Below the pieces are notes generated by a model that worked only from the letters and a program-made list of their open reading frames with translations, ran no database searches and had not been told where the DNA came from. The position numbers and the translations under genes were made by a program. A stretch of 64,000 bases of DNA, from the NCBI GenBank assembly GCA_034780895.1, contig JAUZTB010000066.1:19938051-20002050 (forward strand). Direction: 5' to 3'. Position 1 is the first letter of the stretch; each line of letters opens with the position of its first letter. Shown here in pieces: positions 1 to 64,000 of this stretch. The DNA is from Rhynchobatus australiae. Its lineage: Eukaryota.

Positions 1-615
1 TCCAGTTGCAGAGGGAGGTACAGAGGCCCAGGTTTTGAAGCTTGTTGATTAGTACTGAGGGGATAATGGTGTTGAACATCAAGCTGTAATTGATAAACAG
101 CAGCCTGATGTGTGTTTTGCTATTGTCTTGGAGATCCAAAGCTGAGTGGAGAGACAGTGAGATTGCATCCGCTGTCCCAGCTGTTCCCACCTGTTGTGGC
201 GGTAGCAAATTGTAGCAGGTCCAGGTCCTTGCACAGCCAGGAGTTAATTCTAGGCATGACCAACCTCTCAAAGCACTTCATCACAGTAGATGTGAGTGTT
301 ACTGGGCAATATTGAAGCAGCTCACCCTGCTCTTCTTGGGCACTGGTATGAGTGATACCCTTTTGAAGCAGGTGAGAACCTCTGCAGCAGTGAGAGGTTG
401 AAGATGTCCTTGAACACTCTGGCCAGTTGTCCCGCACAGATTTTCAGTACCCTGCCAGGTATACTGTTGGGGCCTGACACCTTGCAAGGGTTCGCTTTCT
501 TGAAGGATGTTCTGGTGTCAGCCTCTGAGACAGAGATCACAGGGTCACTTCATTATGCTGTGGGGATTTGCACAGGTGTAGTGTTATTCTCCCTTTTGAA
601 GAGTGATTAAAGGTG
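1..615 (-). mobile_element. Rex1/Babar-clade LINE, reverse-transcriptase fragment (frameshifted, continues off the window)
   Basis: Minus-strand peptides ISVSEADTRTSFKKANPCKVSGPNSIPGRVLKICAGQLARVFKDIFNLSL, YCPVTLTSTVMKCFERLV...DLDLLQFA and HIRLLFINYSLMFNTIIP..LINKLQNLGLCTSLCNW match the typical Rex1/Babar RT N-terminal blocks. They are spread over several frames. Confidence 0.9.
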
Positions 616-724
616 TCGAGCTCATCAGGGAGGGAAGATAACATGGGGCAAGACCAGGTAAATGACAGATTCAGTTTATCACTGAAAAAATTAGTAAGTC
701 ATGTATTTCAGAAAGATGATTACA

Positions 725-1240
725 AGTATACCTTGAAAGCTAGATTTCCCAATGCATCAGTAGGGTAGAGGTTTAAATGGCAATACAAATTCATCTCCAT
801 AAGATTTATCTAGCAAAAATGCAATTAAGATGCAACGTGGGGATTAATTTCAAGAGAATGAATACAAAAATATGATTTGGTGACAGTTCAAAACCAATTT
901 AGCGTGCTCACTTTTTGTGCTAAGATTTCTGATTCTTATATATGCTGAATAATATACAACCGAATCATGTGGCAAGTGGCAGAAAAGGTTTGATAAAAAT
1001 GACCTGGATTTTCCAATCAATTATGACAAAAGGGTGATCTCGAAGAAATTTGTCCTCACAATCATGAGCGCTGCAGAGTGGATTTTCCCTCTTACAGTGT
1101 GGGTCTCTGTCACCTGCCTACTTTCAGGGTTCTGTGCTGTCCAGCAACAGTCATGGTATCTGTGTACCTGAACAGCTGGATTTCCCAATGCATCCATAGG
1201 ATAGAGGTTTAACTGGCAATACAAATTCATCTCCATGAGA
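725..1240 (+). repeat. Local ~60-80 bp imperfect direct repeat (about 725-804 and 1162-1240)
   Basis: GATTTCCCAATGCATCagTAGGgTAGAGGTTTAAaTGGCAATACAAATTCATCTCCATaAGA at 743-804 versus GATTTCCCAATGCATCcaTAGGaTAGAGGTTTAAcTGGCAATACAAATTCATCTCCATgAGA at 1179-1240. Confidence 0.9.
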
Positions 1241-2919
1241 GGAAAAATTCTAGTATAGTCATTCAGGATGTAAGAAAGCTCTAGTTGTGCTTAGTTTTAC
1301 AGTGAGTGAAGTAAAGATTGGGATAGATTGAATGAGAAGTTGAAATGTCATAAATGTTAAATATAGGACATTTTGAAATAATTATTCCCAAGGAATTTGA
1401 TGTCACCTGTATAAAATTAGGTTTTTTTTGTAGCCAGGGAGTTTGGTCAACAAAATTTATAGCAATTAAAGGCTCCGTCACACCTAAATAAATAAAATTT
1501 AAACTTTTCAGTTTTTGTTTTATGTGAATATTGTACATAAAAAGTTAAAGTTCAGATAATTTAATTGATTCTGCATTGATTGCTTGACAGAGCCTGCAAC
1601 AGTGCACCCTGGTGGTGGAGCAAGATATCACTAGTAGCTGATTCTTGTTTTCCTTGTCAGCTGTGCGTGTGTGCACAGTGCAAGAAGTAGCTGTCAATTC
1701 GGCAGGATGATGACAATGAGCTATGGCAGTTATGCCACATCACAACCCCAAATTCTGAGCCATTGACTTGGAAGCAATGGTTTGAAGGTTTGATGGTTGA
1801 AATTATGATGTGGTTGATATAACATGTTCAATTACATACTGGATATCACTTAGATTTATTTTATGCAGTTTGATTCCAATAAATGCAGGAAAATTCTAAC
1901 TAACTTTTATTAACACATTATCAGTAGTTTACTTTGCCTTTATTGGATTCACAAACAGGTTGTTGTCAGATATTGAAGTGTCGTCACTGTTGTTATCTAG
2001 AGGAATATATCAGCTAATTTATTCATTGCAAGTTCCAGTCACACCGTATGGAAAATAGAGATGAGTGACAGATTGGTTTTGCATCAAACTCTCTTTCCAA
2101 GGCAGAGCTCTCTTTCACAACCACGCAACAAGGGTTTAGCTATCATTTGCAGAGTGAAGAAGTTCGACAGCAGAATTTTGATTTTCTTGGAACACAATCC
2201 TCTGTGGGGTATTTTTTGTAAATCAAAGAGTAAACATATGCTGTCTTNNNNNNNNNNNNNNNNNNNNNNNNNNNNNNNNNNNNNNNNNNNNNNNNNNNNN
2301 NNNNNNNNNNNNNNNNNNNNNNNNNNNNNNNNNNNNNNNNNNNNNNNNNNNNNNNNNNNNNNNNNNNNNNNNNNNNNNNNNNNNNNNNNNNNNNNNNNNN
2401 NNNNNNNNNNNNNNNNNNNNNNNNNNNNNNNNNNNNNNNNNNNNNNNNNNNNNNNNNNNNNNNNNNNNNNNNNNNNNNNNNNNNNNNNNNNNNNNNNNNN
2501 NNNNNNNNNNNNNNNNNNNNNNNNNNNNNNNNNNNNNNNNNNNNNNNNNNNNNNNNNNNNNNNNNNNNNNNNNNNNNNNNNNNNNNNNNNNNNNNNNNNN
2601 NNNNNNNNNNNNNNNNNNNNNNNNNNNNNNNNNNNNNNNNNNNNNNNNNNNNNNNNNNNNNNNNNNNNNNNNNNNNNNNNNNNNNNNNNNNNNNNNNNNN
2701 NNNNNNNNNNNNNNNNNNNNNNNNNNNNNNNNNNNNNNNNNNNNNNNNNNNNNNNNNNNNNNNNNNNNNNNNNNNNNNNNNNNNNNNNNNNNNNNNNNNN
2801 NNNNNNNNNNNNNNNNNNNNNNNNNNNNNNNNNNNNNNNNNNNNNNNNNNNNNNNNNNNNNNNNNNNNNNNNNNNNNNNNNNNNNNNNNNNNNNNNNNNN
2901 NNNNNNNNNNNNNNNNNNN

Positions 2920-3218
2920 AGAGGTGGAACTGCTGCCTCATAGATCCAGCAAACTGGGTTCAATCCTGACCGGTGCTGTCTGTGTGGAGTTTGCATATTC
3001 TCTCCGTAACCACGTAGGTTTCTTCCCACATCACAAAGGTGTGCAAGTTGGTTGGTTAATTGGCTGCTATAAATGGCTCCTGGTGTAAGAGAGTGGTACA
3101 GTCTGGGGAGTATCAATGGGAATCTGGGGAGAATAAAATGAGATTAATGTAAATGGATGGTTGGGTTTTGCAGACCTGATGGGCTGAAGAGTCAGCTTCC
3201 ATGCTGTTTGACCCTATG
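2920..3218 (+). mobile_element. HE1-like V-SINE (tRNA-derived head, CR1-type tail)
   Basis: CTGCTGCCTCA..GGGTTCAATCC (B-box), then GTGCTGTCTGTGTGGAGTTTGCATATTCTCTCCGT (V-domain) and tail GATGGGCTGAAG..TTCCATGCTGT..CTATG. Confidence 0.85.
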
Positions 3219-4564
3219 CAGGTGAACGCTTGCGTTAATGGGAGTTGACTCAGTCTCCCTTATCACTACTTACAGTAAAGCTTGAAATGTATCACCAAAA
3301 CTTTCGTAGCTAGACGCTAATTAATGTCCTTTCTTGTACTTCCTGAAGATGGACTGAAGCTAGATTTTTGTGACAGAAATGCTTTGCTGCATAGTGAAAT
3401 AGTTGCATGGAGCAGTACTTATAAGATTCACTGAGTTCATGATGCAACCTAAGAATGCATGGTGCATTCTTATTATATTTGGCCAATAGCTTTCTTCAGT
3501 AGGTACAGCTTTTGTTCTAATAAACATGTACCCTTTCACCGTCAGTGGTTTCCAGTTTTGGACTGCTATGTCTTGACAAACTGATATTGCACTTTGTACA
3601 TTTCTTTTAAAGTAATAGAGTTTAAAGGTTATCCTCCAAAGGATTAATAGGAACATTATTTTCCATCTAAATTTTAATTTTAAATGCCCGTATGGGTTTA
3701 TCATGTGCAAATTGTCAAGCAATCAACTTGATCAATCTTTTTTGTTGACAAAAGTATCAAAATATTGAAATAAATAGTTTAGAGCACATTATTGTGTCAC
3801 TTGCATTTGGTGTTATGATGGAATGCCACATTTTGTTTCCATGCTTTCCATCTCCTGAAGTAAAAAGGCAAGTTCCAAACAATTTTTTTGCGTGAAGACA
3901 GTTGATTTGGAAGACTGTCTTACTGTCTCGATCTTGCCAATGTACAGATATGCAAACACCAGAATCAGATGAATGAGTACGTGGAACTGAGCCAGGGTTC
4001 TTCTGTTTACTTCCTTTTAGTATGCTTTTTGTAAAAGTTCTATTGGCCCTAATAGAACTTCCNNNCTTATGGCCTTTATACAGACATCTGGGAATGTCAG
4101 GAAAAGACTTGCTGGGCATCAAGCCACCTTAACCTTACCATTCATATTGCAGAGGGTTTTATGGATATATTTTTACAATAGAGGATAGTCACATATTTTT
4201 AACAATACAAGGAAGGTCAAAGTTCAACAGATGTCATTCATCCTGTTTGAAGTTAGTATTACTGCTGGCATAGGTTCTCCCTTTGTTACTTCCAATTTAC
4301 AATTTTTAACAAGTCTTTTTTTGCCTGTATAGTTCTATTGAGTTTATAAATGCTATTTAATAATTGTCCTCAGTTAATGGCTGATTTGCACATTTTATAG
4401 ATTCCTGGAGGTTTGAGTAAAAATACTTAATTAAAAATGTTTAATATAACCAATTTCATGAAAATCCCTGTGTATGTTCCTTTGGATCTTGCAATTACAT
4501 CATTTTCTTTAACAATAGCACTTAGGAGCAGAGCTGATTTTTCAATCTTAATCATGTTTTACAG

Positions 4565-4736
4565 ATTTGGAAGAGATCTGGTGCTTGGTTTTATAAGGGA
4601 CTGCCAAAATATATCCTACCGTCAAAAAGCTCTGCTAAAAACAGTGAGCTACATTTACGGCCTCTTCAGTTGGAGACCTTGCAGCATGGAGGAAGTGTTA
4701 TCGTCAACCGCTCCTACAGCTGGGCGAGAGGAAGAG
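4565..4736 (+). CDS. RPH3AL: RPH3AL (Noc2, rabphilin-3A-like) internal coding exon, end of Rab-binding domain
   Basis: ttttacAG|...|GTtggt, 172 bp, phase 0 to 1. Translates IWKRSGAWFYKGLPKYILPSKSSAKNSELHLRPLQLETLQHGGSVIVNRSYSWARGR, matching mammalian RPH3AL VWKRSGAWFYKGLPKYILP...TWARGR. Confidence 0.96.
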
Positions 4737-5084
4737 GTTGGTTTTTTTCGGCCCTTTAACCTTACTGCAGGCAGGTTGGTGTCAATTGAAAGATATCCTG
4801 TAGTCTCCCACTCCAATACCCAACAATGTTAACTTCCTGTATCAGCTTCACATCCAGGCATTGATTTTTCCTAATCCATCGCTCTTTAACATCCACCACT
4901 GTTATCTACCCATCATTAAGGAATCTCAGCTAATTAAGCCCATACTCTACCCTCTAGAAAACTCAATGTGATTATTATCTACGTCCCTGGTTTCAATGTG
5001 CCTCATCGTTTTTCATGTGTCGTTCCAACTTTTATGTGATATTCTTTACTCTGTTAACTGGGCCTCAGTAGACTCTCCAAGTCA

Positions 5085-5520
5085 AACTAGGACTATCTTG
5101 GACAAGTTTGTGTTGTTTTCTTTGTAGCTTCAGAGGCCGAGGGGAGACCTGGCAGAAATTTGTAAGATTATTAGAGGCATAGATAGGGTAGACAGTCAGA
5201 ATCTTTACTCCAGGGTAGAAGTGCCAAATATTAGAGTACATGTATCTGAGATGAGAGGGGGGAAAGTTTAAAGGAAATGCAAAGGGCAAGTATTTTACAC
5301 AGAGAGTGGTAGGTGCCCGGAACGGACTGCCGGGGGGAGTGGTGGAAGCAGATGTGATAGGTGGCATTTAAGAGGCTGTTAGATAAATACATGAATATGC
5401 AGGGAATGGAGGGAGATGCATCATGTACAGGCAGTACAGAATTAGTTTAATTCAGCATTGTGTTTGGAGCAGACATTAAGGGCTGAAGGGCTTTTTCCAG
5501 TGCTGCATTATTCTGTGTTG
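5085..5520 (+). mobile_element. CR1-clade LINE 3' end (HER1-like), 5'-truncated
   Basis: Encodes RGDLAEICKIIRGIDRVDSQNL...GGKFKG...YFTQRVVGARNGLPGGVVEAD, followed by tail GGGCTGAAGGGC..GTGCTG..TTCTGTG. Confidence 0.9.
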
Positions 5521-8219
5521 CACCTAGGAATCCTAAGTGTATTTACAAAAATGGCTGGTTGTTGCCTACTATGAAATCTACAACTACAGTCATCTTATTA
5601 TTCTCATCATCTACTTGTCTCTGATTCCTCTGTGTAAAGCCCTGCCCCATGATGCAGAAATCTTACTCAGTCCAGCCCTTGTTAAAGCAACCAATAATTT
5701 TGTCCCCAAATGGGAAGTAAGCAACTACTTTTCTTTACATTCTACCCCTGCTAATGCAGGGAGATCAATGGCTGGTAGCTCATCACTCTCTGAAATTAAG
5801 TTGACCCCACAAAAATACATAACTTTCATCAACAATTATGTGGGTGCTTTTGGTAAACTCGAAGACACATGCAGAATTGGGGACCTTATTGTAATTTCTA
5901 TACCTTTTTGTAAATGTAAATTCAGATATTATGATCAAGATTTAACATAAGAACATTACTGTCATTGCTTTGCTGGGTGACAAGTGTAACTGGATAGATT
6001 ACTTGTGGAGAACTACTGGTCCCATNNNNNNNNNNNNNTGGCATTGTGATACAAATAACTGCAATGCTGGCCTTTCTGTCACTGGTCATAGTTACTGATG
6101 CATTTCTTCCTCAGTTACTTTAGGAGGTGAAAACAACAATGAAATTCTATTTTTGTATCTAACAATAAGGTGTTGCATAGGAATAGCATGTTTATGGAGT
6201 GTGGAATGTGTATTTAGAAAATACTTGTTTGCACACCACATTTCTATGAAACTCATGAATATCATTGATATTAGGTTCAGAAAAATTTGGCCTTTTTGAA
6301 GTTGTTGAGGCACAGGAGAACATGAAAAATAGCCACTCAGGTGAGAGGTGAAACCATTTTTTGAATGAGGATTTGGGCACTTGTCCTAATATCTCCTTGT
6401 GTGGCAAATTATTTATTTTGAGAATATTCCTGTGAAGCTCTTTAGGATCTCATAATATACTGAAGTTGCTGTATAAATGTAAATTGTAGTTGTAGATGGA
6501 GAGGAGTACATACATCTTTGGTGCACTGAAACAGCTGATTATGTATGTACTGCCTCATTGTAATGTCATAAAATAATAGTTTTCATTTCATACTATGTAC
6601 CTGTGACTATTCTCAGTCAAGTAGTAATATGAAAGATGACTTCTGTATGCATCGGATGCTTAAATTAAAGGCAGATTGAAAGCTGAGTTTCTGTTTCTGG
6701 TGAATGCCATGAACTGGTTCTAAATCTGCTGAGGTGGTTGTTTGTTTAATAGGCCCCTCAGATTTCCAGGTCCAGCTCTTTCCCTTAAATTCAACTTTCC
6801 TTATAGATTCAAGAACAGATGGGGCAGTTAAGTGTAAGGAACACGTGGCAGGAGGTAAGATTTCAGTGAGAGTGACATTTAAAGAGATTGTGACTGCTAC
6901 GTGCAAGTGTGGCAATGAGCTGTGTATCTGACCTCCTGTTTTGTTACTGGATGCAGCACTGAGTCCGGGAATGGTTCCTGATTTTACTGAGATGATACGT
7001 TGGATACTTAACATTTCTGGTCCCTCAGATTTGCACCTGACAAAGCTGATGCATTAGAATGGGGTTGTTGACCCTTCATTAAATGAAACTAAGTGGTTTG
7101 TTTTGTCATTAATTTTTAATGAATAGACTTCTAATTAATTTACTAGAAGTAAAAGGGTTTCTAAATTTTATTCCTTTCTAAATCTTTAATTAAAAATATT
7201 TTTATGTATTGAAATGTATTTTGACTGTTTCTAAATGCTTCTGGTAATCAGAGAAGTTTAGAAACAGCGGAAACGGCTGACAGCAGATGCTATCACAATG
7301 TTATCATAGCAAAGCGGGGTAAGGCTTTACGATTTGCTGCTTGAGGGCTTGCTGCTTGTGTAATAGCCACATAGCAGTGCTGCTCACAACACTCTGGGTA
7401 CTGCACAGCCACGAAAGGGTAGTCTGTATGTGAAGATCCTGTGGAATGTGAATGTGAGGTAAAAGCCAGAATNNNNNNNNNNNNNNNNNNNNNNNNNNNN
7501 NNNNNNNNNNNNNNNNNNNNNNNNNNNNNNNNNNNNNNNNNNNNNNNNNNNNNNNNNNNNNNNNNNNNNNNNNNNNNNNNNNNNNNNNNNNNNNNNNNNN
7601 NNNNNNNNNNNNNNNNNNNNNNNNNNNNNNNNNNNNNNNNNNNNNNNNNNNNNNNNNNNNNNNNNNNNNNNNNNNNNNNNNNNNNNNNNNNNNNNNNNNN
7701 NNNNNNNNNNNNNNNNNNNNNNNNNNNNNNNNNNNNNNNNNNNNNNNNNNNNNNNNNNNNNNNNNNNNNNNNNNNNNNNNNNNNNNNNNNNNNNNNNNNN
7801 NNNNNNNNNNNNNNNNNNNNNNNNNNNNNNNNNNNNNNNNNNNNNNNNNNNNNNNNNNNNNNNNNNNNNNNNNNNNNNNNNNNNNNNNNNNNNNNNNNNN
7901 NNNNNNNNNNNNNNNNNNNNNNNNNNNNNNNNNNNNNNNNNNNNNNNNNNNNNNNNNNNNNNNNNNNNNNNNNNNNNNNNNNNNNNNNNNNNNNNNNNNN
8001 NNNNNNNNNNNNNNNNNNNNNNNNNNNNNNNNNNNNNNNNNNNNNNNNNNNNNNNNNNNNNNNNNNNNNNNNNNNNNNNNNNNNNNNNNNNNNNNNNNNN
8101 NNNNNNNNNNNNNNNNNNNNNNNNNNNNNNNNNNNNNNNNNNNNNNNNNNNNNNNNNNNNNNNNNNNNNNNNNNATAAAGACTCCAGTTCTCTTCATGTA
8201 GAATCAAACTTATGCAACA

Positions 8220-8395
8220 GGTATTGTTTTCAAAATATTGAGGGTAGATAGCAAGAAACTATTTCTGCTAGCTTGGACATCTAGGACTTCGGGCACAATC
8301 TAAAAGTTAGGACTAGGCCATAAAGAAGTGACTTTAGATGCACTTCTATACACAATGGGTGATAGCACCCGTGCAGCAACCACTCTGGAATACAT
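8220..8395 (+). mobile_element. Degenerate CR1 LINE fragment
   Basis: GTTTTCAAAATATTGAGGGTAGATAGCAAGAAACTATTT..CTAGGAC..GGGCACAATCTAAAA resembles the CR1 ORF2 C-terminal region seen at 5085-5520. Confidence 0.6.
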
Positions 8396-8924
8396 CAGGC
8401 ATTTTATTTTTCCAACAGCTGTGGATAAAGGATTTCCATTGGAAAAACATATTTTTGGCAATTAATAGCTTTGCAGTGAATTTTACAAAGGTTACAAGAA
8501 CTTAAATCCCATGTGACAAAGTTCTTAATGGGATTGAAGCTGCCTCAAAACTGCTCTGCTCCTGTTACCCTAGCAACATGCAGTGGTAGGAATTCCTCTG
8601 GTCATAATATGTGGTTATATAACTATGTTGGTGAATATATCCTCAGTTTCACATTTCTAGTGAACTTTCTGCAGAACAAAAGTCTTTGCATATACTTAAA
8701 GAGTTACATGTCAGTTCTGATGAGACACTTTTCTCTGTGGTCATCGAATCCATATTCACTAATATGTGNNNNNTGATGCTGAAAACCAGATCAATTTCCA
8801 TCAGTATTATTGCTTTACAAGCCATATTACAAATTTCATATAAAAATTTGGAATCTCGTCCAACACCCACTTTATTCTTCATGTGATAATCTTGATACCA
8901 TTTCACAATAGCATTTTTAAACCA

Positions 8925-10130
8925 TATCTACTATAAACCCATGGAGTCACACAGCGATCTCTACTACATCTCCTTCCACCCAGTCTCCAGTAAGGAAGCC
9001 TTCCCTTTCTTTCCGTCTCTCCATCTCTGCTGCATCTGTTCTCAAGTTGAGGCTTTCCTCCTCCTTTGAGATGCACGGGTTCCCCTCTGCCCTAGTTGAT
9101 GGAACCCTCACATCCATCTTCTAACTTCTGCTTTTATTGCCATTATACCCAGACAGAAGAGAGGTTGGGTTACCTTGGATCTCATCTTCACGCCGCCTGC
9201 CTCCACATCCAGTATATCATCCTGCCATTTTCACTAGATCCAACAGGATTCCACCGCCAGTCATATCTTGCCCTCCCCCATTTCTGCTTTCTGTGACCCC
9301 TAGTCCCCTTCCCACTCACCCTTCCCTGTCCCCTGGCACTTTCCCCTGCAAACCATAGTTGGTGCAACACTTGTCCCTGCATCTTCTCCCTCACCACCGT
9401 TTAGGGACCTAAATGGCCTTTCCAGGTTTGGCAGAGATTCTCTTCTGCCTCCTCCAACCTGGTCTGTTGCATTTAATGCCCGTGACTTGGCGTCCTCTAC
9501 ATCAGCAGGGCCAAACATAGAGCAGCTGACCATTTTGCAGAGCACTTGTGGTCTGTCTGCAACAATTGTCTTGCATGTCATTTCAACTCCCCTTCCCATT
9601 CCCACACCGACTTGTCTTCATCCTTTTCTGCTGCCAAGGTGAGGCCAAACACAAATTAAGAAAAAAATTACCTCATATTCCGCTTGGCTATGGACATTGA
9701 AGTTTCCAATTTTAGATAACCCACAACCCTTGAGGGGTTTTCTCACTCCCACCAATACACTAAGGTTCTTTGTTCACTTTTCCCATTCCTCACCCCTTTT
9801 GTTATTTTCCCCCACCTGGTTCAATCTGCCATCACCTACATACCCATTCACCTGGGTTTCTTTTCCCTTGGTTCACCTTTCCTGTTCCCTCCTCCACCTG
9901 GATCCATCTGTCCATCATCCTCTCTCATCATCTGGCTCCACCTATCACATACCAGCCTCAGTCTCACGCCTGTCTCTCATTTCCCTCTACACTCTCAGTC
10001 CCGAGGCAGGGTCTGGAGCTGAAACATCAACCATCCCTTTGCCTTCACAGATGCTGCTTGACGTGTTGAGTTCTTCCAGTGTTTTGTTTGTTGTTCCAGA
10101 TTCCAGCATCTGCAGTCTCTCTTGTCTCTG
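8925..10130 (+). mobile_element. Penelope-like retroelement remnant (RT C-terminus, GIY-YIG endonuclease, 3' terminal repeat)
   Basis: IYYKPMESHSDLYYISFHP at about 8926 resembles YYKPTDSHSYLDY.S.HP. FQVWQRFSSASSNLVCCI*CP*LGVLYISRAKHRAADHFAEHL at about 9420 resembles the GIY-YIG block. The ORF ends near 9719, followed by a pyrimidine-rich UTR and the CAGATGCTGC..GAGTTCTTCCAG..TTCCAGCATCTGCAGT terminal repeat. Many stops. Confidence 0.85.
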
Positions 10131-13100
10131 TTAAATTTAACCTAACCTGGTCATTACGAAGCTTGACTGGTTTAGCTTCACTGCATGTTTTACATTCCCT
10201 CTTTTTATGAAATATTGGAAAATACAATAGTTTTGTGAAATCTGACTTGCACGTGCAGGATTAGGATTTGCTTTGAACTTATTTTATTAGATTTTTGGAG
10301 GTTTCTTTCTGCTTAATGAAAGGGTAAATGATTATTTATCCCCAGGATGTTTTAGAGTTTTATCTGTTGTAGTACAATTCAGCTGACATTGTGGTTTAGT
10401 TGTTTGCTGAGATGGCAGGATGCTTAATGTTTTCATGACGATACTATAAATCAGTTAGCTAAGCAGTTTTGAGATAAGGGAAGGGACAATGAAAGTACAG
10501 AATGAAAACAGTTTCATCTGTTGTTTTGAAGGAAACACTTTTCTACTGAGAATGTTCACAATAACACTTCTCATGCCATAATTAATTATCAACGACCATA
10601 GTTCATGACAAACTATAAAAATCAAAAGCTCTTAAATGTCAGAGAGCTAGAAAGGGAAAATTGGTTGGAACCAAATGAGAAAGAGAAATTCAGTGGTAAT
10701 GTTTATTATTCTGCAACAACTCATGTTTAAAGAAGTATTTATCTGGACTTGATCAATAGTAGAATACCCTGCAAACTATATTTGGTGTCAGGATTTGAAT
10801 TACATTACAGTGTTGAAGTCTGTGGAGAATAACATTAGCTAGGGCTCAGAGCCAGCATTTCACTCAATCCTCTGAATTTTCTGCCTGGCATTTTAGGTCA
10901 ACATTGATTTAATTTCTTAAAATCTTTAAGAATTTTGAAAATACCTATTATATCTCTTCCCCACTTCCCTGGTTTCAATGAAAGAANNNNNNNNNNNNNN
11001 NNNNNNNNNNNNNNNNNNNNNNNNNNNNNNNNNNNNNNNNNNNNNNNNNNNNNNNNNNNNNNNNNNNNNNNNNNNNNNNNNNNNNNNNNNNNNNNNNNNN
11101 NNNNNNNNNNNNNNNNNNNNNNNNNNNNNNNNNNNNNNNNNNNNNNNNNNNNNNNNNNNNNNNNNNNNNNNNNNNNNNNNNNNNNNNNNNNNNNNNNNNN
11201 NNNNNNNNNNNNNNNNNNNNNNNNNNNNNNNNNNNNNNNNNNNNNNNNNNNNNNNNNNNNNNNNNNNNNNNNNNNNNNNNNNNNNNNNNNNNNNNNNNNN
11301 NNNNNNNNNNNNNNNNNNNNNNNNNNNNNNNNNNNNNNNNNNNNNNNNNNNNNNNNNNNNNNNNNNNNNNNNNNNNNNNNNNNNNNNNNNNNNNNNNNNN
11401 NNNNNNNNNNNNNNNNNNNNNNNNNNNNNNNNNNNNNNNNNNNNNNNNNNNNNNNNNNNNNNNNNNNNNNNNNNNNNNNNNNNNNNNNNNNNNNNNNNNN
11501 NNNNNNNNNNNNNNNNNNNNNNNNNNNNNNNNNNNNNNNNNNNNNNNNNNNNNNNNNNNNNNNNNNNNNNNNNNNNNNNNNNNNNNNNNNNNNNNNNNNN
11601 NNNNNNNNNNNNNNNNNNNNNNNNNNNNNNNNNNNNNNNNNNNNNNNNNNNNNNNNNNNNNNNNNNNNNNNNNNCTCTTTTCAGCATGTGGAACTATATG
11701 TTATCAAATTACCTGGGTAAAGAAGAGCACAGACTGGTCCCACCAATACTGGTGAAGTAAATGATCAGGACATCTGATTTTATAAGTGATCAGGTCATCT
11801 GCTCTATCAGATTTATATAGCTAACTTATGCCCTTGTCTTTGAATTTTATTTGTTAAAATTATGTGCTTGTACAGATTTCTGTATGTTGAGTATTGTCTA
11901 TAATGATCTCTTGACTTGCCTATAATGTATTTTGGATATAAAATCTGTGACATGTATTTAGGTGCTTGAAAAGACATATGCAATGTGTTTGGTGCTTGTT
12001 TATGCATTTCTTTCAGTTGCAATGCCTTTATTTATGTTTTATCTCATATTGGTTATCTAAGAATAATGGTCTAGATTCTCCAATCTATGCCAAAGCTTTT
12101 TGCTGACCTCGATGGAAGATGCTCACAAATATAAAGCAGGCACAGAAGCATGAGTTTTCCTTTTTCTGATCTAACTCTCTTTCTGCAACTTCTATAGTGA
12201 CCTGTAGCATCTAGTTATAGTGATGTGGCTGAGGTTAATGAATTGAGGAATTCTGGCAGTAAATCAGGAAGATTAAAAAATGTTACAGATTTTTAATAAC
12301 TTCTTGAAATAATCTTACAAAGAATGAAATAGTTTGTTTCCCAGCAAAAAGCTCTCCATGCAATTTTCTAAAGTACAAAAGTTCTTAATTTTTTGAAATC
12401 ACACAATTGTAATTTCATTCTGTGGGAATCAATTTTTCTGGGCCAGAGTGATTTTCAGCACGGTTTATGATTAGAATGCCATTGAAATCTGAATTGTATC
12501 TGATTCAAGGAGGCAAACCATGTTTTATCTTTTAACAATAGAAATAGTGTCTTAGGGTTAGGGTTGAAAATAAAATGTTGAAATTCACATCAAGCAATTG
12601 ATTCTGTTAATTGCATCTTCATGCCCTGTGGAGGTGTGAGATTTCACTGAAAACAAGTTCGGGTTTTTCACTTTTAACTGTAAATATGCATTTNNNNNNN
12701 NNNNNNNNNNNNNNNNNNNNNNNNNNNNNNNNNNNNNNNNNNNNNNNNNNNNNNNNNNNNNNNNNNNNNNNNNNNNNNNNNNNNNNNNNNNNNNNNNNNN
12801 NNNNNNTACCCAATGTTGTTCAATGTGATTTGACTTCTGGGATAGTGTTTGATTTTTCTAACCCTTTTGGATGGGTATAGTTTGATGGGTATTTCACTGA
12901 GCCATAGGATTATTCATCTTAGTTCCCCCTGTGAAGATGGATGTGTTTGGAATAATAGCTGATATCTTTTCTCTGGGGGATTTTTGTTTCATTGGGTAAA
13001 TTATGATATTTGTGAATGGAGAGAGCTTCTTAAATTGTGTCCAATATGTGCAGTGCTGTTGTGGTGCAGCCAGGAAAGCACAAAAGTGGCAGACAATAAC

Positions 13101-13889
13101 ACGGTAGCTGTGGAATGCATAAGAAAACCCTAAGTAACCAAACACCGAGCCATGTAGTTGGGGAATGCACAGTGCAGTGGATGGGTGGAGGGTTTGTGTG
13201 GGAGAGAAAAAGCCTGCAAAGCTGAGAATGCGAGTTTCAGGATCTATTTCTGGGATTCATCTACTGATTCTGGCTGAAGGTTGACGTTGCAGTGTTTTAG
13301 CTGAAAGACGAGCCTGTTATCGTTTGAGGCACATTGACATTTTGCTTTGCATTAAAGGTTTTGAAANNNNNNNNNNNNNNNNNNNNNNNNNNNNNNNNNN
13401 NNNNNNNNNNNNNNNNNNNNNNNNNNNNNNNNNNNNNNNNNNNNNNNNNNNNNNNNNNNNNNNNNNAGCCTGTTATCGTTTGAGGCACACTGACATTTTG
13501 CTTTGCATGAAAGGTTTTGAAATTTTCTGGCTGGTGTTACACTCTGTAACTGGCTGTAACAGGAATAGGAAGATGATTTAAATTACAAATTTCCATTCTT
13601 TAGTTTGAGACATATTTTGTATTAACTTCTTTACTAAGGCATAATTAAGGATATTTTTGAATAAGGTTTTGATTGAGTAATTATCGATCATCATTAATTG
13701 TAATTATTTCAAGGTTATTTGATTAAATGCTATTGCTGGGTACTTGGGTATCAGCATTAATGTTGGACGCTGCTTGGTAATGCTGCTTCTGCAGAGAATG
13801 ATATAAAGTCAGGGAATGAGAGATTAAGCACAGATATAATGACTGGTATTTCAAGGAAAAATTCAAGCTATTTCTCGTAGCAGAAAAGC

Positions 13890-15335
13890 ACATTGAATTC
13901 TCCAACTTCAAGTAATTCCCACACCCCTTCCCCCATATCCCCCACCACCATGCTTCTTCTTTTCTTCCCTTTCCTAGCCTATCTCTCTTTTTTCTACCCC
14001 TCTTTTTTTTCTCTCTCCTTACCTTTGATCTGTCCCCCAGTGGGCTGCTCTCCCCCTCCTCCGCACCTGCCCATCATGCTCTCTTACCTGCATCTACCTA
14101 TCACCACCTTGTGCCCACCCCGCCTCACCTCTTTTGNNNNNNNNNNNNNNNNNNNNNNNNNNNNNNNNNNNNNNNNNNNNNNNNNNNNNNNNNNNNNNNN
14201 NNNNNNNNNNNNNNNNNNNNNNNNNNNNNNNNNNNNNNNNNNNNNNNNNNNNNNNNNNNNNNNNNNNNNNNNNNNNNNNNNNNNNNNNNNNNNNNNNNNN
14301 NNNNNNNNNNNNNNNNNNNNNNNNNNNNNNNNNNNNNNNNNNNNNNNNNNNNNNNNNNNNNNNNNNNNNNNNNNNNNNNNNNNNNNNNNNNNNNNNNNNN
14401 NNNNNNNNNNNNNNNNNNNNNNNNNNNNNNNNNNNNNNNNNNNNNNNNNNNNNNNNNNNNNNNNNNNNNNNNNNNNNNNNNNNNNNNNNNNNNNNNNNNN
14501 NNNNNNNNNNNNNNNNNNNNNNNNNNNNNNNNNNNNNNNNNNNNNNNNNNNNNNNNNNNNNNNNNNNNNNNNNNNNNNNNNNNNNNNNNNNNNNNNNNNN
14601 NNNNNNNNNNNNNNNNNNNNNNNNNNNNNNNNNNNNNNNNNNNNNNNNNNNNNNNNNNNNNNNNNNNNNNNNNNNNNNNNNNNNNNNNNNNNNNNNNNNN
14701 NNNNNNNNNNNNNNNNNNNNNNNNNNNNNNNNNNNNNNNNNNNCGGAGAGAGATACAGAGTTCACATTTCTGGTCAAATGCACTTCATCAAAGTGGAAAA
14801 AGTGAGAAAGCAAGCATGTTTTAAGTTGCAGAGAGGGAGAGGGTGGAGAGAATAGAGAGGAATACCTGTGCTTAGGTGGAGATCAAAGTTGTCATGGCAG
14901 CTATTACAGACAACCCCCATATTATTGCCATTCAGGAAACGGAAATTTGCCCTTACAGAATTCACAAATCGTTACCCAGAAATTTGAGAGGTGGATTAAT
15001 ATTTGCTCTCGTGGAGTTTGTGGAAAAAGTAAATAAATAAGTACAAATTTTTTCAACTCACTTTTCTTGATGGCACCTGTTCTTTAAATACTGGCAGTTT
15101 GAGATAGAAAAGAAACAAAAGACGTATCCAGCAAGATCTTAAATTGTTGAATTTGATAGTGAATCCAACGGCTGCAATGTACCCAGACTGAAAATAAGGT
15201 GCTGTCCCTCACGTGTGCATTGAGCATCTCTGTTTCTTTCTCCACAGATGCTGCCTGGTTTGGCTTGCTAACTTTTTCCAGTATTTTCAGTTTTTGTTTA
15301 AGATTTCCAGCATTTGCAGTTTTCTTTTTGCTGCT
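13890..15335. mobile_element. Cluster of Penelope-like 3'/terminal-repeat fragments in both orientations around a gap
   Basis: CATTGAATTCTCCAACTTCAAGTAA (ORF end, IEFSNFK*) plus CT-rich UTR at 13891-14136. Inverted terminal-repeat arm at 14745-14900, minus-strand ORF-end piece at about 15130-15225, and terminal repeat at 15228-15330. Confidence 0.7.
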
Positions 15336-17459
15336 CAGGCACCTGAAAATGGGGATTTCTCACTGCTGATACTGTGAGTCCTTTGTGGGGATCTTTCTTT
15401 GAGACAAGGACCATTGCCTTGCTGTTGACAAATTCTAGGCTATTGTATCCATCCTTGGAAGAGTTAAACCAATTTATTCATGCAGTATTGAATTTCTAAT
15501 ACAGAGATTGTATAAATTTGGTTTTAAATTAGATATTGTATTACCTTGGAGTGTGCGGAGCATAACATCCTGTCCGCAATGGGTCATAATTAGTACTGTA
15601 TACAAGTAACCATCAAAACATATGGAGTGCCTGGTGAAACTGATGCTTGAAATGTCTTGTATTACATCAAGATGTTGCATTTTTTTTAAAGTTAGATTAT
15701 ATGATGTAATACCTTGTAGCAACTGAATGCAGAATATTGCAGCTGCTGAATTGCACCTGCAGTGCCATGTGCTAGATTTTAATCCAAAGTCACAACATCA
15801 GGAGCTGAGTGCATGCAACTCAGTTTTATCTACAAAATCCAAAGCCCTATTGTGAATTCATTAATACCAGTAAGTTATGAACATAATCCAGTGCTACATT
15901 ATAGTGTAAGTTATTATAAATGGCAGANNNNNNNNNNTAATTAATTTCTAACACAAATGTAAAAGGTTTTCCTCTTATGGATATGAGGAATAACTAATGC
16001 TTTTGGGCTTTTACCTCACTATTCATTGTTTTTCCATTAAATTAAAATTTACTTTTCGCTCAGGTGATCAACACAACCTGCAGCTATCATGAAAAACCCA
16101 GTATGGGATCTATATTTCAGTCAAGTATTTTGATTTGACTCAGATTGGGTTTTGTGTGAGATTATTTTTTAAACAGTTGTGTTCCCTTTTCTAGCTTCAG
16201 TTAAATTATATAAATCAAAGTTAAGTTATAATCATATAAATCTCTGACAAGATTTTTTATAAATTTACCACGTCCGATTATTCCAGCTGAATCATGTTTC
16301 AAGTTCATGTTTTGAGGACATTATTTAACACTGTGAGTGACTGAAATGGAATCTCCACCAGACTTCACTCATACCTTTAATTTCTGTGTTAAAATAAAAA
16401 TCAAAGTCAGATTGGGGAGAAGACAATAATATTGACAATGATCTTGTGTGTGTAAGGAACTTTCTCCTTTGCAAGCTGGTAAAAAAAAGTAATAATTGAA
16501 AACAAATTAAAGTACTTTCTTGTTGCAAAAAGATAATATTTTCAGACACTGATACATTATTCACAGTATACTGTGATAAAATTCACCGATTCTAGAATGC
16601 GATAGCATTCTTTAAAATAACATTAAACTGCATTGGAAATCAGATCTTAAAACAAATGATAAAGAATTCTTGGTGGTGCTCCAGTAAAAGATGTGTTCAG
16701 TAGAGAATGATTCTCTTATCTGGACATAGAAAACCGGTTGACTCATACAGTTGTGATGCCTTATGAAAAATGATGAACGCATCTCCATTCCATATCACAG
16801 TGTCCTGGGGAGATGCTGCACCAGATATTCAGGCTGATTAGGGGATAAAAGTCTGGGAGATTCATCACCAAGCCCTTGAAATAATGCCAGCTGGTCCAGG
16901 AGCCTTCAAGGGTAATCATAATCAAATAATAACTGTGTTTTATTAATTGGTCATCCAGCCAAAAGGTTCCACTTCACCTGTACTCAGTTCTTGACCAGGC
17001 ATTCACTTCTCACACTCAATCCCTAAATTTGCTGGAGCACATATACCATGATGATCAGTGTGTTGTGAGCTACAAGCTTCATCACTGAGACGTGGAGCCC
17101 CAGATGGCTCTTTGGAGATGAGAAGAATGTAGTAGAATTCTGGTAACGTCACTCCTGGCATTTCCTGCAGAGTGAGAAACTGTGAGTCCATGGAATGCAT
17201 TCTAGATGATGTTAGACAGAGAAACAAAACATGAGAAGAGTGGTGTTCACCATGGAGGTTCAACCCTCAGGTTCACTTTGCTCCATTCCACCTACATTCT
17301 CTGTCCCAAGTGTCTCAAAATCATGAAGGTTTATTGTTTCAGGATTACTCATAACTTTTTATGATGTGCTACCTTTACTTGAAAACAGAAAAGAAGTCTT
17401 GTGATATCAGTCTAAGTGCCTGTCCATCCTTGCCTATTCTGGTAGTTTATTAAATATGA

Positions 17460-17630
17460 ACTGAAAGCACTGGAGCCACTCAACAGGACAGGCAGCATCA
17501 TCAGTTGAAAGGTCTTTGACCTGAAACGATAAATCTTTTTCTCTTTCCACAGGAGCAGCCTGACCTGATGAGTGCTTCCGGCATTTTTAGCTTTAATTTC
17601 AGGTTTCCAGCATCTGTAGTTTTTAATTTG
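17460..17630 (+). mobile_element. Short palindromic Penelope-derived element with degenerate hammerhead-like core
   Basis: Left arm GCACTGGAGCCACTCAACAGGACAGGCAGCATC is inverted to GAGCAGCCTGACCTGATGAGTGCTTCCGGC. Centre reads CAGTTGA-A-AGGTC-TTT-GACCT-GAAACGAT. Confidence 0.75.
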
Positions 17631-17799
17631 CAATTTATTGGCCCTGCACAGCAATTTGATCTTTTTTTTCATTCTCGTAAACAAAAGAAGTAAAAGAGAG
17701 ACTTGCAAGAATGATAGGTAGGGATAGACAATATAATTCTATGAGTAAATCAGCAGATAAGGCTGGAGTTTACAGAAGTAATAAAAGGGCAAAACTAAA

Positions 17800-18165
17800 G
17801 GCTTCAGAGTGGCACAACTAGTAGAGCTGTTGCCTCACAGTGCCAAAGACCCAGGTTCAATACTGACCTTGGGTGCTGTCTGCGAAGACTTTGCAGGTTC
17901 TCACTATGACTGCATTGGTTTCCTCTGAGCGCTTCTGTTTCCTCACACATCCCAAAAGAAGTGCCGATTGGTAGCTTACTTGGCGATGGTAAGTTCTCCC
18001 TAGTATGTTGGTGACTGGTAGAACATGGTGGGGGGGGGGGGGGGAGGGTTGTGGGGGCACAGAAAGAAGAGATTAAGGTTGGATTAGTGTAAATGGGTGG
18101 TTGATGGTTGGTACAAACTTGGTGTTCTGAAGGGCTTGTTTACATGCTGTATCTCTATGACTAAA
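17800..18165 (+). mobile_element. HE1-like V-SINE, near full length
   Basis: GTGGCACAACTAGTAGAGCTGTTGCCTCACAG..CCCAGGTTCAATACTGACC (A/B boxes), V-domain, internal poly-G, CR1-type tail TGAAGGGCTTGTTTACATGCTGTATCTCTATGAC. Confidence 0.88.
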
Positions 18166-18554
18166 GGCTCTGTATCTAAATGTATGTAGTGTTTGAAACA
18201 AAATGGATGAACTGATAGTGAAAAGTGAAGTATATAAGTATGATCTGATGGTGATTACAAAGAAATGGAGATAGAATGACTTAGTGTTGGGGTACAATAT
18301 TTATTGTTATTTCATGATGGTCTTAGTACTACGGAGAGGGATGACATAATTTCAGGAAACGAGAAGTGATTTGGATGGAGATGAGAAATAAAGGCAAAAA
18401 GTCACCTGTAGGAGCAGTAGTGGTGTGCAGGTCACCTATAGTAACCATAAAATATGACACAGGATCAAATAATGGGAGCTTGTTGGAGACGTGGCAAAAA
18501 TCATGAAGGAATCTAATCAACTTATAGATGAATTAAACAGTTATTTTGCATCAT

Positions 18555-18850
18555 AGGAGAATCTGAGACTAGGGATCATTGCTTAAAAGAATTGCTCATC
18601 CATTTAAGATATAGATGAAGAATTTTCTTTCTTTTAAAGCACTATGAGTCTTTGGAACTCTCTACCTGAAAGGGTGGTGGAAGTAGAGTCTTTGACTGTT
18701 TTTAAGTCAGAAGTGTGGGTGAAAGTTTAGCACGGATGGATGAACATGCAGAGTTGAGTTTATAGTCAAATCAGCCATGACTTTATTAAATATTGAAGCA
18801 GGTTTGAGAGCTTGAGTGGCCTATTTCTGCTTCAAATTTGTATGTTCATT
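18555..18850 (+). mobile_element. CR1 LINE 3' fragment
   Basis: GGAGAATCTGAGACTAGGGATCAT..TCTTTGGAACTCTCTACC..GGTGGTGGAAG..TCAGCCATGA..GAGTGGCCTATTTCTGCT tail. Confidence 0.75.
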
Positions 18851-18877
18851 TTCCTATAGGACCTTTCATGACCTCAG

Positions 18878-18965
18878 AATTGGAATTGGTTTATTTTTGA
18901 GGTACAGTGAAAGACTTGTCTTGCATACCGTTCATACAGATCAATTCATGACAGCGCATTGAGGT
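18878..18965 (-). mobile_element. Rex1/Babar LINE 3' tail fragment
   Basis: AATTGGAATTGGTTTATT..GAGGTACAGTGAAAGACTTGTCTTGCATACCGTTCATACAGATCAATTCAT is the same tail as the Rex copy at 62825. Confidence 0.75.
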
Positions 18966-19099
18966 TCCAATGCTTTCATCAGCCAATGAAGTGTTTTTGA
19001 AATGTGGTCACTTTTATGATGTAGGAAGTGTGACAGCAAAGAGTGATGTAACAATTAGCAGATAATCAGATTTTAGCAATACTTAGATAAGTGTTAGTC

Positions 19100-19560
19100 A
19101 CAAGATCACAAGATAAGGGAGCAGAAGTAGGCCATTCGGCCTATTGAGTCTGCTCCAGGGAAAAGGGATGAGAAGGGGGAAGGGGAGAGAGTCAAGAAAA
19201 AAAAAATTAATTTAACCCCAATTTCTGGCCTTATCCCCATATCCCTTGATACCTTGATTAATTAGATATCTGTCTATCTCCTCTTTAAATGTCCCCAGTA
19301 ATCTGGCTTCCACTGCTGTACGTGGCAAGGAATTCCATAAATTCACTACCCTCTGGCTGAAAAAATTTCTCCTCATCNNNNNNNNNNNNNNNNNNNNNNN
19401 NNNNNNNNNNNNNNNNNNNNNNNNNNNNNNNNNNNNNNNNNNNNNNNNNNNNNNNNNNNNNNNNNNNNNNNNNNNNNCCATTTACTCCATCATCCAAATC
19501 GTTGATGTACAGGATAAAAAGAAGCTACCCCAACACCGACCCCTGTAGAACACCACTAGT
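19100..19560 (-). mobile_element. Younger CR1 LINE 3' end (gap inside)
   Basis: Minus ORF MRRNFFSQRVVNLWNSLPRTAVEARLLGTFKEEIDRYLINQGIKGYGDKARNWG. Tail repeat CACAAGAT x2. RT piece ending at about 19560 (SGVLQGSVLG). Confidence 0.9.
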
Positions 19561-22500
19561 CTGGGCACTGGAAAAATCTCCATTGCTCTTCAAAATTATG
19601 CATGAGACCTTTTACGTTTAATTGAAAGAATGGCCCAAGTTTGGGTTAATTTCTCATCTGAATGACAGCATCTGTAACAGTATAGCACATTGCCAGTGTT
19701 GCACTGGAACATCAGCCTTGATTTTTATGCTCACTGCATTGGGACTTGAACCATGGCTCTTTGACTCACGGTGGTGAGCTATGCTGAGCCACAATAGAGG
19801 CAAGGAAAGACTCTGTTACCAGCACTTTCCTATATTTATTCATACAACTTATTTAGTGATTTTGGTTTTGAATAAACCCGTTCTGTAGAATTTTATTCTT
19901 TGAATCATTCATTTTTGAGCCAAATGTCACTAAAATCTATCCTTTCAGATTCAAAGGTAACTCATTAAGTGCAGCTCATACATTTTTCATCTCAGCAAAG
20001 ATTGGAATTGATTTTGAAATTGAATTTCTGATGAAGAGTTTGTCAGGATCAATCTGCAGTATTTGGTTCCTGACTATTTAAGAGATTTTTGGAGGGTTTC
20101 CCACGCTTTGACACTCCAAATTCTGTCCAGAATGCTGCTTATAAAAGGCCTGAATTTCAATCAATTCCCTCAGTTCCCATGGTGAGAGAGAAGCCAGTTC
20201 CATCAGCTGTGATGAGGTCCTGGATTTTGCTGGGGCTTCCATGATGAAAAGGCTTCACATGAGGTGTTGGAGTGGGGTATGGGGGAGAACATGAGGAATC
20301 TGATCGTCAGGTGAATGCTTAGTTATCTGTCAAAATCTTTCTGACATTCGGAAACTTTTGAAAACTGTTGTAAATTATTCAGACATAAAATATAAAAAAT
20401 ATAAAGGATTATTAAGAAAATTATGACACTTATCATTTATAAATGTAAATAAACATAAGAAGAAAGTGAAAAACAAACCTTGCCCCTTGAACCTATTTTC
20501 TATAAATTTGGGCTCCCTTATCAGAGCCCAACACCAGAAAAATATCACAACCGACTGACTTCAACTTCAGAACTTTGTAATTGTTTTCTTGCAAATTCTG
20601 GGCCATTAACCTAATGGATCACAAGTATTTGAGCATCAGAACTGTCTTTGTGCTATGCATAACCTTTCAGTCTTGTGCCATGCCATTGTGCATGCTTAGG
20701 AGCTAAGACAGTCTGACTAACAAATGTACTCGGATCATGAAGATTAAATCAGACATGTTCAGATATTTGTTAGAAATATTTTTGTTTCATATACATCTTT
20801 TTACAGACCTGATTAAATTCACTCATTGGTGTTATAAAATGATTAAGTAATTGAATGAAGGTCTAATTTTGGAGGTGGTGTTTGGAGGGGCTTTTTAATG
20901 CTTGTGTGACAATGCTTGACTAGTTGCTTTAAAATTTGGGATTTTTAGCTGAAGGCTTTCACTTAAATTGGCAATTCTGAGTTAATCAGTAATTTTTAAA
21001 GTTGGAAGACAGAGAACTATCCTTTTTTCCAAGTTTCCTTGGAAGTCATTCAGCCCATAGAGTCTGTTCTGGCTCCCAGAGAAATCCTTTTCCCACACTT
21101 ATTTCTCCAAAACCTCCGCATCTTGGTTTAAGTTGAGATAGTTCTCTGGGAATCTGGGAGTGTTATGGGACAACACTTCACAATCTGATGTTTGGATGTA
21201 TTTGCTTGAATAAATTTGTTCTTACCCAAGGAGAACAGGGACGATCCAACATGGCATTCTTGGATATCCTGGCCAATTTTTTTGCTGAGCCTTTGTTATT
21301 TTCAGATACTGAGTGACACACAAAGATTAGTGTTCATTCCCCTGGGGTGAAGGAGGCAGGGCAACAATCTGATGACAAGCCTATGCCTAAACATTCAGGA
21401 ATTAATGAGCATTAGTTTGCCTATTTGACTGATTCACTACCACCAATTTTTCCCCTAATACAATGACCTTGATAAAAATTGACATTGAAGGACATTTACC
21501 AGACACTACAACTTCAATTTGTCACTTGCAAGATAATGCTTTTAGTAAATGTCTTTCACCAACAGTGACTATTCCAGTTAGGATGAGACCTTTTGTAAAT
21601 TAGTACTATTTTGAAAGGGCTCTTATGATTGCTGAAGGATGCGTAACATAAACTATCTTGGGGAGTCATCATGATTCTTCAAATGGTAGGATTCCACAAT
21701 AACACAGACCTCCCTACCATCCCCTCAGGCTTCCCAGGATTGATGTGTTCATAATAGTGGAGAACTGAAGTTAATTGATTTTATGATGGTCAAATCAAAC
21801 ATTCACAAAATTTTATACAAAATTCTGATGGGTAGTTGCATCGGTCACAGTCCCAAAGACATCAGGAGGAAAATGATTCTCTGAAAGCCGTCAATACAAA
21901 TTTCTGCATTTTGATTGAAAAGGATCTTTTTTAAAAAAAAGTTATTCTTTGTTTCTGATGATGACTTTTGTTACCTGTCAATGTAAAATAACATCATTAA
22001 CTTTTAGAAGTTAGAAATTGAATGTGGCTTAATATGTTATCAAACAGGAGGGTACAACCCAGTTCTTTCTGACTTGTGCTTTGTCTGAATTGTGAAGGTT
22101 AATGGATTCATGGCTAACTGGCATATGCANNNNNNNNNNNNNNNNNNNNNNNNNNNNNNNNNNNNNNNNNNNNNNNNNNNNNNNNNNNNNNNNNNNNNNN
22201 NNNNNNNNNNNNNNNNNNGCCCATAGTTGAAAGTTAAAAACAGGTTGAATTATTTAAAGTTTATTGCAAATATTCTGTGCTATGAATAAAATATAATCAA
22301 AAAGCATACTTGCAAATATTCTGCGCACTTTTCAGGAACTCTCGTGACACAAGACAATATCCCAAGACAATGTCTCCACAAAGTCATTTCAACTCTCTGC
22401 ATTTGAAGGAGACACATTTCTAAACCTTCATTGTTATTGAGTAGATTATTAATCTTTTTGCATGTAAAACTGAATATAATGCAATTCTCAGAAGTTTAAC

Positions 22501-24484
22501 AAAACACCATCATATTGAGTGAAGAATAATTTAAATGAAACCAGGAAAAGAACACCCAAGCAATATATGATGTAATTTCAATCAAAAATACCAGAATAAA
22601 GTTTATCTAGCTGCAGTCAATGTGCCAAGGATAACTATTAGAAGAATTTGGGGGTTGGTGTTGTGTGAGTTACTTGCTAGATTTACTTGCATTTACAACA
22701 GAGATTCTGATAGTGATTGTGAGACAGGAAAGGAGTTGTGTGCGCATGGGGGGAGGGTGGAGGTTGATGGCAATTGCTTAGTGAATGGGAGAATTTGGGA
22801 CTGGGACAGAAGTACACATTCTGTACTTTGTGATGCTGAATGTAGTGTCAGGACCTGTTCTGGATATTCCCAGGTTTCCTGGTCACAGCCAAACAGATTG
22901 ACATTCCAGTTGATTGTTGAGGATAAAGACAAGCAGGGTGTGGAGCTGTGGTAAATTTCGCACGGGGGAATGGAGAGGAATTGTGNNNNNNNNNNNNNNN
23001 NNNNNNNNNNNNNNNNNNNNNNNNNNNNNNNNNNNNNNNNNNNNNNNNNNNNNNNNNNNNNNNNNNNNNNNNNNNNNNNNNNNNNNNNNNNNNNNNNNNN
23101 NNNNNNNNNNNNNNNNNNNNNNNNNNNNNNNNNNNNTGGAATAACACTTTCACTGTTGCAGGCCCACAAGCACTTATCTGTTCAATCTTCTTCATCAGTT
23201 GCCAGGTTTCCTAAGATCAGGGGGCCCAAATAGCATTTAACTTAAAAGATGAGCAAAATTTGGAGCAATGCAGCTTCATTAAGCTATTTTAATGAGGAAC
23301 CTGCTCTTGCTCCGAAGTCTGGTAGGTTTAGGACTAGGTAGACCACATTTAAATTCTAAACACTCAACTCTCCCTCCACCTGCTCTGAATGGGAAAAATA
23401 AATCTGCATCATCTAAAGTTATTTGTAAGAGGCTCAGTGAGTAGTTTCATAAAAGTTTGATAAACTGTTGTGCAAATTCAGTCTTTATTTCAGGGAGGTG
23501 CGATTATTATACAGCTAAACACTATTATGAGCATAATATGTTATAAATTCTGTGCTGTATGTTCTTTATTTCAATGCTTGTTGACTTATAAATATTATTT
23601 GTCTGTTATAAAAGAACTTTTTCTCCACTGTTAGCAGTATTTTCGTTTTGGCAGCTGACTTTGTCTTTCAGAAAAGTGTGTGTAAATGTTTGAATTGGTT
23701 TTTTGGGAATAAGGGAATATTACCCATGTTGCCAGGTGTATGTCAATATTTTCACTCAACACCAATGTGTTCTCGATATTAGTCTGGCAAAGTACTGTTG
23801 ACTGAGTCACTACATGGTATAGTGTGCTGCAGACATTACTCCTCTAAGACATTGCATGTAACTCAAAAGAAAAGCAGTGCCTGCAACAATGAGTTGGAGA
23901 GCCGCAGGACTTGGGATGTGAGTTGCTGCATTAATCAGGGTGCTATGTTTTGATGGTTTGCAAATATTTTCCATCCCCCACCCTACCCTGTCATTTCATT
24001 AAACCAGTGGGTTTTTGAATTTTACCTTCAATAGGGGTGCGAGCAGTTGCTTGGACATAAATGACTGCAGCAATAAACAAAATACGGTGTTGCAGAAATC
24101 TCATCAAGATCTCAAAAGATCAGCCTAAAGTCAGAATAGCAGTAAAGATGGGAGATAGGAGCAATAATGTACATGGATAACTCATTTAGCACTCAGGATA
24201 CATCCCCAGGAATGTGAGTGCAATTGAATCAACACTAAAGAACGTCATTATAAAAATTTTTAAAAATGCTGGAAACCCTCAGCAGGTCAACCAGCATCCG
24301 GGGAAAGAGAAACAATGTTTTGCTAGAACTGAGGAAGATAGAAAACAAGTTAGTTTTAAGTTGCAGAGAAGTGGAGGTGGGATTGGTAGAACAAAGGGAA
24401 TATTTTTTTGTGTTATGTGTTGCTAGTAACAGTAAGATGGGATCAAGAGGTCATTATTGCATTATGTATAAAGAGATGTGCTAT

Positions 24485-24795
24485 TCAGAGTCGAGTTTAT
24501 TGTCACATGCACAAGTACTTGTATGCACAGGTGCAATGAAAAATGTTTGCAGCAGCATCACAGGCACATAGCATCATATAAGCAGCATTCACAAGAAGAA
24601 CATAAATACTATTTTTACAAGAACACAATTANNNNNNNNNNNNNNNNNNNNNNNNNNNNNNNNNNNNNNNNNNNNNNNNNNNNNNNNCAAAGTGGTCATT
24701 TTGGTGCTATACTTTAGTGATTAGGGTTGTGCTGGCTGGTTCAAGAACCAAATGGTTGAAGGGAAATAGCAGTTCTTTAAGCTGATGATGTGGGT
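24485..24795 (-). mobile_element. Rex1/Babar LINE 3' end
   Basis: GAGTCGAGTTTATTGTCACATGCACAAGTAC..CAGGTGCAATGAAAA tail and GTTCAAGAACCAAATGGTTGAAGGGAAATAGCAGTTCTT (ORF end, N.YFPSTIWFLN). Confidence 0.75.
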
Positions 24796-27700
24796 TGGCT
24801 GTATTGCTGTGCCAGGAGCTGTAATGCTGTGCCAGGAGACTGGCTCGAACCTCTAGGCTCCTCATTGCTGTACTAGGAACCTGGTTGAAGGCTCATCCCT
24901 TTGCTGGCACTCCCACTGCAATGAAATGGTTAAAGTGATCTCATCACCACGTAATTCAGTGTGGAGCAAACCTCAGAGGCAATGTGTAATGGGTCTCTGA
25001 AGATTTCTCTATGGCAACAAGTTCAACAGCAGTTGTGGCCCTTGAGCTTGTTACCGCAGAGAAATCTCTGGGTTTGGGAGAGCTGTGCAGGCAAACAAAG
25101 AGTGTGGCGGACAGCAGTTTCTTTCACATCCAACAGGATGTTGAGAGAGCCTATAGGATCCAGGCGATTATGTCAATACGTGAAGCAGCAGCTACTGGTC
25201 CCCAGCAATGGTCCACACTCACCGTACCAGCATGCTGCTCTGAGCCCCACACTTAGCTCTGAATGGCTGCAATGCTACCCAGCTTGCCCAGCAGCCACCC
25301 CCACAGGCAGCCATTACACATCACCTTGGTGGTTCAATGCACATTGATCAGTGTGTCAGTGAGATCATCATTTCATTGCTGTGGGAACACCATTGGAGAG
25401 CAGGGATAAGTGCAAGATTCCCTGCACAGTAGCATGCACCCGAGCAGATGTCTTTTTTAAAGTGCAGGTTGGTTCTTACCTGTGCATGTTTGGACTCCGG
25501 GATCAAGAGTGCTATCGTCAATCAGCGCTCTGTGGGGTATTGCTTTGTGTGTAGGGTAGAACTAGATAAGAAAGATAAAGCTGACCGTACTGAAAGTAGA
25601 AGTGTTATTGCATCTCTTTTTGGTCCACTTAACAAAATGTATCACCTCACACTTTACTGCACTGAATTTCATTTGCCACATGTTTGTCCACTCCACAATA
25701 TTCTGAGTCATTTTGAAATCTATTGCAATCATCCTCACTGTTTACAATATTTCCAAATCTCTTGTCTTCTGTCATGATGGATGAATTTAGTTGGGTGCCT
25801 CTTTACTTAAGTAACTGTAACGTGTGCATGTCTGGATACTGTGTTTGTTTGTGGTGCGTACTTATGGCAAAAAAACTCTGTCCCTACTCATTATCTTTAA
25901 CAATTGTCTCTTGGGTGACTGACAGATGTGAATAGGAATAAATATAGTGCTTGGTTTTAGCAAGTGTATGAAGGAAAAACTGTTGAGAGAAAGTATAATT
26001 GTAAAATATTCCAAGCCTAGTTATAAACCATTATTATCTCTCTGGTGGTTTATACATTTACTTGAATATGTTTCCAAGAAACTGATGAAAATGTAATCTG
26101 TTGGATAAATTATTTCCCAGGATTAGTTTGATATTATGAATTGAGCTATTACAATTGCTGTAGTGAATACAATTTTTTGTCATTTAGCATCCACTTTTAG
26201 TATTGGATATATTATTGTTGCATTAAAGAAAAATATTTGCCTCATTCCTAGAAATTGATTTTACATCAGTATGCCACATATGTAAAATAATAGGATATTG
26301 AAGCTTAATCCCTTTTGTGAAAATAAGAACATTTTACATTTTTGCTATTTTCTGTTCCTCATTCACAGTTCTTATGNNNNNNNNNNNNNNNNNNNNNNNN
26401 NNNNNNNNNNNNNNNNNNNNNNNNNNNNNNNNNNNNNNNNNNNNNNNNNNNNNNNNNNNNNNNNNNNNNNNNNNNNNNNNNNNNNNNNNNNNNNNNNNNN
26501 NNNNNNNNNNNNNNNNNNNNNNNNNNNNNNNNNNNNNNNNNNNNNNNNNNNNNNNNNNNNNNNNNNNNNNNNNNNNNNNNNNNNNNNNNAGATGCTGCCT
26601 GACCTGCTGAGTATTTCTATTTTTATTTGAGGTAGCTAAGTTGGCTGCTTTTTGTTTCTTGTATAATTTCTGTATTTTCACAGCCAATAAATTATGACCT
26701 TTACTTTTCATTGTAAATTATTCTGTATCTGTTTTTTAGCTGAACTATAATTTGTAGCAAGGATACAATCAAAATATTCTTCAAAGTTATACATTTATTT
26801 TTTTTGGATCCATAGCTGACTTACTTATTAACAATAACCAGGGAATTATAGTTAAACATTTCTCAGTTACTTTCCCAAATTTCCACCCCTGGAATTTAAG
26901 TGTACTCAATGCAGTTAGCTCAATGAAAACTTGGAAATAGAGATGAGAGGAAGAGATTTGACTCCTCACTCCTCATCCAATTATGATCCTAATAATTACT
27001 GAAGAATTGCAAGTGCATGTGTGATAAACATGTTATATTTTATTTTATTAAGTTTGGATGCTATTGCTTTTCACTGCTGGAGATATAATAACATTTTTGA
27101 GCTGCTGCATTTACTTTAAATATGTTTACACACAAATAATTTGGTTTTATTATGAATCTGAAATTGCGTAACTCTCTTTCTTGACTTGTGGGAACTGCAG
27201 TTTAATGAACAGCCTAAGACATTCATTTGAAAGGAGTTTGCAGCTGCAGGTTCTTAATTTGCAGCTATTTGATATTCTGTGTTTGCATGGAACCCAGATG
27301 TGGTGGCACTTTCCTGAGAAATCCTAGCAGTTCAGCAAGGAACTGCTGGCAATTCCCAGCAAACTCTGAGCCTTCAGTTCAAATACTGCAGAGGGAAGTG
27401 GCTTTCCTATTTGGGGAATAAGATACAGGTGGATAGTGGAGATATAGAGTCACTATAGTGGAGATTTAGTTGATAAGTTTGATAGCAAACTTTGTGATTA
27501 ATAGACTAAGTACTGTAGGTAATATCAAGCTGCAGACTTTAGAAAGAACCAATTTTCAACCCTGATATTGGCTGGGTTATGTGACAATATTAAATGATTT
27601 TTCAACAACCTTCACTAGTCCAGGAATGGAGAAAGATTTAAAAAAAATAATTGGCCAGGATTCCTATTCTGATTACAGTTCAACAGCCCTTACCTGGAAA

Positions 27701-28309
27701 GTAAGGTTTTAGATGATCTTGAAGCTAGGAAATTACACAAGTGTGATGGATAAGGGTAGACCAGATTGGGGCAGTTGGACTGGATCCCTCCTATTTTGTC
27801 GTCTTCAATATTTTCTGGGATTTCTTGCATTTGATGCATCAGCCAAATATGGTCAGTCTAATTTGACAAAATTATGGTGAGTTCAAAGATCCCACTTCCA
27901 TTGTGTTGCATGTAAACCGACATTTTAAGAACTTTAAAATGCAGGTGGTTCATGTTGTAAGTAAACTTTCAGTGGAGGACAGTGCCCAAAAGGCATGTAG
28001 ATGATTGGGGACAATGTGAAGATAGCGCATGGGAAAGTGTATTTTAGAATTTGCCTGTTTGGAATATTTCTGTGATATTTGTACAAGATTCCTAGTATAA
28101 TGGATGACAATAATAAAAATTGAAAATACTGGAAATACTCAGCAGTTCAGGCAACATGAAAGAAAAGAGGATAGAGTTAATTTTTCAGATGGACTGTAGC
28201 TCTATGATAGTATTAGAACATAGAAAAACTACAGCACAGTTCAGGCCCTTCGGCCCACAAAGCTGTGCGAAGCTGTGCTGTATTCTCTCTTGTTGATGGT
28301 AATGGATCA

Positions 28310-28750
28310 CTTAAAGTTGTGAACCCATAACTCAAATGGACCCTTCACCACAGAACTGCTATGCTGTCGAAGATGCACCTAAAAATGCACATTAAAGTGG
28401 AAGTGAACAGGTAAGGGGTTTGTCTGAGCATATCTGGCTTTGATCTTCTATTGCATATGAGGCCCTGGTTATCATATATGCTGGAATAGACGTCACTCGT
28501 GCCAACACACAAAAGCATTGTCTGCTATCTGAGGTTGATGTAAAGGATTCTGTGGAGGAGAACAGGGAAATTATCCCTGTGATCTTGATCAGTATTAAAT
28601 CCTCAATCAGAGATGCAAACCCTCCATGGAATCTTGCTGGATGCGTATAAGTTGCTGTGTTAACTTCATTAAAGCAACAACTGTACTTCAGATGTCCTGG
28701 CTCTAAAATATTGTGGAAATTCTTAAACTTGTATGTTTATCTTCAGGTCT
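28310..28750 (+). mobile_element. Old Deu-domain SINE (SacSINE1-like), degenerate
   Basis: GATGTAAAGGATTCTGTGG..GAGAACAGGGAAATTATCCCTG..AGTATTAAATCCTCAA..GGAATCTTGCTG..CTGTACTTCA follows the Deu-domain order. Confidence 0.5.
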
Positions 28751-31700
28751 ATCTTTCTTTCCTGCTTGAATTTGAGTCAAATGTGGAGAGTAGAATTGAG
28801 ACAGTGGAAGCCGTGATCTAAGGATTAGGTGGTACAGGATGTTTTCTGGAAATAGTTAAAGGATACTCATAAAGCAACTGACAAAATNNNNNNNNNNNNN
28901 NNNNNNNNNNNNNNNNNNNNNNNNNNNAGCAGAAGTTAATTGATGTATATAATCGGACCCTCCTGTGTGAACATATAATGGACTCTGGTTGATTTTGTGA
29001 TAAATGGACTGTGCTTCAGCACATTCCCAGTGGAGCGATGCCTTTATTTTCCATTTGTGAAGGAGATAACAATACCTGCTGTGTGTTGTTCAACCCAATT
29101 AAGTGCAAACCATAGCCTGTTGTGCAAGTTAGAACCAGATCATTTCTGCATGGGACCTTCACTTCATTACTTGTTTGCAACATTACAGGCCATTCAGCCT
29201 TAACTCCTTGTCACACAATGCTGACATTGATTTGGGCCAACAGAACTTCTCTGAATGATTCAGAAATGTTTTCTGGACTTTGACTGGCTTGGTGACACCC
29301 GTTTGATGTTCTAGTGTAATGCTAGTAACGAATTGGCTCACATCATGTAGTACTCTCTGATAGATACTGTTATCATCCTGGATATGGTTCTCTGATTCAA
29401 GTGGATGAGGGTCAATTACAGATCTATTGAAGGTTTAAGACAAGCAATTGACACAATCATTAACTGAGTAAGGGTACAATCTATAACAAATATGTTACTG
29501 ACTACATATTGAATGGGCAGTAGGCAGGAGTATTCTTGCAAATTTCTGCTTGAGAAGAATTTTAAATCACAGATGAATGAAAATGTTCTTAGGGACCTTG
29601 TCCTTTGTTGAATGCTCTGACTGAAGGAACTATCTGCTTTATTTACAGGTAGTGTCAATTGTTTCAGGGATATGGACTATCAGGTAGTTGCAAGCAATTG
29701 GTCACTATTTGTGTCACTCTGCATCTCCATTATTTTTAGCTGCAGAGGTGATTAATGGTTGACCATCTGTTTCTTTTCTTGGTTGTTTTATTTGCAGATG
29801 TTAACTCCTTGTTTGTTTTTGTTTTCTGCATCTCATGATTTAACCCCTGACCTACCATAATGTCATGTTATCAGTGATACATAGGACATTTTAATAACAT
29901 GTTTTCTAACATTTAGTGTACAGAAGCATCTCACAGGATATTCATTGGCAGGATGTCAGAGAGAATTGGTAGCCATGATAGTGATGTACTGTAGAAGAGA
30001 AGCCAGAAGCACTTCAGTGGAAGTGTGATGAGCACTTGATGAACTGTGACTTATAAGGATACAGGCTAAAACCTGGAAAGTGTTGTTTGGCTAAATATCT
30101 CTTTCTTGGCTAGAATGGACATGATGGTCTGAATGGCCACCTTCTGTGCAAATAATTATGATCCTGTGACGGGAGGTTGATGGGAATTGCAGTGACTTCT
30201 ATTTCTGACTTTCCAATGAAGCACATTAGCTTCCCTTTACTCCTGCTCTCTTCTAGTGCGTATTATTTTACATTCAGATTAATGGAATAATAGATTATGT
30301 CTTGGTCTTCTTTCCTTCAGAAGAAGCATATACAACCTTGAGGAATATGGAATTTGCCACATAAAAATCTGACAAAGAATTGATGATATGGTTAATGGGT
30401 TGGGCTACTGAACTGCCGCGCAAAGGGCACCTTCAACATTGCTACATATCCAAGACATTTTATTAGGGTGGTTTGGATGTTAAGGGATTTTCAGTTGTTT
30501 ATAATTGATATTAGCAGTTTCATTGTGTTCTGAGGCTGCAGAGAAACAGGAAGTCAATGCAATTGAAAATATTTGTCTGGGACTTCCTACCCACCATTCG
30601 CTGCCTTCCCTGCCTATGAGAAAGGGTCACAATGCACGCTGCTCTTAGTGATCCTTTTGAACTCCAGATGGAGTTCACCAGTCCCTCCCACCAGCCAATT
30701 CAATGCCACACTTGTCAGTGTGTGTGGGAGGCCACATGACCTGTACTTGCGCACACTGATGATATAGGCATTAAAATCACACCCTACCAATTTTTCAGTT
30801 TGTCCAAAGCTTGACTACAGTTGCTATACGTGGCTTAGTACTGTTCTGCAGTTCCCAGTCTGTACAACAGCATACATTACTTGCAACAATTGTTTACGTT
30901 CGTCAACAATATGCCTAAGAAGTAAATCATTTTTAATCAATTCTATACTTGAATTTTTAATTTGTCTTATAGAGCCCTATTGATCCAGTTTTACGCAATC
31001 TCTTGGAATTTCTCTTCTGTCCACTTCAGTTAACTATTTTTTATGCTAACTTTTAAGCCATTTTTCAGGTCTCATTATTTGTTCTCAATGAAAAAAATAA
31101 CTTTTTATCAAGCCAGGTACTGCCTGGAAGGGGGTGGAAGGACTGTCAAAAGTTGCATAATAATCTATTTATGTTTGAAATGGTAAGCCCAAATTCAGGA
31201 ATAGAATTGCAGCTTTGGGACTATATTTGTTTGTCCTTAATAATAAAAAAGATGAATTACCAAAAGCCTGTCATTGTAATTTTTAGATTTAATTGTGCAT
31301 TACCTGATAATTACTTGATAATTTTTTTATTTTGGTCAGAATGTTTTTCAAATGCTTGATTATTTCATACAATGGTATGAAAATTGATTCTTGTTTGTCA
31401 GTATTAATACATATTACTACTTTAAGCACTGGAATTATCATTCAGTTTTGCACAAAAAATATGAGAAGTTGTCATATTATTGATCCTGTTCTCTGCCTAT
31501 CTTTTAGGTGTCAATTAAAGGAAAATAATATGCAATGTGGAGGTTCATACAAGTCCATTTTGAGAATAATAGTCCTTTCTGTGGTCATGTGGACTTCATA
31601 GCAGACAATGAGAAGATTTTTCAATAGCTTCTGGGCTTACACAATGTAGCTAATAATGTTCAAGACGTCATTGTCAGTTAAATGGTCCCATACTTAACGT

Positions 31701-32615
31701 AAATGGTCCTGCCAAGGCCAAGATGTTTTACAGTTGTGTGTGTTATGGAGAATTGAGCCTTTAAACGAGTATGTCGTTTTGTGCTAAATTATACAAACTA
31801 AATGTCAAAATATTTGAAACCATTGCCATTTGTAACCACATAAAGTATAAACTATTATTTCATACATGCTATCAACATCTTGTATTTCAAATAAAAGTTC
31901 AGGTCATCTCTTGTTTTTAGAATTACTTGCAGATTGTAATCGTATACATAAATGAGAATTTCATTGCTTATTGTGGCTGCTTGAAAACTGGCATACTATT
32001 CCAAGTAGATTTGAAAGGAAATTTATTAAATTTAATATTCTAATGGTCTTAATAGAATGACACTGCATTTTATGTTTCACCTGGAAACAAGCAATCTGAA
32101 TAATTGATGAGTGAAATGGTCAGCTACACAGAATCAAGACTATTTGTTTTTTAAGTTTTATGAGTGTAATTATGCTGAAGGTCACAATAGTGTACAGCAG
32201 TGTGTTAAGTTAATATAGTTTTTTGTGGCAGTGGACACATACAGGGAACGGCAACTTGTTATTGAGCTTTGTTTTGCTACTGTCTGGAAAAAAGCTGGCC
32301 TTTCCCACATCAACAGTTTGATGTTTGTTATCCTCTCTGAACACAACAGGATAAGCACTCAACATATCGGAAACATCATGCTTGAAAATCTTTCAAATTT
32401 GGAATAGGTTTTTATTAATAATAATGAAATTTTACCATCTCCCCACATCTCCATCTCCCATGCCCCAGACTGAGCCAGAGACCCTGATCCATCCTTATCT
32501 GATTTCATACTTATANNNNNNNNNNNNNNNNNNNNNNNNNNNNNNNNNNNNNNNNNNNNNNNNNNNNNNNNNNNNNNNNNNNNNNNNNNNNNNNNNNNNN
32601 NNNNNNNNNNNNNNN

Positions 32616-32925
32616 TATAATGACACGGAAGGAGGCCATTTGGCCCATTGAGTCTGTGACAGCTTCCAGAGGAGAAATCCCATTGTTTCCACTCCCCTTC
32701 TCCTTATTTTCCTGAACCTCTGCTACTTATTCTCACTCATAGATGCCCATTTTTGATTATCTTCAACATTCTATGCTAATTTATAATAGCCAACAAACAT
32801 ACCATATTGTCTTTGGGATGTGGGAGAAAGCAGGAGCCCCTGGAGGAAACCCACTTGGTGCTGGTGAGAATGTGCAAACTCTGCACAGACAGCACTCAAG
32901 GCCAGGATTGAACCCGGGTCTCTAT
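32616..32925 (-). mobile_element. HE1-like V-SINE
   Basis: GGAGGCCATTTGGCCCATTGAGTC (tail) ... GTCTTTGGGATGTGGGAGAAAGCAGGAG..GAGAATGTGCAAACTCTGCACAGACAGCAC..AGGATTGAACCCGGGTC (reverse-complemented V-domain and B-box). Confidence 0.85.
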
Positions 32926-33607
32926 ATTGTTTTGGGTCTAACTCAGCCAGAGGCTTCCTCCCATTAAGTGGTCCATGTGTGCTGAAAAGCTTTGTAGAGC
33001 CAGGATTATTGCCACTGAAGGTCACTTAGTGATGCAAAGGCCAGGAGATTCCTGACTCCCAGCAGTATGGCAAAGGACTGGCTTCACTGACACACCATCA
33101 GTTGGAGGGTTACCAGTTCAGTGATTCTGACGGTCCAGCGATCTTCCAACTTGAAAAGAAGGAACTTGTCAGTGGATGTAGCAGTGGCTGCTGTCCGGGT
33201 AATGGTAACTGGTGACCCAGTCGCCACTGCCTTCAGAAATTTAGCTCATGTTCATACCTCGGAGTGGATAATACAGCATAATTACATTTTTTCGCTGACC
33301 CAGTTTGTATTCATGAATTGGATGCAACATTTTGAGTTGAATTTTGTCTGTATGGTTTTGAATCAAGTTACATTCAGAACAAATTTGCACTGTCTTGAAA
33401 AATACTGTTGAAACTGTGGGGAAGATCTCTAACCTGACAATACTGTGTCTTAGCATTTAATAAATTCAAGCTCCACTTTTCAGCCACAGTACCTTCCTTT
33501 GTTATGAATCAAAGCTCTTCATATGAATATCTACCACATGACAATTTTATTGCACAAATATGTTAAACACAGTTACAAAAGCCATTAATCTTTTGTTTCT
33601 GTTTTAG

Positions 33608-33721
33608 TTGTCTCCAGTGACAGTGAAAGTGAATCTGAGTGCAGTTCGTCTAGTCAAGATGACAAAGTTTCAGCTGGCAGCTCAACAAATTACAAGGGAA
33701 AAAAACAGAAGAATGAATCAG
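33608..33721 (+). CDS. RPH3AL: RPH3AL internal coding exon (Ser/acidic tract)
   Basis: ttttgtttctgttttAG|...|GTagga, 114 bp, phase 1 to 1, in frame with the 4565 exon. (V)VSSDSESESECSSSSQDDKVSAGSSTNYKGKKQKNES(G) aligns without gaps to mammalian VVSSDSDSDSDLSSSSLEDR...KESG. Confidence 0.93.
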
Positions 33722-34254
33722 GTAGGAAACTGAAAGGTGCAATAGAATCCTCCACTGAAATGGCTTTAATTCCAAGCAGTTTTTATTAGTAAAAAAGTGC
33801 TTCAATAGAAAATCTTTTGACAAACGGTACTCCTGCCACTAAAAAGTCTATTAAGTATAAATGACAGAAAAAACAAACAGCTTGATTCCATCATGGATCT
33901 ACTGAAATGAGAATCCATGAACCTGCAATTAGGTGAACAGATAAATGATCAAACTAATTGTTAGGAGCCAACCCTACACTTTGCATTCATGATAATCAAG
34001 TTTTCTTATTTCACATGAGTGGAACCGAAAGTAGGGAAACTTAGTCCATGGAGATTACTTTTCTAAGATAGGATAAATTTGTAAGATAAAATGTGAAAGT
34101 GCCTAGAGAAACATTTGTTATAATCATATTGAATGTTCTCCTCAAATATTCATTAATGGGAAACATGGTTGAGTAGATCACACTCAGGCTGCAGTTCTTG
34201 TCTCAATGTTCTTAACAGAATATGGAAGAACTAATAGCGCAAAAGGGACTTGCT

Positions 34255-34810
34255 TGTTGATACTAGAACTGAGAAGGTATAAAAAAAACCAGGAAACACT
34301 GAAAAGATGGATAAAAACAGAAAATGCTGGAAACATTCAGCAGGTCAAACAGCATATATGAGAGTGAAACAGAATTAATGTTTCAGGTCTGAGAACTTTT
34401 GTCATAATTGGAAAAGAGAAAATAAGCTTTGAGTTGCAGAGAAGTTGAGGAGAGGGATGGATTGACCAAAGGAAATATCTGTGATAGGATGATGCTGGGG
34501 TTGCCGTGAGGATATGTTGTAGAGGTCAATTGTAGAGGGATTATTGCTGACAGAGAGAGAGTGAGAATGCAAACAAAGACATTTTTATTTTGTATTTCTA
34601 GCACCTGCAGGTTTTTGATTTCCATTTACTGAAAAGATGGGGATTGCTCCCCTAGAAAGGAGAAGATTGAAACATAATGTTATACAGGAATTTAAAATTA
34701 TATTGGTTTCAATAGGCCTGGCACAGAGGAGATGTTTTCACATGCAGGAAACCCAAAACTAGGGACCACAAGTAGAAGATAGTTGATAAAAATCTAGTAA
34801 GAAATTCAGA
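34255..34810 (+). mobile_element. Degenerate CR1 fragment interrupted by a Penelope-derived element (34311-34627)
   Basis: CR1 text CAGGAAACACTGAAAAGATGG|GGATTGCTCCCCTAGAAAGGAGAAGATTGA resumes after the insert. Identical 13-bp repeat ACTGAAAAGATGG at 34298-34310 and 34628-34640. Confidence 0.75.
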
Positions 34811-35904
34811 NNNNNNNNNNNNNNNNNNNNNNNNNNNNNNNNNNNNNNNNNNNNNNNNNNNNNNNNNNNNNNNNNNNNNNNNNNNNNNNNNNNNNNNNNN
34901 NNNNNNNNNNNNNNNNNNNNNNNNNNNNNNNNNNNNNNNNNNNNNNNNNNNNNNNNNNNNNNNNNNNNNNNNNNNNNNNNNNNNNNNNNNNNNNNNNNNN
35001 NNNNNNNNNNNNNNNNNNNNNNNNNNNNNNNNNNNNNNNNNNNNNNNNNNNNNNNNNNNNNNNNNNNNNNNNNNNNNNNNNNNNNNNNNNNNNNNNNNCA
35101 TGCTTGTGTGGCTTTGAATATCTTTAACTCTAGAAAAATACCTAATCAAGATTCACCAAGGCAGGAATATTATTTGGTTGAATCTTAACAAATATTTTGT
35201 GCCTGATATTTAAGATAATTTTTTATCACCACTGACACCAATCAAGATTTCTTGAAGCAAATTACATATTTATGCAGATGTTCAGTGATGTTCTTATTGG
35301 GTATGAAGCAAATCTTTTGGTGTCAAATCGTACTTTGGGAATATTACAGCTAAAGTATTTTTTTCATTATCAGCCCAAATGAACAGCTTAATAAGGAGCA
35401 GTATTAGTCATAGTGTCATGGAATTCTGTAGCACAGAGTGTGCACATTCAATCTATTGTGTTGTACTGAATTTCAGAATGAGGTGTCCAGTTCTGTTCCA
35501 GATTCCTGCTGCAAGAAGGTTCTTTTGACCGAATAGTTTGCAAATATTTGAGGTTAAGGAATCTGGTGTGGTTGCAAATAGTACAAAATTACTATCAAGT
35601 AGAAAACTAATGTTAGAATGCCAAATTGGAACATGATATCTCGCCAAAAGAAAATGAATTTACCAGTATCGCTCAAGTTGTTCTGAAGGGCAGGATACCT
35701 AGTTAGGTTAATTGGCTTTGTTGAAGCAAGCTCTTGGCTGTCATCCCATGGGTATAATTGATGTCTTTGGATTTATTCATAGGCTTAAAAAAACAACACA
35801 CTTGTCTTAATGGGGAAACATAAAATTCAGACACAAGAAAAGACTGGGAAAACATTTTGAGAATTCTTTACATTTCGTAAACAACCTATCTGCATACAGA
35901 TGGA

Positions 35905-36085
35905 AAAGCTCAAAATTATAGGTGCTGGAAATCAGAAATTGAAATAGGAAATGCTGGAAATAATCAGCCAGTCAGATGGCATCTGGAGAGAGAAACAGAG
36001 TTCTGGTGAAATAAGGCCATAGACCTGAAACAGATGCTGCCTAACCTTATGAGTATCTGGCATTTCGTGTTTGTGTTGCAGATAC
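35905..36085 (+). mobile_element. Short palindromic Penelope-derived element
   Basis: AAATGCTGGAAATAATCAGCCAGTCAGATGGCATCTG is inverted to CAGATGCTGCCTAACCTTATGAGTATCTGGCATTT. Centre reads CTGGTGA..AGGCC-ATA-GACCT-GAAAC. Confidence 0.7.
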
Positions 36086-36237
36086 AAACAATATAATGCT
36101 TTTTAGTTAAAATGTCCATTGTATACATGTCTGCTAAAAAGTTATTTTAATTGTTTGTAGATTACTATTTATATCCTCCATAATCTCTGATTATTGTGTT
36201 ACACCTGCTAACCATAGGCTCACTGGTAATATTATAG

Positions 36238-36366
36238 GTGGCCATCATCTGGCAAACGCTTCATCTGGGGGTCAATCCAACCTTGGTACTGAACGTGGAA
36301 GAGGTTTAAGTGCCACAGAGAGCCTTGGTGATGACAATAAGAAAGATTTTGGCAAGAATTCACTAG
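36238..36366 (+). CDS. RPH3AL: RPH3AL coding exon (C-terminal region)
   Basis: Branch-point CTAAC at 36208-36212, attatAG|...|GTtagt, 129 bp, phase 1 to 1. (G)GHHLANASSGGQSNLGTERGRGLSATESLGDDNKKDFGKNSL(G); SGGQSNLG resembles mammalian SGCQSSLA. Read-through of the donor gives an immediate TAG (36369-36371). Confidence 0.78.
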
Positions 36367-38968
36367 GTTAGTACAACATAGTTACCTTTCATGGTTCTCT
36401 GTAATTAAATTGGGGGTTAAATTTTATCAGTCTAAGGTTTCAATTCTCTGCATTGCATAACTTAAGCTTGAAGATATCAGCAACTGTAAATTTATTCTGA
36501 AAATATACCTTGAAGAAAATGTGCGAATTGTAAAGTCTGCCAGTGAAAGTTTTCGGAGTTTCATATGGCAGTAAAAGTAATTACCATGGAGTAAGGTAAT
36601 TAAAATGGACAGTATCCTTTTTAAAAGTAATTTATAAATCTATAGTTAAACCTGCAATAACCCATATCCATTATTCTCAGTTGAAATTAAGGTTTTAATT
36701 CCATCTGAGGAAATTTAAGTAGTACCTCTATACTGTATGCTAATTATCTCATCTTCTGCTAGATGTTTGCTTACATTGCGATTGCTGTTTGGTTCAATTA
36801 ACATTATGTGAAATTGCCAATTTCGTTATTAGAAAAGAGATGTTAAAGATTGAATAAGCAGGCATGGGTTCAATAAACTAAGCATGTTACCCTGCCTCCC
36901 TGGTTTGAGAGAACTTTGCATTGTTGTTGATCCTGAGTGACACTGGAGCAAAGGGCAGAATTATCTCAGGAGATTTTGGTGTAGTTTGTACATAAAGAGG
37001 TTATTAAAGTTGAGGAATGGAGTTATAAATCCTAAGAAGAAGCTTGTGTTGTCATCAGTGATGTTGAATGCCATGATGTGAATAGTATGTTTAAAAATTT
37101 AACCAAACAATAATGTAACATCAGCTTAACAAATAAGTTGAAGACATGGGGATTATCAAAGAAGTATAGATGAGTAAGGACTTTCTTCCACTGAAACCAA
37201 CACTCATCCATCAGAATGCAACACTCCTTCTCGAGTGAATATAGTGTTTGCTGACATTATTTCATTGTGATTAATATATTTGGGAAATTCTTTTTAGAGT
37301 ATATGAAAAATATACTAGAATAATGTGCAAATTCTAATAATATATAAACATTATAGTTGTCTCATATTTGCACACAAAGTCAAGCATACAATAGTATGGT
37401 AGACCATAACATAGTTTCAAACATGATTATATGCTGTATACACCTTGTTATTGCTATTTTTAAACAGTATCTATAAATCTTGTGGTTGACATTGTGAGTA
37501 TGCTAAGGTCAATTGCATATGTTAAATGGAAAGGGAAAATATTGTGAAACAGTGTAATAGTCATGAGAAAAAGATGTTTCTCTAGAAAATATGTGCATTT
37601 TTGCATTTAAAAACTTTGGTATGAGGAGTGTACTGATCTGAAAAATCTATGCCTAAAATTATCCATCAGTTTTCTATTGTTTTCCAATGAAAGTTATTAT
37701 GTTCATGAAAACTTTCTTTGGTATTAGTTTCTATAGATCAGTACATGGAAGGTTCTCTCAAATTGTTTTAGCCATTGGTGTTATATATTCATTAATAAAA
37801 GCTGTTAACTGATACTATCCAGAAGTTTCCATATTTTATGCATGCAAACTTTAATAAACATAACACAACTATCAAGGTTAAATGTGGATATTCATTGTTT
37901 CACATGAACACTCTGGAGAAGTCTACTATATAATTTAGTGTGGAATTAAAAGGAGAACTTTTTTTGAACCAAGGTCTCTTTGCAGCAAATCAGTTTGTAA
38001 GCAACATATTGGTCTCTGAAATTATTGTATCATTNNNNNNNNNNNNNNNNNNNNNNNNNNNNNNNNNNNNNNNNNNNNNNNNNNNNNNNNNNNNNNNNNG
38101 TGCAGGCTGGTGTTAAGTTCTTGCTTTGTCTTATAGCACAATGCAGTCATTTTTCGTACGCTACACAAGGCAAAATTTGAAATTGACTTTTTGATTGCTG
38201 TTCCTTTCAAAATCATGTCTGTTTATCTGTCTTTAAAAATGTAATTAGTAACAGTAATCAAATTTGCATGTTGTTTTGTTGTGGATATTTTGGGGTTTCT
38301 CTCACCATGGCAATAATGATGTGATTGATATACAGTCATTGACAAAACAACATGCCAACCATTATTAGTGTTGTTATTTAAATGTTAATTAGAAGCTCTG
38401 ACTTTGAATATGTTGCAATGTGTTCAATATGTTTCATAGCAATGCAAAGGAAAATGCCTATGTGTAATTTCAGTCAGAAACCAATGCCAAATACTAGTAT
38501 GTTATTTTTAAATTCTATCTTTGTTTCGCAATTTGAAAGTTTCATTCAATCTGCCTTCACAATAACAGAAGGATCATTCACAAGTAAGAAAAGATAAAAT
38601 GATTGTAAATGTGACCAACATTAATTCATATGGCCAATATAGCATTTTGTAATATTTAACACTACAGTGAGAATTTCTTTAAATGAAGAAATCCAAGCTT
38701 ATTGTATTGGATATTGTAAAATAGTTACAACTTCTCATGCCAAATGGAGTGAAATCACCATGGAGTTTTGTACATGATGTATACCAAAGATTTTGACATC
38801 ATTATATCATCATTTGAGGGTACTGGCTCTTCCATTTTGTTAGTGTGCAATGGCAGACTACAATATAAATATAGTTGCAAGCAATAAATTAACTTTCTAG
38901 ATGTTGTTACAGAGAATAGTGCTTTTGTCTTTTTAATGCCATGTGTCAACAGTTTTTGTCCTTTTTAG

Positions 38969-39039
38969 GATCCGGTACAATGTCTCATAAAAGAAGTTTA
39001 TTTTCTGCTTGTGATCCTTCCAGCAGGGGGATGATCTGA
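38969..39039 (+). CDS. RPH3AL: Probable RPH3AL terminal coding exon
   Basis: Strong acceptor tttttgtcctttttAG. Phase-1 reading (G)SGTMSHKRSLFSACDPSSRGMI-TGA, a short tail as expected for this gene. No recognisable sequence conservation, so the call rests on position and splice signals. Confidence 0.45.
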
Positions 39040-39772
39040 TGCACCTTAAGTTATCAGGTGCAACATATGCTCTGTAAATTGTTTTAAATTGAATTTCTTT
39101 ATGTCTGCTACAGGTTGGCATTGAGTGGGTACAGGATCCAGGCATCCTCCCAATCTCTATCATCCATGGATTGCCCATTTCTCCTTCCCAAGACGTCCGG
39201 GTTGGAGCTGTGGATTCTGATGCCATTCGAATAAAAGAAATATCTAACTTGATACAAGTCCTAGAGTCATTTTTTTTTTGACCAGACAGCTTTAACTCTG
39301 GAGTGTTCATTTCCTGGACGTCTGGTTGGATATGGGAAAAACCTTTACTGTAGTAATTCATAGCTGAATCTAGTATGTTTCAATTATCTAATCTACTTTA
39401 TTCATGAGATTGCCAAGCCTACAAAGTGTCTGATCATTAAATGCTACAATCCTTGTTTGCTGTTGTGAAGATTTGGCTGCTACTGGTCACTGAGACCAAA
39501 AAACCTATAGGTATCTGAAATAGCCATACAGTGTCAAAATGAATAGCTGGTTGATGATCTTGAGCAGAGAGCCTTTTTAGTGACTAAGTGCAAAATTAGG
39601 TTCTGTATAGATTCTGTACTTCTTCACTAAGAAGGGATGTTGTAGGAGCAAAAATCTTATTTTGTAGTCAGATGGTTTTGTATTTGTAATTGTATTTGTC
39701 AGATTGGAATGCCACGGCAATTTATGGTCTTACCCTTGCTTGATATGTTCTGATTGCTCCTTGTGATGCTCA

Positions 39773-39793
39773 AATAAATATTACTGAAATAAA
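39773..39793 (+). terminator. Candidate polyadenylation signals of RPH3AL
   Basis: AATAAA at 39773-39778 and 39788-39793, followed by a T/GT-rich tract at about 39812-39870. A further AATAAA lies at 39230-39235. Confidence 0.4.
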
Positions 39794-40074
39794 TGTTTAA
39801 AAAGTAATATATTCACTTTTGCATGTGCTGCTTCTGTTTACTCCCTTTAGTTTCTTCTTTTTTTCTCATTTCTGATTAATCAAAGAATTTGTATTAGATT
39901 CTAAACTTTATCCTGCAATTAAAATCATTTGTTATAAGGTTCCTGAATAGTGTATACATGTCTATGTACAATTGGAATATGGTTTAATGTCATTAAGTTC
40001 TTGGCTCCATTGTTGCAGCAAAGGAAGAACTTATTGAAATGTAGGATAGACAGGTGTACCAGATAATGGATGTT

Positions 40075-40780
40075 ACCAGGTCTGGATGGGATGTATCCCC
40101 AGTTGTTGGAGAAAGTAAGAGTAGAAAATATGGATGTATTGGCTACAATGATCAAATCCTCCTTAGATTAATAGATGATACCACATGAAAGAATTGTCAA
40201 CCAAGTTAAAGCCCATGGAATAAAAAGGACAGTGAAAACACAGATATGAAATTTGCTTAAGGATGGTAGCAGAGCTTGACTGTTTCCTGGACTTGGAAGA
40301 GGTGCTCTCTGATGTTCCCCAGGCATCAGTGCAAGATCTGTTTCTCAAAATTTACAGATGATACAAAACTTGGATATACAGTAAGTATTGAGGAGGATGG
40401 TGATGGACTTCATGGGAACAAAATTGGTGGGGAAAATGGACAGGTGGGAGATGAAATTTAACGTTGAGATATATAAAGCAGAATTTTTTGATGGGAAGAA
40501 GGAGGAAAGATTATAGAAGATTAAGGATGAAATTGTAAAGAAAGTGCAGGACGAGAGTGATCCGGAACTATATGGTTAATTTGTTGGAATGTGGAAAGAC
40601 GGTTCAAGGAGATGGGATGCTGGTCCTCTATAAATAGAAGCTTTGAGTTTAGAATCTAGGAAGTCATGTCAATCACCAATCAGATATTGGCTTGGCAATA
40701 AATGGAGTATGTTGTCCAATAACTCAGGAAAGCCTTAGAGACGCTGTAGAAAAGAGTTCTGGTATGGCATCATGGATAAG
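40075..40780 (+). mobile_element. Old, deleted CR1 RT remnant
   Basis: GGTCTGGATGGGATGTATCCC (G.DGMYP), KLKPME/AHGIKG-like segment and SKFTDDTKLG (FADD motif variant). Confidence 0.75.
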
Positions 40781-41611
40781 NNNNNNNNNNNNNNNNNNNN
40801 NNNNNNNNNNNNNNNNNNNNNNNNNNNNNNNNNNNNNNNNNNNNNNNNNNNNNNNNNNNNNNNNNNNNNNNNNNNNNNNNNNNNNNNNNNNNNNNNNNNN
40901 NNNNNNNNNNNNNNNNNNNNNNNNNNNNNNNNNNNNNNNNNNNNNNNNNNNNNNNNNNNNNNNNNNNNNNNNNNNNNNNNNNNNNNNNNNNNNNNNNNNN
41001 NNNNNNNNNNNNNNNNNNNNNNNNNNNNNNNNNNNNNNNNNNNNNNNNNNNNNNNNNNNNNNNNNNNNNNNNNNNNNNNNNNNNNNNNNNNNNNNNNNNN
41101 NNNNNNNNNNNNNNNNNNNNNNNNNNNNNNNNNNNNNNNNNNNNNNNNNNNNNNNNGTTACTTTTAACCATGCTGAACTCTTGCATAACGAAACGCAATG
41201 GTTTCTGGAATGCTGGTGATTGGTGATAATTATCAGCACGTATTTTGTTAATCTTTCCAATGATGAGATGTTAGTTTCATAGAAAAGGTAAAAGGTAGTC
41301 TCCTCTATGGTGAATCTGAGGTAAAATTTTGCTGTAGTTCAAAACTTCAAGAGCCTTTCTTTCCATATTTCAACTAAATTCCTCATATTCAGCTCATTTG
41401 TACAGGTAGATGATATAGAGTTGATTTTAGAAGATGAGAGTCCTTGACGGCTAATAAGCTATTTCATTCACATCGATACTGTTCTTTTTATCTGAGGTTT
41501 AGCACTCTGTTGCCTCTCAGTAATAAATTGAGCTTCAAAATAAGCAACTGTATTTTATCTTTTACAAATAAACTTTTCACTTTAAGAACTATTAAACGAT
41601 TTACTTTACAG

Positions 41612-41750
41612 ATATATTGTTCATTGCTAGTGCTGAAGCACCAGAATGGAACATTCTGATGATGCTAAGGGAAATCAGATCTTCATTAACAATAAGAATT
41701 TTTTGAGTAATGTAGCAATACCAATTCCAATTACATCGATACTAAACGAG
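41612..41750 (+). other. Exon-like segment (unassigned)
   Basis: Acceptor ttactttacAG and consensus donor GAG|GTGAGT, 139 bp. No frame is open end to end. No homology recognised. Confidence 0.3.
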
Positions 41751-42518
41751 GTGAGTTTTTACTGTACACTTCGAAGCAAAACACATGACAGTTCTATATA
41801 TAACTGGAGAAATTAAATCAAAATAGATTTAAATAATATGTTTGAATTTGTAAGTTAATGGGGAGGAAGCACATACAAATGGGGTGTGGATTTCCAGGAC
41901 GGCTGACTGGGAATAACTTAGTTGTATGCCTGTGAGGTGTCCCCTGTCCCTATTAAGGGGAATTTACTGTAACAGTAAACATTAATTCTTTTTTGTTGAA
42001 GAAAATTTTGCAAATGTACATGTTATTAAGTTAATGCATCATTTGCTACAGATATCCTCCTGAGTCTTTTGAGTGTTTAGCTTCAATCATCCACCATTAC
42101 AGCTAATTTAGAATTGAATGCTGATCAGAGTCAGCAATATGGTCACATCAAGGCTGATTTCTGCTTAATGAAAGCTGTATTTTGAAACAAATTAAGAGTC
42201 CAAAGATAAGATCCCTGACATTTTCCTGCAAGTATACAAAATCAAAACATTATCAGTGGTCTGATTACCAATCAGATCTGACATTTAAATTTAGTTCTGA
42301 AATTATTGCTTAAGAGAGAAAATGTCTAGTCTAATTCTGAGGTATATTAAGCTTTTGGTATTTGATATTATGCAGTAGGACTAGTCTGTCTTTGTCACAC
42401 ATACATTGAAAACATTAAAGTGTTGATATAAATCCAGGTCAGTTGCTTTGTAAATCTGACTTAAAGTTTTTAACTTGAATGTCTATATCCATTCAAATTA
42501 ATACAAGGTGGTGCATTT

Positions 42519-42960
42519 AACATAAAAATATAAGGGAGTAGCAGTAGGTCACTTGGTCCTTTGAGCTTGCCCCGCCATTCTTCAGGATAATGACCGATCT
42601 GCCTCAGGCCTCACCTCCTCTTCTGTGCCAGTTCCCCATAGTCCTCAATTGTTCTAATCTTTCAAAAAATTATCCACTTCCTCTTTGAATACCCCAGTGA
42701 TCTTAGGGGTAGAGAATTCCTGAGATTCACTACCCTCTGTCAGAATAAGTTCCAACACACCTCAGTTTTAAATGGCTGCCCCTAATACTATAAGCATGCC
42801 CCCTCATTTGAGATTCTGCCACTAGTGGAAAATCTTAACATCTACCTTCGGGATCTTGTATGTTTCAATTAGGCCCTCCTTGTTCTTCAAAACTCCAAAC
42901 AATTTAGATCTATTTTCTTTCATTGCTTATAAGACAATCTTCTCATCCTCTCATCAACAG
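42519..42960 (-). mobile_element. CR1 LINE 3' end
   Basis: AACATAAAAATATAAGGGAGTAGCAGTAGGTCACTTGGTCCTTTGAGCTTGCCCCGCCATTC tail; GGGGTAGAGAATTCC..AGATTCACTACCCTCTG. Confidence 0.85.
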
Positions 42961-45900
42961 TACTTTATTATTTTAATCCTGAATGGTATAGGGTCTTTCA
43001 AATTTGCAAACTCATATATATGTAGTAATCTAAACTAGTGATTGCTGCAGACATAATTTCATGCTGGGATTAAGTCATTATTTGGAAAGACAGCACAAGA
43101 CTACATAATGTGATACCAATGTAATAGCTTATCTATTTGATATTCCCACCATTTTAACAGGATGTATACATATAGAATTTGATTGTGCCTTGCAATCATA
43201 ACTTTGTTACCAGTGGCAATTTATTCAGTTCCTGAACTTTAAAATTCGAACAGAATGGAAGTAAAATTGGTCTATGAATAACACACTGGGGCCTGGAAAT
43301 TCCTTTGTACAGCTACAAGAAAAAGATGATGAAAATCAGCCATGATCATATTAGTGACAGAGCAGGCTCATGGGGGCAAAGTGGCCATCTCCTGCTCCCA
43401 ATGTGTGTGTTCATATGAAAATCAGTCTAACCTGGAGTAGAGCCATTTCTTGGATCCNNNNNNNNNNNNNNCTCCCAATGGAAAATTAGGCAGGATTTTC
43501 TTTTGTTACGGCATGTATCTTCTGGTGCAATATCTCTGATTAGTGTCAAGTATCACCCAATGTTACAAATGCATCACAGCATGATTCACAGCCGTAAAAA
43601 CAACAGTTTTTATTTATACCCAGAACAACCCTGTTTTCCCTAAAACTGTGTTCTTTGAATGGACAACACTCAATTTGCATTTTGTCCACCCTGTGACAAG
43701 ACCCTTAATTAAATTACTACATCACGCATATACCTGGTCTACTCTGTTATGGCATTCAATGTCACTGTCACTCTCGGAATCGTGCAGATTACATCTACCA
43801 TTTTTCATAAATTGCTGATTATTGCTGCTTTTGGGAATTCAGCCTAGCTGCATACTTGAGGAGAGAAGATTTCATCTACTTTTCCATCAGTCTGCAGGAG
43901 TAGGCAGAATGCAGAATGGGCATGCGGGTTTGCTCGTATTTCAAGCTGCCCCAGACTTCTGTCATTATGATTCTGGACTTGTGGTATTATTATTCCTTCC
44001 TGACACTTCCCTGGCAACCTACTGCTATGGGCACATGCCTTGAGCCCAACACTATTTCCATGACTCCTTCATTTACCACCCACACAAAAGAAGATGTCTC
44101 TTGTGGCCACAGTACTTCACTGGTACATATAGTCCCTTCTGAACCCTTGGGAATGCTCTCCCACCTCTTTCGTTATTGCAATATATTTCATTAAGTACCA
44201 ACTATCTCCTGGAGCTGGAAAAGTGCTGTTTGTGGTATGTTACTTTCAGAGCAGGTTGATGAGTTTGTAGATAGCAGCTTCAAGAACTTATGATTGATCA
44301 ATAAAGATCGGCATATTGAAACTGATGGTGTGGAGTTGCACAGGGAAACCAAATAACAGTTCTGTGAACCTCACATTGAAGATCATGATCATTTTGGGAC
44401 CTNNNNNNNNNNNNNNNNNNNNNNNNNNNNNNNNNNNNNNNNNNNNNNNNNNNNNNNNNNNNNNNNNNNNNNNNNNNNNNNNNNNNNNNNNNNNNNNNNN
44501 NNNNNNNNNNNNNCTTTTGTTTGCAAGGGTTTGCTACCTTTCAAAAAAGAAAGCCTTGAGCTCCAGCAGGTTCTCTTGGGATATTCCCCAACTGGCATGA
44601 CAGGTTGGAAAGAAATACAAGAATTGTTGCTCATGTGTAATGCTACAGTCATGGCTTTAAACATTCGGGTGTGTTTGGGATATGTGGCATGACTATTAAT
44701 AGTTTTTAGCCACATCCATCAAAATCTTTTCCTCAAACCTTTGCGTGTGGCCAGGATAGCACTTATGTTCAAACAGATGAAATTTCCAAATTCATTGCAA
44801 GCACCATGTCTGAAATGCACTCAACACAAGTATTTGACATGGGCCTAGTCTATATTGTGCATATGAGAGATAACAGCTCTGCTGATTCAGAAACCATCTG
44901 TAGTCATAAAGCTTAAACTATGAAAAAAATATGCATTCCCAGCTACCTGGATCTCAACCTGAATTTCACTGATAATTATGGCAACAAGAGCAGAAAAAAG
45001 TATTTAATTGTCTTGCAGCTGAGTTGAAAATATTTACTGTCATCAGTTCTCATTTCCACATCAGAGATTGAAACTAATCCGTAGCACAGGGAATAATAGC
45101 TCAGAATTTGTGGATATAATGATGGAAAAACTGGCAGCAATCCTCACTGAATGAGGTGCAACTTTTTTGTATTGCGTAAGTATTGTTGCATAACCTTTTC
45201 TTCCCTGATAAACAAATACATGATTAGAATCTAATTTCTTTGGAATACTTATTTCAAAAGTCCTTTGATTTTAAAATGGTGAAACAAACTATTTTTAATA
45301 GATTTACGTTATTTCAGCTTCTACCTNNNNNNNNNNNNNNNNNNNNNNNNNNNNNNNNNNNNNNNNNNNNNNNNNNNNNNNNNNNNNNNNNNNNNNNNNN
45401 NNNNNNNNNNNNNNNNNNNNNNNNNNCTTCTACCTTAAACCCGTGTATGTGATTCATTCTTTGTTCTTTTTTATTAAAAAATGAGTAAAAAATTATACCT
45501 ATTAGTGCTTTGTGCAAAAAAAGAATAAAATACAGTAGATACTGGAAACAACAAATGCTGGAAATATTCAGCTATTTGGGCAGCATCTATAGAGGGAGAG
45601 CAACAAGGTTAATGTTTGAGGTCAATAACTTTTCATTGATATTTTGCTTTTGGAGAGCTATTTTCTGTCCTATTTTTCTTCCAGTCAGAATTCTTTACTC
45701 TGGATACCTATTTAACCTACTTGAAGGCAGTGTTGTAACTAGCCAACACAGTGCCAATTGAAGAGGGTGTCTGACAGCACACTTTGGAAAAGAGGAAATC
45801 AATGGCAAAAGATATGCAGAAACATTGTTTGCAAACTTTTAGAGATTGGTGGTGAGTGCAATCCCTTCACTACTGAGTGAGAAATTTAGCCAAAATATAC

Positions 45901-46059
45901 TCCAATATAATTCCCAGCTATATAGGAAAAGGAGTATGCAATTTATCCCTTTATACTCCCATTCTGAGAGAGCTTGCTGATCTATACCACAACTTCATTA
46001 CCCTACCTTTGCTCTAGATTTCTTGATGTCAGTACCTAATAAATTCTATTCCTAGAAAT

Positions 46060-46255
46060 TGGATCCTGCAGCCACTGTCTGTAAGGAGTTTGTACGTTCT
46101 CTCCGTGACTGCATGGATTTCCTCTGGGTGCTCCGGTTTCCTCTGGGTGCTCCAGTTTCCTCCCACATTCCAAAGACAGATGGGTTAGTAGGTTATAACA
46201 TGGGTGCAATTGGGCGGCACAGGCTTGTTGGGCTGGAGAGGCCTGCTGTATAGAT
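46060..46255 (+). mobile_element. V-SINE, short copy
   Basis: CACTGTCTGTAAGGAGTTTGTACGTTCTCTCCGTGACTGCATGG..GGGTGCTCCGGTTTCCTC (internally duplicated)..CCCACATTCCAAAGAC, then CR1-type tail GGGCTGGAGAGGCCTG. Confidence 0.8.
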
Positions 46256-46779
46256 AATGTTTTTTAAAGTAAAGTTTTAAATCATGTCAGCAATTGTTTC
46301 TTTGTGAAATCACACCAATTGCATAATTGGATATTTTCCAGCATTTGGTGTAGCCAAATGCCATGAATCATGTAAAGCACATTTCAGGCCATACAGACAT
46401 AAATTGGAGCTCAAAGCTCCATGCAATGACTGTAGCAGACCAGTCTCAGTAAAGGGAGGAACATTGTTCCTGCTTTACTCTCAACTTAAAGGGACATCCT
46501 GCTAGAATTGAAGACCTCACAATGTAGTCTGGAATTAACAGCAGACTGCACAAACAACTCCTAATGTCCATAGAATGCCCCAGAGTATCCAAGGAGTGTT
46601 TGTTCCAGCACTTAGTTGCTAAGTGGCACTTTGAATGGGTGTCTCAGTGTTGTCATCACTTGTAATACTTAATCACTAGTGGACTAGGATGGGCATGATA
46701 GGCAATTGAGAGTGTGTCAGGAACTATAGAGCAGGAGACATAGAAATGCCCACATGAAGAGCCTGTGGAGAAAGGACCT

Positions 46780-47775
46780 TCCAGTAGATGACATTGTATC
46801 TGGACCTTTCTGAGCTATGTTTTCACAGGCTCAAGTTTCCTATGGCTGTTATTACAGAGAGATGGGTTATCTTCAGTCACACTCTTATGCTTAGACTACT
46901 GTCTGTGTGTATGAAGGTGATGAAAATACTTACCTTCCTGGTCAGTGGATCATACAGACAGCCATTACTGTTCTCTGCCACGTTTCTCAGGTTGCTGCTC
47001 ACTGCAGCATTAAAAAAAATACTCAGCCTTTGAACATGTTGGGGTATGAATTTTATTTATTTCAAAAGGTGTAAGTGACATCATAGGCAGTATGATTTGT
47101 TGGCATTTTTGGCAGCTGTTAACTGCACTCAGATGCCTGTGACAGAATAACCTGGATTTCTTCAATAATTGAANNNNNNNNNNNNNNNNNNNNNNNNNNN
47201 NNNNNNNNNNNNNNNNNNNNNNNNNNNNNNNNNNNNNNNNNNNNNNNNNNNNNNNNNNNNNNNNNNNNNNNNNATAATTGAAATTATTCTCTAAATGTTC
47301 AGGGCATTGGATCATGATAGTGAAGACCATGTCTCCTGGTAATTCCAAGGAGTCCTTTATCATGAGGGAGTCAGCACTGTTCAACATTTTCAGAGGTCAA
47401 CGCTGCCTCATGGGGTGGATGCTGGGGATAAGGATACCTTCTACTGACATGGTTTTCCGTACCTATTTGTACTCCAACCATACCAGCTCAGCAGAGGAAC
47501 AACAATAGCCATGCAAGTTTAAGGATAGTAGTGGAAAATGTTAGTGGTCTCCTGAAGAAGAGATTCTGTGCCTTCAACAGGTGCTGAAGCTTCACAGTAA
47601 TGTGGTACATGCTGCACTATACAGCAGATTGGAGAGAACATCTGGTACCTGAGAAACAACAGCAAGAAGACACAGACGCTGAGGGTCAGGAAGCAGATGC
47701 AGAAAAGCAGGAGGACAATAAAGGTGACTAAGGGACGGCCCTACTCAATATCAGCAGCTACAGCTTCCAGTTGAA
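46780..47775 (+). pseudogene. PIF/Harbinger (HARBI1-like) DDE transposase pseudogene
   Basis: Collinear motifs: LYLDLSE..RLKF..VITE; LSVCMKVMKILTFLVSGSY; LCHVSQVAAHCSIK; AAVNCTQ (= GAIDCTH, D1 mutated); PGNSKESFIMRES (= PGS.HD.FILR.S); frameshifted GWMLG-D-KG-Y (D2); RIVVENVSGLLKKRF (E); acidic tail. Multiple stops and frameshifts. Confidence 0.85.
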
Positions 47776-50394
47776 TGGAGGATGTTCAGATAAGCCATAA
47801 GGGATTATCTTCTTGAGAGACACTTCTGCTAAACATACTTGCACAATCATAGTTTCCAATGCAAACCAAATGAATTTTTCACACTCCATCTGTTACCACT
47901 ATTACCACTAAGACAGCCCAGATGACACAATATTGCCTAACATACTGGTTTTCAGATCCACTGGCAATGCTTATAATGTATCAGTGAATGGATCCTGATC
48001 TTATTCCTTGGGGCTTGATACAACGTCTCTGTACTTCCTGATGAATGGAGCCTCATATATGGCACTCCGACCTCTGCACAAAATGCAGCTTCCTCTGAGG
48101 AGGCCTAGGTGTGAATAGTGGTTGAGGGCTTGAACGCTTTAGTGTCCAGTTCAAAACTGATGATGGCCATTCACCAGTGTAGGCAAATGCAACTGAGTAC
48201 TAGGGAGGTCCAGGGAGGAGTTCACATTTCAAGCCAGTGAAATCAGTACATCTTTACTGATGAGAAATTCTTTTTGGAAGTGTGGTTGAATTTAAGGCAT
48301 TGAACCTCTTGACCATTTAAAGATCCACAATGGAGAAGAACTGATGAAGTCTCAGAGGCAGCTGCATCACAATTCTCACTGTTCACAACAGGTGGATACG
48401 ATCACTGTAGTGTCACACGACCTGCTCAGGCAGTCACTTCTGACTAATGCTATTTCACATATCCCTGTTGCTTTCAATCCTCACCATAAAGAGGTGCTGC
48501 CATTAAGCAGTTGTTTCATCTCACCAGGCAGCCTTGTTCATATTCCTCAGCCTCTTGAAGGTGTCCCTCCTTCAGAGGCTGTTGTCAGTTTTGGAAGCGC
48601 AGATCAATCAGGAGAGAAGGATCCAAGGGAGGGATTAATTTCACATTGGAAGTCATATTCATTCATTGTCAGAATATGAAGGCAGCCATGACATCAGTTA
48701 AATTATGACACAACCCTGCGTTGTGCTGCAGTAAAATAATCATTTTTATTTGCAAAGCATCCCCCAGTATCTGAAAGCAATCATGGTTTTCCTTGAACAT
48801 GTTGATCTGAATTACACAACAAGAATCTTGCTGGGTGTGGCATCAGAGGGTATACAGCAGTTGTCACTTCAGTCTGACTTCTCTGCACACTAAAAGATGT
48901 TACATGTTCTAAATGAGTAGTTATTTGGCAATTGTCTTGAAAATTGTTTACAATGAAATGAAATCAAATATTACATTGAGTTATGCTATAAAACTATGGC
49001 CTTTGCCTTTTGCTCATCTTGGAGGTATGTTTGAATAATCTGTACCTCCCCTGTGGCTGCAGTCTGGCCACTGGAAGGCTTTATGTGTTGTTCCAGATTT
49101 TCAGCATCTGCAGTCTCTTGTGTCTCCCATTCCTTTTACGTTTGTGCTTATGCCCTTGATGAACCCTGATGGGACAACTTGAGACTCCTAGCCCCGGCCA
49201 ATTGAAAGAGCTGCGCTGGGATGGCAGGCTGTGGAGTGAGCAAGTTCCCTGTGGGACTGTGATAGGAGATGAATTGCTGAGTTCATGAGTGGGGCCATCA
49301 ATATCTTGAATGTGCATATCAGGTGACCACTCAGGAGACTAAGTAGACAATCATGCAAGAGTCTCCTAGCATCTAAGCTGCAACACTGTTGTTTCAACCT
49401 TCAGACCTGGAGATCAACTGGCTGATAGATCCTCGCTTATAAGTATCTGGGCCCTGTCTTTAGAGTCGGTGCTCTGTGCAATCTGAGCAGGACTGTGCTC
49501 ACAATGAAGAGATGTGAATCTACGCCTGCAGATTGAAGCTGAGTGTGTGTGCGCGTACATACACCATATCTCAGTATGAGTATGGGAGTGATCTGCTCAC
49601 ATTTGCTACCTCTGTTCGTGCAGGAGAACAATTTCCTATTGTGCAGCATATTTTAGTTCATGGAGAACAATCGCTGTTGACATGTAGCATCCTTTTGTTC
49701 CTACAGAACAACAAGCTGACAATGAGTTGCATCTCCATGTCCATTGAAAGCAGTGGTCTGCTCACAAAGGGCATCTTGCTGCTCAGTCAAGTCAATGACC
49801 TGTCATGACTGGCATCTGTCAGGTCAATAAGGACATCCAACTGGTCAGTGGTGGCATATCTCTGTTCCTGAGGAGGTTGGCAGAGACAAGACCATCTGTT
49901 GCATCAGGGTAAGACTGCTTCAAAAACTGCATATGGCCACTGTCTCTGTCCGCATAGTAGTTGGTGTTACCTGAGCCAGTAGGCTCTGTGTGGCATGATT
50001 GTTGCAATGAAGGACACATCACCCCCAGAGCAGAGGTCATGGTCTCCTGGCTCTGCACAAACTATTGCAAGCACGTCTCTTGTAAACTTCTGCCCTCTCA
50101 CTTTAATGTTATGCCCTCCAGTATTTGACATTTCTACCCTGGGCACTTGCAGGGGTTCTCCCCCCACCCAGGTGCTTCCCTCCCAGTTCTTACTTTTTAG
50201 CCTAAATGGAGAGGATGGAGGACATTTGGACTGTATTTGGAGGTTAACCACTGTGGGTGGTGGAGCAGATAGAATGGCAGAGGTGCACTGAGGATGGGAA
50301 GTGGTGTAGGAGAAGGTGGGAGGTGTAGGGAAAGTGGATCTGTGTGAGTGTGAATATTTGTGTCTGACTGGAAGAGCAGTACTATCTGTGGTGT

Positions 50395-50642
50395 GCGGCA
50401 CAGCATGGCATATCTTATGAGGTCAGTAGCTTTTTGGCAAGTACTCCCACTCCTGGAAGAGACCCCTCCTCCTGCCAGGTTGTTCTTATGGTGGCTGGTT
50501 GGTGCTCCAATCTCCTTGGTTCACAGAATCTCCCTGCTGTCATGTATTGCACCCAGGAGCCCTCTTGTAAATCTTGCATGACCTTCCCTCTGCCTTATGT
50601 AATTTCTCTCTTGTCATTTGTTACTTCATTCTGACTGCCATG
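50395..50642 (-). pseudogene. Degenerate Myb/SANT-like gene of the Harbinger element
   Basis: Minus-strand frameshifted peptides RF..LLGAIHDSREIL, PATIRTTWQE, VSSRS and CQKATDLIRYA resemble the trihelix pattern RF..LL..V..R...L..W.EV...VS..QC.KK..DL.R. Convergent with the transposase. Confidence 0.5.
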
Positions 50643-50734
50643 GAGGAGAGAGAAAGTGGCTTTAAGGGCTGATTCCCTTCTCTGATTGGTTCCCATTGGG
50701 AACTGGGCAGCTTGCATGTTAGTCCCTCTTTATG

Positions 50735-51175
50735 TACAGCATGGAAACAGGGCCATCAGCTCAACTTGTCCGTGCTGACCAAGATGTCTATCTGAGCTAC
50801 TCCCATCTACCTGCATTTGGACCATATCCCTCGGAGCCTTTTCTATCCCTGTACCTGTCTAAATGTCTTTGAAACGTTGTAATTGTACCTGTCCCTACAG
50901 CTTGCTCAGGCAGCTCCCACCGTCTTCTCTGTGAAAAAGTTTCCCAAGGTCCCTTTTAAATTTTTCCCCTCAAATCTATGACCCTATCCTGGGAAAGATA
51001 ATGTGAATACACACCTGAGCCATGCCCCTCATGATTTTATATATCTCTACAAGGTCACCCCTCAGCCTCCTGTGCTCCAGGGAAAAAAGTCCCAGCCTAT
51101 CCAGCCTCTCCTTATAACTCAGGCCCTTCAGTCCCAGTATCATGCTCGTGAATCTTTTTTTCATTCTTTCCAGCT
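50735..51175 (-). mobile_element. CR1 LINE 3' end
   Basis: ORF 50976-51164 KKRFTSMILGLKGLSYKERLDRLGLFSLEHRRLRGDLVEIYKIMRGM; tail TACAGCATGGAAACAGGGCCATCAGCTCAAC. Confidence 0.92.
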
Positions 51176-51203
51176 TCCTCGTGGCACACTTTGTTTTTGT
51201 CCA

Positions 51204-52377
51204 AATTTGTGACCTTTTTTAGGTGGATTTGACCTGGTGTTTGCACTGAATCTAATGACGTTTAAGCATATAACAAAGGGNNNNNNNNNNNNNNNNNNNN
51301 NNNNNNNNNNNNNNNNNNNNNNNNNNNNNNNNNNNNNNNNNNNNNNNNNNNNNNNNNNNNNNNNNNNNNNNNNNNNNNNNTTGACCTGGTGTTTGCACTG
51401 AATCTAATGACGTTTAAGCATATAACAAAGGGCACTCCTATTTGATCATCCATAGTGCTGCGTGCAATTTCAGATTACTATTACCCTTTCTATTTCACTT
51501 CAAAATGACCTGATTTAGCTTTTTAAAATGATATGGCCGTATTCAGGATCTCTACTGCATCCACCCATCCCCACCAGTGCCTTCCTGTGCTCACCTCCCA
51601 CCCACTTACCCCTCTCTCCCCACCACCCCATCCACTGCATAATCGGGGTAAATAATTTCCTGGCATCTACCCTGATTTTTTTTTAACATATTTTAAACNN
51701 NNNNNNNNGGATCATATATCAGAATTTCAGGGAAAACAAATAATTTATTCAATCTGATTCTTTCTGTCCTGTTGAATCTATTTTGTTGAATCTATAGTCT
51801 TTAAATATGGTACTTAAAATGAACATAGTTTTTCAAAAGGATCCCAACAAAGGCTCTGCATTACTAAACACTAAGAACAATGCAAATACCTATGGTTTGT
51901 TGTTGGTCATTTCAGAATTTCTGTGGTAACTATAACTTCTCACAAATGTGATGTTAGGAAATTACAAGCAATTAGGCAACAAAGTCAGAGCAGGAAATCT
52001 TGAAAAATATTAAAATGAAAAATAATCATGGTCAACAACTTCATACCATCTGAAAATATAATAAGAGAGAAATTAAACACTGCATTTTACACAGATGAAG
52101 TCTTTAAAATGAAATTTATTTGATTTCCCCATTTTTATAGTGGACTATCTGACTTCAAATCTTATGCACACAGAGTGGGACCACTTATCTGGATATCCAA
52201 TTTTTCCCTTGTGTTTTTGTCTTGACCTCCATTTGCCTACATAATGGAGTAATAGTAATCTGAAATTGCACGCAGCACTATGGATGATCAAACAGGAGTG
52301 CCCTTTGTTATATGCTTAAACGTCATTAGATTCAGTGCAAACACCAGGTCAAATCCACCTAAAAAAGGTCACAAATT
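51204..52377. repeat. 129-bp near-perfect inverted repeat with ~764-bp spacer
   Basis: 51204-51280 plus 51433-51484 is the reverse complement of 52249-52377 with one mismatch (CACTCCTA versus CACTCCTG). Confidence 0.92.
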
Positions 52378-52480
52378 GTTGTGACAAATGGAGATGTGCT
52401 CTTCTTTACATTAATTCATTCTTTCTGAAAAGGGGACCTGAGTTACAGTTTTGTCTCACACATGTGCAGATTGTTAGGCA

Positions 52481-52876
52481 CAGGGGCTCCCCAGGTTACA
52501 GAAGGCCTGATTTATGGAAATCCAACTTTATGCAAATGTTCCCATAAACTTTTAAAGCATTTTTCAAGACAGGTAGGTTATGAATGCAGTTGCCTCTTCA
52601 CAACGGGAGGCCACTTAAGAGGTTTGCTTTGGAAACTGACAAGGCGAATCTCTTCCATTGACACTTGTAAAATACTTCATCAAACAATGTAACATCCATT
52701 GATACTTTAAAGCCATCGAAACTAGCCATTGGATGTGGTACAGTCTGATTATGTATTATGAGAAGACATTAATAAATGTTCATGTTAATCAACTCTTATT
52801 GAAATTGTTCGTTTCTGACTTATGGAATAATTAGTTTACAGAAAGTTCTCAAGAATGTAACTTGTGGGGCTACCTG
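52481..52876. mobile_element. Tc1/mariner Tigger-like non-autonomous element (MITE)
   Basis: Imperfect TIRs CAGGGGCTCCCCAGGTTACA and TGTAACTTGTGGGGCTACCTG followed by TA. Subterminal TGATTTATGGAA / TGACTTATGGAA repeats. Confidence 0.6.
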
Positions 52877-52949
52877 TATTTACTTAGTGCTAAGCAGCTT
52901 ATGTATTAAGAGTTGAAAGTATATTTTAAGATATTTATTCATTAAAATC

Positions 52950-53181
52950 TTAAACAAAACCTTAAGGAAAAACAGCAAATGCTGGAAATATTCAGCAGAT
53001 CAGGTCACATTTGTAGGATGAGAAACAGAGTTAACATTTCAGGTCTGATATAGGGTCTTCAACCTGAAAAGTTAACTCTGTTTCTCTTCCCACAGATACA
53101 GCCTAACCTGCTGAGTATTTCCAGCAGATTCTGTTTCAAATTTCCAGCTTTGCAGTTTTTTTTGATTTAAACAAAAACTTA
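52950..53181 (+). mobile_element. Palindromic Penelope-derived element with flanking 15-bp direct repeat
   Basis: ~75-bp arms at 52971-53045 and 53061-53136 are inverted. Flanks TTAAACAAAACCTTA (52950-52964) and TTAAACAAAAACTTA (53167-53181). Centre CTGATAT-A-GGGT-CTTCA-ACCT-GAAAAGTT. Confidence 0.85.
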
Positions 53182-55429
53182 CTTTTAAATGCTGAAATAG
53201 CCACACCATGTACTCAAGCAAATTGTCATTCCTTGTTAACAACATATGATTGATTTGAGAAAATCAATCCATAGCAGACTTTAATCAAAGTTTTATCAAA
53301 TCATGTATTCAAGGTTTCTCTAATTTAGATTTTCTGGGAGCTTTAGCCAAATTACCTTCTACATTTCAAAGTGCCAGACCATTTTGATTTCTTTGTAGAT
53401 ATTTTAAGCAGGTTTAATTAGTGAAATAATGAATTCTAAGATTAAAACATGAATAGATTCCTTTCAAACTTGTGGTAGAGGACAAAATTAGAGCTCATCA
53501 ATGTAAGGTGGTCACAGAAAATCACGGAGTGAATTCAGAAGAAATGTCTTTACCCAGAGAGTGGTAAGAATGAATTGGAAGGAAAGGAAACCCTTAATTT
53601 AACTGCACCCCATCCCTCCTTCTCAGGTATTCTGTTACTAGTACATATTAAATGTCCCAACAACAGCCCAAGGTTGACCCACGTGACCTACCACCTTGAG
53701 GCAATTATCCCAGTAAATAGAAATGTCATTTAGCCTTGTAAACCCCATCTTTAAACGGTTCTCTAGGGGACAGGTGGGTATTCATGGTTTTTGGGATTTG
53801 TGGCTGTTTCTAGAATGCATTCTCTGCAACGGTTAGGGGTTAGTATGAGTTCAGTGATGATTTTATAAATAATTTATCTGGAGGCAGGATAAGCATATGG
53901 GAAAGAAGGGGTTAAGTAGAAAGCATTAGATGCGGAAGGATACTCGAGAGGAACGTAAACATGGTCTNNNNNNNNNNNNNNNNNNNNNNNNNNNNNNNNN
54001 NNNNNNNNNNNNNNNNNNNNNNNNNNNNNNNNNNNNNNNNNNNNNNNNNNNNNNNNNNNNNNNNNNNNNNNNNNNNNNNNNNNNNNNNNNNNNNNNNNNN
54101 NNNNNNNNNNNNNNNNNNNNNNNNNNNNNNNNNNNNNNNNNNNNNNNNNNNNNNNNNNNNNNNNNNNNNNNNNNNNNNNNNNNNNNNNNNNNNNNNNNNN
54201 NNNNNNNNNNNNNNNNNNNNNNNNNNNNNNAAAATATGTAGTAAATTTAAGGTTCTCTATTGTAATTATTTTAAGACAATTTATTTTGACCTGTATAGAT
54301 CATTGGTGGGGTGACATTTGGAGTAATATGTCTAATTCATAAGGACATTCATGTATTGGGGATAGTTCAGAAAAGAAATGATTCTGGGAAACTGAGCTAA
54401 CGTTTACAAGGAGAAATCTCTCAAGCTGAACTTACAGAAAAGAAAATTATAAGAATGTGAGAGTGTTGATAGGTACAGATGTAGATGTAAGCACTATTTG
54501 AATTAAGCATTAATTGCAGAACTGAAGGTCATTGTTTCAAAATTAACCTGCCTCCAGTTAAGTTAAAGATAAGAATAAATTAGATCTGCAATGTTGATGA
54601 TAGGTGGAATGATTCCTAGTTAAAAACAACTGAAGTAGAGTTAAATAACTAATAAAATGCAACTGATTAAATATGTGCCCTGGATTGAGTTTGGTATTTA
54701 AAGAGTTACACGTGTGAAGTGATGATTGAAGACTCTTCAGGCTATGATAATTCTTGTGGTGCAAAGGTGGGAATGTGTATATCAGATTCACATATAAATT
54801 ACAAATGCATAATCAAGGGAGGATTAGACCAATTAAAGACCAAAAAGGCAATATGGAATGTGCATTGGATTCTAAATGAATACCCTAAATGTGCCTTAAC
54901 TAGGTAAGAGGATGTTGCCAATATAACAGTAAAGAACGAAGTAATAGCACCATTAGACAGGATAATAACAGATCTAGATAAGATATTTAAGAGGTTGGCA
55001 GTCCTCATTATAGAGAAGCCAGCCATTTGAATAGTGTGGAAGCTAGGATCCTAAGGGCTGAACTTGCAGAAACTTAAGCAATCATCTTCTAATCCTGGAG
55101 ACACAAAAGGCTGCAAATACTATAATCTGGAGCAAAAAACTGCTGGAGGAACTCAGCAGGTCAGCTTGTCAAATCCCAGCATTTGCAACCTCTTGTGACT
55201 CTACACGTCGCCTTCTTGCTCTGTCTCTATTTCTGCTTCTCCTTCTCCCCTACCTGGCTCTATCTGCCCAACATCTCTCTCCTTACTTGGTTCCACCTAT
55301 AACCTACCAGCCCTTGTCTCACCCATCCCTCTCACCTCTTTATACTGGCTATCTCTCCTCTATACTCCCAGTCCTTAATTGGAAGTGTTGACCATCCTTT
55401 TGCCTCCAGAGATGCTGCCTGATCCACTG

Positions 55430-57560
55430 AAGTAGGAAAGCAAAGGCATGTGAAAAATACTGTCAAATAAAGTGAATGAAAATCAGAAAAGATTTTATAA
55501 AATATGTAAAGAGCAAGAGGATAAGTAAGGAAAGGGTGGGGTGGTTTAGTTTACCATTATGGTATCTATATGTGGAGGCAAAGGATATGAGTATGGTTTT
55601 AATGAGTACTTTGCAGCTGTCTTTATGAAAGAGGGGAAAATTGCCACTGCTGCAGTTAAGGAAGTAAAGAGTGGAAGTTTTGGATTGGCTAAACTGAGCA
55701 AAGGAGAAAGTATCAAAGGGTTAACATATTTGAAGTAGATAACTTGCCAGGCCTGGATGTAATATAGTCCATGATGTTAAAAGAAGAAAGGGAGGAAATC
55801 AAGGTGGAACAAACAATCTGCTGGAGGAACTCAGCAGGTTGAGCTGCATCTGTGGGGAGTAAGGAATTGTTGATGTTTTGAGTTGAAACTTGGCATCATG
55901 GAGGATCTGACCATTATTCTCAAATACATCCTGGTGCCAGAGGATTGCTAAAGTTATACCATCATTCAAAAAGAGAGGAAAGGATAAAAGANNNNNNNNN
56001 NNNNNNNNNNNNNNNNNNNNNNNNNNNNTGCACAAGTAGTTGAAATCAGTTCTGAGAGGTAGACTTGACTTTCATTTAGAAAGACACAGATTAGTTGAGG
56101 ACGGTCAGCATGTGTTTGTCAAGGGAAAGTCATGTCAGACTAGCTTGACAGAATTTTTTGAGGAAATAATAGGGTGGCTCATTGAGGGCAGTTTGATGTG
56201 GTCGTCGTGGATTTTTGCACGGCTTTTGACAAGGTCCCACTTGGCAGGATGATCAAATTGAGAATGACAAATTAAATCCAAAATTGGTTCAGTGACAGAA
56301 AGTAAAAGATGAGATTTGAGAACTGCTTTTAGTGGCTGGAAGACTGTTACTCATATGGTTCCATGAGGCTCAGTACTCAACCCTTTACTTCTTGCAATAT
56401 ATATTAATGATTTAAATTTAAATGAAGGAGAATGAGAAAGAAATTTGCAAATGAGAAACAATGGCCATGTGGTTAACAGTAAGGAGAAAAACTGTAGACT
56501 GCAGGAAAGTAAAGGCGGCTTGGTCAGTCAGGCAGTAAGGTGGCAAATAGAATTTATTCCCGAGAAGAGTAAAATGGTGCATTAAGGGAGGTGCAACAAG
56601 ACAAAGAAATACACAATAAGGGGAAGGACATTAAGAGATATGGTAGAAAAGTGGGGCTTTGGGCTGTATGTCTGCAGATCCTTGAGAGCAACAGATTAAT
56701 AACCATATATTTTGGCTAATGAGCTAACCTTTCAGATCAAANNNNNNNNNNNNNNNNNNNNNNNNNNNNNNNNNNNNNNNNNNNNNNTCTCTTCCCATAT
56801 ATAGAGTCTGAACTGCTGAGTATTTCCAGCATTTTCTGTTTTTGTTTTAGATTTCCAGCATCTGCATTTTATTTTTGATTTTCATTTGCTTCTCGGAAGG
56901 TGAAATTTGGCTGGGTAGGTCACCTTTGACTAGCAGGGACAGAATGGGCTAAACAGCCTCCTACTTTGTCATAAAGCTTCTATGATTCCTTTTTCATGGA
57001 AGAATGATATAACTTGCAGTTTTTAAAGTAGAAATGGGTACTGAGAGGCTTTGTGAAGATAGCAATGAAAAGACTGTGAGCAAGCCTGTGGCTCTATTAT
57101 TAAAAGCACAAGTGCAAAATGAAGTGTCATGCTCAACTTGTGCAATACATTGTTTAGGCCTCGGTGTCTTTAATTTTGGGTATTGCACTTTAGGTAGGAT
57201 GTCAGGGTCTTAGTAAGGGTACAGACCAGATAGATTAGAATGGTAGAATGGATGAGGGATCACAGATGTCTGGAGTGCAGGGAAGATTAAGAGGAGAATT
57301 GATTAAGAGAAGTCTGCAAACTCATGAATAGTTTTGTAAGAATAAATAGGGGGAAACTATTTTCAGTAGCAGAAGAATCAGTAACCACAGATGGCACACT
57401 CAGTATGGTTGGCAAAAAAGATGCAGAGGAACTCTGCATACTCAGTTGTATGATTTTAAACTCGCTGTGTGAAAGGGCAATACAAGCAGATACAGCAATA
57501 ACTTCCAAAAAATATTTGAAGGAAAATATTTCCAAGTTTTCAGGGAAAGAGCAAGTAAGG
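55430..57560 (+). mobile_element. Long degenerate CR1 ORF2 remnant with nested Penelope-derived pieces (about 55805-55900 and 56790-56890)
   Basis: KSVLRGRLDFHLERHRLVEDGQHVFVKGKSCQTSLTEFFEEI, DF..AFDKVP, VP*GSVL..LL.AIYINDL, then C-terminal CR1 sequence at 57050-57560. Confidence 0.85.
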
Positions 57561-57659
57561 ATGTTGCTCTGTGGTGGAGTGTACGCTTTGTAAGTATGAG
57601 AGCATGGTTTCAATCCCTGGTACTTCCAATCAAGATACTAAAACAAAATTAATACTGTT

Positions 57660-58040
57660 GTTGGTGACCTCCTTGAAACATACACAATTCTTACAGGGCT
57701 CATAAGGTAGTATTCAGGNNNNNTTTTCCCTAGCTGAGGTATTCATAGTTAGGGCTCACAGTCTTCAAATAAGTGGTGGGCCATTTAGGACTGAGATGAT
57801 AAGAAATTTCTTCATTCAGAGGCCAGTGATTCTTTGGAATTCTCTTTTCCAGAGGGTTGGTTGGACTCAGTCATCAGTTGCCTCCAAAATAGACTTAAGA
57901 AGATTTCTGAACATTAAAGAAATCAAGGGATATGGAGATAGGACAGGAAAATGGCATTGAGATCGAAAATGAGCCATGATGGAGCGGGCTTGAAGGGCCA
58001 GGTGGCCTCCAGCTGCTTCTGTTCTTTCTTATGTTCTCAT
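57660..58040 (+). mobile_element. CR1 LINE 3' end
   Basis: GGTGACCTCCTTGAAACATAC..CCATTTAGGACTGAGATG..AGAAATTTCTTCATTCAGAGG..CTTTGGAATTCTCT..GAAATCAAGGGATATGG and tail. Confidence 0.85.
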
Positions 58041-58739
58041 GTTTTTCAGTGCACTAATTGGATAGCACCACGATAGAGCTCTCTTGGGTGTTAGCATATT
58101 GTGTTGTTGAGTATTCTTCCAAAGCACTGGAGAGGTGGCAAATATCACTAGAGTGTACAACTTGTGATTTCTAATGCCAAAAGCTTCACCAGTGGGATAC
58201 AGATGGAAGCTGTTAATAGTCTAGTTTCTCAATTTATGTACAATAGATGAAGCGCAGGGTTTCCATTAACTTGAGGCCTTCTGTTAAATGAACTTGACTG
58301 GACTATTTAAAGGAACATCACAGTAACTCACAAATACAAAAATTGGATGTTTAAAGGTTAATTCTTTTTTTAAAAATCTACTCAACCATAAGTAATTATT
58401 TACGTCTTGAAAATCCAAGTGAACTTAATTAAATAATTGGGAGTAAGTTAAAATAGACTGGAACTAGTAAGTAATTATCTTTTGAGATTTAGATGCCAAC
58501 TTCATTAGAAAAAGCACATTTCAAGTTGATGATTGAGGAATCGATATAATTGAAGAGAAATGTAAGTGCTACGGTTCTTTCATTTAAGGTGATTAAAGTC
58601 AAAAGGTAAGAGTTTGCGTCTGATTGTTAGTAAGTGGAATGAGGGGCTTGTAGTTTCCAGTCCTCTGTTTAAAGGTTTGTTGATATCAGATTTATTTTCA
58701 GAATTATATTTTAAAACCTCCTGCGAATTGTATTGTATT

Positions 58740-59118
58740 TTACAGCACAGTACAAGTGCTAATATGAAGTTCNNNNNNNNNNNNNNNNNNNNNNNNNNNN
58801 NNNNNNNNNNNNNNNNNNNNNNNNNNNNNNNNNNNNNNNNNNNNNNNNNNNNNNNNNNNNNNNNNNNNNNNNNNNNNNNNNNNNNNNNNGGGTGCTCTGG
58901 TTTCCTTCCACATTCCAAAGACGTACGGGTTAGGAAGTTGTGGGCGTGCTATGTTGGCGCCGGAAGTGTGGTGACCCTTGCAGGCTGCCCCCAGAACACT
59001 CGATGCAAAAGATGCATTTCACTGTGTGTTTTGATGTTCGTGTGACTAATAAAGATATCTTATATATATCTTAGATGTTTTGAAAGAACTTCATATTAGC
59101 ACTTGTACTGTGCTGTAA
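58740..59118. repeat. Perfect 33-bp inverted repeat flanking the SINE and gap
   Basis: TTACAGCACAGTACAAGTGCTAATATGAAGTTC (58740-58772) is the exact reverse complement of 59086-59118. Confidence 0.92.
58890..59073 (+). mobile_element. V-SINE with Rex1/Babar-type tail (5' part in gap)
   Basis: GGGTGCTCTGGTTTCCTTCCACATTCCAAAGACGTACGGG (V-domain), then CATTTCACTGTGTGTTTTGATGTTCGTGTGACTAATAAAGATATCTTA. Several CpGs are retained, so the copy is young. Confidence 0.75.
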
Positions 59119-61244
59119 TAAGGACATATAAACTGTATCTTTTTCTTGAATTAAACTAAAACGGTACAAATCTCTGTACAGAACCCTTTCATTCCTTTTC
59201 AAGGAGATTTTTGTAGCAGGAATACTCTAAGAGATTGATAGCACTGGCAACTCTGCTAATGAATTTGTACTTAAGATGGCAGAGGACATGGCTGCCAATC
59301 TGTGTCTTTCCAGCAATGGCTATAATCAACCTACATCAGAAACCTGTCAGCAATTGGTGCATAAGGATTTCTATTGTTTCGATTCAGGTATGCTTGATTC
59401 TAGCTTTTACCCCTTTCTCAAAGTATATTGTTTACCAATAGAAAATGTTACAATTAAATAGATTCCCCAAAATACTCAGTGATTCAACAAGCTGAAAGAA
59501 CATCGCCATGTACTTTTTTTTAAACCCGTTTGCTTTCATCAGTAATTTCCTTGAACGTATCGGATTGTTTAATTGTCTGAAAAGCATGCATCTCAGGATT
59601 AAATAGTAGAAAATATCAAACAAACAATCTAATCCTTCATTGCGGTAACTAGAAATTATTCAACTTATAATCAAGTTGCCCTTGGGACTGGGATGGGAAT
59701 TTGATGCAAATCTTTTGGTCTCTGATGAAATAAAGTTAGCTGCATTGGAGACTACACAATGCACTGAACTATCTGTGCATACATAAAGCATACTTGTTAT
59801 TTTTCCAATGTTTTTGCCTATATTTTTCTGATATCTACCTGTGTAGTATTTTTATATAATTTTCATTTGTGGGTTTATATTAAAAATCTAATTAATAAAG
59901 ATTTCCAGCATGTATGTTGATTCTTCAATTAAAATTTTAAATATTGTGATTTTGTGAAGTCTAAAATATTGATGGAAAAGGTTTTNNNNNNNNNNNNNNN
60001 NNNNNNNNNNNNNNNNNNNNNNNNNNNNNNNNNNNNNNNNNNNNNNNNNNNNNNNNNNNNNNNNNNNNNNNNNNNNNNNNNNNNNNNNNNNNNNNNNNNN
60101 NNNNNNNNNNNNNNNNNNNNNNNNNNNNNNNNNNNNNNNNNNNNNNNNNNNNNNNNNNNNNNNNNNNNNNNNNNNNNNNNNNNNNNNNNNNNNNNNNNNN
60201 NNNNNNNNNNNNNNNNNNNNNNNNNNNNNNNNNNNNNNNTTTGAGATTAGTATACAAGATTATTAAGGTGCTGTTCCAATAGAGAACCAACTTGTAGCAA
60301 TTGGAATGCCTGCATCAGGAAAATGCATGAAAATAATACTTTACTGAAATTAGGTAGGACTGGAATGGAATATTGGAACAGATAGCAATAGACCTGCAAA
60401 TGCAACTGGTGTAGAAAGAATCAGCATAGGTTGTGAGTTGCAACTTCCTCCCATCTGGATTCCTTTCAATGCAGAGAGATTTTATGGCTTCAGAAGGTCA
60501 GCAAAACTAACTGTGGCAAGAGTTGCAAACAGTTAATGTAAATTTAACAATGGTATGAAATGTCAATCATGAAGGAATCAAACAAAGGCAGGATGAGCTG
60601 AAATGGTTATTTCTGTGATATTGTCAGAGGCATGGACAATAGGCTGGATCTTCCACTGATCAGTGAACTGTCCACGTTTGCTGGTTACCATTCCCTTGAA
60701 GCTCATTTTCAGCTAGAATGGATGTTTGTGTGCAATATTCTGCTGGGAAGCTGGCTGCAGGCTGCTTAGTGAAGCCAAGCCGAGCTCAGTAAGGGTTTTT
60801 CTGAATGAAGCTGACAGGCTCCACCCCAGAACTGCACTGAGAGCTGTGTGGGCTGATTAAGCCCTTTCCCCATTCTAATTTGAAAACTATTAAAAATTAT
60901 TGATTTTTCAAATGATTAAAAACTGAAAACAAAATCATATAAAACACTTAAATACTAGGAAACAATTAAGCACATTTAAATAACTCATTTAAATAAAAGA
61001 AGAAAATTACCCCGTACTTGTGTTTCTGCCGGCAGCTATTTTTTTTAATTGAAATGAATGAGTCTGCTGGACTTGTGCCAAGTTCAGCAACAGATTTACC
61101 AACCTAAATGCTGAGAAATCTATGGAAGTTTGTGTTCCTCTCCTGGAAGTAAGGCTGGTGGTTTGGAGTGGAACTGCCAGCTTTTAATCAGACGACCTGG
61201 GCCAATGCACATGGCAGCCGTGGGAACTTCTGAGTGTTCCACCT

Positions 61245-61450
61245 CCTCCTTCTTAGGTTGTCCCTTGAGATCAAGGATGACTTGCTTCCATTCCAATTTT
61301 GTCGGTGCTTAGGTGTCTAATGAGGCATATGTAGGAATTGCAGAATCTTCCACAGATGCAGCAGGAGGTGGCTGGCGAAATAGGTGGGTAAGTAGTTTGT
61401 GAATTAGTGCACTCCTGCTGCTGCTTGCACAAGGCTTCTGAGCGCCCTGA
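61245..61450 (-). mobile_element. RTE-clade LINE 3' end
   Basis: Minus frame SEALCKQQQECTNSQTTYPPISPATSCCICGRFCNSYICLIRHLSTD resembles the RTE C-terminal CxxC..SRIGL.SH.R.H finger. Short UTR ends in AAGAAGGAGGAGG. Confidence 0.7.
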
Positions 61451-61489
61451 TTCAGAACGTTGGAATAAATGAGTCCTCTGCAGGCAGCA

Positions 61490-62060
61490 GGATGGAACTA
61501 GTGGAGTATCCTTGGGGTAAGATCTTGCCCCTCAATTGTTTACCATTTACATTATTGACCTGGAGGAGGCAACAACATGTAAGGTTTCCAGGTTTGCAGA
61601 TGATACTAAAATAGATGGAAGGGCATGTTGTAATGAGGATGTTTTGATTCTGCATAAGGATATTGACAGCTTGAGTGACTGGGTGAAAAGCTGGCAAATG
61701 GAGTTTAATATGGGAAAGTGCCAGGTCATGCACTTCTGTAAAAGGAATCAAAAGGCATATTATTATCCAAATGAGGAGAGATTACAAATTTGTGAAGTGC
61801 AGAGGGGTATATGTGTTCTTGTACATGAATCACACAAGGTTAACAGGCAGATAAGTAGTTAAGAAAGCAAATAGCACTGTGGCCATTATTGCAAACGAAT
61901 TGGAGTTTAAAGTAGGAAGGTTGTGTTACTATCATGTGGGGGGTTGTGAGACCGCACCTGGAGTCTGCACATGGTTTTAGTCCCCTTACCTTAAAAATGG
62001 ATATAGTACTGTTGGAAGCAAAGGAGATTCAGCAGGCATTCCTGGCAAGAAAGATTGTAG
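61490..62060 (+). mobile_element. CR1 LINE RT core fragment
   Basis: ORF 61536-61862 FTIYIIDLEE..CKVSRFADDTKIDG..LHKDIDSLSDWVKSWQMEFNMGKCQVMHF contains the catalytic FADD motif. Confidence 0.92.
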
Positions 62061-62824
62061 GACTGAAGGACAGAAAGTGCTATGGGGACCTGGCACAGTA
62101 GAGGAGTTGAAGCCAGCATAGATCAGCCAAGATCATATTGGATGTATGTGGGTTGGCAGGGGGTGGGGGGGGGGGAGTTTTGGGGTGGGGGGGCAAGCTT
62201 GGGTGGCTNNNNNNNNNNNNNNNNNNNNNNNNNNNNNNNNNNNNNNNGAACACAAAGACCCCTGACACCTAACTCGATCTGTGTTATGAATAGTCATCCC
62301 AGCTATATATCTTTATGGTTCAGTGCCTGCAGGAAAGTCTGCATCTTCTGAGGTGGGATCTTGTGAGCTGGAATTCCCAGGTTGCCTGTCTCTTCTCCCC
62401 TCTTCAATTTTCATTGGGGAACATAGTTTAACCTTCATTTTAGGGAAAATCGTTCAACAAATAAGGCTTTGTTAGAATTTCCGAATGGAACTAGGAGCAT
62501 CATGAGTAAAAGATCAATGTAAAATAAAGTTATGTACATAGAATTATAACATCATGCAGGACAGAATGAGGCATTTGTGCTCATTGTACCTGTGCAAATT
62601 TTTGAAAGATCCAATACCCACATTTCCTCTTGGCCCTACAAACTTTTCCTTTTCAAGTATATACCCAAAACTGCATCCCTCATCCTTTCAAGATCATTGA
62701 AATACCTCTTTGTAGTAGTTCAGGAAAGGGCAGCATGTCACATTCAGGATCCCAGCATGTACTTTCCTTGGTTGCAATTCTGATGCTTCAGTTTTATAAA
62801 TGCATAAGTTAAATCATTTAAACT

Positions 62825-63702
62825 ATTGGTATTGGTTTATTGTTGTCACATGTACTGAGATACAGTGGAAAAACTTAGTTTTGCAAGCCATCTGTACAGA
62901 TCATTTCAAAACATAAGTACTTTGAGATAGTACAAGGGAAAATTAATAACAGAATGCAGAGTATAGTGTTATGGTTACAATTACAATGAAACTGCAGTGT
63001 GGGTAGACAATAAGGTGCAAGGGCCATGACGAGGTAGATTGTGAGGACAAGCGTTCATCTTTAACATACAAGAGGTCAGTTCAAGAGTCTAATAACAGTG
63101 GGGTACAAGCTGTCCTTAAGCCTGGCGGTGTCTCTTTTCAAACTTTTGTATCTTCTGCCTGAAGAAAGGGGGAGAAGAGAGAATGTCCGGGATGGGTGGG
63201 CTCTTTGATTATGCTGGCTGCTTTTACGAAGCAGCGAAAAATGTAGACAGAGTTCACGGAGGGAGGTTGATATTTCTGATGGACTGAGCTGTGTCCACAA
63301 CTCTGTGCACTTTCTTGTGGTCTTAGGCAGAGTAGTTGTCCTACTGTATTTGAATAGGATGGTTTCAATGGTGCATCTATGAGAATTGGCAAGGTTCAAG
63401 GGGACATGATGAATTTTCTTAGCCTTCTGAGGAAGTAGAGGTGCTGGTGAGCTTTCTTGGCCATTGCGTCTATGTGGTTGGACCAGGACAAGCTATTGGT
63501 GATGTTTACACCTGGGAACTTGCGCTCTCATCCATCTCTATCTCAGCATCATTGACACATATAGGGACATGTCCTCTGCCCCCTTCCTGAAGTCAATGAC
63601 CAGCTCTTTTGTTTTGCTGACATTGAGGGAAAGCTTGATATCCTGACATCATGCCACTAGAGTCTCTATCTCCTTGCTGTACTCTGTCTCATTGTTATTT
63701 GG
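62825..63702 (-). mobile_element. Rex1/Babar LINE, 5'-truncated, with 3' UTR and tail
   Basis: NNNETEYSKEIETLVA*C..KLSLNVSKTKELVIDFRK; RCFVKAASIIKEPTHPGHSLFS; SGRRYKSLKRDTARLKDSLYPTVIRLLN*; tail CATGTGACAACAATAAACCAATACCAATA. Confidence 0.92.
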
Positions 63703-63849
63703 GCATAAGTAATGGCACTTAGTACAGATACTGTGATCCAAGACTGATGCTGTGATCCTAGCCTGAACTCTAGGTAAAGTGGACATATCTTACACCTTTT
63801 GAACAATATCATTTGTGGTGTCATTCTATCTTGATTGAAAGGATTCTCA

Positions 63850-64000
63850 CTAATGGACCCTTGACCTCACAATCTACCTCATTATGACCTTGCACCTTAT
63901 TGTCTTCTTGTACTGCACTTTCTCTATTGTTGTTACACTTTATTTTGCATTCTGTTATTGTTTTTACCTTGTACTGCCTCAATGCACTGTGTAATGAATT
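63850..64000 (+). mobile_element. Rex1/Babar 3' UTR fragment, opposite orientation to the adjacent copy
   Basis: CTTGACCTCACAATCTACCTCATTATGACCTTGCACCTTATTGTC..GCATTCTGTTATT is the reverse complement of about 62905-63050. Confidence 0.85.

What the first reader, a model, noticed from the sequence alone, without database searches (positions are those of the whole stretch)
9995..55900. Dispersed Penelope-derived repeat family whose consensus rebuilds a minimal hammerhead ribozyme
Seen: seven copies share the layout [7-mer]-short hairpin-GAAA-[4-mer]. The 7-mers are CCGAGGC (10001, +), TTGATGA (about 14791, -), CAGTTGA (17502, +), ATGACAA (about 34405, -), CTGGTGA (36003, +), CTGATAT (53045, +) and ATGATGC (about 55899, -). 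Their per-position majority is CTGATGA. The hairpin is AGGTC-nnn-GACCT (perfect at 17510-17522). After GAAA (AAAA in one copy) come CATC, TGTG, CGAT, CATT, CAGA, AGTT and CATC, mostly consistent with CpG decay of GAAACGTY. Established: Penelope-like elements carry minimal type I hammerheads (CUGANGA..GAAA..NUH) with a palindromic, dimer-dependent stem III. Inference: the ancestral unit was AGTT-CTGATGA-A-AGGTCnnnGACCT-GAAACGTT-AACT. These abundant short elasmobranch repeats would then be ribozyme-bearing, retrozyme-like non-autonomous elements. No copy in this window has an intact core.
Basis: partly seen in the sequence, partly recalled or inferred. Interest (0 to 1): 0.7.

Follow-up and report, generated by a model that had tools for sequence, protein, structure and literature searches.

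The report
Penelope stumps carrying minimal hammerheads
The repeats are decayed tail-end stumps of Penelope-like jumping genes that carry the already known minimal hammerhead ribozyme motif, not a separate ribozyme-driven element; one large lineage of them has an altered ribozyme core that likely no longer cuts, which is worth a bench test.

Summary
The seven sites are real, and the family consensus does rebuild a minimal type I hammerhead: 2,591 exact intact-core matches genome-wide, 0 in the control. The retrozyme reading fails. The units are 3′ ends of 5′-truncated Penelope-like elements (PLEs). The window copy at 10001 follows a decayed GIY-YIG ORF end, 25 of 30 GIY-YIG loci have the unit downstream, and target-site duplications and head-to-head inversions occur, while tandem arrays are rare. 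Two extras: (1) an ORF-bearing lineage, about a quarter of copies and including window sites 10001 and 55899, reads CUGAUG-C-A at core position 9 (1,024 exact matches), a form absent from the 56 published examples I read; (2) 5′ ends pile up at the hammerhead's 5′ edge, not at the cleavage site, so templates were likely uncut. Hammerheads in PLE ends are known (PMC4209133). This scan noted the stumps and the sharp start in other genomes; I saw no note of the position-9 lineage. No cleavage was tested.

The parts
8870..9725 (+). Decayed 3′ part of a PLE ORF (CxxC linker, GIY-YIG endonuclease); 5′ limit approximate
   Evidence: nhmmer 9290-9725 E 4.7e-89; tblastn to the L188 GIY-YIG fragment 39% identity, E 4.8e-18; frames read
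9726..9994 (+). Pyrimidine-rich 3′ UTR of the same element
   Evidence: sequence; same layout in ORF-linked loci
9995..10134 (+). Decayed hammerhead plus tail, lineage S3b (C at core position 9)
13940..14136 (+). 3′ UTR of a young-lineage (S1) element that runs into an N stretch; core not visible
   Evidence: blastn to L188, 80% over 202 nt, E 1.8e-43
14745..14850 (-). Short UTR plus decayed hammerhead, oldest-lineage type; tail ends at N
15138..15326 (.). Tail fragment (15228-15326, +) beside an ORF-end fragment (15231-15138, -)
17459..17637 (.). Head-to-head unit: short inverted arm 17499-17459 and forward S4 copy with a deletion in the 5′ core; perfect stem II at 17510-17522
24262..24390 (-). 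S4 copy with UTR and tail, core largely deleted
26590..26619 (+). Tail fragment next to N
28114..28190 (-). S4 copy truncated inside the core
34273..34500 (-). S4 copy with about 90 nt of UTR, decayed core and tail
35909..36075 (.). Head-to-head unit; the inverted arm meets the forward copy at stem I; forward copy has a deletion after GAAAC
45530..45636 (-). S4 copy starting at the core
52950..53180 (.). Near-perfect palindromic unit (arms 52970-53044 and 53062-53136) with a likely 14-bp target-site duplication (52950-52963, 53167-53180; 13 of 14 letters)
55103..55430 (.). Head-to-head unit with UTR between the arms; forward core partly deleted
55763..55900 (-). Decayed hammerhead plus tail, lineage S3a (C at core position 9)
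56787..56872 (+). S4 tail next to N

Best explanation
These repeats are the 3′ ends (hammerhead plus about 60-105 nt of tail) of 5′-truncated, endonuclease-bearing Penelope-like retrotransposons, likely of the Neptune clade, now decaying as genomic fossils. Shown: the unit follows an RT - CxxC linker - GIY-YIG ORF and a pyrimidine-rich UTR; it has 10-15-bp target duplications, two 3′ end zones and frequent head-to-head inversions; its consensus has every element of the minimal type I hammerhead. Inferred mechanism: the element's own RT-endonuclease nicks the target, starts reverse transcription inside the tail, copies through the uncut hammerhead, and very often stops at the motif's 5′ edge (likely the transcript start, or a structural stop); the cDNA end then joins the target or folds back on stem microhomology to make the inverted arm. 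The hammerhead in the master elements would cleave only as a dimer or with protein help, as reported for other PLEs. One ORF-bearing lineage (S3) amplified with C at core position 9 and is likely catalytically weak or dead.
For: ORF link: window 9290-9725; L188 holds RT (tblastn to the PLE ORF of L062, E 2e-29), CxxC linker, GIY-YIG (Pfam E 0.0024, below the cut-off), UTR and hammerhead in order; 25 of 30 loci fetched by GIY-YIG DNA have a same-strand unit within about 1.2 kb downstream (my count); 60 of 99 ORF ends in hand have one within 900 nt, in all lineages. Core consensus in the unbiased sample: C3 93/98, U4 88/105, G5 101/106, A6 99/112, G8 108/119, A9 78/119 (C 35), extra A 115/120, G12 114/155, A13 145/158, A14 148/157, A15.1 143/159, U16.1 151/162. 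The pair closing stem I covaries, C-G against T-A (Fisher p 2e-5, 106 copies; lineage-level, not independent events). Target duplications scoring 10 or more: 18 of 76 units, 0 of 600 shuffled pairs; 3′ ends cluster at +60..74 (56 of 132) and +95..104 (46 of 132; upper mode capped by my consensus). Inversions 27 of 170 loci. 5′ ends: 51 of 117 core-intact copies end 0-10 nt before C3 (about 0.05 per nt) against 8 at 21-69 nt (about 0.004 per nt), and a uniform-junction simulation gives no such pile; 4 of 138 solo ends lie within 2 nt of the cleavage site against 28 at -35..-31. Literature: PMC4209133, PMC11167929, PMC8557442, PMC3846280.
Against: No intact full-length ORF of this family was found; all ORF evidence is from decayed copies, and the window fragment did not itself hit the L062/L063 proteins. 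Clade assignment rests on the linker motif, with no tree against named PLEs. 58 of 76 units show no clear target duplication. The 5′ pile is broad (about 10 nt), not a single base; among 50 solo ends examined, about five are a short-UTR variant and about nine are short inverted arms, so the pile is smaller than the raw count. No clear excess of a cap-derived G (C 40, G 28, A 22, T 10 in the first 100 matches, my count). Short stumps could in part have moved on their own; I cannot exclude that. Cleavage was not tested.
Confidence: 0.85

Rival explanations
1. Retrozyme-like non-autonomous element: a short hammerhead unit that is transcribed, self-cleaves, circularises and is re-inserted by PLE enzymes.
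For: Short units far outnumber ORF-bearing ones; many begin right at the hammerhead's 5′ edge; one 2.5-unit array with its own spacer exists at L035; retrozymes were reported in one chondrichthyan genome and derive from PLE ends (bioRxiv 10.64898/2026.07.22.740005).
Against: Same-strand pairs in 6 of 170 loci, against 27 with inversions; the L035 spacer occurs at one locus; every lineage has ORF-linked members; copies span the cleavage site instead of starting at it.
Confidence: 0.07
2. PLE stumps as in the best explanation, but the S3 core is a working natural variant: the A next to G10.1 acts as A9 and the C is bulged between G8 and A9.
For: S3 keeps all other core letters, stem II and the stem III palindrome in two sub-lineages; the A before G10.1 is nearly invariant (115 of 120; 91 exact matches with another letter); some natural core variants do cleave (PMC3088659 section 8).
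Against: All 56 representative minimal hammerheads in the PMC4209133 supplement have A at 9 by my reading; S3 stem I is down to 3 bp; A9 pairs with G12 and its phosphate binds metal (recalled, from no call); the two sub-lineages differ too little for core retention to prove selection.
Confidence: 0.3
3. The motif is a chance resemblance made by majority voting over a few decayed copies.
For: No Rfam hammerhead model hits the window at E up to 10; no visible window copy is intact.
Against: 2,591 exact intact cores against 0 control; unbiased consensus and stem I covariation; position at the PLE 3′ end, where the motif is expected.
Confidence: 0.01

Closest known systems
Minimal hammerheads (min-HHR) in the terminal repeats of metazoan PLEs (Cervera and De la Pena 2014, PMC4209133; seen: parts 1-2 of 4 of the text, supplement file 2 parts 1-2 of 3; file 1 not available)
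   Same: CUGANGA, extra nucleotide before G10.1, G10.1-C11.1, GAAAC-GUH with no stem III loop, 3-5-bp stem I, position at the PLE 3′ end, mostly solo copies from truncated elements.
   Different: No cartilaginous fish among its 56 examples; none has a letter other than A at position 9; copy number here is far larger (about 3×10^5 loci extrapolated, a few thousand intact).
EN+ PLE insertions of the Neptune/Nematis type: 5′ truncation, adjacent inverted copy, 30-40-bp tail, Zn-finger-like linker (PMC8557442, passages; PMC3846280, passages)
   Same: RT - CxxC linker - GIY-YIG, inverted 5′-truncated copy, two 3′ end zones about 35 nt apart, target duplications.
   Different: A hot spot of 5′ ends at the hammerhead's 5′ edge is not described in the passages I read; no intact ORF recovered here.
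Anolis Poseidon PAc (Frangieh et al. 2024, PMC11167929; seen: parts 1-2 of 4)
   Same: RT starts inside the tail just downstream of the hammerhead; unprocessed RNA is the main substrate; hammerhead mutants still insert in vitro.
   Different: PAc's ORF starts in stem II and its cleavage was measured (protein-assisted); here the ORF start is not established and nothing was assayed.
Animal non-LTR retrozymes (bioRxiv 10.64898/2026.07.22.740005; seen: parts 1-3 of 5, supplements closed)
   Same: Type I hammerhead derived from PLE ends.
   Different: Defined by tandem arrays with a hammerhead in each unit; here copies are dispersed, ORF-linked or inverted, and arrays are rare and locus-specific.

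Membership tests
Minimal type I hammerhead of PLEs | Core CUGANGA ... GAAA ... NUH | tested here: met
   Lineages S1, S2, S4:
Minimal type I hammerhead of PLEs | A at position 9 (lineage S3) | tested here: not met
   C in 30 of 32 sampled S3 copies, clustered on the tail alone; 1,024 exact matches with C against 79 with T and 108 with G
Minimal type I hammerhead of PLEs | Extra nucleotide before G10.1 and stem II closed by 10.1-11.1 | tested here: met
   Extra A 115 of 120; 10.1-11.1 paired (WC or GU) in 114 of 137
Minimal type I hammerhead of PLEs | Stem I of 3-5 bp with compensatory change | tested here: met
   C-G/T-A covariation at 2.1-1.1, p 2e-5, lineage-level; outer pairs often broken in S1 and S3
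Minimal type I hammerhead of PLEs | Palindromic 15.2-16.2 without loop (dimer-dependent) | tested here: met
   CG consensus with CpG decay; energy folding did not by itself give the dimeric active fold
Minimal type I hammerhead of PLEs | Self-cleavage as dimer | not testable with these tools
   Needs an in vitro assay
EN+ Penelope-like element | RT followed by C-terminal GIY-YIG, hammerhead near the 3′ end | tested here: met
   (decayed copies)
EN+ Penelope-like element | 5′ truncation, inverted copy, tail, target duplication | tested here: met
Neptune clade | Zn-finger-like CxxC motif between RT and endonuclease | tested here: met
   C-x4-C-x2-C in L188; Nematis shares the motif (PMC8557442)
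Neptune clade | RT phylogeny with named Neptune elements | not tested
   No named reference sequences were fetched
Non-LTR retrozyme | Tandem arrays with a complete hammerhead in consecutive units | tested here: not met
   6 of 170 loci with a same-strand pair; one array, single locus
Non-LTR retrozyme | No coding capacity; lineage independent of an ORF | tested here: not met
   ORF-linked members in every lineage
Non-LTR retrozyme | Circular or unit-length RNA | tested here: inconclusive
   Fragmented RNA-seq of a possibly different species cannot show it

The most novel reading that the evidence does not exclude
An autonomous Penelope lineage (S3) lost a conserved catalytic-core adenosine (CUGAUG-C-A) and still spread to tens of thousands of copies, while stumps of all lineages were copied from uncut RNA up to the hammerhead's 5′ edge. 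Together this is genomic evidence that PLE hammerhead cleavage is dispensable for retrotransposition in vivo and that the motif instead marks the transcript start. If S3 does cleave, it is a natural core variant not among the published examples I read.
Probability: 0.4. Interest if true: 0.6.

Novelty: new member of a known kind. Interest (0 to 1): 0.3.

Why it matters
The main finding is ordinary: PLE ends with minimal hammerheads are known, and this adds a very abundant family in what is likely a cartilaginous fish. What could matter is the open question of what PLE hammerheads do (called unclear in PMC8557442; not needed in vitro in PMC11167929). This genome offers a natural experiment: sister lineages with a canonical core (S2) and an altered core (S3), both amplified, and a very large number of insertion ends that map where reverse transcription starts and stops.

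Tried and rejected
Rfam scan of the window: 9 matches at E up to 10, none a hammerhead, all below gathering scores. Pfam family PF26215 is not in the library. The Pfam GIY-YIG genome search gave 7 matches, 6 on small contigs from a different PLE family, possibly foreign DNA; L062 has its own minimal hammerhead and served only as a protein query. Idea that 5′ ends mark ribozyme cleavage: rejected, no excess at the site. Idea that short-UTR copies are spliced: rejected, the long form has no GT at the junction and microhomology explains it. Idea of a U-at-9 lineage: rejected, 79 matches, mostly C-to-T decay of S3. Cap-derived G at the 5′ junction: inconclusive. L035 array as a retrozyme family: single locus. 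RNA: no RNA holder listed; raw reads of three runs with the same species label as partial holders cover an S1 copy on both strands, with no place where many molecules begin or end and no ORF-end-to-core joint among the 15 joints shown (135 not shown); the library type cannot show ends and the species may differ, so this is no evidence either way (1 of 2 lays used). MFE and co-folding of six natural copies recovered stem II, with stem I in three, but not an active dimer fold. Lunse et al. (PMC5785218) is not held: it surveys PLE hammerhead variants and could already describe the position-9 form. Searches for A9 variants in print and for Penelope hammerheads in sharks or rays returned nothing on point in the listings. 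Rows dropped: L035 and L036 from the profile; L049, L317 and L036 from the hazard count; 9 of 199 arms next to N; 7 of 83 units with N in the flanks.

Full report
Observation. The seven sites exist as described and their majority 7-mer is CTGATGA. They belong to one dispersed repeat with about 15 loci in the window, several of them head-to-head palindromes. No visible copy is intact and Rfam finds no hammerhead. The window lies in a 2.23-Gb animal assembly.

The hammerhead is real at family level. An exact pattern for the core with a GGGTC/GACCY stem II has 2,591 matches in the genome and the control has 0. In 120 evenly spaced 10-kb stretches from 14 large scaffolds (1.2 Mb, 0.98 Mb unmasked) a profile gave 207 hits in 170 loci and 0 in the reversed sequence, which extrapolates to roughly 3×10^5 loci; 3 of these pass an intact descriptor. 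The profile was seeded with core-bearing copies, which can pull alignments towards the core, but the sampled copies were not chosen on it. Their majority gives every core letter, an extra A before G10.1, a CG palindrome with no stem III loop, and U or C at 17. The pair closing stem I covaries, but this reflects a few lineage-level changes. The layout matches the minimal hammerhead of metazoan PLEs (PMC4209133).

It is the end of a Penelope-like element. A Pfam GIY-YIG search found a decayed endonuclease fragment on a large scaffold. DNA searches with it and with L188 found 4,613 and 6,368 candidates. By my count 25 of 30 such loci have the unit on the same strand within about 1.2 kb downstream, and 60 of 99 ORF ends in hand have it within 900 nt (some of those loci were fetched by the core pattern). 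L188, a randomly drawn stretch, shows RT, a C-x4-C-x2-C linker, GIY-YIG, a pyrimidine-rich UTR and the hammerhead in order. In the window the copy at 10001 has the same ORF end at 9290-9725. The linker points to the Neptune or Nematis clades (PMC8557442, passages); no tree with named elements was made. Other PLE hallmarks are present: target duplications in 18 of 76 units against 0 of 600 shuffled pairs, two 3′ end zones about 35 nt apart, and head-to-head inversions in 27 of 170 loci.

Not a retrozyme family. Retrozymes are defined by tandem arrays (bioRxiv 10.64898/2026.07.22.740005). Same-strand pairs occur in 6 of 170 loci. One 2.5-unit array with its own spacer (L035) is confined to one locus. 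Every lineage has ORF-linked members.

Lineages. Clustering 462 copies on the tail alone, without the core, separates S1 (mean divergence 9%), S2 (13%), S3a/b (14-17%) and S4 (16-24%) (BIC favoured 3-4 clusters, so finer splits are descriptive). S3 has C where A9 should be, in 30 of 32 sampled copies; genome-wide the otherwise intact core has C there 1,024 times, G 108 and T 79 times, so it was inherited from master elements. S3 is 42 of 174 clustered sampled copies, about 7×10^4 by extrapolation. In a tree of 38 ORF ends, 17 rows (16 labelled S3 and one S2, all with C or a likely decay letter at 9) group together with modest support (80/85) apart from S1 and S4; one S3-labelled row sits in S1, probably a neighbouring copy. 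Window sites 10001 and 55899 are S3. None of the 56 representative motifs in the PMC4209133 supplement has this form by my reading, the core-variation section of PMC3088659 does not name it in its text (its figure was not seen), and two text searches found nothing; the most relevant survey (PMC5785218) could not be read.

Where copies begin. Of 138 sampled solo ends, 4 lie within 2 nt of the cleavage site and 28 at -35..-31, the 5′ strand of stem I; inspection shows that some of these are short inverted arms or a short-UTR variant. Among 117 core-intact copies, the rate of ending is about 0.05 per nt in the 10 nt before C3 and about 0.004 per nt at 21-69 nt; simulated uniform junctions give no pile. 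Three duplication-bounded solo copies not selected on their flank start at or next to the A of CAGUC (L107, L118, L147). The sequence there resembles an initiator (recalled consensus; an Inr-like TCACT is noted in a rotifer PLE repeat, PMC3846280) and also a splice acceptor (an intron ends at helix I in Drosophila Penelope, PMC4209133; intron passages of PMC2377424). A cap-derived G was not clearly shown. RNA reads were uninformative.

Mechanism. Shown: anatomy, ORF link, duplications, inversions, end positions. Inferred: the PLE protein starts reverse transcription inside the tail, as measured for Anolis PAc (PMC11167929), copies through an uncut hammerhead, and often stops at its 5′ edge, probably the transcript start; fold-back on GTC/GAC microhomology builds the inverted arm, in line with the self-priming idea in PMC3846280. 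The hammerhead of the masters would cleave only as a dimer or with protein help. S3 likely cleaves poorly or not at all (about 0.7) or uses a shifted register (about 0.3).

Earlier notes of this scan (unchecked AI notes) describe the same stumps, the sharp start and 11-16-bp duplications in other genomes. I had reached the stump and start-point readings before looking; the notes prompted the duplication test. The search for the position-9 variant returned no note on it, and the sequence look-up returned nothing.

Verdict. Observation confirmed; hammerhead and Penelope origin supported; retrozyme reading not supported. New member of a known kind, interest 0.3, with the S3 core variant as the one lead worth a bench test.

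Noticed in passing
ORF ends in L069-L097, L156, L164, L196, L198-L227; window about 9720-9996: The ORF stop overlaps a splice-donor-like GTAA (25 of 91 ORF ends read GTAA after the anchor and 14 TAAT) and the UTR ends in a pyrimidine tract plus CAG at stem I: a candidate intron whose removal would keep stem I intact. No spliced genomic copy or read joint was seen.
   Followed up: partly
L162:3941-4100, L186:1350-1530, L247:8240, L175:3894, L244:5614: An old S4 variant with only about 35 nt between ORF stop and hammerhead, explained by a deletion across a short microhomology.
   Followed up: partly
L035:1460-1650 (G000:C1:2828190-2828380): A 2.5-unit tandem array (period 70-76) of an intact S1 core with a unique hairpin spacer; a natural dimer candidate for a cleavage test; single locus.
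   Followed up: yes
L061, L062, L063, L065, L066, L067 (small contigs): A second PLE family with long open ORFs (688 and 735 aa frames), a different minimal hammerhead about 1.15 kb after the stop in L062, and TAACCC-like repeats in the UTR; may be foreign DNA in the assembly.
   Followed up: partly
window 51204-51484 and 52249-52377: Nested inverted repeats of 77 and 104 nt at 99-100% identity around an N stretch; may be an assembly artefact or a very young element.
   Followed up: no
window 62916-63988 and 58740-59118: Terminal-inverted-repeat units (arms of 37-54 nt at 76-84%; 33 nt at 100% around N), possibly old DNA-transposon derivatives.
   Followed up: no
window 2972-3025, 17872-17976, 32812-32921, 46071-46194, 58890-58939: A second dispersed repeat that resembles vertebrate V-SINE/HE1 elements (name recalled, from no call).
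   Followed up: no
window 61521-61862 (-): Frame resembling a CR1-type LINE reverse transcriptase fragment (FADDTK motif; label recalled).
   Followed up: no
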